In this document: one piece after another, positions 1-64,000 of the stretch
How positions within the stretch are numbered: the first letter of the stretch is position 1
Layout of the letters: each line of letters starts with the position of its first letter
Assembly (NCBI GenBank): GCA_030704615.1
Contig: CM060732.1
Coordinates: 59,768,001-59,832,000 of the forward strand
Reading direction: 5' to 3'
Source of the DNA: Takakia lepidozioides
Lineage: Eukaryota; Plantae; Bryophyta
Length of the DNA stretch: 64,000 nt
Position numbers and translations under genes: made by a program
Notes under the pieces: model-generated
Seen by the model: the letters and a program-made list of their open reading frames with translations, nothing else
Told to the model about the DNA's origin: nothing
Database searches by the model: none

Positions 1-2365
1 TGGTCACCAGCACTTCCATGGTGGCGTTTGTTCTTGTGGAGATGACTGACGAAACAAGCAAAATACAGGGAGTATATGTGCATCTCCACATGTGAGGGTG
101 CCAAGGTTGTAATTTGTCATTATCTTCCAGGCAAGGAGTGAAGTTGAAAGAACCAAGCTGCATCAGGAAGGTGTCAGCAATCAGAATGTTGGGCCCAAAG
201 CTTTTAGTATACCCTCAGACTGACGGTTTAATTAACGACTGTCGTAATTTGTGGTAGTTTAGTTTTTTATTGTTCTTTTTGTGTTATTTACAGAAAGGGA
301 ACAGAGCCCAGCTTCTTATTATATGTTCTTATTAGAAAGGGAACAAGTCCAACACCATGGCATGGCCGAGAGCAACGGAGGAAGGTCGGAATGAGCGAGA
401 GAGGAGGTAGACAACGTGCGCAATGATAGGGGAACATGTGTGCAACAATAGGGAACGGAAGTGTGCAACAACAGGGGAACAAGTGCGCGTCCATAGGGTC
501 ACCTACGAAGGTAGAAGAAGCATGGATGATAAACTGACAGGGTCAGCTACGAAGGTAGAAGAAGAATGGATGAAAAACTGACAGGGAGCAGGGGCGGTTA
601 CCGCACATGCGACATGCATTTGCTTGCTAGGTCTAAGCCATGGCCTGATTAGCTCGCTCTTCTTGCTCGCCTCACGCAATTTACGACTTGTCCATCCAGC
701 CTTCCCCTCCATTGCCTGCTGCACCACTCATTGCTTCTTCACGGTGGTTCAAGTGGTAGATCTACCCGTGTCTTTTCGTGCCTTCTGCGTTTTTCTCTTC
801 CTGTCTGACTTTGGGCCCTTCTATATATTTTCTGTAATTTTCTGTCATTGTGTGCGCACCATTATGTATTGGTGGCGTTTTTCGTCTTCTCCTTGCCAGT
901 TTCCAATTTTATTTTCTTGTCACTGTCTATAATCGACTTGTACTTTCTCCGGCTGGAAGAAAAGGCAGGATCCACACCGACGAATCTTGTTTTGTGTGTT
1001 TTTCCTCTGTCACGTTACGCAACCCCTTCTCTCCACCCACTCTCAATCTTTTCGTTCACCCCTTATAGCCGCTTGAAGGATCATTCTGACTATCTATCAG
1101 AAGAGAGGTATGGCTTTACCACTTCAATCACATTATATCCATATTCTCGTACCTGAAGGATTTTGTTTCTGCTCAATTTCTACAGAGAATTAGGGATGCG
1201 GGGAGTTATGAATGATCCCAGTTTTGTCCATCATGTCTTAATTGTGTCTGAAAGTAGAGGATACACTCATAGGCATAACCATGAATTTTTATCCGATGCT
1301 GTTGAGACCAAGCCAGTAATTGTTGGCGAAGCGAAACCGAATTTTATGACAATCTGGACTTCCTAGATGAGTGCCTGGCAAATTTCCCAAATCAATACTT
1401 GGCACATATAGAAAATGGAAAGTATATGGATTGTACTCATTTAGTGGAAAAACCTTGATCAGAGAATGATAGGCAATATGGCCCACCCCTGCAGGGGGCA
1501 GTAGCAGTGAGGCGAAGTGGCTCTTAGTTGAGCCTTCAATGGCTGGAGTCTCCTCTCTGATAGGCAATAATTCAGAAGCAAGCTTATTCAATCTGGAATG
1601 TGTATTTGGTTACAATGCTTCAAAATGCCAGTGAAATCACTCATTAGGCAATGCTGCTGCCTGATGTTGGAATATAATAGAATTTTATTTTTGCATCTCA
1701 GTGGACCTTATGTTTAGGATGGACATATTCCTGGAGTATTTGCTCAGCATGCACTGCAAACCGGGATTGTCCACATTTCTTCAAGTTGGCACATAAATTC
1801 TCTCTCTCTAACATACTTAATTGGTTGTGGCCATTGGACTCCCGGCCATACTGAACCTAGTTTTTTCCCAAGTAAATCAGCTTTTGATGCTGATAATGTA
1901 GTCCTTGTCTTGATGCCCTCAATGGGTACGGTTACAGCTGGGGAATGGTCTATGGTACCATGCCTCACCCCTTACAGGCAAGGCCTTACCCACATTTTAG
2001 CTGTGAAACATACAATTAGATCTAGGAGCTACTAAGAGGGAGAGACACTGTGATCTAGCGGTGCAGCTTAGGAGGTAATTACTTTAGAAGTTGTTGAAAC
2101 CCTGGAATTGTCCCAACCATATTGCGCCAACTCTAGTGCTTGCACCTTGAACAAGCTTGTGTTTGATCATAGTCATAGTGCTACAGAGTAACATTCTTGC
2201 ATTGCTGTAACGTCTGTCAAAAGCCAGGCATCAGGAATGTCTGCAAGTGGAAGCTCTATGTAGCTGTAACTGTCCCTCCTTTAAGATTTAAGACTGGTAA
2301 TTCTGAGTAGACCGAATCTGCAATTATGGACACACATGCAGGTGTCATGGCGCAGGGCAAGGCAC

Positions 2366-5300
2366 ATGCCATCTGTGCGGAATGGAGATGGTATTGCTAG
2401 GCTTGCTGGTGCCAGCCTGATGGAAAGATTAATTTCTGATGAAGTGAGCCCCCCAGCAGTATCAATCCTATATGAAGGGGGTTCTGAAACCATTGAGGTG
2501 GCCGAAGGTGTGGAAACTTCAGTTGCCAGTGCCCAGGTTGTTTCCGCTGTTTTAGATGTAGGCCATGCATCAAGCGCTGAAAAATCGGCACAAGGACTCG
2601 GCAGCAGGGACACTCACAGGTTGGGGAGTAAGGGAGTGAAGAGGAAGGCAGTGAACTCAGCAGACCCTGGAGGTGAGAAGATGATGGAATGACGTTTGTA
2701 GCAAGTGTAAAACGATCAATATATTATATATTAGGTACTGAGTGTATAGGGTATATATCTTCTTTTGGGTACAGCACACAAGAGAGAGAATTGTACATAA
2801 TATATTTGGATATAAAGGATGTTCTTTCAACCTTCTGTAAAACCTGGTTTCTAGATCACACTTGTGCTGATTTGCAGTACAATGTTGCTTTGGTGATTGC
2901 AGGTGATAGACTACTCACTCAGATAAGACCACCAGTGGTTGGTAGAAGTGGGGGAGATCGTGATAGTGCCAAGGCATCTGATAGGTCACAGAAGCGGAAG
3001 AGGTTGGATAGTGAGTCAAAGGCTGAGAGAAGTGCCACCGCAAATGAGGGAGGGCAGAGGGCACAAAGCATCAGACTGAAGGAGAGTGGCAAAGCAAGTG
3101 ATAGGTTTGGAAGAGAACGAGAAAGCAAAGATGAGTGGTGCAGAAGGGTTGAAGATGGCAGCTCTGATGTGAAAAGAAATGGTGAAGGTATTATTGGTCA
3201 GACACACTCTATTCATGAGGAGAGGTTCCAGGCCTCTGATAGGGATGTGGAAAGTGTGCATGTGCAAAGTGGCTCCTTTTCAGAGGTTATTGAAATAAGA
3301 AGGGAGGAGTTGGTTGGGTCAGGGCTCACAGAAGTAAGGAAAGAGAGGGGGTTAGTGACAATCAGGTCTGTGATTGGGAGTATAGGAGCGGGGTGTGAAG
3401 GCATCACTGACGACAAATTTACAGAAGAGCATCATACTAATGTAGATAAACTGGCCTTGGAAACTACTTCAGCACACGGAGATGGCAGCAGAAGGGAGGT
3501 GAGGGAGAAGGAGAAGAAGGAGGATTGGAAGCGAGGCAGACTGGATGCCTTGAGAACAGAAGAGCAGCCAGTTATAAGGAAACCTCAACCAAAGAGGCTG
3601 AGAGATGAACCTAAAGGTGAGACGGACTACCAAGAGGATGTGGCACAGGCTGAGAGGGATCATGCAATAAAAAGGGGGGATGAGTTTGGGGTAAAGAGGA
3701 GTGAATCAAGAGAGGGTCGAAAGGACCCAAGGGATGTGAAAGAGGGTAGAGCTGATTTTAGAGATAGTAGACCTGAATTGAGAGGGAATTGGAATGAAGC
3801 AAGAGATGTCAGAATCAATTCAAGAGACAGGATTGAAGGCAGGGATATTAAGTGTGATATTGTGGACAGCAGGATTGAAGGAAGAGACAATGGATCTGGT
3901 TCTAAAGACTGCAGGCCTGGTTTAAGAGATACAAGAACTGGTGGGAAAGAGAGCAGAGTCGAGGTAAGAGATAAGCGAGCTACAGCTAGAGACAACAGAC
4001 CTGAATTAAAGGAGGGCAGAAGTGAAATGAAAGAATTCGGAGTCTATCCCAGAGAGGGCAGATCGGAACTGAGAGATGGTCGGAGTGAAGCAAGAGATAG
4101 CCGAGGTGAATTAATGGACAATAAGAAGGGAGCAGGCAGTCGAGTCTATTCAAGAGAGACAAGACCCGAAGTGAGAGACAGCAATATCAATCTGAGAGTT
4201 AACAGGACAGATTGCAAAGATCAAAGAACTGAATTGAGAGATGGTAGGATGGAGGTGAAGGAAAGAGCAGGGTGGAGGGAGAGCAGTCTGGAAAAGAAAG
4301 ACACTAGAGCTGATCCAAAAGACAGTAGGCATGATGTTCGAGTTCGAAATCAAGGCAGCTGTGAGGAGCTGAAGAACACCAATGAGAAGAGGAGGTGGAA
4401 TACTAGTCTGGTGGGCCCACGGGACGGTGTAGAACATGAAGTTAAGTATGATGAGGAGAGAAGACGGGGTAGAGAGGGGGGGGATAGCAAAGATTTGGGT
4501 AGTAGCGGGAGAGGGAATCTGCTTACAAGCCATGGTGAAGAGCTTTGCGTAATGCACAGGGATGGTCGAAACAGTGAGCGCCCCTATGTACGGTGCACTG
4601 ATCGTGGTAGGGGTCAAACTGACGAAGCATTGTATGGAAGAGATGGCCATCTAACTGAGAATGGCGATCACCAAGGAGGCAGGGGTCCTCCAACAAGGGT
4701 GGAGAGAGTGAAAGGGCCCAGTTATGGAAGCCAAGAAGCCCAGCAGGGAAGAGAGGCAACGGAAGGAGTTCCCAGAGACCCACCTTACGATGGGAGGAAA
4801 ATTGAAAGTGAGTACAATATGGTGAAAGATCAGGGACGAGCTATGAAGAACTTGAATAAGGAAAAAGGGTTTACCCGGAGATCAAGAACTGTTGATGAAG
4901 GCCGATTATCACCTGATAAGATAGCTCCAGAGCATGAGCCACGAGTAGCAGATGAGAGATGCAGTGATATAGGGGACGTTGAGGTAGTTGTGACCTACGA
5001 ATCAGGAAACAAGCCTAGAGATAACGAGGCTACCAGTGGTAGAATAAGCAGCAAGTCAGAGAAGGAGACCTTGAAGTTGGAGGAAAAAGGAGAGAGCGTG
5101 GACTATCTGGATGATAGAAAAGGGGCGAAGAATACAAGGAAATGTGATGGTGAGAAAAGATTGGCAAGGTCTGGAGTAAGCAGCCAAAAGGAGTCAACCT
5201 CTGTTAAGGCTGAGAAGAGGGGTGGAAAGAATGAACTGAAGCCTTCGAGTCATAGCAAAGAAGCTGGTCATCAGCACCATGATAGCCATGCCAGAAGAGA

Positions 5301-8300
5301 GACTGGAGACAGAAGGAAAGCTGGCAATGATCTGCACAATGGTGCCTCAGTTGCACATAGGATTGAAGGTGGGAACCAAAGAGCCTTGAAGAGTGAGGTC
5401 CGAATGAACTCTCAAAAGGAAGAGGCATGCCAAGAAGCACCTAAGGACTTTGGTGATTGCCGCAAGGTAGCAGAGGGTGAGCCTTGGGGAATGTCTGGAA
5501 AAATTAAGGCAGTGTGTCAAGGTCAGGAGCATGTGGTGGCAGCCGAGAAGTGGGAGGATGGAGAAAAGGTTGAGGGGGTTAACGGTAAGAAAACTTGCAG
5601 CAGGGCAGACAAGCTGGAGGTGAAGGAAGATCGAGTAAAAGATCAAGCTTTCAACTATAAAAAATCTGAGGAAGCTGTTGACCACATCTACAACGAGTAC
5701 CACAATAAAGACATTGGAAGAGAGCCTCGTGGTGAAAGGGAGGATAGGGTCACAAGGGAGCCATCTTCATCTGAGAAGGGGCGAGGTATTCGGCGTGAGA
5801 GCACAAGGAAGGGGGAGACAGATGACCGGCGAGAGAATGCCAAGAAGGAATGTACGAAAGTAGAAAAGTCTGATTCAAAATCTCATAAAGGCTTGGATGG
5901 AGAAAGGCGTGATTCTGCTTGGGAAAAACCAGTGTCGCGTAGCCATCTTAAAGTTTTGAGCAAAGGAGATCACAGCAAAGATAGTGGGAAACTGACATTG
6001 CATGATTCAAAGAAGCAAACTCATCGAGAGAGGTCTCGATCTCCACCTGCCAATGCACACAAGCGCCGTTCACCCTCACACATAAAAGATTCGAGCAGAT
6101 CCTTGTCCCCTCGTCATCACAACAGCCGGGAACCGGGAGAATGGGATAAAATTGAGAGAGATAGGACACCCTTGCCAGCATTCTTTGACAGTCGCTACCG
6201 CCGATTTGGCGGAGGCACTAGTGGGTTAGGTGGGTACTCGCCACGCAGGCGAAGATCAGATGCAGCGATCAAGACGCCCTCCCCACCCCCTCGGTCCCCA
6301 GAGAGAAGGAAACCGAGGGCATGGGATTTAGCTCCCCCAGGCATTGATAACACTGTGGTTGCTGCAATGGCGGCTGCCCATGCAGCTCAGCAAGCTGTTG
6401 CACTATCATCAGTGTCCCCATTGGTCTCTATGAATGCACATACCTCAGTGTCTGGGCCATCAGGGGTAGCCGCTCCTGCTCCACTTCCTGGGGTGCCGTC
6501 CATGATTCCTTCCATGCTGCAGCAGGTTAATCCCGCCGTCACTGCTGTTACTTTGACCCAGGCCACACGTCCACTAAGGAGGCTGTATGTAGGTAATGTT
6601 CCGTCAACTGTCTCGGATGGAGAGCTCTTGGAGTTCATGAATGCAGCAATGCTGTCTGCCAATGCCAATCATCTACCGGGGACAAAACCCTGCATCAATT
6701 GCTCAGTAAGTGAACTTGCTTTTTGTGCGTTGGAGTGTGTGTAAAGTCTCTCTTTCTCTCTTTCAAAAATGCTTGGCAGCCTACCTACACGAGGCCTTCA
6801 CCCTTAGACAATCGCTAGAACATTAATTGTGGTTTCTGGATTTGTTCCTCTCTCATGTTTTCTTCCATTTTGTCCCATAAGCTCTACGAGCTTTCCGCGG
6901 ACGTTATAAAGCACCATTTCATTTCATTTCTCTCTCCTGCAAGTTATCTTTGTTTCTGTTTTCATGGAAGCAAGCATTAGATGGGGCTTGAAATTTTTGT
7001 TAGTTGTATCATAGAGTATCATCATCAAGGCTAGAATTGATGCAACTATTTAGGTTTTTTCCCTTATTTTCTTTTGCTGGACATTATGGGTGATCGGTGA
7101 AATACGTCCATGCCCATGCCTTGAGCCCACTTGGCCGTCGTGATAATGCCCACGTGCAAAATCAAAGTGGTAAGGAGATTCGCGAACTGGAATGCCCGAA
7201 ACATCGACCTGTGCATGCAACTTCCAGAGAAAAAAATGCCCCAGTCTACTTATTCCATTGCCATAATTTGCATGGGGTCCTATGCCCAGATTAATCGATC
7301 TAATTGCAAGTTGCAGGGTCACAAGGTCAGCAATGTTGCCATTTTAACTTGGGATGTACAACATGCCCTTGAAAACCCAGGTGGAACTGGATGGATGGTC
7401 TTCATGGAGTACTGTGCCTCTGAGGAAAATTCCCTATTAGGGAGATTGTTTTTTACTGTATCTTAGTGCTGCTGTGTGATTGTGATGTCATTCACATTAG
7501 TCTGTTTTTTTGGCATTGTGAAGTGTTATCATACTCAGGGGTAGGTTTTGTTTCAGTTCATGCTTTTTGCTCATTTTTTTTTTCATGTTCTGTCGCATAA
7601 TTTATTTGCAGGTCAATGTGGAGAAAGCGTATGCATTTGCGGAGTTCATTACACCTGAGGATGCAACAGCTGCTCTTGCATTTGATGGTGTAACATTGCA
7701 TGGAACTACTTTGAAGATCCGGCGCCCGAAAGATTTTGTGCCCCCAGCTGTAAGCTTGTCATTTAAGACTATTTTGTTATTGACGAGGACGATTAATACG
7801 TATACTTGCTATTGGTTGACAGAAGAGCATAAGAGTGTGTCACCATCACATGTAGTCAAATGATGGGTTGATATCAACCTAGCAGTTGGGACCTTGGTGC
7901 CACTTGTCAATGCCAGATTCTGAAACAAACTTATAAAACTTGTGAGGGTCTGAATTAAGGATAATTTCAGGTTTTCCAGGCTATTTTGAAGAAGGCCATT
8001 GGGCATCAAGGAGCCTTCGGACAAGTAGGGTGTAGTGGGAATTATACTTGTTATTTCAGGGGGCAGTGGTTAGTAGGCTCAGCATCCTTTCCATCAGTTG
8101 CAAGAAATGAGAAAAGGTAAAAGCCCACTGATGGAGGGGGAGAAAGGGCAGGGAGGGTGTTTGTGGGATATGGTTGTTGATTTTGGCTGACCTTATATAT
8201 TGGAGGTCAGCTCTGTTTTTGTTACTCTCAGGGTGGTTTCCCTTCTTTAACCTTAAATGAAACATGCCACTGTTAGAGTGAAATTAGAAATGTAGGATGT

Positions 8301-11300
8301 CTTACATGCCACCTTCTAACCTAGGTGGGGTTAGATCCCTTGTCCACTGATCACTGGAGCTTCCATGCCGTGATAGCCCCGTGGGCTTCCTGTTGGTTGG
8401 CTAGCCGTCACACATGGTTGATATACCCATTAGTATATCTTAATGCAAGCGTAGCTGTGCAGCCATTAAGATCAGGCTCTCAAGGATTATTTGAGAGGCC
8501 TTTATGCATCTCACTCACTTCTCAGTATCTGATTTTTGCAAGAGATTCTTAGGTCCATGCTCCTTAGCAATCACCACATGACCCCTCCAGTAGTGGCGGG
8601 CACCAAAATTATACATCTTAGGGGTGCAAACTAGCTGGAGTGGTTCATTCACACTTCTCATGCTAGTGAGGGGATGATATGGTGCAGCCGGGTTGACTTC
8701 TGAGGTAGAACAAATACCATGAAACAGGGGTTTGGATTCAGAAAGTCGCCCCATGTGCTGCCAATAGGAGATGGTGTTGGAACAGGTTGCCTGGGATGAC
8801 AGATAGGTATGTGAGGGACATGAAATAGACCATTATTGCATGAATTGGATTAGTAGTATTGGTATGTTAGGGGTCAGCAACGTTGAGTGATTGATCTGGG
8901 GTTATTGGATCTGGAGTTGGGTGTTATTGGAGATTTTGAGAATTATATTGAGTGGGAGTTGATAGTTCAAATTGGAAAGTTCAGGGTTGATCTTCATCTA
9001 GGTAGCATAATACCATGAAACAGGGGTTTGGATTCAGAAAGTCGCCATGGCTGCGAATGGAACGAGATTGCACAGCCAAACATTGATATGGTGTCAAGTG
9101 TAGTGGTGGATTCGCCCCGCAAGGTACGTGTGGGGTTGTGTTTTTTCTTTGGTCCCATTAGCCACTGACCTGGTTGGCTGACCTTCTTTTGGATCATAGT
9201 TCTTCACAGACATGGTTTTCTGACCTTGGTCAATGCAAGGTCTTGACCTTGATGCTTTGTAGTCAAGACCGGACACATGAACCGACGGTTTCAGCATGCA
9301 GTGAATCTGAAAATGGTAGACATAGCATCAATTAATTTCTATTGCAGGAGAAAAGCAGAGAGAGGGATGTGGAAGTTCCTTGTGTCTTAGCATAAAAGGA
9401 AAGGAAGTGGAACAGCACACCATGAAACATACCCAGCCATGTTCAACTTAGTTCTTCAACAGCTGGAAATGGTAGGTGAGGCTGTTCCTTTGGCTGAGTT
9501 TGCAAATGCTGGTTTATGATAAACCTATGCAGGTCTTTGTGGGTGGGATTTCTTCCTCGCTGACCTCGGACAAGGTGAGATAGGGAAACCTTTCTTTGCT
9601 GTTATTTGATGTGGTGTAATATGAAATCTTGGCCATTTGGCATCTACTCTGGCAATGGGCTCTTTCAGAATGCTTGGGTGGTGTGGACTTGTCCTGAAAT
9701 AAGCACGATAATCCATGTTTTTGCAATTGACTGGAAGTATGCACTTGTGGAATGAAGTTAATGATTGTTAGTGTCGAGAACGTTCTTCAATAACTTTGAG
9801 GTTCTCTTTAGAGGTGACTTCACCAATCTTGGCCCACATTTTAGGGTTGGGGAATTTCTGAAGTAAAATCACAGATTGTGATGATGAACGTCAATTTGTG
9901 TGTCAAGTGGGATACTCTCCTTGAAGGAAGCAAGGGAACGAAAGCAATATGCTTCATTGACCTATATAAGCTGTCGTCTAATTCTCAGATTGATTTTGGT
10001 AAATGGTCAGGCCACACAGTGTGGGAGTGATATCATAAATCTTACCACCATCCAGTCAAACCCTGCAGCTCTTAAGATGGCTTTTGAAGGCAGTGAAGCA
10101 AACCTTTTTGCGTGTGGTATGTGCGATTTAGTTTGACAATCATTGCTTCTTATGCAATAGGTGAAGGAGATTGTGACGGCATTTGGACAGTTGAAGGCAT
10201 ACCACTGGGAGGTCGACAGTCAGAAACGACCCCCTCAAGCCTTTGCCTTTCTTGAGGTTTGTGCCAAGTGGGTGATCAGGTGTGTAAAGGCGTAATGAAC
10301 ATAGAAGGAGAAATTGCTTGCTACTTGATATTGTCTATTGGTATGGGGGCTTTTCAAACCCATGGCCTTTTTGGAGGGTGATTTTGTTTCTCAGTTTGTT
10401 CGTAGTTTTTCATTTATTGCATGCCTTGTAAATTCGTGAAAGCACGAGAGTTCATCGGGTTAATGGTAGGACTCAGCTAGTTTGCAGGACTTAATTTCAC
10501 ATTTCAACAAAGATACTGTTGACGAGAATAACCTTAAGGAGTGCCATTCTCCCATAAACCATGTTCTAGCTACATTCCGACAAAAGTATTTGTTAGAGTC
10601 AAGGAGGTGATCACCTGACCAATTGTATGACTGATTAGTTTTGCATGTATGTTTGCAGTATATGGATCCGGTGGTCACACTTAGAGCCTGTGCAGGCCTT
10701 AATGGCATGCGCCTTGGGAACACCATTCTCACTGTGGTTCAGGCTACTCCTACTGCTACCCATGAGGTAGGTCCAGAACATTTTTTCAAATGCTTTTCAA
10801 CATTACTTTGCTAAGCTTGTTCTCCTCTTTGGGCGTTCTGGGTGCTTAGTTTAGTAACTTCTCTTTTGATTCTTTTTCAGTTGGCAAGAGTTAGAAGACT
10901 GATAGGCTGGCTCTTGATACTATTGCACATTATTATCTTACTGCTGGTGAACCAGTGACATGCACTGGTGGACACAGCTGTCAGTTGCATGCTCTGTTAT
11001 GGGGCTTTGGCCAGCAACTTTGAATGTCTCACGTGTTTTCTGAGAGCGGGAACGAGCTACTCTTATCAGCTGTCACACTCACTTCTGGTAATCCAAAGGG
11101 TGCTTGCACGAAGGAAAGTATCATGTGCTGACTGTCTGTATCTTGAGTGGGTCCTTTGCAAGAGTTTTCTCACTGCATTATGTGTGTGTATTCTCATTAC
11201 TTCGATACTTTGGTTGGTGGTGAATGAACAGGACATGTCTGCAGAGAATCCCTTTTATGGGATTCCAGAGCAGGCCAAGCCCTTGCTGGAAACACCGACA

Positions 11301-13638
11301 CGCATTTTGGAGCTATGTAACCTGGTATTGGCATGATGTTGTGATGTTGGAATTTGCTGCCCAGTGGTTGAGAGAAACACAGCCAAATATATGTTTTGGA
11401 AGCCAGGTCTTCCAGAATCAACTAACAATTTTGACATGTTCATAGCACCATATACCATGTCTGCCATTTCCTAAGATGCTTATAGCACTTGTCCATTTTC
11501 GGTCCTCATTTTCTCACAGGCCCTCTTGCACACACACATTGCCGCAGGTGACTGAGGAGGAGTTATTAGCTATGTCCGAGGAAGAGATCCAGGAAATAGT
11601 AGATGACATCCTCCTGGAATGCATGAGGTAGGCATGTCATACCTTAATCTCACAATCATTCTGTGAATCTAGCTCTCTGGAGTTTCGATTTTAACAGGTT
11701 TGTAATGTGGCTCACATTTGTTGATGTTAGCATTCAAGGGGACCTTGTATTTCATAAATGTTTTGTAGAGTCTGGTCCCCTCCCCACCCCCTCCGGGGCC
11801 AAACTTTGGCTTCAAGGGCTCCCGCACTCTGACCTCATTCCATTTGTGCATTGTGTGGGGTGGATTTGTTCTAGAGCATCTATCAATCTGCCATCTGTTG
11901 CAATAGATGCTGAATGTGAGGTGCTGAAAATGGGCTTGTTTGGGACCCGTCCATGTCTATAAGCTTCAAAAAGGAAGTCACTTAGAACCAAGAAAGGAAG
12001 TCTGGTACTCTCTAGCTGTCACTGGTTGACTCTTTTTACAGAGTATTTCAATGATTGGAAGTAGCACCTTTTTGGAGTGATGTTGCCCTTGGCTATAGGA
12101 TCATTGATTGCCTTCAAGTCTGAGTGTCAGGGAATTTGATTTTTGATGCATTTTGTTTTTCCAACAGTCTTATACTGCATTGCACCTATTTCTGATGAGA
12201 GATCTGACAGTCCTGTTAATTGCCATACCAGGTGGGAGGGTCGCATTGGTTCGTGTTCTCATAGCCATTGCTCATTGTGGATTGTGAGGCAGGTTTGGCA
12301 GCGTCAAGTCAATGCATATTGTGAGACCAACCTCTTCTGAGGACTTGACAGGGGACATATCAGATTTAATTCAAGCTACAGTGATACACACTAATGGCAA
12401 AACCGAGGAGGCTGTTAGTGACAGGGAAATTATGCCTGGCCTTATTTCCGACAGGCAAGTAGCCGTCGGCTCTGACATGGAACCTGCCATGGAAGTTGCA
12501 GATAATTCAACTGCAGCAGAGATCAGAAGTGTGGACAGCCTCAATGCACAGAGAAGCGAATCCACATATGGGCCCTCCATTGCAGGTGTTGAAGTAGGGA
12601 CTCCTAAACACTGTCAGGTTGGGTTGGGAAACACCAGTCCAATAAAAATGGATCATCCCAGAGAGCAAATCATTGACAGCAGTAGAGTGGAAACAGTGGG
12701 AACCAATGAGGGCGACGGCGATAATTCTGGAGGGAAAGATGGACCTGCCAAAGTTGATGGGGAGCAGTCAATCTATGAACAATTGTCTTGCACACTTATG
12801 TTTCCAGGTGATATTACCGGTAAGTTACTGGAAAAGGATGTTTTGATTTTGAGATGAAGATAGTTCCCTCTGCCTTTAGCTGTCACTGTTTGCTTGCCTT
12901 CTGGCTCAGGCAATCCGAGGTCTCTTTACGAAGCAAAGAGACGTCCTGGGTGTGTTGAAGACAATTGCATGCATGGTTGGCTCCTATCTGTTTTGTTAAA
13001 CCACAGAAGTGCCTTTTGCTCTGCAGGTAAGATTGCTTAGGGCGTCTCCATACGAGGCCTTACTCTGAGCTACCATAAAATAAATGTGGCTTCTATGGGT
13101 TGAAACCCCCGTTGGCCCTGAAAATTCGTTGAATGCAGGGCCAGCGGCACGGTTCCCTTGCACACATGTTGTCTGATATATTATCAAAGAATCTATCGTC
13201 TTACAAGGTATTGATATCTGATGAGTCTGCAACAGATGTGGTAGTTTGTTTTCATATTGTCAAGAAACACACTTTTCTTGGTTTCCAAACAGAGATGGGG
13301 GGTGCCAAGAGTCAGAGAACTCTTCCTGAGGGTCAGAACTTTACTTCGCAGGTAGTGGCGATATGAAGGGGGAGAAGGAGGGACCTGGAACAGCTGAAGG
13401 TGAGACTCTGCATCTGGGAAGAGTTTATGTTGAGTTTTCAAGGGATGAGACAGCCTGCCAGGCTGCGCACACATTGCATGGGCGCGTATATGGAGACCAC
13501 AAGGTAGTGGCCTGCTATTTCCCTGTGAGATTGTACCAGAAGAAATTTCGGAAGGGGTTAGTTGCCCGGACTTATGAGGAGAAGCAGGCACTTGCATTAG
13601 CTGTCCAGGGGCACCTAACTGCACACATAAAGGACTAG
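2366..13638 (+). CDS. U2AF65: U2AF65 (U2 auxiliary factor large subunit)-like splicing factor with a long R/D/E/K-rich N-terminus, an RS-like region, two RRMs and a C-terminal UHM/RRM3; about 11 coding exons
   Basis: Frame-preserving GT-AG exons read by hand: ~2366-2672, 2903-6705, 7612-7749, ~9076-9123, 9533-9574, 10161-10256, 10659-10766, 11232-11324, 11548-11627, 12293-12819, 13352-13638. Motifs: WDLAPPG, TQATRPLRRLYVGN (RRM1), YAFAEF..LAFDG..LKIRRPKDF, VFVGGI, AFAFLEY..LNGMRLG (RRM2), PTRILELCNLV..ECMRFGSVKS and GRVYVEF..LHGRVY (UHM). The start codon and the exon-4 acceptor are uncertain. Confidence 0.88.
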
Positions 13639-15638
13639 TCAACTCTTAAACCATAATGCAGGCAGGCAAAGCGTTTGTAGCCGAATATGTTGAGCTTTAT
13701 GTGCAACAGCTTGATAGATCCTACCCAATTTATCGCATTATCTGCTTCTCGTATTCTATTTCTGATGAAGGAAAGATCCCGGCATTTTTTGTAGCAATGA
13801 TGCTTCCATGTACATGAGACGCAAACTGTGAAAATGAGGCATAGGAATGAAGTAAACTCAGCATATGCAGTAAAATTTCAATGACCTGGGTTTACAGACA
13901 GCCGGGTGAGTGCTTGCATGATTTATTCATGGTAGCTAAACTTACCCCAATTTTTCCACTATCACCATTGTTTGGGCACTTCCCTCCACCGAGGATGTAA
14001 CTAGAATATCAGTAATCAGCTAGCCATCAGTTTGATTTTCATCAGTACCAAAGCTCCAAGTGTGAGGAATTTTCCCATCTGCCTGACGAAGTTGCCCGGA
14101 AAATATGAAGAAATCCTGCCAAAAGAGAGGGCTGAAAACAAAGGAACAACCACCAATGATAGCATCATTGCACTTTCAACTTCCCAATGCAATTAAGCTT
14201 AAGTATTTCACCCGGAGTTGATGGTGGATGGATTGAAGCTTAAATGAGGAATTTGCTTGAGGTGCACAGGAAGTATAAACTTTAGCAGGAAACAGTTGAT
14301 AGAAACAACTTAAATCTGAAGGGCTCTCTCGGGAATGATAGATAATAGAACCAACCACATTTTCATGAAACACGGTACCTAAGGTACTGAATCCAGTGAA
14401 TGTGGCAACCGAACACTGTAGTACAGATTTCCATCCACTTTGAAAAATTTAAATAAGAAGAGCTCTCTGATAAAAGATCTGCCTTGCCAGAGCTTTCTTC
14501 GAGTCCACGATCTGGAGGTGTCAGATCTACGCTAAGCCCCAGGAGATCGAATTCGAATTTGCATTTCAAAAAATCGCCTACAAACTCCAAACCGCTACTT
14601 TGATCCATGATATGGCCGAACCACTACATATAACTGACATGCATAAAAGAGCATTACTTGTTTCCTTTATGTGGCCAGAAAAACCACCACTAGTCAATCA
14701 GACTCCGAGTCAACACGTCAACACCTTCTTTCGGATCTAGATTTCGAACATTCTCAACACAAGGGATATGTCCTCTCGCGAGAATCCGAACTTCAGACTG
14801 TGTAATAGTTTGGAGTGCCCCATTTGGACACTCTTAGAAAATATCAATGTGCAATGAATGGACTTCTATGGAGTTACGTATAAGTGTCCATCATTGATTT
14901 CTTAATTTCATGTCATGGCCCCAAAATTGAGACACACTTGTACATTTTCTTCTTATTCTTGGCTTCCTTCCACTCTCAGTCTGTCTCCGGCAGTGTCCAG
15001 CAGCTAATTTCTGTAGTTTGAGTAGCAAGTCTTCCTTCGAGAAACTCCAGACTTTGAGGGTTTCAACGTTTCAACTCCAGATGGTCAGAGTAGCACCTTC
15101 TACGGTCCTGGATTCTTTCTCCACTTTTTAATTTGAGTTCACATTATGCTGCAGTTTGAAATTAACGGCTTGTAGGCTGAGTCGTGATTCCTGCACCCAT
15201 TTGAAAATTATATTCACAGATATGCCATCCATGGTCGTTGGATTAGTTACGTCAAAGAGGATAGACCTCGGGTTGATCCTTCGCGTTATTCCAAGTCTCT
15301 GCAGTGGAGGGCAAGCTCGTGAGTCGTATTTTCTTCACAATTAAGGTGCATACAAGTGCAGAAAATAGAATGCTTAGACTCACTATAACGTGCGTAGATG
15401 GTAGTTTGATAATTTCTCTCTTATATTGGCTCTCTGCTGCAGTGGTAGGGGATCGAATAAACGCTGGCAGCCCCTACCTGCTCACGAGGCTGTCTACTTC
15501 ATTCTGCCATCTCACGACAGGTGATTTGGCATCTTGCATGTGTGTTTTGAGAATTGTCTAGTTTTTTTCTGCTGAAGGGGCTCATTGGTCACTGATTTTC
15601 CTGATATAAACACGATCACCAAGATAGAGTGAAAGAGA

Positions 15639-15907
15639 TGAATGATTGCTGTATTACAAACAGCTCAGGAACATACTAGGCTAGAATGATTCAAAGAGTG
15701 AACACACATGGTATTTAACTAGGCTAAGCTTGCACATGACTTAATTTAAGGATGGAGTAATAGCTACCAGCAGTACTTGGACCTATCTATCAACCACACG
15801 ATAATATAACTTCATACATATCTATAAGCATAATTGTAGCACCTAACTCCCTGAGGACTGTTACTAAGATTAGAACCTTGATACCTACACCTGTAGGTGA
15901 TTTAACA
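15639..15907 (-). repeat. 3' LTR of copia element 1 (inverted)
   Basis: Near-identical reverse complement of 20022-20286; TG...CA ends on the - strand; polypurine tract at 15908-15916; outer flank reads TCTCT on the - strand. Confidence 0.92.
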
Positions 15908-18280
15908 CCCCCTCTCGGTCCTAAGGTACCCTAATTCCTTCAAGATGTCGAGAACGAGAAGAGCTCTTGCCGGCATCTCCTTTTGCTTCTGCTAGACTGC
16001 ACATGCCAAGCTTATTCCTAAATTTGTCAAACTTGATCCACCCCAATGGCTTTGTGAAGATATCTGCCGCTTGATCACATGTAGAAACCTCGTAGAAACA
16101 TGAATGAGGTCGATTTCTTTGCTTTCCACTTTTTCACGAATGAAATGATGATGCACTTCAATGTGCTTTGTTCGAGCATGGAGTGCAGGATTTTCAGCGA
16201 TCTTAGCTCTGCTCTGGTTGTCACAAAGAATTGTAGTTGGCCCTTCACCCAAAATTCCAACTTCTTCTCAAAGTTTCCTCAACCACATGGCTTCCTTTGC
16301 AGCTTCAGTAAGTGCCCTATATTCAGCTTCTGTGGACGACAATGCGACTGTGGTTTGTTTCTTAGAGCACCAAGTTGCAGCACCATCTCCAATTCGAAAG
16401 ATGTAACCACTTGTAGAGTGCCGCTGATTGTGATCACCGGCCCAATCGGCATCTGAAAACCCGTTTAGCTCATTGCTTGAGCCCGTGCGGTATAGAATTC
16501 CGAAATCAAGTGTGCCATCGGATGTAACGGAGAATATGCTTAATAGCATCAAGGTGAGGCTGCTAGGGCTATGCCATGAATCTACTCACAATCCCAACCG
16601 AAAAGACAAGATCAAACCTTGTATTACAATAGTAAATGAGTTTACCGACCATCCTCCGGTATACTGCCGAGTCTGCCTTGGGTGCATCCATGTTAGTCAG
16701 CAGGTGAAGGCCTTCAATCATGGGCACCCTATGTGGGTTGCAATCCCACATTCCAAACTCTTGCAGCATTGACACAACTTATTGATATTGGCATACAAAA
16801 ACACTTGCAGGAATATGAGATAATTCTGCAGCTAAGTACAAGGATGCTAGACATAAGTCAGTCATCTCGTATTTACAATTGAGGAGTTGTTCACGAAGCC
16901 AAGCCATCTTCTCCTTGTGACTTTCTGTGTTGAACAAATTGTCAACATAAAGCACTAAAAGTACAATTTTGTCATCTTCAATCAGATAGTACAAGTTGTA
17001 ATCCGCATTGCTTTTAAGCATTCCTTGAGTCCTCAAGTAGGCATCAATATTGGCATACCAAGCTCTTGGAACTTGCTTTAGCCCATAAAGTGCGTTGAGC
17101 AGCAAACATACCAATCATTCACAACCTGGAATAACAAAGCCCTCGGGCTGCTCCATATACACCTCCTCTTGAAGAAGGCCATTCAAGAAGGCCGTTTTCA
17201 CATCTAGATGGATAAGAGGCCATCCTTCGTGAGCAGCCAAAGCGATCATGAACCGAATTGTTGCCCCTTTAACAACAGGAGCAAACGTCTCGTCAAAATC
17301 CAGTCTTTCAGTCTGTTCAAATCCACGCACCACCAGACGCGCCTTAAGCTTGTTCGCTGCACCATCTGCCTGCTTCTTCACTTTATATATCCATTTGGTA
17401 ATTATAGGACGTTTGCCGGGAGGCAATATTATTAACTGCCAAGTTCGATTCTTCTTAATTGAAGCCATCTCAAAGGTCACTTCCAAATATTACCACTTGA
17501 CGTGCAAAAAAATATAAGGTGCCGAAAATTTTGAGAAAATAAAATTTAGAATGCATTTAGAAATATTATAGGGTACTAATATATTGGCGGCACCACATTT
17601 AAATTAAAATAAGGTCCAAAATAAAGTCGTATTTAAAAAAAGTTAAAACTAGAGATAAATTAAAGGGACACATGTCGTTTAGTAATACGTAGGGGACAGA
17701 GGACGTAGGCGCATGTGCACAACAACCCTAGGCTTCCCTCTCTCCTGAGGGCATTTGAAATTCAAATATGATGTTACTGAGAGCAAGTGGATAGACATAG
17801 ATTCAATTATTAATTCAGTTATTATGAGATTTTATTTTGCTCATAACCTTTATACTTTAAATGATGCTGATGCATCTACTTTGGATGAATTTGTTTCCAG
17901 CAAATAAAAAATTTACCCCATAAATTTATTTTATTTTATTTTCAGATTAATATAGGGTGTCTAATTTACCTGCTATAAAATATAAATAATATAGCATTCA
18001 AGAAAATATGCCATGTTATAAAATTATGTAATAATAGGGTGGCCAAAAATTCAGAAAATAAAATTAATACCCCCATAGAAAATGCATGTTTGTCTTACGT
18101 GCCTAGGAAACTAGATAAGGAGTGACCTCCCCCAGCCATCTCCTGCTCCATAGCTGCTTGCCATCTTGGAATTGAAGCTGCCTCTATATACGTGCCAACA
18201 GCCGAGACCAATGAGAGTCCACCCACAGTTGATGAGTCCCCTAAATTCATTATGGTCTTCATTCTCCCGGCAATAAGCAA
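15908..18280 (-). mobile_element. Ty1/copia element 1, 3' half: degenerate RT and RNase H
   Basis: WQAAMEQEMA/SIKKNRTW, KARLVVRGF, HLDVKTAFLNG, ALYGLKQ, LYVDN (RT); GFSDADWAGD, ALSSTEAEY, CDNQS, HARTKHIEVHHHFIRE (RNase H); several stops and frameshifts. Confidence 0.93.
17472..18133. mobile_element. Non-autonomous AT-rich DNA transposon (Mutator/MITE-like) inserted in the copia RT
   Basis: 9-bp direct repeat AGCCATCTC at 17463-17471 and 18134-18142; near-terminal inverted motif AGGTCACT/AGTGACCT; removing it rejoins EQEMA-SIKKN. Confidence 0.7.
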
Positions 18281-18852
18281 GATATGTCAAAGATGGTCAA
18301 AGTAACTAAGAGAACTTTGAAATCGATTCTAGACATCAATTCACCAAACTCAATGGCAAACCATTCACCGATGTCGAATCATTACCAGGCGACGGATCCT
18401 TTCTGAACCGTTTGCCGCTTGGTGGGGTGGCTCATGAGCTACGGAGTGTCCCCATGCCAGGTTCGGACGGCACGCCTGGGGTCCTCAAGACAGACTTACG
18501 GCTCAAAGATTATCCAAATATCTGGGTCTGCGACCTCTCGGTATTCCCTTCCTCACCCGCAGCAAATCCTTCGCTGACGCTGGTGGCGCTGGCTCTGAGG
18601 TTGTCGGAAAAGCTGTTGCCAACAGTGGTCCCCAGCGTCGTGCGATATATCACTGTTGTAAATTATACGTGCGAAGATCTCGACGTTCGCGTCACATCAT
18701 TCAAGGAGAGATATCTGATTAAAGCCGGAGAAAGTAAATGATGGGGGTACAATTCCGTGGATGGAGAAGCCATCATTGCCTACAAGAACGGCACATCAGA
18801 GGTGTATCAGCAGCGGTATGGCCGCGCGGGGGATGTGATTTACATCGACTAA
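18281..18852 (+). pseudogene. C-terminal fragment of a GMC oxidoreductase (pyranose-oxidase-like) with a short extra C-terminal domain
   Basis: GGVAHELRSVPM (catalytic His region), VLKTDLRLKDYPNIWVCDLSVFPSSPAANPSLTLVALALRLSEKL (GMC C-terminal signature); in-frame TGA at 18739-18741; the FAD-binding N-terminus is absent. Confidence 0.8.
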
Positions 18853-20021
18853 AGATGGTAACTTTGTAGATACAAAGAACTACGCTACAGAATAACATCT
18901 CTTGCTCCCAGACCGTGAAGAGAGTCTTGATCGAGGGGTCTGAGCTCATATATTCTAACGTCTCCTTGCACAATGTTTTGCAAAGACCCCCCGCCATTGC
19001 TTCCGCTGTTGCTCGATCTCGCAGACCATGATCGTCTAGCCTTCATATAAGTTCGATGTACTTCAGTTCATCACCTCTTAAATGCCAAAAACAGCTGCAT
19101 GTCCTTCTTATTTTCAACAATGGCAAACACTTGATCTGTGACAGATGTACTGAAATTTGGAAACTTGAAACTTGTTGCCTCCATTGAAGTTGTTTCCGCT
19201 CTTGTTGTCATCGTTACTGCTTGCAATCATTGCTTGTGTGTAATGTGTACCTTGCGTGGGCTTCTATACAGCTTCGTGATGCATCATCGTCGCCATCACT
19301 CTCAAGGTCTTGGGCCCAAGCGGAGCACGCTGCCCTCCCTTACTCGTGAGCGTTTGGAAGCCTACCCATCTCCACCCCTTATCAAACAAGTCCAAATTTA
19401 TTTTAATGAAATAAGAATAGCCCAATTTTAGAACGAGGATATAAAGCTTTGTATCCGACATTGTCCCGAAAAGCCTTAAAGGTTCATAGTTCATAGTTGG
19501 CGGTCCAAAGCATCGATAATCATGTCCGCAGGGTACTCAGAGCAAAGCAGAGCAAGTAGGGGCTGCCAGCATTCATTCATTCGTAGTCTTCATATCAGCT
19601 TTCACTGTTTGGAATGCAAGCTTGTCAAAAGTCGAAGTTGCATTCCACGTCCTACACATCAGATTTCACATTGTCCAGTTCATTGCTCAAGTTTCTTCAC
19701 TGTGTGAAAGAGTATGAGCCGATGATACTGTCATGTGATCACCTACGTATGAATAATTCGCTCCTAATTCCCTGGTAGCTTCCAAAATTTTCCACACATG
19801 GGATTTCTTTGAACTAACTTGTTCCTCATAGCATATGAATCTACATATCATAGACCCAAAAATTGAGAGGTGCAAGGAAAAATAACTCTGTCTGCACATA
19901 GTCGATACACTCCTCTCACATATTTGCTAAGCACAACGAAATTTCCTGATCTCTTCTGATGAAAAACTTTTCGAAAATTTCTGTTGGACGATGTGTCTTG
20001 TGATTTTCTCTTCCCCTCTCT

Positions 20022-20286
20022 TGTTAAATCACCTACAGGTGTAGGTATCAAGGTTCTAATCTTAGTAACAGTCCTCAGGGAGTTAGGTGCTATAATTATG
20101 CTTATAGATATGTATGAAGTTATATTACCGTGTGGTAGATAGATAGGTCCAAGTACTGCCGGTAGCTATTACTCCATCCTTAAATTAAGTCAGGTGCTTA
20201 GCCTAGTTAAATACCATGTGTGTTCACTCTTTGAATCATTCTAGCCTAGTATGTTCCTGAGCTGTTTGTAATACAACAATTTTTCA
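20022..20286 (+). repeat. 5' LTR of copia element 1
   Basis: TGTTAAA...TTTTCA, preceded by TCTCT and followed directly by the PBS. Confidence 0.92.
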
Positions 20287-20297
20287 TGGTATCAGAG
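20287..20297 (+). other. Primer binding site (initiator tRNA-Met)
   Basis: TGGTATCAGAG immediately after the LTR's terminal CA. Confidence 0.9.
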
Positions 20298-20504
20298 TAG
20301 GATAGGCGAGTGAATCATAGTATGTTTTCTCAGGGCTTTGAGGTTGCTAGGAAGTACCTCCACGTCGGTGTGTAGCATTGCTCCACCAAGATCGTAATAT
20401 CTATGACTCCAGCAATATCGTAATCTGTGAGCATTGCTCCAGACACTGTGTGTTTATTTTTTATTTTTTATTTTATTTTGCATCTCTATTTGTATAGTCT
20501 CAAG

Positions 20505-23500
20505 ATGGCCAACGAGGGTAGCAGTTTTTCCATTTCCCAAGAAAATAAGCTTGCTGGAAAGAAGAACTATGAGGTGTGGAAGTTTAAAGTCAAAAACCAT
20601 CTTCTCGGAGAGGATATCCTTGAATGGGTTGAGAGGAGGATGGTCTTAGCTGAAGGTCGGAACAGGGATGAGTTTAGGAGGAAGAAACAACGTGCTTACA
20701 CCATTATCAATCTCTCTCTTACAGATAGGACGTGTGCCGCAAGAGATAACATACTTTTGCCAGTGATCCAATACGTCTCCCATCTCAACGAGCCTAAGAA
20801 AGTCTGGGATGCCCTAGCTAAGATGTACGATGATAGGTCTTCTGCTAGGAAGATGTCAGTGAGAAACAAGCTTCAAGGCATTAGAATGGAGGAGGGAGCC
20901 TCTATGGAAGATTTTCTTGAGGAAATTACCAATCTGGTAGCCCAGCTCACTGACTTTGGTGAAGAAATCGAGGAAGACACTATCGTGGAATATATCTTGA
21001 ACGCGCTGCCAGAATCATACACTGCCTACAGTGATGCGATTATTGCGCAGAGGGAGCTCCCTAATCCTCCGAAGCTGATCACGAAATTGCTACATGAAGA
21101 GAGCCGACGAGAACTGAGGGGTCGAAAGTTGAACCAAGATAAAACGTTGTGGGTAAAGTTCAAGCAAGCATACAAACAAAATGGCAGACCTCCTTATCAA
21201 CAAAAGACTTCAGCATCTGTTTGCAATAGATGTGGCAAGGAGGGCCATTGGGCCAGGAACTGTACAATGCCATATGAGGATCTGATCCTGAAGGCAAGAA
21301 ATCAGCAAACTGCCCACGTCGTTGAGGAGGCACCATAAGAGTCAGAAGAAGAGGATGACGACGGTGAAGCAGCTGAGATGCTTGAGGTAGCATTGGCTGC
21401 CCTCAACACTCATGATGAAGGAGTTTCGTCGAAGAAAAAACCAACCTCCTGGATCGTTGATTCTGGCGCAAGTAAGCATGTGACGGGCAATCCAAAGATT
21501 CTCCATGATATGGACCCCCCAGGCGGTAGTGCTACTAGTGTCCGATCAGCTGAAGGCTCTCATCACTAGTTTAGCATTCTTAAACCGCATGCGCTCATCC
21601 ATCATCTCTACCATATGCCTCTCATTGCGATAAGGATGCTTTTGTAGGTAGACTTGATCAGAGGCAGGCAATCCAGTAATGAAGTAGGTTTTAAGAATGG
21701 CAGTGCATTCAAAGGGTACCGGAATAGCCTTGACCACCATGGTTTTCAAGTCAGTATAGTATTTCCAAATACTCTCACCAGGTTGATAAGGACGATCGGG
21801 CATGGTGTAATTGATGGGCATGTCTGCACGAAACAACTGAAGCGCCAACTGCTTGGCCACTCCCCATCGCAATTCACCCTGATCTTTGATACTAGCTTCA
21901 AAGAGGTCACGAGCCTCACCTTTGAGACAAAAACGAAAGGAATCAATAATCATAGAAGCTGGCAGTTCATTGAATTTGACACTCATCTCAAAAAAATTGA
22001 GAAAGTTGTCAAAGTCTTGGCCTACCTCATAGTCAGGATAAGGCCGTTTGTGAGCACGATGAACGTCCTTGAGCTGGGTAACTGAAGGCGAACCTACTTG
22101 TTTATCCAAAAAGAGCTGCATAAGAGTTGGACAACAAGACAGTGTAGCCATAGCATCACAAATGCCCTGAATAGGCACATTACCAGAGGCTGGAGGGACC
22201 CCTGGGGTCGGACTGGTGTTAGCACCTGGCCGTGGCTCCTCAGGAGACAAAGTTTGAGACATAGGATCAGGAAGAGCATCACCATCATCTTTCACAGCAT
22301 CAGTAAGATCCACATCATGCAACTCATCTAGCACATTCCAGGGCTCCTTGCTAGACCGAGTAGTGACAGGCATTGTAATTGGTCGGGTTTTAAGAAAAAC
22401 AAAGTGGTTACCTTCCACTGGAGGATCGTGCAGGACGCAATTTGGACTCCCAGTCCTTGATACAATAGCCACTTATGAACCTATGTTTGTGAAGCATGTA
22501 AACACCTTCACCCAGAAAGTGCCACAATTCTTCGTCCACTTTGAGCCAGAAAACCACACGAACTATGGAGCGAATAAGCTTTTCCTTGGCAAGCAGTGTG
22601 TGCACTGGATAATCAGTAACATGAAAGCCAGGCAAGTAGTAACCCAACCGTTCTTGTCTAAACACAAGAGCACGGAAAATCAAAATATCATGCACAATAT
22701 GAGGAAAGCGAGAGACATGAATGCATGCGACATGGTCATCCCAAGTGATGTCCACATTGTAGTCAGGTTTCCAGGTAGGCCGTAGGTTGGCCAAGACAAG
22801 TGAACTGCCACCTTTCACCAGCTCCCACAGACGATATGCACTGGGTAAGTTGGCAGCCAAGGAAAAGACTGTGTTTACCTGTAAGATGGGTCTCTTTCAG
22901 TTTCTGTGAAGGGGAAGGGTCATGCAAGTATAATGCAAAATGGATCAATAAAGCACATAACCAATGTTCTTTACGTCCCTGGCATTACTCGTAATCTACT
23001 TTCTGTTAGTGCACTAGCTGATAAGGGCCATCTTGGTATATTTGACCATAGAAAGTGTTTGTTTGGGGAAAAAGAGAGACCTCACAAATTGATCTTGCAA
23101 GGAAAACGAATATCCTCTGGATTGTATAAATTGTCATCTGATGATAAGTCTCTCCCCGAGGTGAACACTGCCGAAGTTGAGGAGTCAGCTAGGCTATGGC
23201 ACAGAAGGCTCGGTAACTTAAACCACCATAGTCTTCATTTTCTCAGTAACAGTGGGAAGGTTCTAGGAATGCCTCGACTCCCTCTCCTTTCAGAAGTCTG
23301 CAAGGCATGCATACTAGGAAAACAGCAGAGGGAAAGATTTCCTCGTTCTAGTGAACACAAAACAAAACAAATATTAGAACTAGTGCATGTAGATCTATGT
23401 GGACCCCTTCCAGCACCTTCTTTATCTGGCTCCAAGTACGTTATGGGTATAACAGATGACTACAGTAGATTTACATGGGTGTACTTTCTCAAGTAGAAAA

Positions 23501-24060
23501 GTGAAGCTTTTTCTTGCTTCAAGAACTTTAAAGTTATGATAGAGAAAGCTACAGGGAAAACCATCAACTGCTTGCGTACAGACCGTGGTGGAGAATTTAT
23601 GTCTCCGGACTTCAGCAACTTCTGTAATGCTGAAGGAATCCAGAGGAAACTTACTAATCCACACACGCCACAACAAAATGGCATCTCTGAGAGAGGAAGA
23701 ATCGAACTCTGATAGAGCATGCAAGGAGTTTACTGTTGGAGAACTCGTTTCCTAAGTATTTGTGGAGTGAAGCAGTCAATTGTGCTGCCTACCTTCTGAA
23801 CATGTCACCAACTTGTGCCAATTCTGGAGTCACGCCCTACCAACGATTCTTAGGTATCAAGCCTAATCTATCTCATCTGCGTATTTTCAGGAGCAAAACA
23901 TATGTCCATGTTAAGAAACATAAGAGAGATAAGCTGGATTCCAAGTCTGTCGAAAGCATAATGGTGGGTTACGATACAGTAACCAAAGGATATCGATTGT
24001 TCAACCCTACAACTCGCAAGGTTTTCATCAGTCGGGATGTTAGGTTTGTTGAAGACTCTC
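20505..24060 (+). mobile_element. Ty1/copia element 1, 5' half: gag, zinc knuckle, protease, GAG-pre-integrase and integrase (degenerate)
   Basis: KLAGKKNYEVWK, LNALPESY, CNRCGKEGHWARNC, WIVDSGASKHVTG, LWHRRLG, ELVHVDLCGP, DDYSRFTW, LRTDRGGEF, SRDVRF; internal stops; interrupted at ~21566-22900. Confidence 0.92.
21566..22900 (-). mobile_element. Inserted fragment with a retrotransposon gag-like ORF and a small upstream ORF
   Basis: ORF 21546-22472 (YEVGQDFDNFLNFFE, LKGEARDLF, QPGESIWKYY, FITGL) is gag-like; the copia frame GSHH...SVKGKGH resumes on either side; no TSD found. Confidence 0.6.
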
Positions 24061-24069
24061 TACGCAAGA

Positions 24070-24904
24070 TTAAGTGGGGAACAATTCTGAGATCCACAAG
24101 AACTTTCGTACAAATTGCAAGTGCAGCTTTTATTTTTCTCCTACTAGATGTCAAACCGAATGTGTAAACCAGATTTTGGAACAGTATCTTCGCTGTACAA
24201 TAAATCATCACCAAGATAATTGGATAGACCTTCTGTCATTGGCTGAGTTTGTCTACAACAACACTATACATTCTTCGACCAAGCAAACTTTATTTTTCTC
24301 CAATTATGGTCATCATCCTCGAGCAAACATTTTCCATATGAAGACTGTTGGAAGCCCTGCTGCAGTAAACCTTGCTACTCATCTTGCTATGATTCACAAT
24401 GAACTTACATTCCACCTCGCAGAAGCTCAAAAACAATACAAGCAGTATGCAGATCAACATTGTCAATTCCAACCCCAGTTCAAGGTCGGAGATCGTGTGT
24501 GGCTTCTTCGACGGGACATACAAACCTCGCGACCATCAAGGAAGTTGGATTATCAACGCCTGGGACCATTCAAAATTATTCGACAAATAAATCCGGTCAG
24601 TTTTCGGCTTGAACTCCCACGAAGTATGCGCATCCATCCAGTCTTTCATATTTTATTATTAGAGTTGTATCATCCATCGAATATTTCAGGGAGAGTCTCC
24701 GTACCACCTCCACCAATCGAAGTCAATCAGGAAATTGAGTATAAAGTCGACGAAGTCTTAGACTCTCGCATCAAGTATAAATGTCTTGAGTATTTCGTAC
24801 ATTGGAAAGATTATGACATCAGCGAACGAACGTGGGAACTTTCATCCAACCTTGCTAATGCATCTGACAAAGTCCAAGAGTTTCATCAACAATATCCACG
24901 ATAA
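24070..24904 (+). mobile_element. Ty3/gypsy chromovirus (Tcn1-like) integrase C-terminus and chromodomain, 5'-truncated
   Basis: QTECVNQILEQYLRC, AEFVYNN, FKVGDRVWL, KLDYQRLGPF, IHPVFH, chromodomain EYKVDEVLDSR..YFVHWKDY..RTWE. Confidence 0.88.
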
Positions 24905-25508
24905 GACGTCACCATGATGATGTCAGTCAAGTTAGCTTCAAAGTGAAGACTCCACATTCAATATACCTGATACACGCTAAGGAGGGAGGAGCACCACACA
25001 TCAGTATATATAGCTATACTTCCAGCACTCTTGCATCTTGTATTCGCAGTATGGAGTTACATGAACCAGATACATTGGAGTTGTCACTTACCCAGCCACC
25101 AGATCAGTTGTTCCGACTCTCACGACCTTCAACATCACGCCTATGCTCTCGAGACGATGGGCCACCAATGCGACGCGTACTTCCTCGTCTGGACCCCGTA
25201 CGACTACAAGTGGAGCCTACTCGAAGTCTGATAATTCTATTGGAAGTTGAGGCTTCGGACCCAGATGGCAACGAAATCATGTTTGAAGGCAGCTTCGAAA
25301 ATCAGAATGCTCAAAATCACTTCGTGGTCCCAAGTTCAAGGTGTTAGACACTATCGATGGTTGCAGGGACCCATAAATCATTTGAGTCAAGAACGAAGAG
25401 GCGAATACTTGGCAAGTACCATTCGCCGGATTTTGGATTTTCTCCAACTCTAAGCAAGTCCAAGATTTTACCGCTCCTCGAGGAACTCGGCGCTAGAGGA
25501 GGGGGTGA

Positions 25509-26154
25509 TGTCACGGACATAGCCCAGATGAACTTATCAGGAGTAAATATCAAAAATTATCAAGTTATCATGTTATCGAAAGTTACCATGACTTAGCGTG
25601 ATTTACCATAATCTATCATAATTTATCATTACTTACCAAATTACTGGGAATTTACCAATTTACCAAGAGTAACTTGGAAACTGCTTATGAAGCTTCCTTT
25701 GGAGGAAACTTCTCCATCAAGATATCTCATTTGTTTAAGGAAGCTCCTCCATCACCTTTGTTTAATCTTGGAAACTTCTCCAGCAAGAAACCTCCATAGG
25801 AGAAGCTTCTTAGGAAAGCTTCGTAGTAGCCAGTATATATAGGAGGCGAGACTGGACACTCTTCAGTCTCACCAACACCAGTTCAAGCTACTCTTGTTTC
25901 CAGTTCCCAGTACTCCAGTCCAGTTCCCAGTACCCTAGCCCAGTTTCCAGTATCTGGTAATCCAGTCCAGTTTCCAGCATTCCAGTATTCAAGTCGTGTT
26001 CCAATATCTTGTACCCTTGTTCATTGTTATAAACATCGCCTTGATTCATATTTACTCATCGTGCATACGGCCACGCCGACCTTGACTTCATGCCTAGTCT
26101 TGTACCTCTAGTCTGATCTCTTGTTTGTGTTCAATCATGTTCTCATCCTTGACA
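25509..26154 (+). repeat. 3' LTR of the chromovirus
   Basis: Purine tract GGAGGGGGTGA, then TGTCA...TGACA inverted ends; internal TATATATA and CCAGT-rich repeats; the flank resumes copia protease (SQHMTD). Confidence 0.8.
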
Positions 26155-28609
26155 CATCCCAGCACATGACGGATAAGAGATGTTGGTTTAAGTCCTACCG
26201 AGTAGTTCGACCTGGAAGCTGGAGCGTCAGAGTAGCAAATGACAACCTAGTCTGGGTGGCATGAGTAGGGGACATAGAGATTGTGTCTCTCCTTAATGGT
26301 ACCTGACAGAAAGGCATCATTAAAAACGTTCTTCATGTTCATAAACTAGGAAAGAATCTACTATCAGTTGGTCAGATAACCGACAGAGGAATTGTAGTTG
26401 TGTACCACAATAGCACTTGCTCTATGTTTTCTCCTACCAGAAGATTAGTCATGACAAGAGTTAAAGATGGTCAGTTGTGGCGCATGCACTTCAAAATAGT
26501 TCTCCCTATACAGACAACAAATCTAGTAGTTCTAGAGGACAAAGCCGAACCCGAACGCGATGAACTTGTGAAAAAGAGAAAAATGTCGGGACCTCCTGCT
26601 GAGAGTCTTAGTGTATGGCATGCTAGGCTTGGGCATGTTCACTATGACATGATGATAAAGACGAATCTCGAAAATTTGGTCACAGGCTTGCGTCTCAAAG
26701 AAACAAACACAGAGAAAGTTTTTTGTGAGAGCTGTGCTAGAGGTAAGAGTTGTAGAACACCATTTATCGTGAAAGAACAGAGAGAAAAAGCACCATTGCC
26801 TGGTGAATTTTATCATGCAGATGTTTGTGGTCCAATGAGCACTACATCTCAAGGAGGAGCTCGTTACTTTGTATCTTTTAAAGATGATTGCAGTTGTTAC
26901 AGGTTGTTGTACTACATCAAAAAAAAATCCGACGTTATGGAATGTTTCAAGAAGATGCAGCGAGAGTCCTTCAGGTCGACTGGGAATCGAGTCATCAAAT
27001 TACGGAGTGACAGAGGTGGAGAATTCATAAGCAAAGCTTTTAAGGAGTATCTTGAGACTGAGGGAATTCGTCAAGAACTCACCACACCCTATTCTCCATA
27101 GCAGAATGGGGTGGCAAAAAGGGACAATCGTACCCTTATGGAAAGTGTGCGTTGCATGCTTCTGGAGAAAGATATTCCGCTTTGTTTTTGGGGGGAAGGT
27201 GTACAGACAGCAGCATACCTAATGAATCGTGTTATAACTAGAACATTGAATGGGATGACACCACTACATGCATGGTCTAACAAGAAGCCTGATGTCACAC
27301 ATCTGAAAGTGTTTGGCTGCGATGCATTTGTTCACGTGCCTAAACAGCTTAGACAGAAGCTTGATCAAAGAGCACCAAGTGCATTTTTCTTGGATATTGC
27401 ACTGAAACAAGGGTCATAGACTGTGGGATCCAATTAAACAGAGAATTGTGATTAGCAGAGATGTACTGTTCAACGAAGGTTTGATGGGCTCTGAATTTGA
27501 AGCAGCTCCTATAGTATTGCCCAATGCATCGGAAACAGTGACATTCTGGCATAATTATGACAAAAGCTATGGAGAGGTCACAACATTCAGTTGAAAGAGT
27601 TTACAATGAAGCCGAAAGAGTCCCTGTCAACACCATTCCAGTGAATGACTTGGTGGTGGAGATACCACTTGAAGCTGCTGGGTCTGAAAGCGTCACTGTC
27701 AACACCATTCCAGTGAATGACTTGGTGGTGGAGTTGCCACTTGAAGCTGCTGGTTCACTAGGTGAAAGCAGTAATTCTAAGACTAGCTCTAGCACAGAAA
27801 GCAATGCTTCCTTGATGCAGTCAAACAGTGGGAGTACGATTGCAGAGCCAAAAATGTTCTTCAAGAGTTCACGGAATCCTCCGGAGAGGTATGGGGATTG
27901 GGTTTCTCTGCCAGAAACTTTTACTTCTTTTGCTGGAGCAGTGGGAGTTATTCTTGAAGAGCCTAAAACATATGAAGAAGCAATTTCTTTTGATCACCGA
28001 GAGCAGTGGGAGCAGGCAATGCTAGAAGAATACAAATCGCTCTTGGCAAATGAGACCTGGAAGCTTTGTGAACTACCTGCTGGCAGACAAGCAGTCAAAA
28101 GTAAATGGGTTTATAGAACCAAAATCAAAGCAGATGGGACCATTGATCGTTATAAGGCCAGAGTTGTAGCTAAAGGCTATTCGTAAACTCGTGGAGTTGA
28201 TTACGATCAAATGTTTGCTCCAGTAGCAAAATTTGACTCAATTCGTTCAATCCTATCCATTGCTGCAGTGGAAGATATGGAGATTGTTCAATTTGATGTC
28301 AAGAGTGCATTCCTGCATGGAAATCTTGAGGAAGAGATATACATGGAGCAGCCCTTGGGTTTCATAAAGGAAGAGGAGTCGAAATTGGTTTGTAAACTGC
28401 AAAAAAATATCTACGGCATTAGCAGGCATCTATGGCTTGAAATGCCGAGTTTAACAAATTTCTCACAATTCATGAGCTTGTATCCACGACAGCAGACCCC
28501 TGTGTATACGTGAGTCACAAGGAGCCAGTTCTGATCATATCGATTTACGTGGATGATGGTCTTGGTGCTTGCAAGACCAAAACCAAACTGGATCATGTCA
28601 TTAGTGATC
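26155..28609 (+). mobile_element. Ty1/copia element 2 (protease C-terminus, integrase, RT), degenerate and truncated at both ends
   Basis: SQHMTD, VWHARLGH, CESCARGK, HADVCGP, LRSDRGGEF, EPKTYEEA, YKARVVAKGYS, QFDVKSAFLHG, IYVDDG; ~72-bp tandem duplication at ~27620-27755. Confidence 0.9.
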
Positions 28610-28980
28610 CACTACTACAGATTAATGTTTTTATGACTACGAGTGATATAAACCTTGGTAACCATGACTATACATGTGACTGCGAGGTGATGAAACCCGT
28701 TGTTGGGCGCATTTTAATATATTTTAATCTAATGCAGTCATATGTTTTACTACATGATTAGGAGCCGCGGTAAAACATTGTTGACCATGAATATAAGCTT
28801 GGGTTATATAACTAGTAGTCATACACAATACTACACGTCAAACATGTGCCATATAAGCTTATGACTAAATGACTACACCAATACTACACATTGATGACAT
28901 GCCATAGAAGCTTATGACTAGATGACTACAGGAGGTTTCACAGCTCTGTTTATATGACTACATCACTACATGTGGCATCT
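28610..28980 (+). mobile_element. CACTA-type terminus with subterminal repeats
   Basis: CACTACTACAG begins exactly where the copia RT frame breaks; followed by many ATGACTAC/GTAGTCAT-like motifs in both orientations; the same motifs recur at ~34000-34190. The partner TIR was not found. Confidence 0.6.
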
Positions 28981-31554
28981 TAAGGCATATACATAAATGG
29001 GTTCATCCATTGGATGACCTCATCCATCTATCTTTAATGAAGCACTTGTGTCAATGGAATGACACAAAGTGCAAAAAGTTAAAAAATTCAAAAAGTTTCT
29101 TTAGGGTTGCCCACGTTCAGCCGTGAACACAGTGTAGTGTGAATGCAGGGGAGTGATATTGAAATTTTTGTTGTTACTTGTTCAGATTCTGCATTTCTAC
29201 AAGACAGGGGCTTTGATACCAGTGGGAAAGAAGTTGAGCTATCCCTGTGAGTTTATTTCATCCATTGAATGGACAGATTTTCTCCCTGATCTATCATCCC
29301 AACGATGGCGGAGTACTTCCATACTTTCCAGGTTATTTCAAGAGTTGAGAAAAGGATTTTCGCCTGGATGGAAGTGGGTAAGCTATGAAACAATGGATTT
29401 TTCATCCACTGGATGAATGAAGTTCATCCATGTTCTAGGAACATCATGGGAACGTTGGAACGCTCGACCAGGATATAGCCTAAGTACCTGCGATTTTCAT
29501 CCATCCATGATTTATCATCCATGAAGATGAACGTATGGTCATGTGTGTTTTTCATCCAAGAGATGAATGAACTTCATCTGTGAGCGATGGCGGGGAATGC
29601 CCTACGGGGTGCTATGAGCAGAAGAACGAGCAAGAGTGTGTGTAGCAGGGAGCGTAGGAAGGAAAACACTTAGTGGATTCTGCTGCGGGCAATAGAATGA
29701 GCAGGGAGAGTAGGCAGGGACACAAAGAGCAGATTCAGCTCTATGTTAATGGTACCGCCATCTTCTTGGTAATGATCGATTTCTGGGAGATTACCTTACG
29801 TACAGAACGTCGTGGCATGCGGTGCAGCAGTCAGTTAAGGGGCGATGCTTGGTAGGGTGTGCAGCTGCAGGCGGTGCTGCCTCTTTCGTTATGATGATTT
29901 GTTTTAGAAAGATCAAGTTACGGGGGAGACCACTTGGTGTGTTGTGCAAGTACAGGTGAAGGGAAGCGGTGCCGCACGGCTTTATGATTCTTACTTGATA
30001 AAGATGACCTCAAAGGAGAAGCAGAGTGGGTAATGAATCGGATCACATGTAAGATAGGGTTCGTAGGCATGTGAATATGCCGAGCAAGGCAATCTGTTTA
30101 TGACAAGACAGAACGAGTTCTCTGTGTTTTTTTTGTTTATCTTGCTGTAGGCCTCTGGTTAGAGGTAGTGATGAAGGAGATGAGGGCAGAAGGCAATGGC
30201 AGCATGGTAAATTGGGCTGCAACCAGTAGGAGATAAGGAAGGAAAGGGAAGCACAATAACCTAAGTGTGTGGTGTTGCCAAGGACTATGACAACGATGGA
30301 GTACTGGCGGGCATAACGGCTGAGCGATACCAACCTGTTTATGACGATCAGATGCGGGTAACATATTTCTGGTTTTGATTATAGTTTAGGCATGTAAATA
30401 GTAGTGGTGATGAAGGAAGGGGCGGAAAGGACTGGCGGTGTGGTGATCCGTGCTGTTGATCGTGGAAATTAGGTCCTGTCGAGTTGTTGAATTTATGACG
30501 GGCTGCTGAGGCGGTTGTGAAAGATTTTAGCACCATAGAGTAATGTATGATGTCTTTCTGGGTGCGCTAGTATGGCAGTGACAACGGCAGATGAGATCGA
30601 GCTGGCAGCAGAAGCGAGGAAGGGGGATGAACCGACAGATGGACATCCACCGCTTAAGGGAGGATATAAGAACAGCTAAGTGCGATGATTTGGAGGCTTC
30701 TTTTTCTTTTTACTTAGGATAGATGTTGTTGAAATTTCCGGTTGATGCTCTCAAGTTAGCATGAGGGAAATGATACATTTTTGAAAAATGGAATGGAGGG
30801 ACTGTCTGAACTTCAAACCAGGGAGATGTAGAGAGAAAGGGAGGTGATGGAAGTGTAGATTGGTATGCTGACTGAGGGGATTCAATTCTCCAATCCCTCA
30901 GTCACAGAGTGTGTTGTCTTGAGCTTGCTTTTCATATTCTGGTTCCAGCATTGTGAGTCTGGGATCAACTTTGCATTGGGGTTTTCATGCCAATAAGATC
31001 TGCAGAGAACTTGCTATAGGGTAGAAATAAGAAGGAGTTGCTGGATAGTATCATGGATTGGGAATGAGGGCTCTATCTGTCAAGAGTTAGGGTCTGGTAC
31101 AGCACCAGCATGCACCAAGTAGTGGGATGCATTTGGTGAATACTTTACAATCTGATGGTTGTTCATGCTTTACATATAGTTGCAGTAGGGATTCTCTTGC
31201 TTGATGTTGGGTTATCAGATGCATAGGGCCCTAGAAACTTATCAATGGGTGCCTGAGTGCAAGCTAAGGTCTTAATTTATTTGTGGGATGCACAGTACTT
31301 AGATAAGAAGGGGTAACTACTGACTGACAAGCTGATTGCTGCTGCAAATAGTCAAAGATAAGGAGGGACTCTGTTTTGGTGAGGAGACGGGACTAAGGAA
31401 GGATGTGGTGTATGCTTGTGATTTCAAGGATGATTTCTACAAAGGGCCCCACTGGATATCAAGAAGTAAACTTCTTTTGAGCCCATCACAAGTTTGCCTT
31501 CATTGGAATTGTCTCTCATCTTTCTTATTTCACACTGTAGCTCAACTTTAGGGC

Positions 31555-33420
31555 TGGAGACATGATACTGCCACTGTGACAACATGAAAGTATCCAAAAA
31601 CACGTAACAGAGATGAGGAGAAGCTGTGGATGAATACTTTTCTGACCCAAGTCAATGCTGGGACACCGAGGCAAAAGGTGAATGCTTGATACAGGAGAGT
31701 AGTAGACGCAATTCAGTATAGGAACTAGTGTAATAAGCTGAGTTGGGTGTTTTGTAGAACAAATCTAGCTGTCATTATCAGCTGCAAGAGACAAAAAGGT
31801 GAATGCCTGTTGGACTACAGAGAGAAGCAGATGCAATATAGAATTGGAACTACTATTATAAGAGGGCTTGGGTGTTTGTTGGAAGAACTTCACGCCGTCA
31901 GTGTCAGCTGCTAGTAGCAAAGCTGAGGATATATTTATGATTTGTACATAGGCAGGGATATATAGCTGAAGGACCAGGGATAGAGGTCCAGATTTATCCA
32001 AGAGGGCCAGATTCCAAACACAAGATTACTTATAATTCCCTGTGGATCAATAGCTACAAGTGGATAGATGGTCAACTGGAAACAGCAGCGGCAGCAGCAC
32101 AATTGATAGAACAAGGCACTGCTGATGAAGTTACCTTCTTCAACACATTTCGCCCTGTTTTTCCTGCTATCAGAGTCGTCCCTGAATTTTGATGTTGAAT
32201 TCTACAAGGTAGCTGAGGAGAAGCTCTGGAAGGAATACGTTTAAGACCCCAGTCAATGGTGGAACAATCGAGGCAAAAAGGTGAATGTCTGTTGGAAGCA
32301 GACGCAAATCAGCATAGGAATTAATGTGACAAGTAGGGTTGGGGTGTTTGCTGGAACAATTCTAGACTGTCATTGTCAGCTGCTAGCAGCCTATTGATAA
32401 AATCAGGCACTGGTAATCAAGGCACCTTCTTCAACACAATTCACCCTGTTTTTCCCTCTAATCGGAATCGGCCCTCATGTTGAATTCTGCAAGTTAGCTG
32501 GTTGAGTGAACCTTTGATAGTTTGGAGTGACTTTGACATGATACTGTCAATGTGACAACATGAAAGTATCCACATGTAACAAAGGCGAGGAGAAGCTATG
32601 GAATGAATTCTTTCTGACCCCAGTCAATGGTGAGACAATCGAGGCAAAAAAGTGAATGCCTGATGGATTACAGAGAGTAGCATATGCTATTAAGCATATG
32701 AACTAGTGTGGTAAGTAGGGTTGGGGTGTTTGCTTGAACAATTCTGGGCTGTCATTGTCAGCTGCTAGCAGCAAGGCAAGGATGTATGCATGATTTGTGC
32801 AGAGGTATGGATAGCTGAAGGGGCAGGGATAGAGTGTGGGTCCAGATTTCATCCAAGAGGGCTGGATTTCAAGCTCCAGATTACCTATAATTCCATATAA
32901 AATTAGGCACTGGTAATCAAGGTACCTTCTTCAACACAATTCACCTTGTTTTTCCCTCTAATCAGAAATCGATCCTAAATTTTCATGTTGAATTCTGCAA
33001 GTTAGCTGGTTGAGTGAACCTTTGATAGTTTGGAGTGACTTTGACATGAAACTGCCAATGTGACAACAGGAAAGTGTCCAAAAACAGGTAACAGAGACGA
33101 GGAGAAGCTGTGGAATGAATACTTTCTGACTCCAATCAATGGTGGGACAATCGAGGCAAAAAGGTGAATGCCTACTGGATTACAAAGAGTAGCAGATGCC
33201 ATTGAGCATATGAACTAGTGTGATAAGTTGAGTTGGGTGTTTCCTCTAGAGAACAAATCTAGGCTGTCATTGTCAGCTGCTAGTAGCAAAGCAAGGATGT
33301 ATGCATGATTTGTGTAGAAGCATGGATAGCTGAAGGAGCAGGGATAGAGTGTGGGTCCAGATTCATCCAAGAAGGTTGGATTTCAAGCTCCAGATTACCT
33401 ATGATTCCCTGTGGAAGGAT
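31555..33420. repeat. Degenerate tandem array, ~500-bp unit, about 3-4 copies
   Basis: CATGA(T/A)ACTG..TGTGACAACA..AAAGT at ~31561, ~32537 and ~33046, with shared downstream blocks (GAGGCAAAAAGGTGAATG, GTCAGCTGCTAG). Confidence 0.8.
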
Positions 33421-34739
33421 AGCTACAAGAAACCTACGTAGATGGTCAATTTCTTGTTGCGGTAGTGCTTAGCAACATCGTGCTTGAAGAATGAAGTATA
33501 TTTTGGGAATATATATAGGCAGACTAGTTGAAACACCATTTGAGTGTCTGATGTATTAACATCCAATATCGTTCGAAGGTGCAATGTCCTCTGAGGTTGT
33601 GTTGTGGTGTTTCTATGGATGACATGTTTGATTGTAGTTACGTCTTTCATGTTGTATCATGTTGTTGTTTCTGCCAGTCTATGCAACAGGGTTGGTGGTA
33701 GAATACTTTGCCACTCTTTGCAACTACCAACAGGGTTGGGGGTCGATTCGTTGGTCATTGAAAGATTAATGCATGTTCTCTTTCCCTGCATAGGGGTTGT
33801 GTCTTGGTATAGATGGCCTTTCCTCTTTGCCAATTGTTGTGCTTATGAGAGCTCCACAAAGTTAAATTTCATTTTAATTTAATTTAATTTAATATCTAAA
33901 TTAGTCATTTAAAATTAAATAACATTTAATAAATTGCAAAATCTACATGATCAACACGTGTCCGTCACACATGCTCCAACGAGACCACGTGCCATCTGTA
34001 TTGTTGTAGTGATATAGTCATACCCATAGTCGTGTAGTCATAAAGATATGACTACTCCACTGCACCATCAGGTGATGATTACATATGTCAATGCCCAAGG
34101 ATCCCACGTGTCACGCAGAGGCCTCTCCATGTAGGCGCAACGTTGTAGTGATTTAGTCGTAACCTCAGTCATAACTTTCAGTTGTGTAGTTATATTTGTT
34201 AACCCTATTTTAACTAATTCTAGACTTTTGGCTTAAATCCGGACCAAACTTAATATGTATTTGAATTAAAATTAATTCAAAATTTGTTAATAATATCTTG
34301 GATAGTGTGATTGAACTTTGTGAAATTACAAGTGATGTCATACTTGCTTAAAAATGTAACATATAAGATGTCCATTTGACATTGAAGTGCTTGTGAAGTT
34401 GCAGTGTAACTCAACAATTCATTGAACGTCGACTGGGAAGTCAAATGATGTAATATTACATTATGTTACAATCACAATAAACAAATGTGTCGAATCCAAC
34501 ATGGGATAGACTCATAGTACTCTATCATACTTAATATAAGTTGATAGTAATTTTGATTGAATCTTCATGTTGACAAGCACAATATTCATAGACAATGCCA
34601 TTGGAATGATGTATTGGGTGTGAGAGGGGCAGTAAAATATTAAAATAGCGTGAACATTAGGAAGATGACCTACTAGGGCAGTAAAATAAGGTTTGGGGTG
34701 TAACTAGATATATTAAGTGCAATAAGGTCCAAGTTTGTG

Positions 34740-35860
34740 GTGATTCGGAGAAGGGTTTAGGGTTTTAAAGGGTTTAGGATAGAAAGAGAGAAACAAATAT
34801 GGACGACTCTAAACCGAATATAAAAATGTAAGGGGAATTTGATATCTATGTAATCATTCTATCATACGTTATCCAACTTGAAAATTAAAGAAAACATTAA
34901 GAGAATGATACAAATTTTACAAGAGGTAACATGGTAGTACAAGAAGGTTTGGAGTTTATTATTAGTAGGGTACTACACTAAGGTTTTTGGTATATGGTAA
35001 AAGTAATGGTTTAGGGTGCTAAGGGTCACGCTTAAGCTTGGGGTAAGAATTATTAAGGGAAGGGTAAGGGTTTAGGGTTTGGATTTAGGGTAGAAAGAGA
35101 CAAACAAATATGTAAGACTCACACATGGTAGTACAATAACTTGGTTTGGAGTGTAAGTAGGGTAGTACACTAACATGGTTTTTGGTATATTATGGTAAGA
35201 GTACTAATGGTTTAGGGTAGTAAGTGTCAGGCTTAAGCTTAGGGTAAGGATTAAGGCCAGGATAAAGGAATGGGTAAGGATTTAGGGTTTGGATTTAGGG
35301 TAGTTCAAAAGGACAAACAAATATAGAAGACTCACACATGGTAGTACAATAACTTGGTTTGGAGTGTAAGTAGGGTAATACACTAACCTGGTTTTTGGTA
35401 TATGGTAAGAGTACTAATGGTTTAGGGTAGTAAGTGTCAGGCTTAAGCTTAGGGTAAGGATTAAGGCCAGGGTAAAGGAATGGGTTAGGATTTAGGGTTT
35501 GGATTTAGGGTAGTTCAAAGGGACAAACAAATATAGAAGATTCACACATGGTAGTACAATAACTTGGTTTGGAGTGTAAGTAGGGTAGTACACTAACCTG
35601 GTTTTTGGTATATGATAAGAGTAATGGTTTAAGGTAGTAAGTGTCAGGCTTAATCTTAGGGTAAGGATTAAGGCCAGGGTAAGGGTTTAGGGTTTGGATT
35701 TATGGGAGTACACAAAGGTTTTTTGTATATGGTAAGAGTAATAGTTTAGGGTACTAAGTGTCCGGCTTAAGCCTATGGAAGGGTTAAGAGAAGGGTAAAA
35801 CGAAGGGTAAGGATTTAGAGATGATGGTAAAGGTATAAATGGACAAACAAATATAGAAGA
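34740..35860. repeat. ~210-bp tandem repeat rich in telomere-like TTTAGGG
   Basis: CAAACAAATAT anchors at ~35101, 35314 and 35524, with partial units flanking; each unit has several TTTAGGG/TTAGGG. Confidence 0.85.
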
Positions 35861-36363
35861 CTCGCACTCACTAGAGCGAGACATTGCAAAAAAACATTTA
35901 GACCGGATTGGAAAAGAAAGAATCCAGGGGTTGTGCCAACATTTTTTTTTGGGGTGCATTGTTTGTTTTGTAAGCCAGAATCCCCCATGTCACGAATATA
36001 TGTAGATGAACAGAATGTACAGCAGTGCAGAGTCCAACACAGCAGAAGGAAAATAGATGAACGTCCACTGCCCACTCGAGGTTCATTGCGACAGAAAAAG
36101 AAGACATGAAGGATCACCCAACGCAAACACGAAGGGAAAGAAGCGTAAAGAAAATTTTATATCTTAAAATAAAAGACCGGAAATAACCTCAACATTTAGT
36201 CCATGGATGGAAAATGGTTTGCAAGAAGGAAACCTTCAGGTATCTGGCTGAAGGTTAGCAACCTCCAAATTCGCGCGCGCCTTCACTGCTTCCACCGCTG
36301 TAATTCTCTTGGTGCTATTTCTTGTCATATTTTTTCGTGGCGGCATTGTCCACACGACATTGT

Positions 36364-39300
36364 TCACGTGGATCCATTGAGCAGGATCTGACGGGTTGTA
36401 CTCCCAAACTTTTGACCAACAGTCCCTGTAAAGTCTGAGGGGTTACCTCTTTTCTTCGGTCTCCACCACTTCACCTTCACCTTCTTAAAATTAGGATCTT
36501 CCCTTTCTCGGATGACATCTGAAATTGCCATTCCCATCCAGATCGGGCACGTCGTTGGGTCATGAGGGCGAACGAGCACAAAAAACCCTTTCTCAATATC
36601 CTTGAACGGATTCAAGGGTATCCTTGGACGCTCACACCTAGGGCCACAGTAAGGTTCTGGAACTTCATCCTCATCTTCTTCCAGTATCTGTGGCTGGATG
36701 TCATCCCTCCGATGGTTTGAAAACCAATTTGTTTTCGGCGAAAATCCCTCAAGAAGCTGAATACGATCCGGAATGTCCTGCATTGGCTTATCAAGTTCGG
36801 CGAGAATATTTCCCCAGTATTGGTTATATTGTTCCATTACACCCCGGTAATGATCGTCAAGCAACATTCATTTGGTCCAAAAATCTTTGTATTTCTTAAT
36901 ACCATTTTTTATGAATGACTGTTTTTCTGAGGAGTCGTCCCCGACTCCCCATATCGGTCTTCTTGGAACGACATCTGGGTCTCCTTCAGGGAGATATGGA
37001 GTCCCATCAGGATTGGACTTCCACATCGTAACGCTGGAGTTTGTAGGAAGCCACTCCGAATCCGTAGCTGCTTCTTGTACTTCATAACGGGCCAGCCATC
37101 CGCATCTTTAAAAAATCGAAAGATGTGCATCTCTGAGATCCCCACCAAAGCCTCCTTTCCATCATCAATACAACCCTTAACAAACTTCTTGAAGTCGGAA
37201 ATCTCCTGTATGATTTGAGGAATGAATTGCATATCTTGGGGGATCATGAATGACCTCATCAAATCCGGAAGAATGTAGGTGTTGCGTTCCTTTAGCTTCT
37301 TCGAGAGATAGCTAAAGAATCCGTCAATATCCTCATGGATGTGCCCGACCATGAGAAAACCAAGCTGGATCTCTTCAAAGACATTTTTGGCAGTGAGGAA
37401 GGATATGAAAGCAAGCATCCATCTGTTCTTATTGTCCTTGGAGGAGTTGTCCATCTGCAAATAAAGTCGTCTAGGAAGTGGTCGAGCACCACGTTTATCG
37501 TGCGGCCTGCAGGGTTTCACAGCCTTCAAACATCTCGATTTATCTCTCATGAGCGTTTCAAAAAAATCATTTTGAACTTCAGTGTCGAAAATGTTCATGG
37601 ATTCTCGGCATGTCGGCTTTTCCAATTGGCGCAGGCACCGAGCCAGCGACACAATTGTGAAGTTTGAATTGTCTTTCCAAAAAAAGGAAAATTGAGCGTA
37701 AGCTCCATCTCCGTGTCCGTGCGTAACCATTCCTGTCAATGAGACAGGCAACTGACCCAATCCGGAGACCATCTTGTTCGTCGTCTGTATCCTCGAAATA
37801 GCCGTTTTCCTATGATCCATCTTATCATGAATAATACATAGGAACTCCTCCGGAACCATAACAGACTCATTCCTCCAGCTATGGTACAGCCTTCTGCATG
37901 ACTCTTGATGCCTCAAGTGCAAATCAAGCGCCCGCTTATGTGCGACCTGTTCGGAACTTCTCTTAATCGACTTCTTGATCAAGTCCTTGAACATCTCGCA
38001 TTCTGTGCACTTAGCAAAGGTGCTTCCTGTTTTCCGAACCTCCACGTTAGGAAGTATTCGATTCCGTATACGGCTTATAGCTGGCTGCGAGACTCCTTTC
38101 AAACCGAGCAGTCTGTTTGTCTGCACCCCAATTCCCCAACAATGTCAACATCCACTGGGCAGTGGAGGTTCTACAAAGTGGAAGAACAAGAAAGCATGAT
38201 GGCATCAAAAAGAATAAAATCATTCACAGTATTTTGAAAAACGAAAGGGGACAACGAATAAAAGTCACCTCGTTGGACTCCTCTCGAATTCTCTTCCAGT
38301 TCATTTCGGGTGGCAAAATTCTCAAAGTATCCCGACGTCCCTCTCCAATGCAACATGTTTTGTGAGGCATAAGGTCAGTATTGGCATTGATAATGGACAT
38401 AATGCTCCCCTCTGCCTGGAGTGTCCCTGGTCGCGGCCGCTTGACGCCACGATTTCCGTGGAAAGATGACAAACAACCCTCTTTACTGAGCTTTTTGTAC
38501 TCCATGTACGTTGACCTTCCAATTCCGTGTATTATCCACCATGCTTTCTCGCAAACATCAACACCTTCTATCGTAATATACCACCTGCGCGATGACCCAT
38601 CCATAATGTGAAGTCGTTTTGAAACATTCAATCCAAGTTCTCTCTTCTCATCGAATGACGAACCCCAAAATGCAGTACGAATTGCCAAGGTTTTTCTCCA
38701 ATCAAAATACTGGCAGCACTGAAGCTTGCAGCAAGGTTTGCTGCTCACCGACCTCACTTCATCCAAAGTGAGATTTTTCTTGCACCTTTTTGAGTCCTCC
38801 ATATTGGATGGATTTTTCTTCCTAGTAAAATGCCTGTATGCTGCTTTCAATACGCTTGTACCATGGTCGTCATTCTCCATGTCACTGCATGGTCGTAGGA
38901 AATTTTCGAGATCAACGGAGAGTATCCGGCCATTTTCAAGAAGTCTTGTTTTTGTTAACGGCCATTTCACAATCGACATGAGTGAACCGGACTCTCTAGA
39001 GATTGTTCTGGTGACCAGAACCCCAACATCGTCCTCTCCGAGTTTGTCATTCAGAATGATCTCGTTAGGAATGCATGCTTGAATTCGGCCTTTGAACAGG
39101 GCGTTTCCGTCCTCCCCAAGAAGAAGACACTGCAAGTTTCTCCAACATTCTCTCCCCAGACCTGCAGGCAGATCCCCCCCAGTCTCACCATTGGACGGAA
39201 TATCATTGCTTTTAGTGCTTTGTCCTTGATAATCACTACCTTCTGTGATGGAATGACATCCTGGGTTTCTCGGGGATGATGAATCCATAGTTTCATGCGT

Positions 39301-39490
39301 GCGAACACATGACACGTCCCACACAACTGGAGTCCCAATCGCCTCCTTCAATGTATCAGCATCCATGTGTCGATAAGGCAGAGGACATGAGCCGAATGCG
39401 TCATCACAAAAGATCAGGGTAACTGAAATGGTGGACGAACACAAGTGGTGTCCGTGGCAAGTTCCATCCCCAGAAACATTCAGGCCAACC
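36364..39490 (-). pseudogene. Intron-containing DDE-like transposase (DUF7869/Sola-like), frameshifted at the C-terminus
   Basis: Cys-rich CCKLQCC and VCEKAW; phase-0 GT-AG intron 38268-38121; CTEC..H zinc-like motif; IIHDKMD, LYLQMDNSSKDNKN, FLMVGHIHEDIDGFFS as a putative acidic triad. Family assignment is from recalled motifs. Confidence 0.65.
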
Positions 39491-39820
39491 ACTAGGCTAC
39501 AACTAGTCAGTCACTAGGCTGCCACTATGCTGTCCACTATGGCAGTCACTAGTCCACACAATCGCCCCCCTAGCTGGTGCTTAGGTCCCTCTAAGTCCAG
39601 GTAGCCACAAGATGTGATAGTGACCATAGCCTCACTAAGTCCTCTACCACTATCCCTACTACACTCAAACTCGATAGATGAAGAGGCTGGGTGCAAGAGT
39701 TGCCCCATCGTTAGTCGCCATCTTGCAACCTGTGAACTTGAGCTTGGGATCTCATGTATTGACTCCTATGAGCTTGGCCTCCCATGTCTTGTTAGCTGCC
39801 TCCAGTCATGTCCACTGCCA

Positions 39821-39950
39821 CTATCCCAAGCAGTGTGGACACAACCAATCTCCGTCAGGAACCTTCTCAAGAGGTGGTGTCAAGCATCCCATATGCCAAC
39901 CCCTTGGGCATCGATCACACACTAGCATTGGCAGACCCACAGAGCATGCA
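39821..39950 (-). pseudogene. PHD finger (C4HC3) at the integrase C-terminus
   Basis: Hand translation: CMLCGS/(small deletion, frameshift)/MLVCDRCPRGWHMGCLTPPLEKVPDGDWLCPHCLG*. Confidence 0.9.
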
Positions 39951-40097
39951 CCTCAAACCTGCAGGTACCACTGCCAAGTTTGGGTCAACTCTGCCATCGA
40001 CATTGGGAAGGTGACATGGCGCACAATTACGCACATGGTCCTTCCAAGTCATGCTATCCCGACCCTCCAAGATCAGGACCCCTGAGGGCAACACCTC

Positions 40098-42790
40098 TCA
40101 AACCCTCAGAATAACACGCCCTGCAGTAATATCCAGAGTCGTAGGAGCAGTCTGCTGCAAATAAACATAGTCACCAGGGCTAAACCTCCGAACCCCAGGA
40201 CGATATCCTCCACCACGTATAGTGGCATACCTTAACGTATCACGGTGCTGTGCATTGGCAAGGTTCTCAAAAGCCATGGGCATGACATTCTTGAACAACT
40301 CTGCACGTTGATCACATGCACGTACCCACACGTCCGGATCATCAAGGTTAAGGACTTGAACAGTGTCCCTACGAATGGTTGTAGACAAATCCGACTCTCG
40401 GCCAAAGAGAAGGAAATATGGTGAGAAGGAGGCAAGTGATACTTGTTTGCTGAACCTCTAGCCCATGGCTAACCAAAGAACCTGAAGATCCCAATCTCCT
40501 AGGTGTCCCTTCTGCAAGCCATACTTGCGCAAACCCCTCTTCACCGTCTGAACAACTCTCTCTGCCAAGCCATCGGCCTCAGGATGATCCCGAGAAGTGG
40601 TGCGGTGGTCTATCAAGGCTTTATCACACAAAGCCTGAAACTCCCCCAAGAACTCTCTCCCTTGGTCCGTGAGTACCTCAGCTGGAGCACCAAATCGGCT
40701 AAGCACACGATCCAAGAATGCATACGCAGCCCCCTCACTAGCCTTGTCAAGCAATGGAACCAACTCAATCCACTTGGAGAAGTGCTCCACCATCACCAAC
40801 ACATATCTGTGGTGGCGCATAGTCAGTGGCAACGGTCCTGCGAAGTCAAGACTCCACCTGTAGCCCAATCCCATGATTGGTAAAAGATGCAACTGTGGTG
40901 TAGGGGCGTTGAATGAAGCACGCACCCTGTCACACACCATACACCTAGCCACGAACTGTTGCACCTCTGTATGCATACCACGCCACCAATACTGCCCCTG
41001 CAGTAAACTGTGAGTGCGTCGCACTCCAAAATGCCCCAACTCCTCATGGGCATGCCGCACTAACCGTGCACACTGTGTGGGGTGAGGCACAATCCTCACC
41101 CGACCATCCTCCCATACTCGAAGTAGGTGTATCCCCTCCCACTTAAACCTCTTGGCTCGTTGCAGGATCCGATCCCTCTCCCTGGTAGTCACAGTGGCTG
41201 CCGTGTCTCCCGTGCGGAGGTAGTCCAACACAGCCGAATCCTCATGTATATCTCTGGTACCACCTGGCTCATCACTAGCCTCAGGGTCCTCAGACACTCC
41301 GTCTACAGTCATCCCTGTTGTAGGTCCAACCTGACCTCCCGATGCCAAGATACACAAAAATGCAGATGCGTGCCATCCCGACACCATCTCCTTGTCCGTC
41401 TCACCATGCCACCGAGCTCCAGTGTCATCCTGCTGGCTCGTGCATGGATTGCGACTCAATCCATCCGCATCCCGATTGACCAAACCCGGTCGATGCACAA
41501 CCTGAAAGTCAAATTCCTTGAGTATGAGTGCCCATCGTGCAAGCTTCCCCGTAAGCTTGTCTGACTCCATCAACCACTTGAGTGGCTGGTGATCCGTGAC
41601 AAGGGTGAAAAGATTGCCGTATAGATAGCACCTGAAGTGTGCCACGGCCCACACTGCAGCTAAGCACTCTCCCTCATATGAGCTGTATTTAGCCTCTGCA
41701 GCGTTGTTCGAGCGGCTAGCATAAGCCACTACGAACTCTCTTCCCTCATCATCCACCTGTGTGAGCACCGCTCCAAGCCCCAGCATGCTCTAATCCGTAT
41801 GCAGCTGAAAAGGACGCCCCCTGATAGGTCGTCTCAGGATAGGCGCCGAGGTCAACCTCGCCTTGAGCTCTTGAAAAGCTCTTTCCTGCTCATCTTCCCA
41901 CTGTCACTCCTGGTCCACCTTGGTCAGCTTGGTTATAGCCTTTGCAATGGTACTAAATCCCTTGACAAACCGTCTATAATAGTTTGCCAACCCCATGAAA
42001 GCTCAAACTCGGCTCACATCCGTGGGGCGTGGAATTTGTGCAATGGCCTCTACCTTAGTCTGTTGTACCCCCAATCCTCCAGGGTATATCATGTGACCCA
42101 GATACTCAATCTGGTTGTGGAAAAACTTGCACTTCCCCGGATGCAACTTCAATCCGTGCGCTCTCAAGCGCTCCAATACCACCTGAAGGTGTATCTCATG
42201 CTCCTCCACCGTAACACTAAAGATGATGATGTCATCTATGTAGCACCGAGCAAAGTCTACCCCTGCTAGAATCCTATCCATGACTATCTGAAACTCTGCA
42301 GGAGCATTCTTAAGCCCAAATGGTAAGAACCGCCACTGATATAGGCAATCATTGCCGTGATCATTGATCCCCCAAAATGTCGTCTTCTGCTTGTCCGCCT
42401 CCTTGATTGGCAACTGGTGATATCCGGATCATAAATCCAAAGTGCTAAAGACCTTAGCATGCCCGATGGCATCAAAGATCTCCTCTGGTGTTGGCATGGC
42501 ATACTTATCAGACTTGGTCTGACGATTTATAGGCCGGTAATCACCGCACATACGTCTCTCCGTCCAATTGCCATAGACATCCTTCTTGGCTGGCATCACT
42601 GTGGCTGAAGCATACTCTCCACCAGAGAGCTCCACCAAACCTGCGTCCCAGAGATCTTGAGTCCTCATCTGAATCAAAAACCTCTCCATGTCACTGTATC
42701 TATAGGGTCTCCGAAAGATTGGCGTGTCAGTGGCCAACTCAATACGGATCTCTTGACCCTTCAGTGCTCCCAAGTCCTTCAAACTGAAGG
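40098..42790 (-). pseudogene. Gypsy RT, RNase H and integrase
   Basis: RMCGDYRPIN, FSTLDL*SGYHQ, LPFGLKNAP, CYIDD (RT); VAYASRS, ECLAAVWAV, TDHQPL, DADGLSR (RNase H); HEELGHFG..CMVC, WSLDFAGP, VLTDQGREF, ADGLAER (integrase). Confidence 0.95.
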
Positions 42791-43239
42791 CAAAGCAATT
42801 CCTGTAAGCCCTCAGGAACCGCCATATACGTCGTCTCTCTCCTCCGGTGACAATGGGTCCAATGTCAGGCTCCCAATTGTCCTCCGTAACTGCAACCTTA
42901 AGTCCAGTGGGCTTAGAGGTAGAGGACGCGTCCAGTGGTTGCTATGTTGCAACCTCTTGAGCAGTACTCCCTACCTGCTCAGTCAGTGACAAGGCCTCAT
43001 CCTGCCCCATCATCTCATCCTTAAGGACTTCCTCCACCCGAGAAAAATCCCCAACCTCATCTATCACCGCCACCTTTGGCTGCCAACTCCCTCTGAACCT
43101 CGAGCACCTCCCATGTGTGCCATGGATGCCTGCACCCCGTGGTCCTCACATGCTCGCCGCCACTGACTGCCTGTACCGTCTCGGTAGGCAGAGAGACCAT
43201 CAAGGGAAGTGTACTCCGCACTCTGCGTTGCTCAGCCAT

Positions 43240-44200
43240 AGCCAAGCTGATAATCCAGGTCAAGGAATTGAGATCCATTGCTTGCCCCAACACCTGACGA
43301 CATGATGCCTCAGAAAGAGATGACACCGCCGTGGTACCAGTGGTAAAACCCATTGCCCGCTCACGCTCGTCAGCATTAGGCTCCACTAACTGCTGCAACT
43401 GAGCATCCCACAGGAGGCCAGGTCCACTATCCCGGAAAGCATGCGATCCTGGGAAGCTGAGCAGTGTAGGTAATGCTGCTCGTGGTTGACCCACCTTGTT
43501 GACCACTGCCAAAGGCGAATGGTCATCATGTCTCACACGCTGAGACTGCCTCCCTGTGTCCAGAATGCTATCCACTGTGAGATGTGCTGGCCGCTGCACC
43601 CCATCAAATGCACGCTTGAGCAGTGCGGGTGGCATCAAGTTAGTCCACCATAGCTGTGGACGATGAGCCCGTGACCCCACTGTAGCTGCATCTAGCAACA
43701 CTGCTGACCCAAGCCACGACCGGACTTGATGCACACTGGCCATCACCCTGGCCCGAGAATCGCCCATCAGTGGCACATTCTCCAGGATGTATGCTGGAGA
43801 TACAGCTTGATGAAGCTGCAAGTGGCGCAAAACCCGCACCATCTCCCAAAACAGACCCGACCTCGAGTCTCGCAATCCATTGCCATGCTCGGCTGATGAA
43901 TGCCCTTGGCAGGGCCAACCTGCCACTACCAGATCAATGGAGCCAACCCGCTCCAAATCCTACGCTCCCAGCAACGAAATGTTTGCTGGCAAGGCCTGCT
44001 GATATCCACGAATTGCAGACACCGGCAACAAATCAGGGTACCGCTACACCAACTAAGCAACATGACGAAGTGAAATGCGTCATGTAGTCTCATCCCTCTC
44101 CACATACAGGTAACGCCGAACTCGTACACCTGCCTGTAACACAGCAGCCAATCCGGTGCTGATCCCGCCAAACAAGTCCAGAAGACAAATGCCTTCATCC
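43240..44200 (-). pseudogene. C5-cytosine DNA methyltransferase domain (DNMT3-like) inside gypsy pol
   Basis: One frame carries motif I LLDLFGGI (44161-44184), II YLYVERD, IV DLVVAGWPCQGHS (PCQ 43906-43914), VI YILENV (43774-43782), VIII AHRPQLWWTN, IX ERERAMGF and X LGQAMD; nonsense codons at 44080, 44053, 44044 and 43960. Confidence 0.93.
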
Positions 44201-44399
44201 GGATACTACCACACAATAGATGTGGTGTCCAATGGAGACAACTGAGGTGGTCCTGGTGCAATCCCCGCACTCTCCTCCTCTCCTGACGGTACAAAAGCCT
44301 CCACCCAGGCTTGTTGCACCCGTCGATCAGCATCCCGCTGCAAATCCTTGCTCGTGCCCACAATGGAGTCTGAGCAACCATGGTAGGCAACTCCGCCAT

Positions 44400-45226
44400 A
44401 CCATACATGTCATCCTGCTCTCCCGGAGGTGGCACATCCTCTGAATGAGCGTTGCCCTCAAGCAACTCTCTAGGCCAACTCACTGCCGCTGTGAATGCTG
44501 CTAGTGTCGGCATCTTGCCTCGCTGGGCAACCGTAACTCTTCCTATGAATATTACAGGGAGCTGCACACGCCGACCCTCCCCTGACTGCCATGCAGGCCT
44601 ATAGGAAGCTGACTCCTCCCAAAAATCCAAGGTGAAGCCCATGGGGTACAATACTGCCCCACCAACCAGGACATCGTATGAGACCGCGTCTTTCACAATG
44701 GCCTTGGTTCGCGTCACTGAGCCATCTGTAGGGTGATCCGGCCGTAGTCTGATAGCCAACTCACGCCGTGTCACATCCTCCACTCATCGATCTCAACCTC
44801 ATGCTCCCGCCTGAACTCATGGTAATCATCCATAGGCGGCCCCTCAAGGTACTGAAACAACCCCTTCCATGCCATGAAAGGCGTAAATAGTTGTGGATTG
44901 CGCATTTGCTGCAAATCACACCAACTATCAAACTCTTGGATAAAATCATCTAACTCGATGGTGCCCACCGCCCCAGAGTACCTTCGTGGCCCCTTGGTAG
45001 CTCCATACATCTCTTCCATTGTGTCCCACAATAATGGCAAGGAAACAACTTGCACCGCCGGTATGAGTCCTCCTGATTCACAATCCGAATCAGATTCTTC
45101 CGTAGAAGACACAGGAGGTGAAGGTGGCCTAAACCGCACACCTCGTCTCATGTACCCACTAGTATCGCTAGTGCTCAAACTGGCACTGTCCCCAGCAACT
45201 AGTGGCACCTCCGTGTTGACACTCAA
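44400..45226 (-). pseudogene. gag N-terminus joined by an internal deletion to the protease C-terminal half
   Basis: PRRYSG..ELDDFIQEFDSW..LEGPP (gag) switches abruptly at ~44780 to YDVLVGGAVL (retropepsin C-terminal motif); the catalytic DSG/DTG is missing. Confidence 0.7.
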
Positions 45227-45899
45227 CCGGTCATGAACATGTCCTTAACCCCCTCTCCACAAGGTAACCGGGTAGAGAACCTGTTGCGGCTTATGGTTTG
45301 GAATACTAAGTTCCTAACATAGCCTACACCTGTACCTGCATCCACCGCAAACACTCCTATGGTTGGCTGGTCATCACCTCCAACCTCACCACAGGAGAAA
45401 CAATGATGGTCTAGCTGGTCATCACCCCAGCCTCACCATCGACAGCATGCTCTAGGACTGGCCGGTGATCAAATCCGGACCAATCACTTATAAAAACAAG
45501 CGCCCACACAAAACTAGCATGGTGCACAGTCAAGCATGCAGGTATGGAGGGGATCCAAACACAAGAAATCAGAACGACAACTCCCCCACACCAAAAACAA
45601 CTCCACGGTGTTGCTCCTGCAAGGACACCCCAGCCCAAACCCGGACTGACTCTTGCCTCCACCTACGGAAAAGTCTTGGCCTAATGAGAGGGTGGAAACT
45701 ACGAGGAAGAGAAGCTAAAGCATTGCCTAACCCCAGCATGCCCTCATCCCAATACTCTTCCTCTCCTCTCTTCCCTCACTTGCATGACCATGGGAATATC
45801 ATGAAGATACTCCTCAAACCGCCCTCCACGAGCTTCAAAATTCGGCCTTCAAGACCACATGCCAGTCCTTAGGCAGTCCACCAGTGCCTCCACGAGTCA

Positions 45900-46840
45900 G
45901 CACAGGCTGTCCACAGGTCAACACGGGCCACCACAGACCAGCACAGGCCCACACAGCTCACTGGTCACAGCCGTCACAGCCCCACACAGGCCACAGCCTG
46001 TCACAGCCCTACACAGGTCACAGGGTCACAGCCCCACAGGCTGCAGCCTATCAAAGCCCGTCACAGCCCCAAAGGCCACATGTCACAGCCTGTCACAGCC
46101 CATCACAACCCCAAAGGCCACAGGCACAGCCTGTCACAGCCTACAAAGGTCACAGGGTCATAGCCCCAAAGGCCACAGCTTGTCACAGCCCCTCATAGCC
46201 CCATAGGCCACAGGGCACAGCCTATCACAGCCATAGGGCATAGCCTGTCACAGCCCCTCACAGCCCGTCACAGCCCCATAGGCCACAGGGCACAGCCTGT
46301 CACAGCCCTACACAGGTCACAAGGGTCACGGCCCCAAAGGCCACAGCCCGTCACAGCCCACCACAGCCCGTCACAGCCCGTAACAGCCCCACAGGGCACA
46401 GGGCACAGCCTGTCACAACCCCTCATAGCCCGTCACAGCCCCAGAGGCCACAGGGCACTGGGCACAGCCTGTCACAGCCCGCCACAGCCTGTCATAGCCC
46501 GTCACAGCCCCACATGCCACAGGGCACTGGGCACAGCCTGTCACAGCCCGCCACAGCCTGTCATAGCCCCTCACAGCTCGTCACAGCCCCACAGGCCACT
46601 GGGCACAGCCTGTCACAGCCCCTCACAGCCCGTCACAGCTCGCCACAGCCTATCACAGCCCGTCACAGCCCCACAGGGCACAGGGCACAGCCTGTCACAG
46701 CCCCTCATAGCCCGTCACAGCCCCACAGGCCACAGGGCACAGCCTGTCACAGCCCCTCATAGCCCGTCACAACCCCACAGGCCACTGGGCACACTTGTTA
46801 CAGCCCCTCACAGCCCATCACAGCCCCACAGGCCACTGGG
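45900..46840. repeat. Minisatellite of ~10-bp TCACAGCC(C/T)G-type units
   Basis: Dozens of GTCACAGCC, CCACAGG and GGGCACAG units with strong C/A strand bias. Confidence 0.92.
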
Positions 46841-47269
46841 CAGTTTAGCCATTTCTCCAAGGGGTTTAGCCACGCAAAGCTAGGGTTTGTGTCTCTTGGA
46901 CTCTAGGCTTCTTTGCGCCGAGCTATGGCGGCTGTGAAGAAATCAGCAAGGTATTCTTGCTCTTTCGGCTCCCACACACCACCAATAGTAGCCCTAAGCC
47001 ATGAGGAAGATGGTTGCCACAAACCAAGCCTTCTTTCTCACTTAGACTCCCCAAACACGCCACTAAACTCAATGGCAAACAACCAAGCCTTGCTGGTTTC
47101 CAGCCCTTGTGAGCACTCATTCAAGCGTTTCCCTTGGCCATAGCATCTGTCTTAGAGCCTATTCCAGCCCCCTACACCTGCCACTTCAAGAGCCATGCTC
47201 TATCTAGGCTTGAGGTCGAAACCCCAACTCAGAACACGCTCTACAAATGTCGGACTATCACATAAGAGC

Positions 47270-47680
47270 AGATCAGCCCCTTACCTTCTCTTCTAGTTCT
47301 CTAAAGCTTGAAAACAAAAGCCCAATGGACTGAAGGCATGCTCCACACATGCCCCACTCTCACCACAAGAGAATCAGCCCCTTTGCTTTCTTTCTTGCAC
47401 CCACCAACCTGAAAATACACGCTTCAGCGGGCTCGAAGCATGCTCCACACATGCCCTACAGGGAAACCAGCCCCTTCCTTCCTTTCTTGCACTCCCAAAC
47501 CTGAAAGTACAAGCCTTCAACAGGCTGAAAGCATGCTCCACATATGCATTGTTCTCACATAAGGGAAGTCAGCCCTTCCCTCTTCCTTGCTTGCCCTCCA
47601 AGCTTGAAGATGGAAGCTTCAATGAGCTGAATACATGCTCCACACATGCAACCTCTTCACACAAGAGGTATCAGCCCCCT
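47270..47680. repeat. Degenerate ~100-120-bp tandem repeat, about 4 copies
   Basis: CATGCTCCACA(C/T)ATG and CAGCCC recur at ~47337, 47439, 47532 and 47634. Confidence 0.7.
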
Positions 47681-50600
47681 ATCTTGGCTCCTTAGCTCCT
47701 TGATGCTCTCTAAGACAAGACTAAGCACTCCACAGCCCTTGCCAAGCTCCTGAAACCCTAAGGCTTACATTTCCAGCCACAAGACACTCCTCTTGTGGTG
47801 CAAGAGCTCTTCTTCCAAGCTCTGAAACCCTAGGTGCACATTCCATGGCCTTGCCGCACCTCTTAGCTCCTGTTCTAGCCCTGCTCTTGCCATGACAAGA
47901 GCCCTCTCAATGCTGAAGCTCAGAATTGAAACCCAATCTCAACATACTCCACAACGTGCACTGATTTGCCCCAAGCCAAATCAGCCCTTTCGCTTGGTCT
48001 TGCAATCCTGCAGCATGGTGCTTTCATCTCTGAAGCTGAAGATCGAATGCCAAGGTCTACCACCTCGTAACCCACATCGCCTCCGCTTCTAACAACCAAG
48101 AGCTCCATGGTGCTCCTTGCATAACAACCTAGTTTCTCTCATTCTCAAGCAAAAACCACAAGTGCTACAACTAACTCGTATTTGGCACTCACAGATACGA
48201 TCTCATCTTTCTCGAGTGATAAAAAAGAAGAATACAAGCACAAGCTCATGCGAGCTCACAAAGCTGAAGCATAAACTCATGCATATATAACCACTCAAAT
48301 ACAAGTCAAGCCAAGTGCACCCCACGCCATGGGGAATCCACACTACGGCGCCATAGCTAGGCGCGGTGAGGCTCAACTCGAGAAAGATGAGCCTCCCGCG
48401 CTTGCCGTGAAGATAACCACTCCAGGGCCTAAATCTGCCTTGACCCCTGGATTGACACTTGGGCCAATCCCAAATGTCAATATGTAAAAGCTAGTTTCAT
48501 ACTAGTGGTAGAATAACTTGACAGGATCTACACTGGGACTGATAAAAAACAATTGGAATTAAATTGGAGTATGAGGGCGGAATATAGACTACATCTATCG
48601 GAACTGTCAGATGAAGTCACAATTGCCAACCTCCACTGGGCAGTGGAGGTTGGATGATATCTGTTTGATGACATCAACCACATGGATGAACAATGGATAA
48701 TGAAGAAGCCCTCTGTAGATGAAAAAGTAATTATATGGATGGATGAATAATAATGTGGCTACTGCCCAGTGGAGGTTTGGGAGTAACTTTAGACAAACAA
48801 AAGCAAGTTTAGCTGGTGCACATGGAGAGTACACAAAAAATTGAGTATCATACTATCCTATGCGAGAAATGTGCAGTTGACACCTGAGACTAAGGAAGCA
48901 GGGAGAGACTCAGAGGCTGCTTCAGAAGTACCCTATGGGCAGAGTGGTGCAGGACATGCAAAGAGGTACACGTTGTCTAGAGAGGTGCAGGATGTTCAGA
49001 GAGGTGCGTGAGAGAAAAGAAGCAAGTGAGAGGTTCAAAGTGGGAAGTTGGTGTTGTGTGGATTCGGACGTTATCTAGAGGTGACATGTAACTTTCATCT
49101 TTGAATCGCTCCAATGGCAGTGTGGTATGCTTTCTCTCCCGGATCGATTGTGGCCACCGTGGATTAAGGCGGAATCGAACGGCTTATTTCAACTCGCGAA
49201 ATCTCGACTTCATTGAAAGTGTGCACAATTTTCCATTTATTGACAGTAGCCATTGTTACATTAATTATGGAACAAACGATAATGGCCGCGATCAGACTGA
49301 ATTCTATCGTACTTGTACGTTAGTAGGACTACAAGTCTAGCATCATTATCGTGCGGCTCTGATAGCAGACTCTGGAATAAGCGTGAAGGATGTTGATTTT
49401 GACAAGTGGCTTGGAGAAATGAAGTCAGACGGATCACCACAACTAATTCGGGACTGCACATTAACAATCGATCATTATAATTAGTTGGGAGGAATCCGGA
49501 GGTGAACCATAAAGCACTTTGAGATTTTTCTGTTTATATTTATCGTGCTGTTACAGTGAATAAAACACTTGGGCAGGGCGGGGCATTACATGCCGGCGCA
49601 TTGCATTGGACAGCGAGGGCGGTGCATCACATGTGTGCGGAATGCTCTGTCGTGCCTTGCTTGCTTGCACATGTTTAATGTAGGGATGGACCCCTCGTGT
49701 CGGGTATCCCTCGATAAATGGGCAGTCCCTATGGTGGCTCTGGACCTTAAATCGAGGAATGCCCGACACGAGGGGCCATCTACTATCCTTAAAGCCGTAT
49801 GTCTGTCAGGGAATATTGACGCCTGGCGACTAACAGCCGAAAGTAATTGTGGACAGCTCAATATGAGACAATGATTATACAGTGTGATGAATCTGTAGGT
49901 ACAGCGTTGTGTCCTCTGGCATATTGAGTTTGAAACGACTACCTAGGCGTGTCACGTGGGTGGTCACATGTGCGTTTGGGGCGTGGGTTAAGGTTTGTTG
50001 GCTTCGAATCTATTTTAAGATTTTTGTAAGCGTGAGGGTTGCAGAGTCTGACCAATGGCGTCATTACAATCATTTCGTCCTTTTTTCATTTGTCTATCCA
50101 GTCGTCTGTCCAAACGTGTGTGCATTCGTGGAACAAAAGTTGAACTAATTTCATCTGTGTGGATGAACAGTATTAATGTTAGTTTGCGTGGATGGGGCAG
50201 AACATCCATTTGGGCCGCGCTACCGTTCAATTTCGGACGGAGGTGATGGTTCAAATCATCCTTGAAGGTCGCTTATAAGGGGTGCGCTCTTTGAGCCCGG
50301 CCTTTGGGCTTCCCATTTTCTACGCGTAAGCGCTGCGCAAGTGAGAGCTTAATAGTTGAGAGAGGAGAGCGTGAAAGAGAAGAGTTTTGGAGCTCATTTT
50401 GCAGCAACTGGACACTGGAGCGTGGAGAGAAAGAGCAGACTTGGCCGAGTGCAGAGAGAGGAGAGGGTGAAAGGTGAGAGAGTGAAATAGGTGAAATTTG
50501 AAGAGCGGGGAGGAGAGACCGGACAATGGCGAGTGGAGATTGATGAGTGTAGAGGCGAGAGCACAGTGCAATTACCGGCAGGCGGAGGTGCGGAAGAGAG

Positions 50601-51646
50601 TATTAAACGAAGGATTGTGGTTGCAGGGGCACCAAAATGGCCGGCACAAGCAGGTACAACATTAAAAACTCCATCTTTTCGTCTTCTGTTTCATATTTTG
50701 TGTTGGCCCGCTCTCGATTCATGTGGCCTGTTCAAGATTCAATTCGTTTGGATCCTGCTTCATTCTCTGCTGCACTGCACTGTCTTCAGTGCTTCAGTCC
50801 GTGCTTTAGTGGACATTAGGTTTCTGTTTCATTGTTTGCTTCGTTGTTTGCTTCAATGCTGTTTCATTCTCTGACAATTCATTTCACTCCTGCTCCATTC
50901 TGTGCTTCAGTGCATTCCTGCGTCATTGCTTCACTGTTGTTTTTCAATTCACCGATGGTTTGTAGGGTGGTTTTGTGTGCAATTGGGTTTGTGTGTGCTT
51001 GTTTTGGTCGATTAGGGTAATGGTTTAGGGTGGCGGGAGATTACCGTGCTGGTTGTATTACTTGTTTTGTTCATTGTGGTGGTTTATTGAGGACAATGGT
51101 TTCGGAAATGCCCGGATGTTTATTTCTCAACCGTTTTCTTGATCCCCAAATCCAGCGTTAGTTGATGCATTTCTTCCCATTCAAATTCGATTCTGAATGG
51201 AAATTTTCATTTCTTATCCAATTATGTCGAATTCGGCAATTCTGAAAAACCACGATAGCCTAGTCTATTTGTATTCTACAGTAGACATATGCTAACAGTA
51301 AGCTTCGTGCAGGCTAGAGTAGAGTGTTCGTAGACCCATGTCATGCACATGAGCAACCAGAAACTGGAACCTCAACTGCCCAGTGGAGGTTCGCGTGAAT
51401 TCTGTATGCAGAAGCTGAAAGACATTTTTTTAAAGTAAGGACGAAATCGGATAATTACGGGAAAATTGAAATCAGTTTGAGACGATGTGGGAACGAGTGA
51501 TGGAATCATATGTGTAACATTGTAAGTGTGACACATACTTTCCAACGAGACTGGGATACGATAATTGGGAACCTCCACTACCCAGTGGAGGTTCGATATT
51601 TCTTTGGGTCAGCCAGTTACACACTCTGATTAGTTTTTATGTCAGA

Positions 51647-52300
51647 ATGAGAAAGAGGAACGAGGGTGGGGAACCAGTGTCTGACGATGAGTACAAGACA
51701 GCCAGATTAAATTGGAGCAAAAGACGGTGTTCGGTAGACGTGATGGAAGCGGACCGTCCAGATCAAAAACATGGTGTTTCGGAACCAGATGAAAAATCCA
51801 GTTGGGGGTCTACCGAGCCGAACAAAGTGTCTGTCAATGACGAAAATGTGACTGTAGAATCCCCGTGGAACGCATCCAAATCTCCGAACAATACATTTGA
51901 AGTCATCTGTAAGGATACCCTGGCGGAAATAAGAGAAAGCGTTCATGTAAACAATGATATCAACGGATCTCTTGCCTACTCCCAAGATTATCCGACATAC
52001 ACCCCTTCAGACTATTCCCCAAACACATTGGCGGCGATACGAGTGACCATTTTTGGATATCCAGCATCTCCGGGTTACTCGCCAGCATCTCCTGAATCCA
52101 TATCAGGATCTGAAGGATATTATCCTCCAAACTTCCTCCTGGACACTGAAACGAGCGGGGGAGTCCTGGAACTACTGGATGTCTCCGGATCTCTAGGATA
52201 CTCCCCTGCGTCTCCTAATAATATCACCGGATCCCCAAAATATACCCCTCCAGACTATTCGCCTGATACACTCAGAGAGATAAGAAGGAGCATTCTGTAG
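51647..52300 (+). CDS. Hypothetical protein with YSP/YTP repeats resembling the RNA Pol II CTD heptad
   Basis: YTPSDYSP, GYPASPGYSPASP, GYSPASP, YTPPDYSP; splice acceptor TTTTATGTCAG directly upstream. Confidence 0.5.
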   Translation: MRKRNEGGEPVSDDEYKTARLNWSKRRCSVDVMEADRPDQKHGVSEPDEKSSWGSTEPNKVSVNDENVTVESPWNASKSPNNTFEVICKDTLAEIRESVHVNNDINGSLAYSQDYPTYTPSDYSPNTLAAIRVTIFGYPASPGYSPASPESISGSEGYYPPNFLLDTETSGGVLELLDVSGSLGYSPASPNNITGSPKYTPPDYSPDTLREIRRSIL

Positions 52301-52622
52301 TTCTTGGGTATATAATCTAGAATCGTCTGAATATAGTGCGAGAAGTTCCTTAGTATATTTTGGACGAATTAGGTTCGAAGATTTCTATTGTAGATTAGTC
52401 CTGTTTCAGGATGATGTACTCAATGGCTCCTGAGCCTCATTTTCATTAAAGTTTTTTTCTTCAACATCTGTAAAATATGGAGGATTTCCCATTTCATGTA
52501 GAAAGACTCGTATATACGAACCTCCAATGTCCAGTGGAGGTTCTCATTTCTGGAATGATGGATGCTAGTAAGAGAGATCCTGTTATTTGATTATCTAATG
52601 AATTTGTGTTTGGTTGTAACAG

Positions 52623-53043
52623 AAGACATCCTACACCACAAGATTGTGTCCCGGGATTGATTGGAGTTAGTCTTCACATTTCAAAACTGAGCATACCGCT
52701 ATTTTTGAGCTTAACCCAGAGGGAAAACCCGATGTTGGTTTTGTTCCTGCATGAGGATGCGAGAACCCCCAGGACGTTTGGTTTTAAAGTGGAGGTGGGT
52801 CGTCTGAACAAGTCGTTGATGAGTGAATGCGTTGTATTGGGTTTTAGATTTCCAGACGAGGGCTCAGTATTTACAGACGTAGGTTTGTCGAGGGCCTGGA
52901 GTATTTTTCTGGATCTTCTGCACGCAATGGGGAACAACATTCGCAAGAAGCGAGCACTACAGGAAGCATCAAAGCCAAAGAAGGGAAAACGCAAGTCGTC
53001 GACAGCCGGCAATGATGACAATGAGGCCGGGACTTCCGCATGA
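52623..53043 (+). CDS. Hypothetical protein exon ending in a basic NLS-like tail
   Basis: Open frame after the acceptor GTAACAG; RKKR and KPKKGKRK. Confidence 0.4.
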
Positions 53044-53076
53044 AAGAAGAAACAGAAGGAGGATCAGGATCCAGCA

Positions 53077-55190
53077 TTGATGTCAGATAACAAGAGACCT
53101 AAAGCTGGGGAGATTTTTTACAAGGAAAAATGCAAGAAGATGGAGGAGAGGCTTACAAAGGAATACAATGATGTATTTCCATTCGGATTCGAGAGTACCT
53201 TCCTTGTGAAGGTTTCCATGATGGAACTAGCTCCAAGGAGCATGGTTTACAAGCCGTTAAATATCAAGCATAAGGACGAAGTGAAAGCGCGACTCTTCCA
53301 ACTTCATTTGTTCGACTCCAAACATCCGGTGTATCTTGCGCCAATCAACCTTTCCAATCCCGAGAAGATTGCTTCATCACGACCGAAGCAATGGAAGGAG
53401 ATGGACGTATCAAGGTTCTTCGTAATTGGTGGACAACACACCATCGTGGCATCAAAGGTAATGGACTTCATTTCCTCCCAGACCTCTCTTTTAACGAACC
53501 TCCACTGGGCAATGGAGGTTGGTGTTGAACTACAAAATTGGATATGTCCCCACACTTTCAACTCTCTCACCCATTTTACATTAACTGTAGCAGGAACTTC
53601 TCGAGGATCTTGCCGACAGCAAACTGAAGGAGTACTACCGGGAGTGGCCTACGAAAATTGTATGGTCTACCGATGAACAAAGGCTCCTGAAGTTGTCAAA
53701 GCTCCTCAACGATCCCAATAAGGCGCAAAAGTTTGATACAACAATGTCGGAGAAAGTTGCGCATGCACGAATGTTATTCAACCTGAGGGGGAAGCCAAAG
53801 AAATACAACGATCACACCACCAAGTCCGAGACGAAACAATGGAAGGTATGCATTTATGGAATCAAAATCTACTATTCACATTCATTTTATGCTAAAGAAT
53901 ACTTCTGTTGTCGGAGTGACAACTAATTTATCCCTGAATGAATGTGCAGGAGTCATTTGATACTAGAAATGGGTAGCATTGAGGAGGCAATGGTCCTGGT
54001 ACTTTGCGACGACAACGTTTGGAAAATCTGGGAAGATGTTTTCAAAAACTGGGAGCAGGGAAAGCTACTTGACCCGCTCGGGATACAGTACAAGGGTGAA
54101 CATCAACAACTCACGAAATCTGCTATCGCAAAGCTGTAAGGGTTGAACAGATGACAACTGATAAAAATTGCGTAGAAAATCCTGGACCTGAAATTGACCA
54201 TTCGAGATTACAAGGTCAAGACAAATCAATTCAAGGCATGAACAAGTACATAGACGACATGAAAATGCGCCGGTTTATTGTCGACGATGTGATGGAAGTG
54301 TTGGGGTGGCCTCGGAGGAGCAAACAGTGCATGGAACCATACACTAAGGACAAGGGGCGTGAAGTGAAGAGAAAGTACCACTTCAATAAGGCAAAGTTCT
54401 CAACATTTAAAGACAAACTGGGGACAGATTACATCCAAAGCAAGATCAAGATGAACATGGAGACAAAACCACTCACGGCCGCTTTTTGTTAAGTACGTCT
54501 CCTCCATCAAGAAAGCTTATGAGGATAGAGAGGATGCCATGGCGATTATTTCAGCGAGTTTCAAGATTCATTACGCTATCATGGGTGGAGAAACAAAATT
54601 CGTTGATGCCAAGTCCCGTCTGCGACTCGCACCGAAGAAACGGTTTGACAACATAGCGATGGTGTTCATCAATACAGTTTCTGAAGACAACTCTATCGTA
54701 TTTGAGTCCAACGATTATGTGAACATACTGGAGGCCTTTGTGGCTCAGAAAATGAACACGAGTGCTTTTGTTTTCTTCTCGACGCAACCGTCCTCGGCCA
54801 ATTTGGTCTCCTACATCCAAAATGGTCTCGGAAGAACATCGTATCTTGTCCGCCAAGGATTTTATGTTCCGGGAGAGTATGAAAATATTTACAAAAACAG
54901 CACGAAGACTTTCTCTCGGACTGTACTGTGCCTAGACTATGTTTTTAGAGCGACACCTGAAGAGATGCAGAATCCGGACGAGCACATCTCCACCGTACTG
55001 TTAAATCGAGCCAATACAGCCGATTCTGGAAGGGCCCTCTGAAAAGCCATCAGCTTTTGAAGAAGAGTGCAGGACTTATAATCATGAGCTACGAGCTGAT
55101 ACATTTGACTATTTGGCCTCCCTGTTTTGTCGAGACGGGATGTCCGCTGTCAACATCTTCGGAGGCGTGATGTTGACGTACGCCCTTCAT
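53077..55190 (+). pseudogene. Multi-exon protein with a ParB/Srx-like N-terminus and a degenerate amino-methyltransferase-like C-terminus
   Basis: YKPLNIKH..FFVIGGQHTIVA; GT-AG introns 53458-53593 and 53846-53949; after a frameshift near 55020, ELRADTFDYLASLFCRDGMSAVNIFGG; internal stops. Confidence 0.5.
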
Positions 55191-56884
55191 GTAAGTGTAA
55201 AGCCACATTGATGACTAAAGTCCAGATATAGAGCGTGTTGATTAATTACGTTTAAGCGACGGGTGGTTCTTGAGAAAGCTCGTGCGAGGATTATAGAGTT
55301 TATGGGGAAGAGAGAAATGAAAACGGAGAGAAGTGGTCACAGTACTTTGAAGAGTTTTCTGATGAGGATTGGAATGAGATGTTTGTTGGAGAAGAGGAGA
55401 TTTACACGACAGTGAAGCGTCTCTTGAAGAGAGGATCACTTGATTCCAATCAATATATCCATGATATCGAGGCTGTGAATATTGCAGCAACATCATGGCC
55501 CCGATGTGGCAACTGACCAAGAAGCCTGGTACTGGCTTTTTAAGTATGTGTTTAGGATACCAATAAACAACAGCCAGTACCAGCAGCATTATCTCATCAT
55601 CATTGGTATCTGGATGATTTGTTCCCTTGATCGTAAAGGATTTCGGGACAGATGCGACATGTAAGTAGTATTCTTGTTTTTGGATTGACAATCTTTGAAC
55701 AATACTGTCGAGATATGTTGAGGTGGGATGGTAACTAAATCACAGGTACACTCAAAGCCGAAATCCTACTCCAAAAGTGATCCGCTCGAGATAATGAAGA
55801 AGAGAACGAGGGGAGCATATCAAGAGGACACTACTCAGCATAGCCAACCTGAGAAGCTACAGAAAGTACTTTAGGGCTTAAAGTTCAATGGAGAGCTAGC
55901 TACAGAAAGTACTTAAGGACTTAAAGTTCAGTGGAGCTCGGTATGGCTCCAAATTTGTATCACCAAACTTATGTTTATAAAACAAGTTACAGATTCATAG
56001 AACAAACGTTGGTGCACTGTTTGCAGGCGGGTTTCAAGTTGTAATGGATTCAAGGATTGCCTCAACAAGGTCCGTTAAACTTTATGAGCATTAGCTTTTG
56101 AGTTCCATCTGCTGTCTGCTTGTATGTGGGTGTGTTTGTGTCTCTCTCTTATGTGAGGTTTTGGTGATGCTTTGTCTTTGCTCTAGAGTTGTCAGAGAGA
56201 AGGATGTACTTGAAGAACCTGATGACTGAAGTGCGTTCGGTGCGTGTGTGCACCACAACCCTCACTGCCAGCTTTATTGCTCTTTGAAATCAACACTTCA
56301 GCAGTTGTAGCACGCAACAATACGTGGGCTGGTCGACTGCTTTGTCGGTAATGTCCATGGCCACCCCGTTGATCTAGATCTTCCAGTTTTTTCACATTTC
56401 TTGTTTCATGGTTTTTGTGTGATTGATCTGGCATTCTCATTCAAGAGAGTACATTCGGATTCGTCTCACCACCGGACCATTCTACCTCTTGTAATTCAGA
56501 GCAGGAAGAGTTCCACATGTTGTCCCCAAACATCTCAGCTAGTGGCCAAGATTCCCAATCATCCCCCAATTCATATTGACCCACCTTCCCTAGCAGCATT
56601 CTCAGTATCCACCACAAAGTCCCACATGTTGGGATCCCCAAAAGCGATCGGATTAGCCCGAGAATCCTCAACATGGTCAACATCATATTCAAGTTCATCC
56701 AAATCAACAAGCAACAAAGCGTGGAGGATACGGTGGGGACACCAAGCGTCCCAAAAAAGGATATGAGCTAGTTTTCTCTGGCATTCAGAATGTCCCAGCA
56801 GACATCAACAATGGCATTTTTAAATACGAATTTTACATTTTTGATCGAACACGTCCTCTGTTTTACCGACTGGGTTTATCTGCA

Positions 56885-57646
56885 GGCAAGAAACATTCGA
56901 GTGCTTGACATCAACCACTCAACCAAGAAAAAGTTTTGCAAAAGAAAAGTTGAAGCGAATTTTAAGAAGCTTCAAATTGAGAATGACAATGTTGCTGAAG
57001 AGGTTGACGACGGAGACGAGGATGAGGAGGAGGAAGATGAAGACTTGGAAGAAGGAGGCGGACATTCCGAACACGTAGAAGAGGACGAGGGCATCGATGG
57101 TAACGGGGACAACGAAGGCCACGATAGTGACAATGCAGATTGTTGGGAGGCTGGACACCTAGATGTAATTCAGGACTTCAGAACTCAGTCACAGGATGGT
57201 ATTGAGAACATCACCCAAGACGTTGCGATCCACAATGTCGTGATTCTGGATGGGGTTCGTCGAGTTCAAGCGAGAGAACTAAGAGTAATCATGCTTCACC
57301 ATCAAGGGGTGCGGAGGCGAGCTCAATCGAGGTGCGCGGCAATTTTATTGGGAGTTCAGATGACTGGTTCAAACCTGTAGAAGGGGACGAGCCGGCGTCA
57401 ATGTCCCCGTCTCCCGCGAAAGAGAGGGTAGAGAGAGCGAGGACAAAGAGCCCGTGTCCCACAAAAGACAGCGGACACAGAGGGAGGACTAAGAGCCCGT
57501 CCCCCGCAAAAATGGACAGTGGTGACAGAGCCAGGACTAAAAGCCCGTCTCCAACAAAAAACAGCGGAGGCAGAGGCCGAACTCAGAGCCCAACTCGCTC
57601 TCAAAGTGTCTCCCAGCATGTCAATTTGGATGTAGGTAACGAATGA
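56885..57646 (+). CDS. Acidic, then RxKSPSP-repeat, low-complexity exon(s)
   Basis: Poly-D/E tract followed by RARTKSPCP, RGRTKSPSP, RARTKSPSP repeats; frameshift between the two parts. Confidence 0.4.
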
Positions 57647-58138
57647 CACCTGGAGATTTATGGTGTCTTTAAGCATTATAAATGGAACAAATTGTGTGTA
57701 TTGCATCTGGTTGTGTTTTTGGCAATACCTGATCTGTATCTTAATATTTCCCACCTTCTTGAAATTTGTATGTGACTGACGGTAAGAAAACTCATATAGA
57801 TCCATGAACGGAAATTGGAGGAAATCACACAAACCCGGACAGAATCCATCGCGACTCAAACAGTGAGGAGGCAGGTGGACTTAACGATAAGGGCCAGCCC
57901 AACTGATCTGGTCAAACAAACAACCTCCACCGCCCAGTTGACGTTGTGAGATGGAGGAGATGAGCCGGAGATGGTCGTTGCTCACCGCGAAGGAAAAGAG
58001 AGCGAGCAACAACATCAGCAAATTCGGAACCCCTCCCCGAAACGGGTATACACCTCATAACCATCTTAGCTATGTTCTTCTTTGTCCTTCTTCTAGTTTT
58101 CAAAATTAATTAATTGTTCTGTTATTCCACAGGATGAT

Positions 58139-58873
58139 ATGATTCACCCTCCAATCGACTATCACAAATCTGTGAACCCACAGGATTGGTATTGCCTCTC
58201 TGAGGGACCGAAAGGATCTCGACCAGGATACTACGTCCTGGTTCTTGACGTCGGTTACCTTGGTGAGGTTTACATCCAAGATGGCCCGAGATCCCCTCCC
58301 GCAACCCATCCTTGTGTGTGCGCTGGAAAATTCAAGCTTGCAGTCCGAAATGGGTTGGACGACTTCCTGAAATGGGTCCTTAAGCATTTTGAGGTCTGCT
58401 TTTGGAACACTGGACCATTAGAAAATGTCCTGGATATAGGGCTGGCTTTGTTTGGAAGAAGGTTTTACAAGGTCGGGGAATTCAGCAATGAGAACTGCGT
58501 GAAGCATAGACAGACGTTCAGTGCCGAATGGCCCAAATATCCGAAAGCGCCAATATATCTTAAACGTCTCTACGACCTTTTCACTGTAGACGACCCTGTA
58601 GCGTACAAATCAAACACACTTCTTATCGACACTGTAGAAAATATGTTTTAGGCATACTTGAACCCAAAGTTGCTCGGTATCTTCCTTCCAAAATATAAAG
58701 CGCTCGTCGACCCATACAATGACAGGTTTCTGCTTGATGAACTCAAACCGCACCTGGAAGAGTTGCGGTTATCCGGAAAAGACGCTGATATATTCAACGT
58801 GGAAAAACCCATAGGATGTCCACCGTATAATGACCCAAAGGTCAAATGCCTCTTGCTATGGGATTTGCAGTGA
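58139..58873 (+). pseudogene. FCP1/NIF-like HAD phosphatase homologue 1 (degenerate)
   Basis: VLVLDV..VRNGLDDFLKWVLKHFEVCFWN..YLKRL..NTLLID; in-frame stop at ~58649. Confidence 0.7.
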
Positions 58874-59049
58874 CAGGTTTATCTTAGAAAACAAAAATTT
58901 CTTGACGCTTCATTCGAACAGTTTGAAACGTAGATGGTTGCTCTAGATTTTCATGAACCTCGACTGTCCAGTGGACGTTGCTCCCAATGTCAATCCTGTC
59001 CTTGGTTTATCTTGATTACCACCTGAGTGGATGTATGAATTTCTCACAG

Positions 59050-59601
59050 ATTGCAGCACCAGTTTCTCCAGTTGCGAAAGGATTGCGCTTGATAATTTTT
59101 GACCTGAATGGAGTTTTGTGCAAAGTCTTGAAGTACCAGAAGAGCTATAGTGTCCCCCAAATGTCCGAGACAGACTACAAGATACCAGCTCTTGTTGGAT
59201 TTCGACTTGTCTATCGGCGGGAAAAATATCGTGAGATGTGGACAGAGTTGAACAAACATTTCCGTCTAGATATATGGAGCTGCATGATGTACAAGAACTT
59301 GCAGCCTATCCTGGACTTTATGCTTTGGGGTCTTCCTCAGCCGACATTCGTTATGTCTCAGAAAGATTGTATCTCCTATCCTACTTCTGTCCACCCTCAA
59401 TTTATATCAGGATACGACCTGGCGAGTCTGTTCTTGAAGCCATTGATGACAGTCTGGCAAAGATTTGGTGGTCAGTATAACCTGAGTAACACTCTACTTA
59501 TTGACGATTCAGCTATTAAGTGTGTGTTGAACCCGCCTGAATCCTGTCTGATTCTAAAATCGTTTGAATCCGTTGAGACGGACTCTTGTTATCTCCAGAA
59601 G
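59050..59601 (+). pseudogene. FCP1/NIF-like HAD phosphatase homologue 2, truncated by an LTR insertion
   Basis: LIIFDLNGVL, FRLDIWSCM, FLKPLMTVW, NTLLIDDSAIKCVLNP. Confidence 0.8.
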
Positions 59602-60325
59602 TGTCGCGGCCCTTTGCCTTGAGGGCAGGGGGTCGGGACACATGAGGGGCTGCCCCTGTGGTGGGGGCAGCGGCAGCGATAGGTATGGGGGGCTGAAGCA
59701 CCCTTGAGTGCCCAAGGCACTCAAGGAGGCGGAGGCGCTCACTAGGTGGAGCCCCGCACACCGGGTTGCGGTGGAGGTGGCTCCACAAGGGGTGGTGGTA
59801 GCTTAGTGGGACTTAGTGGGGGTGGCATAGGACTCACCATGGGGTGGAGACCTCGAGGTGGGAGTCGTGGGGAGTCTTGGGACTCATCACGGTCCATTGG
59901 GGCCGCGGTGAGTGGGCCAAGACTCACCGCGACTCACCACCGGGAGTCGAGGGTTTTCGTGGTGGTTCGCCATAAAATGGCATGGCTGGTTATGAAACCC
60001 CCGCGGACAGCTACAGAAGTATATATAGGGAGTAGTAACCCCGAGAACGGTGCAAGCCCGTTGGTGACCAAAAACTAGTGAGTAAGCGAGCGAGCCGGAA
60101 AGCGACCAAAGAGTGGGGAGCTGTTCCGGACTGCCATCTACCAAAGGAAATTCTCCTAGTCCCAAATAGGTGGAGGGTTTAGAGGGAAGCGGAAGGGGAC
60201 CGTTATGTCCCGGTGAGCAGCCGAAACTCCAAGTTGGCCCGGCGGCCAGGTTGGGAGTCAGGCGCGCGCATCAAAGCGAGTAACTATGACTTGAAGGGGA
60301 GTTTACCGAACTGAGGTGTGCGACA
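59602..60325 (+). repeat. 5' LTR of a Ty3/gypsy element
   Basis: TGTCGC...GCGACA inverted ends; TATATA near 60020; PBS follows. Confidence 0.9.
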
Positions 60326-60327
60326 CT

Positions 60328-60339
60328 TGGTATCAGAGC
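60328..60339 (+). other. Primer binding site (initiator tRNA-Met)
   Basis: TGGTATCAGAGC 2 bp after the LTR end. Confidence 0.9.
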
Positions 60340-60380
60340 TTAGAGTTCAGTACGCGATCGTCCTTGGGATTGGCCTCATC

Positions 60381-63300
60381 ATGGGGTCGGGCAAGCCGAA
60401 GCGAAAGCGGAACGGCCCAAAAGATGATGATCCCGGTGAGCCCGATGGGGGCGACGTGTCACCGAGGCGGCCGTTTGAGGAAGCGATTAATGTTTCCGAA
60501 AACGAGGCCGCTCAGGAGCGGGAGGAATCCGAGGAGTCGGAGCCCGAGGAATCTTTGAGAGCTCCGACAAACCAAGAGATGCCTCCCATGCCGGCAGCCT
60601 TTTGGGAAGGGTTGTTGGCGCAGTTTGGCGGGACGTTGAAAGACGTGTTGAAGGCGGCTAATGCCACTTCCACCAAGGCAAAGTTTAAGGTGAAGCCTAA
60701 GGAACCCGGCACCTTCGAGGGCGTTTGAAACCGGAAGGCACTCAACACCTGGCTCCTGGAGCTAGAGCAGTACTTCCGGGCGGCCAAGTTGAGTGACGAG
60801 GATCGGGTGGAAGTGGCTCCCACCTATTTGAGGGGCTATGCTCAACAATGGTGGCAGAAACGCCTTCACGACCGAGGCCCAAGCCCGGAAACCTTGAACT
60901 GGAGTGAGTTCAAGGAATTGATGAAGAGACAGTTTGTGCCCCTCAACGCATCCTGGCTTGCCCGGGACAAGATGAGGAATTTGAAGCAAACAGATGACAT
61001 TCGGGGGTATGTCCAGGCTTTCAATGTGCTGTTGCTCGAAGTCGCGGACATGGCAGAACCAGAAATGGTCTTCAACTTTGTGGCGGGACTGGCCCCATGG
61101 GCTAGGCGGAAGTTGGAGGAGAAGCCACCCAAGACTTTGAACGAGGCAATTGAGAGAGCTGAATGTTTCTCGGATGTCCCTAGGGGTGAGAGACAAGGCC
61201 GTACGGAGCTGAACCACAAGAAGACCCGGCGGGAAGGTGACTCCTCCCGACCGGAAAAGAAGTGGGATAGGCCACGCGGCGAAAATGGCACGTGGAAATC
61301 GAAGGGAGGTCCTTCACACGTCAAGGCGGCACCCGGTGCTTCGAAAGGAAAAGCGGGTGGAGCGACTTATGGCGGACAGAAGGCGACCTTTGATGGAGTG
61401 TGTTTCAATTGCGGGGAGCCCGGGCACATGGCCAAGAAGTGCACGAAGCCCCGGCAATTGAACATGACTCGGGCGACCACGGAGCTGTCGGAAGATACCA
61501 TCAGTCGCTTGGTGGAAGCGGTGGTCGCCAGGACTTGCAAGGTAGGCAAATTTTCTTGTGAGTTGTATCAGGAAACTGGCGCCTTACGAAAAGGGAGTCA
61601 GTTATTGTTCGTGGATGGGATAATATCCGGAACTAATGTGTCGTTGTTGGTGGACACAGGAGCGTCGCACTCCTTCATGACGCCGGCGGCGGCGCGAAAG
61701 TTGGGACTCCCGACAAGTGACGTGGGGGCCTCTATTGAGGTGCGCTCTGCCAAAGGAGAACCTCAGTTGGCGACAAGGTTGGCGTTTGATGTTCCTCTTC
61801 AACTGGGGAGTTGGGAGGGACGTGAGAACTTCACTATCTGCGAGATCGATGGAGTGGATCTCATTTTGGGAATGACCTTTTTGAGCAAATCCGGAGCGGT
61901 CATAGATGGCCGCAAGAGAGTAGTCACGCTGCCATGTGGGAATGGTGGCGAGGTTTTACGAGTGTCGGAAACGCCCAAATCCGTGGGAGGGCGAATAAAC
62001 CTTCTATCAGCAAAGGAGTGGGCCGTGGAGGAGACACACGAGTCCCAGTTTTTGCTTTACATTAGAGAAGTGAAAGGAGAAGGCGACGGGGAGCCGAGCC
62101 CAGATTGGATCAAGGGGATTTTGGAGAAATACCAGGATGTGATGCCGGAGGATTTACCAAGCGGCTTGCCACCGCGAAGAGGAGTTGACCACAAAATTGA
62201 GGTGATACCGGGATCGGAACCGCCTGCCAAGGCGCCCTACCGGTTGAGCCACAAAGAGTTGGTCGAGTTGAAGACTCAGCTCAAAGATCTAATGTCAAAG
62301 GGGTACATCCGGCCGAGTAAGTCACCTTACGGAGCCCCGGTGCTATTTGCAGACAAGAAGGATGGGACGCTGCGGATGTGTGTCGATTACAGGGCTCTGA
62401 ATAAGGTGACTATCAAAAACCGGTACCCTTTGCCAAGGATCGACGACCTCTTCGATCGGTTGGCAGGAGCGAAGTATTTCAGCCGGATCGACTTGCGCTC
62501 CGGCTATCACCAAATTCGGGTGGCGGAAGGAGATGAGGAGAAGACCGCGTGCAGGACAAGGTATGGTTCATATGAGTTCTTGGTGATGCCTTTTGGGCTC
62601 ACCAATGCACCAGCGACATTTAGCACGCTGATGAACAGCCTTTTCCAGGAGTGGTTGGATGACTTTGTGATCGTGTACATCGACGACATCTTGGTGTACT
62701 CGAAAACAAAGGAGGAGCACCTGGAGCACCTCAAAAGGGTGTTCCAAAAATTGCGAGAAGGGAAGCTGTATGCCAAAGCTTCAAAGTGCGAATTCGGGGT
62801 CACAAAAGTGGAGTTCTTGGGGCACGTGATTACACAGGATGGGATCAAAATGGATGACAGAAAGGTGAGGGCGATCTTGGACTGGGAGCCTCCGACTTCG
62901 GTCCCGGGAGTGCGATCCTTCCTAGGACTCGCCTCCTATTACCGGAAGTATGTGAGAAATTTCGCCAAGATCGCGGGGCCGCTGTCGGACCTTCTGTGTA
63001 AATCCAAAGTCTGGGTATGGAACACATTTTGTGGCCAAGCTTTTGCTGAATTGAAGCAGCGGATGACGGAAGCTCCAGTCTTAAAAATCCCGGAGTTCGA
63101 TCGTCCATTTGAGATTCATACAGATGCATCGGACTTCGCAATTGGGGGTGTACTTATGCAAGATGGACGTCCAGTGGCTTACGAAAGTAAGAAACTGAAT
63201 GAAGTGGAGCGACGGTGGCCGACGCACGAAAAAGAGATGAAGGCGGTGGTACATTGCCTTGAACTCTGGCGCCACTATGTTGGTTCCAACCCAGTGAAGG

Positions 63301-64000
63301 TGTTCACGGACAATGTCACGGTGAAGTATTTTGCCACGCAGCCCAAGTTGTCCCCAAAACAACTTAGGTGGCAAGATACTTTGGCAGTGTTCGACGTGGA
63401 TATCCAGTACAAACCGGGACGGGACAATGTGGTGGCCGATGCTTTAAGTAGAAAGCAGCAGCTCTTGTTGGTGTACAAGGGCGAGACGGCGCTCCAAAGG
63501 AAGATCCGGAAGGCTTGCCGGAAGGATGAGCTGGCAAAGTGCGTGATGCAGAACTTGAGAATGGGGGTTAAATCGCAGTTCCACTTGCAAAACGGACTGC
63601 TCCGGTATAAGCAAAAACGTCTCTATGTGCCAAAGGGAGGGATCAGGGATAGTCTCTTGAGAGAATGCCATGATAGCCCGCTTGCGGGCCACGGTGGAGC
63701 CAAGCGCACTGCGGCACTCTTGAAGAAAGAGTATTTCTGGCCCAAACTGAGGGAGGAGGCAGAGGAGTATGTAAAGACATGCACCACATGCCAACAAAAC
63801 CGGAGCGAGTATAAAAAGCAAGCGGGGCTGTTACAACCCTTGCCGATTCCAGAGGGGACTTGGGAAAGCGTCTCGATGGATTTCATGACTGCTATGCCGC
63901 TGTCAAAAGGATTCGATGCAATCATGGTGGTGGTAGATAGGTTCAGTAAAATGGCCCATTTCATCCCCACCAAGGAGACGGCAACTGCGCAGGAGACAGG
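60381..64000 (+). mobile_element. Ty3/gypsy gag-pol, near-intact, running off the window end
   Basis: One frame: gag, [14 protein letters not shown] (61401), [10 protein letters not shown] (61653), YIDD (62676), TDASDF RNase H, integrase H-H-C-C and WESVSMDF (63861); the only stop seen is TGA at 60726-60728. Confidence 0.95.

Follow-up and report, generated by a model that had tools for sequence, protein, structure and literature searches.

A probable large Sola-type DNA transposon with divergent accessory genes and a family-specific palindrome in the moss Takakia lepidozioides

Positions 34,201 to beyond 59,600 of the window (the 64,000-nucleotide stretch of Takakia lepidozioides DNA analyzed here) probably represent a single dead copy of a cut-and-paste DNA transposon that is about 16 kb long and occurs in many copies. 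The transposon, likely of the Sola type, has a divergent accessory unit, in which a predicted ParB-like protein is combined with low-complexity linkers and NIF phosphatase-like domains, and a family-specific palindrome, a putative protein-binding site. The transposase gene, the left terminus, and the multi-copy state were observed directly, as were, in a relative, terminal inverted repeats (TIRs) and a 4-bp duplication around NIF genes. An earlier note on this DNA had described a minus-strand transposase-like gene opposite a run of plus-strand genes and had joined them in a single element of more than 16 kb. The layout is real (transposase gene at 36.25–39.48 kb, plus-strand cargo at 51.6–59.6 kb), and its unity is supported by the palindrome common to the two parts, by the multi-copy state of each, by NIF genes lying inside TIRs and a target site duplication (TSD) in the related locus L005, and by gene order in a second locus, L050.

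The left terminus, a TIR that begins with AAC (34,201..34,226, plus strand), was located by contig joints, a depth step, and terminus alignment. Two contigs of run X5 match the window from 34,201 onward, with different flanks before that position. This left end could be aligned with the TIR of L005 and with the termini at 11 ends of related loci. Of 53 distinct related loci (metagenome relatives, some of which share flanks and are not independent), 27 have a matching terminal motif downstream of the transposase. The flank before the left end reads AACA. In run X1, possibly the window's own source sample, 10,310 contigs align to the cargo stretch. Summed depth in this run rises at 34,201 from about 2,500 to 26,000, is 9,000–27,000 near the terminus, 4,600–7,000 over the 5′ part of the transposase gene, and 3,500–9,900 over the cargo, as against 84–94 over an insert peculiar to this copy, values which come from different likeness cut-offs and do not give a copy number. 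A palindrome half-site (34,424..34,435, plus strand, profile score 17.1) and a subterminal array of 210-bp tandem repeats containing TTTAGGG-like words (34,929..35,867) lie near this end; contig joints indicate that the number of array units differs between copies.

It had been suggested that the element starts at 28,610. That position belongs to a separate CACTA-like element, the insertion target (28,610..34,200), which is marked by seven ATGACTA words at 28,633–28,954, inverted TAGTCAT words at 33,902–34,035, and lower depth at 33.7–34.1 kb. The Sola-like element is inserted into its right subterminal region, and the CACTA-like element itself sits inside a copia RT. A giant CACTA-derived element from 28,610 would be in keeping with the CACTA end and subterminal repeats, which are real, with the absence of the copia remainder from the window, and with a faint Transposase_23 match (E 0.043) in the N-terminus of a relative. 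This reading is largely refuted and highly improbable: the flanks at 34,201 differ in other copies, depth shifts tenfold there, the termini of relatives show the same motif next to varied flanks, and a profile scan found no palindrome in the 28.6–34.2 kb segment.

The transposase-like gene of the earlier note was confirmed by Pfam (DUF7869, E 1.5e-41), and 92 homologues were found. Over window positions 39,477–36,251 it aligns in four pieces to residues 26–1073 of a 1074-aa relative. Exon 1 (38,270..39,477, minus strand) encodes N-terminal domains and a Cys-rich region, matches residues 26–404 of P0173 (E 7e-32), and is truncated at about residue 25 by a retroelement. Exon 2 (36,251..38,110, minus strand) encodes a Cys pair, a helix, the catalytic core (IIHDKMD, LQMDNSSKDNKN, GHIHEDIDGFF), and a C-terminal domain; it is frameshifted and has one stop. 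A predicted phase-0 intron (38,111..38,269, minus strand), with splice sites read from the letters, contains one palindrome (38,146..38,171), and six relatives have a palindrome at a like place. Conserved aspartates were found across transposases in HDKMD (D110, 30 of 30), LQxDN (29 of 30), and HEDID (D272 and D274, 28 of 30); which three of them form the DDD catalytic triad can be proposed from sequence. The AlphaFold model is of poor quality (pLDDT 44.5), and the transposase profile had no match among PDB sequences.

The view that the element fits no standard superfamily is unsupported, because its TIRs, 4-bp AT-rich TSD, and transposase motifs agree with Sola, already recorded in moss. Judged from TIRs, TSD, and motif layout, the transposon likely belongs to Sola, the comparison being with descriptions of Sola. 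In the accessible part of PMC10741241, Sola is given a DDD transposase, TIRs, and a 4-bp TSD, P. patens is listed, and some elements exceed 15 kb; in that of PMC3845634, an AWWT target is a Sola1 hallmark. The present element resembles these accounts in its short TIRs, AT-rich TSD (ATAT in L005), moss host, and size up to or over 15 kb. By eye, it also shares with Sola2 a Cys pair, a helix, a strand-D, a D-N/G, and an H-x5-D-x2-F motif (PMC3627910, supplement, in part). It differs from Sola, as far as those excerpts describe it, in termini that begin with AAC, in a transposase of roughly 1,000 aa that is encoded by a spliced gene and has additional domains at its N- and C-termini, and in its ParB-like/NIF cargo and dispersed palindromes; the original account (Bao 2009) may mention extra ORFs. 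Sola1 is the Sola group listed for Physcomitrella in the excerpts at hand. Strict AWWT flanks were present at 4 of 22 single ends of relatives. Three other assignments were rejected. CACTA/CMC does not agree with termini that start with AAC and a 4-bp TSD (in place of CACTA and a 3-bp TSD), and Pfam gives DUF7869 with no TnpD-type domain. For piggyBac, which has an obligate TTAA target, the element's end in the window reads TTAACCC, but flanks differ among 22 ends of relatives, and the conserved part begins with AAC. An endogenous virus was dismissed, as the viral contigs searched contain neither transposase relatives nor the palindrome, and no PHROG match fell below E 0.02.

The plus-strand unit would begin in a divergent promoter region with a first exon and intron at 49,000..51,300, judging from sequence, a skew switch, and multi-copy depth; splice sites of the cargo were likewise read from the DNA and are provisional. 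A CTD-like ORF follows (51,647..52,300, plus strand). It holds a few YSPxSP-like heptads, with a Pfam Rpb1 repeat match at E 0.076, and neither a homologue nor a match in 80 loci was found. The next gene (52,623..55,190, plus strand) is multi-exonic, with an N-terminal region, a likely ParB-like domain, a helical region, and an alpha/beta region, and carries stops and frameshifts. It had been called ParB/MTase-like. The ParB-like part (53,044–53,458, with FFVIGGQHT) comes from ESM feature matches (0.93 to DUF6551; 0.90 to a ParB_N cluster, 11% of members; recognition 2475), and the exon after it has a weak PHROG ParB-like match (E 0.062). The domain had no Pfam match and no PDB sequence match, and a word-index search found no longer ParB homologues. 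Its AlphaFold model (pLDDT 53.8) gave no meaningful match in Foldseek and VIA-align (best Z 3.2), a result compatible with a ParB fold. Twelve homologues were found, and HMM matches occur in L050 and L026. The MTase-like part drew no support from Pfam, PHROGs, or ESM. The alpha/beta region contains what we take to be a SAM-motif-like stretch lacking FxGxG. Eleven Sphagnum-type proteins occupy the corresponding position (pairwise E 4e-4, homology being otherwise by position), and their profile did not retrieve the window's stretch. Among the metagenome relatives, a related cargo protein bears the name Sphagnum.

Acidic and Ser/Pro-repeat exons (predicted at 56,886..58,045, plus strand) likely belong to the ParB-like gene. 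Both of the NIF-like phosphatases named in the earlier note match PF03031, with the second catalytic Asp absent. The first NIF/FCP1-like HAD domain (58,133..58,872, plus strand; LVLDVG, one internal stop) falls just under the Pfam cut-off (E 3e-4 to 4e-4); the second (59,050..59,600, plus strand; IFDLNGV) exceeds it (E 5e-8 to 6e-8), is truncated by a second gypsy element at 59,601, and weakly matches UBLCP1 (E 0.025). L005 also has PF03031 matches above the cut-off. The catalytic motif DxDx(T/V) is absent from the NIF domains, which read DVG and DLNGV in the window and DSKGV, NVNGV, DLKGV, and DLNGI in relatives. Of the chromatin and transcription cargo proposed earlier, NIF domains were observed and a ParB-like protein is likely, the MTase and CTD roles are putative, and the functional label as a whole is hypothetical.

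L005 is complete, with 11,273 bp between ATAT on both sides, 26-bp TIRs identical at 25 of 26 positions, and four NIF domains on the divergent strand within them; this locus, with two duplicates, is the only one in which both ends and the TSD were seen. L050 encodes a ParB-like protein, two further homologous stretches, an acidic/Ser-rich part, and NIF, divergent from the transposase and in the window's order, with no TIR between cargo and transposase. In L018 and L026, a TIR does lie between the cargo and the matched transposase, which indicates nested family DNA and not one element. A juxtaposition of two distinct mobile units, one with the transposase and one with the cargo, is improbable in our judgment. 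No single contig bridges the two parts in the contig alignment for the window's own organism, and depth near the terminus exceeds that of the cargo, as two units would suggest. Shorter derivatives, however, are expected to raise terminal depth, the palindrome is common to both sides, no second terminus was found in the window even at 6 mismatches, and the layouts of L005 and L050 speak for one unit.

Unity had also been thought to be weakened if the parts occurred independently, and this is partly the case: cargo was detected in 4 of the 53 relatives, and in 3 of the 26 loci holding at least 5 kb upstream. The scarcity of detectable cargo would suit a single unit whose cargo is host gene material that was picked up passively (Pack-type) and has been amplified without serving any role, as would the absence of DxDxT from every NIF copy seen and the recent 1.6-kb filler here, which in its first part matches contigs from two putative RNA runs. 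We consider this rather unlikely. The gene set and order are shared by families with protein identities of only about 20–35%, NIF is present in four copies in L005, and random captures would rarely recur over such distances.

The palindrome, given as 24 bp in the earlier note, is 26 bp long; a search allowing up to 3 mismatches found nine copies, distributed to either side of the DNMT-gypsy (none in 100 shuffles). In a profile scan the nine full sites score 34–43, the next best site 12.6, and the best of 20 shuffles 8.1; half-sites lie at 34,424 and 48,767. All lie within 34.4–59.0 kb and none elsewhere in the window. Two full sites are on the transposase side, namely that in the transposase intron and one downstream of the gene (36,059..36,084, also found by mismatch search). 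The other seven lie across the retroelement, at 48,627..48,652 (the best copy), 51,367..51,392, 51,569..51,594, 52,518..52,543, 53,496..53,521 (predicted first intron of the ParB-like gene), 57,921..57,946 (the weakest, within a predicted exon), and 58,955..58,980 (between the NIF domains). Relatives bear their own version, differing in sequence between families and in places forming tandem arrays (124 matches in 36 of 53 loci; none in 5 shuffles); the core has 50 matches in 73.6 kb inside 25 termini vs 2 in 65.6 kb outside. Palindromes as MITE footprints were rejected, since their occurrence follows the family and ends at its termini. Most likely, the palindromes are sites for the transposase, with the cargo as an accessory.

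ParB proteins bind palindromic parS sites. By analogy, the ParB-like cargo protein may recognize the palindromes and, together with the NIF and heptad modules, would form a VANC-like, sequence-specific anti-silencing or self-activation system; we regard this as a tentative possibility. Eight of the nine window palindromes lie in predicted introns or between genes, and CpG observed/expected is 0.77–0.79 in the element, compared with 0.36 for the host gene and 0.41 for the CACTA-like element. The motif is family-specific and forms tandem arrays in relatives, as VANC targets do in the available text of PMC5735166. Against this, palindromes occur in 36 of 53 loci and ParB-like genes in 2, palindromes are also present in short elements with the far TIR beside the transposase (L016, inner L018), the right-hand gypsy reaches a CpG ratio of 0.87 without such cargo, and palindromes of relatives vary chiefly C/T and G/A, as if methylated. 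More doubtful is the broader proposal that bryophyte Sola-type transposons carry their own control, in which a ParB-like protein would read the palindrome in introns and ends and bring catalytically altered CTD-phosphatase-like domains and a CTD-like decoy, so that the element would stay transcribed or unmethylated, as an independent, ParB-based counterpart of VANC.

With the palindromes as putative transposase sites, the DDD transposase would bind the element ends, aided by the palindromes, excise the whole unit, and insert it into AT-rich 4-bp targets. The cargo would be an optional accessory, likely acting on the element's own transcription or chromatin through binding modules rather than enzymes. 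In the portion of PMC5735166 at hand, the Arabidopsis VANDAL/VANC MULEs are likewise large DNA transposons with accessory genes, and their short motif, specific to each family, lies in introns and in intergenic and terminal non-coding sequence, frequently as tandem arrays; they differ in transposase superfamily and in having an 8–9-bp same-orientation word in place of an 18–26-bp palindrome. Sola2-Fanzor chimeras of amoebozoa are Sola elements of 12–13 kb with a passenger gene, 12–21-bp TIRs, and a 4-bp AT-rich TSD, the passenger being Fanzor there and ParB-like plus NIF here. A possible methylase fold preceded on its N-terminal side by a ParB-type domain recalls eukaryotic ParB-fused adenine methylases (chlorophyte-type Dam, second family), known from chlorophytes and chytrids in the accessible text of PMC4738411; the fold here, in contrast, is without database support or a recognisable catalytic motif. 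Pack-MULEs and the enlarged En/Spm elements of Chondrus (16–20 kb, 4–5 ORFs; PMC6431247, in part) are TIR elements with extra genes as well, but belong to other superfamilies, and Pack-MULE cargo consists of short random fragments.

The literature searched, outside which the original Sola paper lies, held no description of Sola cargo, NIF/ParB passengers, or these palindromes, and no paper naming DUF7869. This orphan domain is now tied to real elements with TIRs and TSD, in an abundant moss transposon family that keeps an accessory gene set and a family-specific palindrome across lineages (proteins 20–55% identical). Should the palindrome prove to be bound by the cargo, this would be a second anti-silencing system of plant transposons, independent of the first; if not, the result is still a curated large Sola variant, miscalled as host genes by annotators.

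The locus would have been built by insertion of copia, then the CACTA-like element, then the Sola-like element, and finally two gypsy elements and the 1.6-kb filler. The first gypsy-type retroelement (39,481..48,530, minus strand, borders approximate) is foreign to the transposon. Pfam confirmed the DNMT reported earlier (DNA_methylase) along with RVT_1, RNaseH, and rve; self-BLAST of the window found no paired LTR, and depth exceeds 300,000 at its ends. The filler, a copy-specific insert of 1,616 bp within a predicted intron (55,202..56,817), has a summed depth of 84–94 over 55.5–56.3 kb, and three contigs join 55,201 directly to 56,818. A further depth step marks the start of the second gypsy at 59.6 kb; this element cuts the transposon at 59,601, and the right terminus and TSD of this copy lie beyond the window. 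Coverage by the two putative RNA runs is limited to the copy-specific insert, part of the first NIF domain (about 89% alike), and the retroelement ends.

To judge from its sequence, the element that runs from 34,201 to beyond 59,600 is genuine: a dead copy of a large transposon with cargo, probably of the Sola type, a comparison drawn from published descriptions and motif layout. The analysis drew on the window, on 80 metagenome loci related to it, on protein searches and on contigs from four public runs, one of which (X1) is possibly the window's own sample. The loci were reduced to 53 distinct ones (97% identity over 70% of the shorter sequence), some still sharing flanks. The named relatives, Riccia for the transposase and Sphagnum for part of the cargo in one related locus, point to a bryophyte as the likely host.

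The transposase-like gene noted earlier on the - strand matches DUF7869 in Pfam (E 1.5e-41) and has 92 homologues at 27-63% identity in a protein search. Residues 26-1073 of a 1074-aa relative align with 39,477-36,251, with frameshifts and one stop in the window gene, and an intron is predicted at 38,111-38,269. A related locus (L022, 1,929-5,138) and the relative protein P0173 offer intact, intronless DUF7869 transposases of 1,070 aa that have another palindrome upstream and are candidates for activity. The gypsy-type DNMT-bearing element previously placed inside the element does lie there (about 39,481-48,530), interrupting the transposase gene near its start. This retroelement lacks a paired LTR, and depth is very high at each of its ends (39,481 and 48,530). 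Dnmt3-gypsy elements with DIRS-like repeats are reported from the alga Klebsormidium in sections of PMC5890265; a relative of high copy number from a land plant may not have been described so far.

The left end of the element is at 34,201. Two contigs of run X5 match the window from this position on and are unlike it before, and summed depth in X1 rises about tenfold here. From 34,201 on, the window aligns with a motif at which the sequence common to the relatives stops, some 1-2.5 kb downstream of their transposase, with unrelated flanks beyond; this terminal motif is present in 27 of the 53 loci. The earlier note had suggested a start at a CACTA-like end at 28,610. That end has its own subterminal words, inverted at 33.9-34.0 kb, and no palindrome; it belongs to a separate CACTA-like element that served as insertion target. 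The latter (28,610-34,200) is non-coding, has internal repeats of 0.4-0.5 kb and sits inside a copia RT; neither the right end of this CACTA-like element nor the rest of the copia falls within the window. No second terminus of the Sola-type element was found within the window, where another gypsy cuts in at 59,601. What is visible of the element measures 16,350 bp minus the retroelement, or 14,734 bp minus a copy-specific insert too; because the far terminus in relatives lies 1.1-1.7 kb past the last NIF, a full length of about 16 kb is likely.

Transposase and cargo are both multi-copy. Summed contig depth, which is not copy number and was taken at different likeness cut-offs for the two parts, is 3,500-9,900 on the cargo and 4,600-7,000 on the 5' part of the transposase, versus 84-94 on the insert at 55.5-56.3 kb, which three contigs skip. 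This near single-copy insert (55,202-56,817, within a cargo intron) resembles filler or host DNA that was captured; a Pfam search of two ORFs in it gave no match. Over the first 0.6-0.8 kb it is 98% alike to contig ends from two presumed RNA runs.

The proposal of a single element is supported by two relatives as well. L005 is complete (1,221-12,493): it has 26-bp TIRs, is flanked by ATAT on each side, and holds 20 of 20 palindrome cores and four NIF domains, which run on the opposite strand to the transposase. L050 has on the divergent strand, in the window's order, a ParB-like match (E 2e-21), two further non-seed stretches, an acidic/Ser-rich stretch and a NIF. Co-occurrence is seen in a minority of loci: profile searches detected cargo in 4 of the 53 and, among the 26 that extend at least 5 kb upstream, in 3 (reversed-sequence controls gave 0-1 matches per profile; misses are to be expected, given the decay of many loci). 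A TIR stands between cargo and matched transposase in L018 and L026, and neither L016 nor the inner element of L018 has cargo, since their far TIR is close to the transposase. Cargo is clearly optional in the family. Family termini are nested or adjoining in L018 (314 and 7,019), L026 (6,905) and L045 (12,844 and 17,524), which suggests frequent insertion into or beside their own kind.

The claim that the element fits no standard plant superfamily is not supported, as the TIRs and TSD of L005 agree with those of Sola. Sola elements are described, in the parts of the sources consulted, as having a DDD transposase, a 4-bp TSD, TIRs of 11-1124 bp and lengths mostly of 2-9 kb, some above 15 kb, with P. 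patens among the hosts (PMC10741241); Sola1 is listed for Physcomitrella (PMC9033089), and AWWT is called its hallmark (PMC3845634). By eye, the motif layout is like that of Sola2 sequences (excerpts of PMC3627910 and its supplement). No published account of such cargo or palindrome was found; Repbase entries, supplements or the original Sola description may hold one. The predicted DDD transposase would move the element by cut-and-paste.

As reported before, the same palindrome occurs on both sides of the DNMT-gypsy. It has nine full copies (36,059; 38,146; 48,627; 51,367; 51,569; 52,518; 53,496; 57,921; 58,955), eight of them non-coding in a splice model read from sequence; none lies outside 36-59 kb of the window, and zero are expected by chance. 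Palindromes are a family trait. The relatives' own 18-bp palindrome gave 124 matches in 36 of 53 loci (0 in 5 shuffles). Near the terminus it forms arrays spaced by about 113 bp, and six loci have it in the transposase intron; at 25 termini, 50 cores fall on the inner side and 2 on the outer. Its outer arms (A-Y-Y-T) are similar to ACCT in the window palindrome, and its inner part is unlike.

Both NIF-like domains claimed for the + strand are genuine by Pfam. The catalytic DxDxT is absent from every NIF copy examined, in window and relatives, and a role as binding modules is therefore likely. Among host NIF proteins there is a subfamily with DLNG. NIF1 is about 89% alike at 58,527-58,767 to high-depth contigs of the two presumed RNA runs, diverging beyond, possibly reflecting an expressed or domesticated relative. 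For the ParB/MTase-like gene, the ParB-like half gained from an ESM feature match of 0.93 to DUF6551 and 12 homologues with a common GGQH motif region, features on which the label rests; structure prediction of the domain did not confirm a ParB fold. The MTase-like and CTD-like labels stay apparent resemblances. Splice phases would permit one long gene of ParB-like, acidic, Ser/Pro and NIF1 exons, so the supposed run of + strand genes may number only two or three. A foldback hairpin (49,685-49,780; 25-bp arms, 92%) lies within the putative divergent promoter region.

The likeliest binder of the palindromes would be the transposase, to which we give about an even chance, because palindromes also occur in cargo-less elements and cluster near ends; the ParB-like protein comes second, as a tentative candidate. 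Families that are 20-35% identical keep the same cargo, an argument that it takes part in the expression of the element itself. That the cargo is a palindrome-reading anti-silencing system seems rather unlikely. The closest working model would be VANC, the anti-silencing proteins of Arabidopsis VANDAL elements, whose family-specific motifs lie in introns, intergenic and terminal DNA according to portions of PMC5735166. CpG retention of 0.77-0.79 in the element versus 0.36 in the host gene fits such a model, but 0.87 in the neighbouring gypsy counts against it.

The sole clear host gene in the window (2,677-13,640) has RRM exons and a long charged N-terminus, and we take it to be U2AF65-like. 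A 270-bp inverted repeat (96%; 15,638-15,907 and 20,022-20,287) surrounds copia pieces and a GMC-oxidoreductase fragment (18,310-18,738; Pfam E 2.5e-12).

Follow-up and report, generated by a model that had tools for sequence, protein, structure and literature searches.

The accepted precursor of LTR-element integration is linear cDNA. The described element closest to the one reported here is KnitGypsy-Dnmt3 of the charophyte Klebsormidium nitens, whose DNMT3-like domain produced no methylation in yeast, a result that its authors call inconclusive; the related SymbioDIRS-Dnmt3 domains, according to the same report, methylate CG de novo (PMC5890265). Some PAT/Ngaro/TOC tyrosine-recombinase retrotransposons are likewise described as bearing a methyltransferase (MTase) (PMC4157794; PMC5890265). 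A readthrough motif, UAG-CARYYA, has been defined (PMC2754532). We find that the window (the whole 64,000-nucleotide stretch of moss DNA analysed here) carries at 39484-48523 on the minus strand a decayed copy of a high-copy moss Ty3/gypsy element, and that this element belongs to the lineage of KnitGypsy-Dnmt3 as presented by de Mendoza 2018 (PMC5890265). On balance we favour a reading in which this green-plant Ty3/gypsy element carries a DNMT3-like MTase followed by a stop codon that is probably leaky, and in which its DDE integrase likely opens a palindromic CA-NN-TG junction lying inside the LTR of a circularised cDNA.

Domains, decay and repeats of the copy

On the minus strand the copy reads gag, protease (PR), DNMT3-like MTase, reverse transcriptase (RT), RNase H (RH), integrase (IN) and PHD finger, and the order gag-PR-RT-RH-IN with a DDE integrase is that of Ty3/gypsy. 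The initial annotation had given this order from gag through the protease C-half to the integrase, as motifs and Pfam matches bear out, but it overlooked the PHD finger and the conserved TAG-CAACCA, and its extent of 39821..45226 was too short: repeat depth, flanks and contig joins place the element from 48523 to 39484. Its features are as follows.

48217..48523, minus strand: repeat A1, the element's 5' end; starts TGTCA, ends TTTTATCA
48376..48391, minus strand: 16-nt arm inside A; predicted RNA 5' end and self-primer
48202..48217, minus strand: primer-binding position immediately after A, able to pair with the arm in A; not tRNA-type TGG
45925..46842, no strand assigned: degenerate 10-nt tandem array in the ~3-kb 5' leader, covered at repeat depth
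44774..45244, minus strand: gag, N-terminal part, stopping at an internal deletion (44773/44774)
44356..44773, minus strand: aspartic protease C-terminal half and linker; frame break near 44356
43075..44355, minus strand: DNMT3-like C5 cytosine methyltransferase; unpermuted motifs, five stops in the N-terminal part
44184-44161, minus strand: MTase motif LLDLFGGI
43920-43897, minus strand: MTase motif GWPCQGHS
43791-43774, minus strand: MTase motif YILENV
43668-43639, minus strand: MTase motif AHRPQLWWTN
43368-43345, minus strand: MTase motif ERERAMGF
43290-43273, minus strand: MTase motif LGQAMD
42936..42944, minus strand: in-frame stop TAG-CAA-CCA in UAG-CARYYA context, 51 codons ahead of the RT query start
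42087..42557, minus strand: reverse transcriptase core (Pfam RVT_1, E 7.7e-32), YIDD at 42242
41511..41900, minus strand: RNase H (Pfam RT_RNaseH, E 3.9e-35)
40581..41072, minus strand: integrase, H2C2 finger (Pfam E 1.4e-15) and DDE core (Pfam rve, E 2.5e-12)
39821..39956, minus strand: PHD finger at the integrase C-terminus (Pfam PHD, E 2.6e-10); frame break near 39935
39686..39719, minus strand: conserved 3' UTR motif (GGCGAYTAAMGATGGGGC...GCACCCRGCC), kept in 7/7 aligned elements
39563..39571, minus strand: polypurine tract (PPT)
39484..39562, minus strand: repeat B1, truncated; A2-B2 and the right terminus are absent from the window

The internal deletion at 44773/44774, recognised by loose ends on either side and by ~1.75 kb present there in relatives, removed the greater part of gag together with the protease N-half. 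What is left of gag shares 58-77% identity, over the best segment, with the gag of 25 loci, and the protease half, which alone has no Pfam match, aligns with the C-terminal part of the Asp_protease_2 region of the intact relatives P0011 and P0153. The MTase frame holds five stops and is offset from those of the protease (near 44356) and RT (near 43075); at each break a small indel separates sister contigs, and relatives are in frame. The integrase spacing from second D to E is 34 residues, as in 40 of 40 matched relatives, and the solved PHD fingers nearest to that of the relative L046 are those of CHD4, PHF12, PHF21A, KAT6A and ATXR5. With a PHD finger in place of a chromodomain at the integrase C-terminus, the element is not a chromovirus. 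A stem is predicted for the 3' UTR motif, but compensatory pairs are absent.

At the 5' end of the element repeat depth drops to flank level past ~48513 and flank-only contigs start exactly at 48524; relatives start TGTCA or TGTTA. No second A or B occurs in the window, and sister contigs run beyond 39485 and show the end of A joined to the start of B (13 X1 contigs, one X5 contig and one X12 contig), with 1-2 nt of difference among them at the join. In the relatives L043, L060 and L050 the layout is complete, A1-coding-PPT-B1-NN-A2-B2 with TG...CA ends, which is the DIRS-like arrangement of Gypsy-Dnmt3 elements and is reached in the window's own family through the joined contigs. The paired LTRs that had been expected are absent; in place of two complete terminal direct LTRs we found A-coding-B-A-B or A-coding-B. 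A1 abuts unique flank in 18 rows (15 distinct flanks), and neither B ahead of A1 nor the alternative product A-B-A-coding-B occurs at any of the 15, the latter an absence that a circle model leaves unexplained, since a two-LTR circle has two identical junctions. Target duplications were measured in relatives, the window copy having lost its right end and keeping only TGTCA and the PPT: the 4 bp are perfect in four of six distinct two-ended elements and agree at 3 of 4 bases in two. Between B1 and A2 lie 2 nt in each of the six elements that show this spacer. The two ends thus stand joined head to head inside the LTR as a palindrome, CA-NN-TG, which recurs in L045, L046, L102 and two algal-type elements, L062 and L066, of which L066 has a compensatory change. 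The PPT and primer site flank B-NN-A just as they flank an ordinary LTR, and 12 repeats contain no fixed A1-versus-A2 differences. Half of the distinct 3' ends (6 of 12) consist of B and flank only, a form that recombination or assembly collapse could also produce. No tyrosine-recombinase family was found among 16 long proteins in a scan of forward-strand frames, and on that scan the element does not belong to the DIRS order (PAT/Ngaro).

The arm at 48376-48391 and the stretch at 48202-48217 are perfect reverse complements over 16 nt, a length attained by 0 of 100 shuffles, and no TGG-type tRNA primer site lies behind A. The same geometry recurs with different sequences in L043, L033, L046 and L102; in total it was recovered in 9 of 17 starts tested and not in the other 8, and five of the nine have 13-17 nt (0/100 shuffles) in three unrelated sequences. 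Self-complementary sites of this kind, 13-17 nt long, thus occur in three subfamilies unrelated in sequence, and from them we infer that priming is probably Tf1-like self-priming.

A methyltransferase ahead of a conserved stop codon

All six C5-MTase motifs listed by the initial annotation lie in a single minus-strand frame, and the catalytic PCQ and ENV are, as it said, kept despite the stops; with stops as X the domain matches the Pfam DNA_methylase profile (E 1.4e-10). Its best PDB sequence matches are DNMT3A/B (E 1e-18), followed by DRM (1e-10 to 7e-8) and HhaI/HaeIII (3e-6), and a model of the relative P0156 retrieved only DNMT3A/B/C among the matches listed by Foldseek (33/33), so that the proposed DNMT3-likeness is upheld by the ranking of sequences and of a modelled fold. 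Across the family the catalytic C is present in 69 of 69 loci and the E in 63 of 68, counts that, like the view of MTase-less sisters, are biased because loci were retrieved via MTase motifs. CpG depletion is 0.55 in the element versus 0.42-0.47 in a host exon or in copia elements nearby, and CpG loss is not stronger in the element than in these.

The MTase is an integral part of the element, co-evolving with RT and under purifying selection between subfamilies. Summed contig depth of MTase equals that of RT (runs X1 and X5), 46 of 72 loci examined have an RT match behind the MTase, and MTase-before-RT elements form a single clade in both RT and MTase trees (19/19 rows; FastTree 0.997 and 0.999), the trees being congruent (Mantel rho 0.70, 0/999 permutations). 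The dN/dS comparison that had been proposed gave MTase omega of 0.07-0.09 for the window against L001, L012 and L013, with many pairs saturated, 0.14 for the unsaturated pair L041-L046, and 0.40-0.96 among close decayed copies; in most pairs the MTase has changed more quickly than RT and IN. MTase-bearing relatives occur in liverworts and Sphagnum, confirming that such gypsy elements exist in land plants, and in Closterium and Klebsormidium, with a chlorophyte form that has the MTase behind RNase H; relatives extend to Scenedesmus. Fragments of the family have been annotated as host DNA methyltransferase genes (P0163, P0242). In the phylogeny against the charophyte element, the K. nitens protein GAQ93235.1 (CCHC-PR-MTase) falls on the MTase-before-RT side (SH-aLRT 97, MTase tree only), and its species and domains indicate that it is a copy of KnitGypsy-Dnmt3. 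Because it shares the gag-PR-MTase order and groups with the present element, the two are more than analogous; as in Gypsy-Dnmt3, a DNMT3-like domain with conserved catalytic residues sits in the polyprotein under purifying selection.

Among 48 loci with a scorable MTase-RT junction, 46 have a stop 45-52 codons before RT (34 TAG, 12 TAA), and all six land-plant-type clusters (70% identity) contain it. CARYYN follows in 44/46 and exact CARYYA in 7/46, against a background of CARYYN after 4 of 464 other in-frame stops; 39 of the 51 junction-bearing loci are one subfamily, whose context, CAACCC, is one base off CARYYA. The exact hexamer is found in the window, where TAG-CAA-CCA has the type I (TMV-like) readthrough sequence, and in L011, L041, L045, L046, L050, L065 and L102. 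DNMT, RT and RNase H share one frame, interrupted by this one conserved stop in the land-plant clade and uninterrupted in Closterium and other algal relatives (P0125, P0011, P0287, P0041). In the search for intact copies the most intact were L046 and L102, each of them two long ORFs parted by the single stop codon. The context is that of TMV-type readthrough and the stop putatively leaky, so that the enzyme is likely produced in Gag-like rather than Pol-like amounts. Of the initial claim of an integral pol domain, "integral" stands; the land-plant-clade MTase is not simply a pol domain, because the conserved stop parts Gag-PR-MTase from RT-RH-IN.

A proposed replication cycle and its alternatives

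Enzyme activity, readthrough and circles are here predictions from sequence. Very probably, most ribosomes would stop at UAG-CARYYA to give Gag-PR-MTase and a minority would read through to RT-RH-IN-PHD, in which case MTase would greatly outnumber RT in the particle. It is probable, too, that the RNA would start within A1 and that its first 13-17 nt would anneal to the site that follows A1, priming the minus strand as in Tf1. Ordinary strand transfers would then yield a linear (B-NN-A)-coding-(B-NN-A), whose ends differ from the genomic ends. We lean towards a joint step in which the linear ends are joined, the integrase cuts the palindrome, and insertion proceeds from circles. The A2|B2 join matches the primer-defined A end and the PPT-defined B start; cutting of the internal CA-NN-TG after each CA would leave 2-nt overhangs, as in normal 3' processing; and a two-LTR circle would insert as A-coding-B-A-B, a one-LTR circle as A-coding-B. 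Split repeats, TG...CA ends, 4-bp duplications and the internal CA-NN-TG together point to such DDE-integrase insertion of a circle. We give even odds to the idea that co-packaged MTase methylates the newly made cDNA, which would then be inserted already marked, and that the PHD finger steers the integrase to particular chromatin. More tentatively, this may be an ancient green-plant gypsy lineage whose integrase attachment sites have shifted from the cDNA ends to an intra-LTR palindrome, with obligate circle-junction integration, tRNA-free self-priming and a land-plant readthrough that loads particles with Gag-level active DNMT3, which would methylate cDNA and might choose which junction copy is cut; if true, this combination would amount to a way of replicating not yet described among LTR elements.

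The layout would also suit PAT/Ngaro-like (DIRS-order) replication, in which RNA runs into B2 and the missing ends are templated by the B1-A2 junction, with integration either using ends made with no ligated two-LTR circle or relying on a tyrosine recombinase provided from elsewhere. Described PAT elements have the same A1-B1-A2-B2 order (PMC4157794; PMC5890265), and this route would account for A-coding-B-A-B being the sole form, alternatives numbering 0/15. We think it unlikely, since TG...CA ends with 4-bp duplications are a DDE-integrase signature, B-NN-A is bounded as an ordinary LTR, the A-to-B join varies as expected of end-joining, A1 and A2 have no fixed differences, and the scan of forward-strand frames found no tyrosine-recombinase family. 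It is less probable still that the stop is bypassed otherwise (splicing, an internal promoter, re-initiation) or is inherited decay. The Tca2 gag-pol stop of Candida, with its flanking 300 nt, is described as giving no readthrough in yeast (PMC2194720), and in the commonest subfamily an ATG lies in frame two codons past the stop; that ATG, however, is absent from the exact-CARYYA copies named above, and CAR-YYN is kept across six clusters <70% identical while the encoded amino acids vary (QP, QL, QS).

Of the alternatives, the one we take most seriously, while doubting it, is that the MTase spares the element's cDNA and targets host chromatin (the insertion site or other loci), or serves within the Gag product in a structural or DNA-binding capacity. 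The inconclusive yeast result for the K. nitens domain, the lack of excess CpG loss and the fast evolution of the MTase relative to RT and IN would fit; the retained PCQ and ENV, the de novo CG activity reported for SymbioDIRS-Dnmt3 (PMC5890265) and a Gag-level product, which would place the MTase in the particle where cDNA is made, argue the other way. That the window copy alone captured a host or foreign methyltransferase gene could be suspected from the frame breaks that border the domain at either end, but sister contigs differ at both breaks, and this is refuted by them together with the RT-bearing loci, congruent trees and purifying selection.

Significance and comparison with known systems

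In the literature found, the conserved readthrough-context stop before RT, the self-complementary primer site and the split repeats with internal CA-NN-TG are undescribed. LTR-pair finders are described as requiring paired LTRs and flanking duplications (PMC6317226); the split layout likely defeats them, and catalogues of plant TEs may therefore lack a high-copy class. If a DNMT3-like enzyme is part of the abundant Gag product, a concrete prediction follows, pre-methylated cDNA, which addresses the question of de Mendoza 2018 (PMC5890265) on the role of retrotransposon DNMTs and extends it to bryophytes, a group for which there are methyltransferase mutants. Genomic ends from an intra-LTR junction would offer a naturally occurring and testable example of circle-first DDE-integrase integration, and such a lineage would form a structural bridge from gypsy to PAT/Ngaro elements.

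At IS3-family circle junctions, a DDE enzyme opens a palindromic junction of two ends. Foamy-virus integrase, likewise a DDE enzyme opening joined ends, is reported to cleave a palindromic 2-LTR circle junction (PMC1180852); in retroviruses the junction arises from cDNA ends and is a side route, whereas in the present element the LTR itself encodes it and every end examined would derive from it. The stop context is shared with the TMV-type UAG-CARYYA (PMC2754532) and with SIRE1, whose stop suppression is cited in PMC2194720; unlike in these, the stop follows PR-MTase and precedes RT, and so would set the MTase:RT ratio. Tf1/Sushi and plant Tcn1 are described as likewise lacking a tRNA site and having a primer site complementary to their own 5' sequence (PMC6317226), but, compared by description, they are chromoviruses with ordinary LTRs, and the present element has a PHD finger for the chromodomain, an MTase and split repeats. 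Chlamydomonas Gypsy-7a_cRei and REM1 are also green-lineage gypsy elements with a PHD finger; by description, the figure legend for Gypsy-7a includes no MTase (PMC9940879, PMC6673714). PAT/Ngaro/TOC elements, SymbioDIRS-Dnmt3 included, are described with the same A1-coding-B1-A2-B2 order and an internal copy of the joined ends (PMC4157794; PMC5890265), from which the present element differs in its DDE integrase, TG...CA ends, 4-bp duplications, PPT and gypsy RT, with no tyrosine recombinase found. KnitGypsy-Dnmt3 shares the gypsy domains, DNMT3-like domain, DIRS-like repeats and purifying selection; its description in PMC5890265 places the DNMT in RT's ORF, in contrast to the conserved stop between them in the land-plant clade, and, as far as that description goes, is silent on termini, target duplications, the mode of priming, any palindrome at the junction and a PHD finger. 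Its host is K. nitens, and that of the present element a moss, with kin in liverworts, Sphagnum, Closterium and Scenedesmus.

Sequence context and identity of the methyltransferase

The methyltransferase-bearing element occupies the minus strand of the window in the company of a host gene, several other mobile elements and repeat arrays:

48523-39484, minus strand: the element copy
about 2677-13600, plus strand: U2AF65-like host gene, intron-containing
15638-20287: inverted repeats of ~270 nt (97% identity) around ~4.1 kb, likely a DNA transposon
20424-28186: gag and integrase frames of copia-like type, nested
24074-24904: end of a chromovirus integrase, carrying SH3 and chromodomain
31559-35867: two repeat arrays with strand skew, of ~510-nt and ~210-nt units
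58097-59622: a pair of frames for NIF-like phosphatases; the ORFs around them (51500-61400) are unannotated

The domain order given in the initial annotation (gag fragment, C-terminal half of the protease, C5 methyltransferase [MTase], reverse transcriptase [RT], RNase H and integrase) was recovered in full on the minus strand, and a PHD finger ends the series after the integrase. The six MTase motifs quoted there lie in a single frame of the window translation, from 44184 to 43273, and the stops reported for this copy are present, five in the MTase and seven in the RT-integrase frame. The reading frame is also broken at three places, near 44356, 43075 and 39935, and a stretch is deleted at 44773. 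The copy is dead; one of the seven stops in the RT-integrase frame, a conserved stop before the RT, is not decay. The 5' terminus, TGTCA, is at 48523, and the B repeat breaks off at 39484; repeat searches within the window found neither an LTR pair nor a partner of the element's 5' flank. CpG and CHG observed/expected ratios gave no informative signal for this copy, and a stem predicted in the 3' UTR had zero compensatory pairs. Minus-strand ORFs that include DUF7869 (E 1.5e-41; 35900-39480) and likely belong to a DNA transposon adjoin the truncated B repeat; they may have removed the element's right end.

The best named matches of the U2AF-like gene were Sphagnum (84% over 196 aa), Riccia (66%), Diphasiastrum (65%), Calypogeia (60%) and Physcomitrium (53%), and its N-terminal exon is of low complexity (~1200 residues). 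We take the host to be a moss. The second strand-skewed array holds TTTAGGG telomere-like motifs. The NIF-like frames and the ORFs around them are probably part of another mobile element.

The DNMT3-like identity first assigned to the MTase holds. Ranking by sequence against the PDB placed DNMT3A/B first, DRM next and bacterial enzymes after, and an AlphaFold model of a related protein, P0156 (pLDDT 75, pTM 0.80), matched DNMT3 structures in all 33 of the matches listed. The motif order is unpermuted, in contrast to that of DRM (PMC5890265). A bacterial or phage origin is disfavoured by the PDB sequence ranking rather than by a tree.

The methyltransferase across the element family

Copies were examined through Logan contigs and metagenome loci. 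In runs X1 and X5, summed contig depth along the element was tens to >100 times that of the flank, a depth that is not a copy number, and in both the MTase was as deep as the RT (in X1, 0.82–1.22 million vs 0.96–1.10 million). Two frame breaks of the window copy differ in sister contigs (48 and 22 X1 contigs). Whether built on RT or on MTase, trees of 66 elements grouped the 19 rows with the MTase first in a single clade, with the same three main subgroups, and congruence was weaker among the other 47 (rho 0.32). Between subfamilies, MTase omega was 0.07–0.28 where unsaturated, which indicates purifying selection; between close decayed copies it was 0.40–0.96. The proposal that the MTase is integral to the family is thus borne out by depth parity with the RT, congruent trees and purifying selection, and we conclude that the element is real and belongs to an already described lineage.

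A search of 1.84 billion representatives returned 248 proteins at E <1e-30. Among the best 150 of these 248, 57 show the MTase alone, and the remaining rows show it either before the RT or in the order RT, RNase H, MTase, integrase, PHD. The named bryophyte relatives (Calypogeia fissa, Marchantia polymorpha, M. paleacea, Riccia sorocarpa, Sphagnum troendelagicum and S. tenellum) share 41–73% identity. In relatives from Closterium and Klebsormidium nitens the MTase directly follows the protease, and in those from Scenedesmus it follows RNase H; the same MTase domain has changed position inside one gypsy lineage. No vascular plant was named among the 120 relatives listed, most of which are nameless.

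In a large group for which Scenedesmus is the only name (P0019, P0269, P0060, L061, L062 and L064), the MTase stands after RNase H and before the integrase. Pfam missed the MTase in P0060, P0049 and L064. P0403 (4799 aa) and P0405 (3665 aa), of the cluster of P0142, are very long retroelement proteins whose single frame unites an OTU protease, an RT, a PHD, a PCIF1-like domain, a C5 methyltransferase and an RNase H, with no rve match in either; they are a different element class and may have two methyltransferase types aboard.

Viral contigs yielded distant phage C5 methyltransferases only (0 loci in one search, 30 in another), and two loci matched in prokaryotic genomes. Locus L102, a whole element in a bin labelled cyanobacterial (Synechococcales), was rejected as bacterial and judged a contaminant. 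Its two ends, identical over 127 nt, agree with assembly of a repeat and are no evidence for circularity. Another family member, P0174, stands in an Obscuribacterales MAG record. Both bacterial labels are likely due to plant contamination and could be mistaken for horizontal transfer.

A conserved stop codon before the reverse transcriptase

Among 72 loci and the window, the MTase-RT junction could be scored in 48, and 46 of these 48 carry an in-frame stop 45–52 codons upstream of the RT query start. CAR-YYN follows 44 of the 46 conserved stops vs 4 of 464 other in-frame stops; the window reads TAG-CAA-CCA (42944-42936), and CARYYA behind UAG is described in PMC2754532 as the TMV readthrough signal. 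The two exceptions are L028, with a TAC-type codon where the stop is expected, and the algal-type L066, with TAG-GGG-TGC farther up, directly behind the MTase (L066:848-856), a single instance resembling the type III readthrough contexts of plant viruses (GGG GGC in CarMV) given in the same paper. The loci are not independent: 51 junction segments collapse to 43 groups at 98% identity and to seven at 70%, with 39 segments in a single group. The stop is kept in all six land-plant-type groups, five of them with an intact CARYYN member; L039 is decayed.

In L046 and L102 this one stop codon is all that parts Gag-protease-MTase (1369 or 1162 codons) from RT-RNase H-integrase-PHD (1047 codons). From this arrangement we infer that the MTase would be made at Gag level. 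The conserved stop is absent from Closterium-like relatives, and K. nitens GAQ93235.1 as well as P0001, P0050 and P0132 end behind the MTase with no RT, a layout that might hint at an older origin.

Termini, priming and a proposed replication cycle

Self-comparison of L043, L060 and L050 gave split terminal repeats in the layout A1-coding-B1-A2-B2, and L013, L021 and L057 showed part of it. In nearly all rows A opens with TGTC or TGTT and B closes with GACA or AACA. B1 and A2 are separated by two bases (NN; GC in three elements, AT in three), and this B1-NN-A2 junction forms a palindrome, found also in L045, L046, L102, L062 and L066; the automatic palindrome scan overlooked some loci in which repeat or flank comparison shows it. 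A1 adjoins unique DNA in 18 rows (15 distinct flanks), none of which has B upstream of A1. Where both ends are present (six distinct elements), the 4-bp duplication is perfect in four and agrees at 3/4 positions in the other two. Six distinct 3' ends pass from B directly into flank, and 3/6 are rearranged. In window-family contigs the end of A is fused to the start of B with 1–2 nt of variation, and the A2|B2 join brings together a primer-defined A end and a B start defined by the polypurine tract (window family, L021 and L060).

No TGG-type primer site was present behind A. The bases there complement a segment inside A over a length of 16 nt in the window and L046, 17 nt in L043 and L033 and 13 nt in L102, and for each of these arms 0 of 100 shuffles gave one as long. 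Four further starts have shorter arms of 10–11 nt, and none was recovered in 8 of 17. A TATA-like box precedes the arm by ~25 nt in L043, L033 and L046. Immediately upstream of the polypurine tract there is an apparent hairpin (window 39572-39596), with equivalents by eye in L043, L045, L046 and L102; a consensus fold recovers only three of its pairs.

Because B-NN-A sits between polypurine tract and primer site, its role is that of the LTR, and reverse transcription of the standard kind would yield (B-NN-A)-coding-(B-NN-A). The genomic ends fall midway in this LTR and not at its edges. The simplest route would be that the cDNA ends are joined, the CA-NN-TG palindrome is cut behind each CA and integration follows; the weak point of this route lies in the second copy of the junction, which never appears to be used. 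Recoding signal and terminal anatomy, as read from sequence, imply an unusual replication cycle. The MTase would most likely methylate cDNA within the particle, as suggested by where it lies and by the activity of SymbioDIRS-Dnmt3. The PHD finger resembles those of CHD4, PHF21A and KDM5, and the Trp two residues before the zinc-binding His is missing in 55 of 57 PHD matches; such a Trp-less finger would suggest binding of unmethylated H3K4.

A search of mainly open-access literature listed no publication that deals with copies from bryophytes, with the readthrough stop, with self-priming or with the junction. De Mendoza et al. (2018; PMC5890265) describe a K. nitens element, KnitGypsy-Dnmt3, whose repeats are DIRS-like, and a paper of 2025 and a preprint of 2026 give one sentence each to such elements in streptophytes. 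Self-priming of the same kind is described for Tf1/Sushi and Tcn1 in PMC6317226, and cleavage of a palindromic circle junction by foamy-virus integrase is reported in PMC1180852.

Follow-up and report, generated by a model that had tools for sequence, protein, structure and literature searches.

A decayed PHD finger at the integrase end of a DNMT3-bearing Ty3/gypsy copy in Takakia lepidozioides

How retrotransposons choose their landing sites and why some of them carry DNA methyltransferases are two questions that meet at one locus of the bryophyte Takakia lepidozioides, where the remains of an LTR element seem to hold a DNA methyltransferase (DNMT) and, at the end of the integrase, a PHD finger. 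The locus lies within 64,000 nucleotides of contig CM060732.1 (assembly GCA_030704615.1, positions 59,768,001 to 59,832,000 of the forward strand), the whole stretch analysed here, which is called the window and numbered from its first letter. An earlier note made from the letters alone had seen the finger on the minus strand and proposed that the element pairs a histone reader for integration targeting with a DNA-methylation writer. The reading favoured here, with a probability of roughly 0.6, is that the window holds the decayed PHD finger of a dead Gypsy-DNMT3 integrase, that the finger of a live copy would bind unmodified histone H3 and tether integration to nucleosomes free of H3K4me3, and that the DNMT would act separately, on the cDNA.

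The finger is real and beyond chance. It stands exactly where it had been placed, from the first Cys codon (39950-39948) to the stop codon (39823-39821), and all eight C4HC3 zinc ligands as well as the W-x-C-x-x-C end are encoded, spanning one frame break: the integrase frame reads ...VDPNLAVVPAGLRCMLCGSA, which holds CMLC, and the second part follows in the next frame as MLVCDRCPRGWHMGCLTPPLEKVPDGDWLCPHCLG and a stop (MLVCDRC...CPHCLG, stop). The 35-residue second half alone scores 40.6 bits against Pfam PF00628 (E 2.6e-10), for which the curated cut-off is 24 bits, and the pattern from C3 to C8 occurs once across the six frames of the window and in 0 of 200 base shuffles. The peptide first proposed was right about the finger and wrong about its terminus, ending at CPHC and missing the last two residues; that the finger is absent from the ORF track was correctly remarked, and in this copy it is out of frame with the integrase. 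Between Cys2 and Cys3 the window copy has 19 bases; in 123 of 143 relatives 11 residues stand there, which leaves the window copy 14 bases short. Contigs of the same organism carry 14 extra bases at 39919-39930, or a sequence that departs from the window at 39928, and the break is therefore a deletion private to the window copy and no programmed frameshift. The zinc ligands are near-invariant across 127 aligned relatives.

Relatives were collected in three ways. A protein query made of the integrase tail plus the PHD gave 134 matches, and the finger is carried by 116 of 120 among the matches listed, a share biased toward PHD carriers by a query that itself contained the PHD. Queries with the DNMT only gave 136 proteins, including 53 single ORFs with DNMT and integrase C-terminus, 40 of which have the PHD. 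At the DNA level, among 80 metagenome loci found by integrase patterns and ranked against the IN-PHD query, the PHD lies directly behind the integrase in 72 of the 74 contigs with room for it, upstream, 44 of the 48 contigs that reach far enough have a DNMT, and the two features coincide in 41; a single open frame through integrase C-terminus and PHD is kept in only 11 of 73 rows, so most copies have decayed like that of the window. DNMT and PHD occur together in 65 single ORFs among 251 proteins. Intact, intron-free IN-PHD fusions are present in liverworts, Sphagnum, Coleochaete, Klebsormidium and chlorophytes; the carriers named are, in streptophytes, Marchantia, Calypogeia, Sphagnum, Coleochaete scutata and Klebsormidium nitens (GAQ92421.1) and, besides these, Pleodorina, Chlamydomonas eustigma, Haematococcus, Cymbomonas, Hariotina and Monoraphidium.

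In these intact relatives the integrase runs on into the finger, as had been supposed for the window element, and the finger occupies the place where chromoviruses have their chromodomain. The PHD is thus a conserved C-terminal domain of the element's integrase and no captured host piece. That it might instead be a host exon captured separately, or a chance neighbour of the element, is suggested by its position out of the integrase frame and its absence from the ORF list; the weak correlation between integrase and PHD identities to the window (rho 0.16, p 0.06, 139 proteins) points the same way and is uninformative. This explanation is refuted by the intact intron-free fusions found across green plants, and it also conflicts with the polypurine tract and terminal repeat that come after the PHD and with the presence of the missing bases in same-organism copies; its probability is close to nil. 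Among the proteins collected, P0298 has two PHD stretches, the C-terminus of P0048 is a degenerate PHD-like Cys cluster, P0269 continues into a Copia-type RT, and P0243 (CAA9586175.1), a member of an RT-RH-IN-PHD cluster, is labelled as an uncultured Synechococcales cyanobacterium, its contig likely being that of a plant or alga sorted among the bacteria in binning.

The finger closes a collinear series of domains on the minus strand, namely gag-PR-DNMT3-like, a stop, and RT-RH-IN-PHD (Table 1). The claim that the same element carries a DNMT holds: a DNMT3-like domain lies 3.2 kb upstream of the finger on the same strand. It keeps motifs I, IV (PCQ), VI (ENV), VIII, IX and X and, among solved structures, matches DNMT3A best (E 1e-5), ahead of DNMT3B, with M.HhaI at 0.012 and DRM2 at 0.36. 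The window copy is a dead Ty3/gypsy copy, with many stops, two further frame changes besides the break in the PHD and, by comparison with Marchantia P0003, a deletion of about 590 Gag residues of intact relatives. Two of the stops are private, another base being found in 686,810 of 690,235 depth units at 40100 and in 714,841 of 749,347 at 40458 (same-organism run X1). Summed contig depth is about 10^6 over the element and about 10^4 in the flank, values not equal to copy number, and CpG ratios do not tell self-methylation from host methylation. The closest named proteins are those of Calypogeia fissa and Marchantia polymorpha (best matches 62-76% identity), followed by Sphagnum fallax (53-60%), matches that by themselves suggest a bryophyte, or some other seed-free plant, as the likely host; for other copies of the host organism, linkage of DNMT and PHD is predicted from relatives. 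The window contains no tRNA gene, and no primer site was identified in it; a GC-rich 10-mer array upstream of gag is possibly the element's 5' leader.

Table 1. Parts of the Gypsy element and adjoining sequence, in window positions
Feature	Positions	Strand	Remarks
GC-rich 10-mer tandem array upstream of gag	45900..46850	.	maybe the element's 5' leader
N-terminal ~90 residues of Gag	44732..45019	-	matches P0003 residues 1-92, then resumes at 682 onward
Aspartic protease region	44430..44780	-	match to P0003/P0005; Asp_protease_2 on relatives P0017 and P0265
DNMT3-like C5 cytosine methyltransferase domain	43200..44205	-	PF00145 E 1.6e-10; several stops
In-frame TAG, then CAA CCA	42936..42944	-	between DNMT and RT
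Reverse transcriptase	42060..42800	-	PF00078 E 2.1e-26; stops present
RNase H, Ty3/gypsy type	41480..41840	-	PF17917 E 3.5e-31; stops present
Integrase H2C2 zinc finger and DDE core	40460..41090	-	PF17921 E 3e-15, PF00665 E 5e-13; private stop 40458-40460
Integrase C-terminal region (helix and SH3-like beta domain) and linker to PHD	39951..40457	-	private stop at 40100
C4HC3 PHD finger ending the pol frame	39821..39950	-	PF00628 E 2.6e-10; broken by 14-base deletion, about 39930
Polypurine tract	39565..39571	-	conserved with relatives
First 3' terminal repeat stump, ~75 bases	39486..39561	-	depth step and loose ends at 39485

An intron-free, unrearranged DNMT3-like domain inside a Gypsy (PR-RT-RH-IN) element is common to the window element and to KnitGypsy-Dnmt3 of K. 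nitens, the 'streptophyte Gypsy-DNMT3', whose Gypsy pol comes with a DNMT3-like domain without introns and with intact catalytic motifs, and whose repeats follow an A-coding-B-A-B arrangement as in the DIRS retrotransposon (PMC5890265, de Mendoza et al., 2018). The same DIRS-like arrangement is seen in the relatives of the window element, complete in 8 of 60 rows of related contigs (L002, L023, L024, L031, L041, L063, L065 and L078), while 18 more bring those with the B-A-B part to 26; L002, L023 and L078 belong to the stop-codon subclade of the window. K. nitens has, in addition, the partial IN-PHD protein of the window's family cited above. Repeat layout, DNMT3-like domain and this K. nitens protein together make the element a very likely member of the Gypsy-DNMT3 (KnitGypsy-Dnmt3) family. 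It differs from KnitGypsy-Dnmt3, reported from K. nitens only and with the DNMT in the Pol ORF (PMC5890265), in its land-plant host and in the conserved stop between DNMT and RT. No K. nitens DNMT is among the 136 proteins from DNMT-only queries. The word PHD does not occur in the text and three supplement files of that report, the Fig. 4c of which may draw one, and a later article (PMC12344493) merely restates its result.

All eight complete rows begin with TG and finish with CA, and six of them have an exact 4-bp target duplication. The duplications show no sequence preference, and NCGN, the insertion site preferred by Phygy, a non-chromovirus moss clade (PMC6317226), appears in 0 of the 6 exact ones, of which one could be a decayed CG (a small sample, from relatives only). 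These ends, with TG...CA termini, 4-bp duplications and a polypurine tract abutting B, look as if a DDE integrase had opened a two-LTR circle at an inner B|A junction, an odd integration route. Past its stump of about 75 bases the window copy lacks the remainder of the B-A-B end, and another element follows downstream; the window contains no second copy of the 3' repeat, so the insertion is not datable from repeats.

What the finger of a live copy would read can be approached through its residues. In H3K4me3 readers of the ING, BPTF and TAF3 type the cage Trp stands at a position which we take to be two residues before the zinc-binding His; it is found there in 0 of 143 members, with Gly in 133. 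The family keeps an Asp after Cys3 (136 of 143) and P-x-G-x-W/F (111 of 143), and the terminal-type fingers of the land-plant branch keep this Asp in 31 of 32, a Met at Cys3-3 in 28 and P-x-G-x-W in 24, residues that presumably line the H3 A1-R2 site in solved relatives. Among the best 60 solved matches are CHD4, PHF12, AIRE, ATXR5, PHF21A and KDM5 PHD1 as well as BAZ2, DPF, KAT6, UHRF1 and TRIM24/33, and no ING, BPTF or TAF3 entry. The finger in an AlphaFold model of the IN-PHD part of the relative P0087 (pLDDT about 74-86 in the finger, mean 48, and poor outside the SH3-like domain and the PHD) overlays those of BAZ2A, PHF21A and UHRF1 at 1.1-1.2 A. In sequence and in fold, the nearest solved neighbours are of the class that reads unmodified H3 (BAZ2, KDM5 PHD1, CHD4, AIRE, UHRF1), which suggests an unmodified-H3 reader rather than a reader of H3K4me3.

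H3K4me3-reading PHDs hold methyl-K4 with an aromatic-cage Trp, while BAZ2A/B and KDM5 PHD1 bind unmodified H3 and have an acidic wall that excludes the methyl-K4 Trp; neutralising the acidic patch weakens BAZ2A binding 17-fold (PMC5415848). The wall, taken as Asp or Glu at Cys3-5 or -6, a trait of the helical-H3 subclass only that was mapped via KDM5 alignments, is present in 81 of 111 tailed fingers of the algal branch and in 6 of 32 terminal-type ones; the window copy has lost that position. Because the wall is mostly lost and its neutralisation has so large an effect in BAZ2A, fingers of the land-plant branch may bind H3 weakly or in another way. It could even be that the PHD is a conserved accessory of the integrase with a non-histone or structural job, at least in that branch, for example in host-factor binding or in keeping the intasome stable. 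The scarce acidic wall would fit such a job, as would the fact that Asp is not among the six commonest residues two before Cys1, the existence of atypical PHD targets (PMC10124903) and the 4-bp duplications without sequence preference; the retention of the Asp after Cys3, the Met at Cys3-3 and P-x-G-x-W, and close solved relatives that are all chromatin proteins, make it unlikely.

With an H3-reading finger as the preferred view, the PHD likely helps new copies dock on chromatin. Its targeting of integration is suggested by analogy, from its place at the end of the integrase, from the chromovirus precedent (PMC6673714) and from the intergenic bias of Gypsy-7a_cRei, a PHD-bearing Chlamydomonas Gypsy that inserts between genes 2.6 times as often as chance would give (PMC9940879). 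Chromoviruses likewise have a chromatin-reader fold at the very end of the integrase, in a position that steers integration (PMC6673714); the window element has a PHD in place of the chromodomain, and then a stop. No chromodomain (PF00385) was found on the family proteins scanned. PHD-bearing LTR elements of green algae, which the earlier note had mentioned, are indeed in print (PMC9940879, PMC8557442, PMC6673714): in Gypsy-7a_cRei (PMC9940879) and REM1 (Perez-Alegre, 2005) a PHD is likewise an accessory of a green-lineage Gypsy polyprotein, the text covered for both mentions no DNMT, and the Gypsy-7a legend puts the PHD before INT, maybe another position. The terms PHD, methyltransferase and Marchantia are absent from the REXdb text (Neumann et al., 2019; PMC6317226), the chromodomain targeting role being taken from PMC6673714.

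The relation between finger and methyltransferase turns on the stop that separates DNMT and RT. In the window's subclade the two lie in the same frame with a stop between them; the frame is continuous in 6 of 38 rows, which belong to another subclade and have no in-frame stop, and in P0265, P0106 and P0140. In 15 of 38 rows, that of the window among them, RT is preceded at a distance of 126-164 bases by a stop followed by CAR (rows with TAG-CAR include L001, L002, L007, L010, L013, L023 and L055), and liverwort ORF1 proteins terminate at the matching place. The window copy reads TAG CAA CCA at 42944-42936, a context that fits UAG-CARYYA, the type I readthrough motif of plant viruses (PMC5382211). 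Only 5 of 38 rows have the complete CARYYA, where background would give about 1.8, and most others have CAACCY. The stop is likely leaky, that is, read through, as judged from this context. CARYYA and a retrotransposon were not found together in the literature searched. In L049 the stop reads TGA CGG, a readthrough context of type II.

In the life cycle proposed here, ribosomes would mostly stop after Gag-PR-DNMT and occasionally read through into RT-RH-IN-PHD; the particle would then contain much DNMT and little IN-PHD. The protease would free DNMT and IN-PHD as separate proteins, the DNMT would methylate the new cDNA of the element, and IN-PHD would steer insertion away from promoters marked with H3K4me3. 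Since DNMT would be made at the level of Gag and RT-RH-IN-PHD would be a minor readthrough product, methylation of cDNA in the particle is favoured over a DNMT guided by the PHD. Methylation of cDNA has been proposed as the role of retrotransposon DNMTs (de Mendoza et al., 2018); the DNMT of KnitGypsy-Dnmt3 gave no methylation in yeast, a result its authors deemed inconclusive (PMC5890265).

Two layouts of the family bear on this point. Layout A, that of the window, bryophytes and charophytes, reads gag-PR-DNMT, RT-RH-IN-PHD, stop; layout B, with its named members in chlorophytes, reads RT-RH-DNMT-IN-PHD plus a tail. FastTree trees split largely by layout, with 2 label changes against 29 in shuffles for the DNMT (87 rows) and 3 against 24 for the integrase (94 rows); they are midpoint-rooted and have no host DNMT3 outgroup, so that one DNMT capture followed by a move is indistinguishable from two captures, and P0056, a DNMT alone, is wrongly labelled as layout A in them. 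Of the layout-A relatives, 42 of 44 keep the catalytic Cys of the DNMT and 44 of 44 the EN motif; in layout B each of the two is kept by 41 of 42. A full PHD is present in only 3 of 14 single-ORF proteins of layout A versus 37 of 39 of layout B. Closterium and other DNMT members end after the SH3-like domain without a PHD, and four layout-B relatives in one nested clade (P0147, P0153, P0162 and P0167) lost the DNMT and kept the PHD. The pairing of DNMT and PHD is usual, not obligatory.

In animal DNMT3 proteins an ADD finger that reads unmodified H3 is joined to the catalytic domain and regulates it. DNMT3A/B and the window element likewise combine a DNMT3-type catalytic domain with a finger of the unmodified-H3 class; in the window, however, the finger is a canonical C4HC3 PHD on the integrase and is separated from the DNMT by some 1,050 codons and a stop. 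The reader-writer pairing of the earlier note survives in that both domains belong to one element; its likeness to a DNMT3-ADD unit is weak, as a stop and RT, RH and IN intervene and as DNMT elements without PHD (Closterium, others) and PHD elements without DNMT exist. Were the DNMT to stay in the integration complex and be guided by the PHD as by ADD, the chromatin at the landing site would be methylated. For such coupling speak the two domains found together in 41 contigs and 65 single ORFs, the place of the layout-B DNMT between RH and IN, adjoining an IN-PHD whose finger is nearly always kept, and a PHD class that would read the same H3 state as ADD. In the window's branch, the stop and RT-RH-IN lie between the two domains, full PHDs are few among layout-A ORFs, and the protease would presumably cut the integrase-side domains apart; moreover, a clade within layout B dispensed with the DNMT and not with the finger, and PHDs are common as accessory domains of algal transposons. 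A coupled complex is, on these grounds, improbable, and in the window's branch DNMT and PHD probably serve the same life cycle without forming one reader-writer enzyme.

The window element has no algal tail, and its pol frame stops two residues past the PHD. Layout-B tails match Tudor weakly (PF21743, 4 of 24 members), and they often add a domain with DPF-x-G-x-G and [TS]SP[PW] motifs. In 9 of 24 members this domain is similar to phrog_799, a DNA methyltransferase of phages (best E 3.5e-8), and in 6 of 24 it resembles PF02086 weakly; it does not match PF05869. When modelled, the domain resembles the structures of METTL5, M.TaqI and type I M subunits (Z 11-12, rmsd 2.8-2.9 A over 150-167 residues), which suggests an amino-type DNA methyltransferase fold. 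It occurs in 18 of 60 layout-B single ORFs with DNMT, integrase and PHD, many copies having degenerate motifs; ORFs that combine RT-RH-DNMT3-IN-PHD with a Tudor-like domain and the amino-methyltransferase fold include P0157, P0123, P0163, P0070, P0067, P0188, P0291 and P0298, and the P0157 and P0123 clusters have several full-length copies.

These proteins recall the EpiLTRs, which carry a chromodomain, a DNMT sister to DNMT4 and an NPP-type DAM, and which, with the DAM-LTRs, likewise combine a chromatin reader with DNA methyltransferases in LTR elements (bioRxiv 10.64898/2026.05.21.726589). Neither a PHD domain nor Tudor is named in the main text of that preprint. Of such domains the window element carries just a DNMT3-like one and a PHD, with no chromodomain, DAM or DNMT4-sister DNMT; its algal sister clade, which has a Tudor-like domain and a methyltransferase of the [TS]SP[PW] type (no PF05869 match) in addition, is a possible third EpiLTR type. 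A wider and rather doubtful reading would see in the family an old, green-lineage-wide Gypsy clade with a read-write kit of its own, a transposon-made counterpart of DNMT3-ADD in which the integrase PHD would seek out nucleosomes whose H3 tail is unmodified and take the DNMT3 along, landing and methylation of a new copy being one step. The leaky stop of land plants would then set the ratio of writer to reader, and an EpiLTR-like algal arm, in chlorophytes, would chain DNMT3, integrase, PHD, a reader of the Tudor-like kind and, as its second methyltransferase, one for 6mA or 4mC, forming a third, independent EpiLTR type missed by searches with DAM profiles.

A DNMT3 in Gypsy, a PHD in algal LTR elements and a reader with a writer in EpiLTRs are each already described in the sources cited, and the Gypsy-DNMT3 family itself is large and in part known. 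PHD and DNMT in one LTR element were not found in the literature text searched, and figures, subscription papers, theses and preprint supplements may hold the combination. The PHD of the Gypsy-DNMT3 family, its land-plant range, the leaky stop and the algal branch with two methyltransferases seem under-described; the stop and the chlorophyte sister clade with its second, amino-type methyltransferase are the least described pieces and probably new. In Marchantia polymorpha, a tractable model for which chromatin maps are in print, many annotated genes belong to the family, so that targeting by the PHD and self-methylation are testable there. In this liverwort Mp_4g09160, Mp_8g17980, Mp_6g11220, Mp_2g26090, Mp_7g09570 and MARPO genes are Gag-PR-DNMT or IN-PHD pieces of the family, annotated as hypothetical or DNA methyltransferase genes; such annotations could distort counts of host DNMTs.

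Other features of the window were noted. A true chromovirus integrase end (SH3_Tf2-1 and Chromo, E 7e-12) at 24074-24901 (+) is nested in remains of a Ty1/copia gag, integrase and RT at 20424-28186, and a second, distant Gypsy RT-RH-IN is 31-37% identical. Two long ORFs at 36367-39510 (-), one with DUF7869 (E 1.5e-41), immediately follow the truncated 3' end of the Gypsy copy and are probably a DNA transposon. A charged, low-complexity frame of 1,355 codons at 2677-6744 (+), with no Pfam match, ends RS-rich with the start of an RRM and presumably resembles a large exon from a plant gene akin to that of the U2AF large subunit. The distant Gypsy, an exon of a GMC oxidoreductase and two NIF/FCP1-like phosphatase frames without introns lie among 58097-59619, 18310-18738 and 62190-63989 (+). 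A short palindromic repeat of about 35 bases occurs in six copies (38140, 48621, 51361, 51563, 52512 and 53490), and repeat arrays are found at 31560-33360 and 34980-35870 (about 210-base units).
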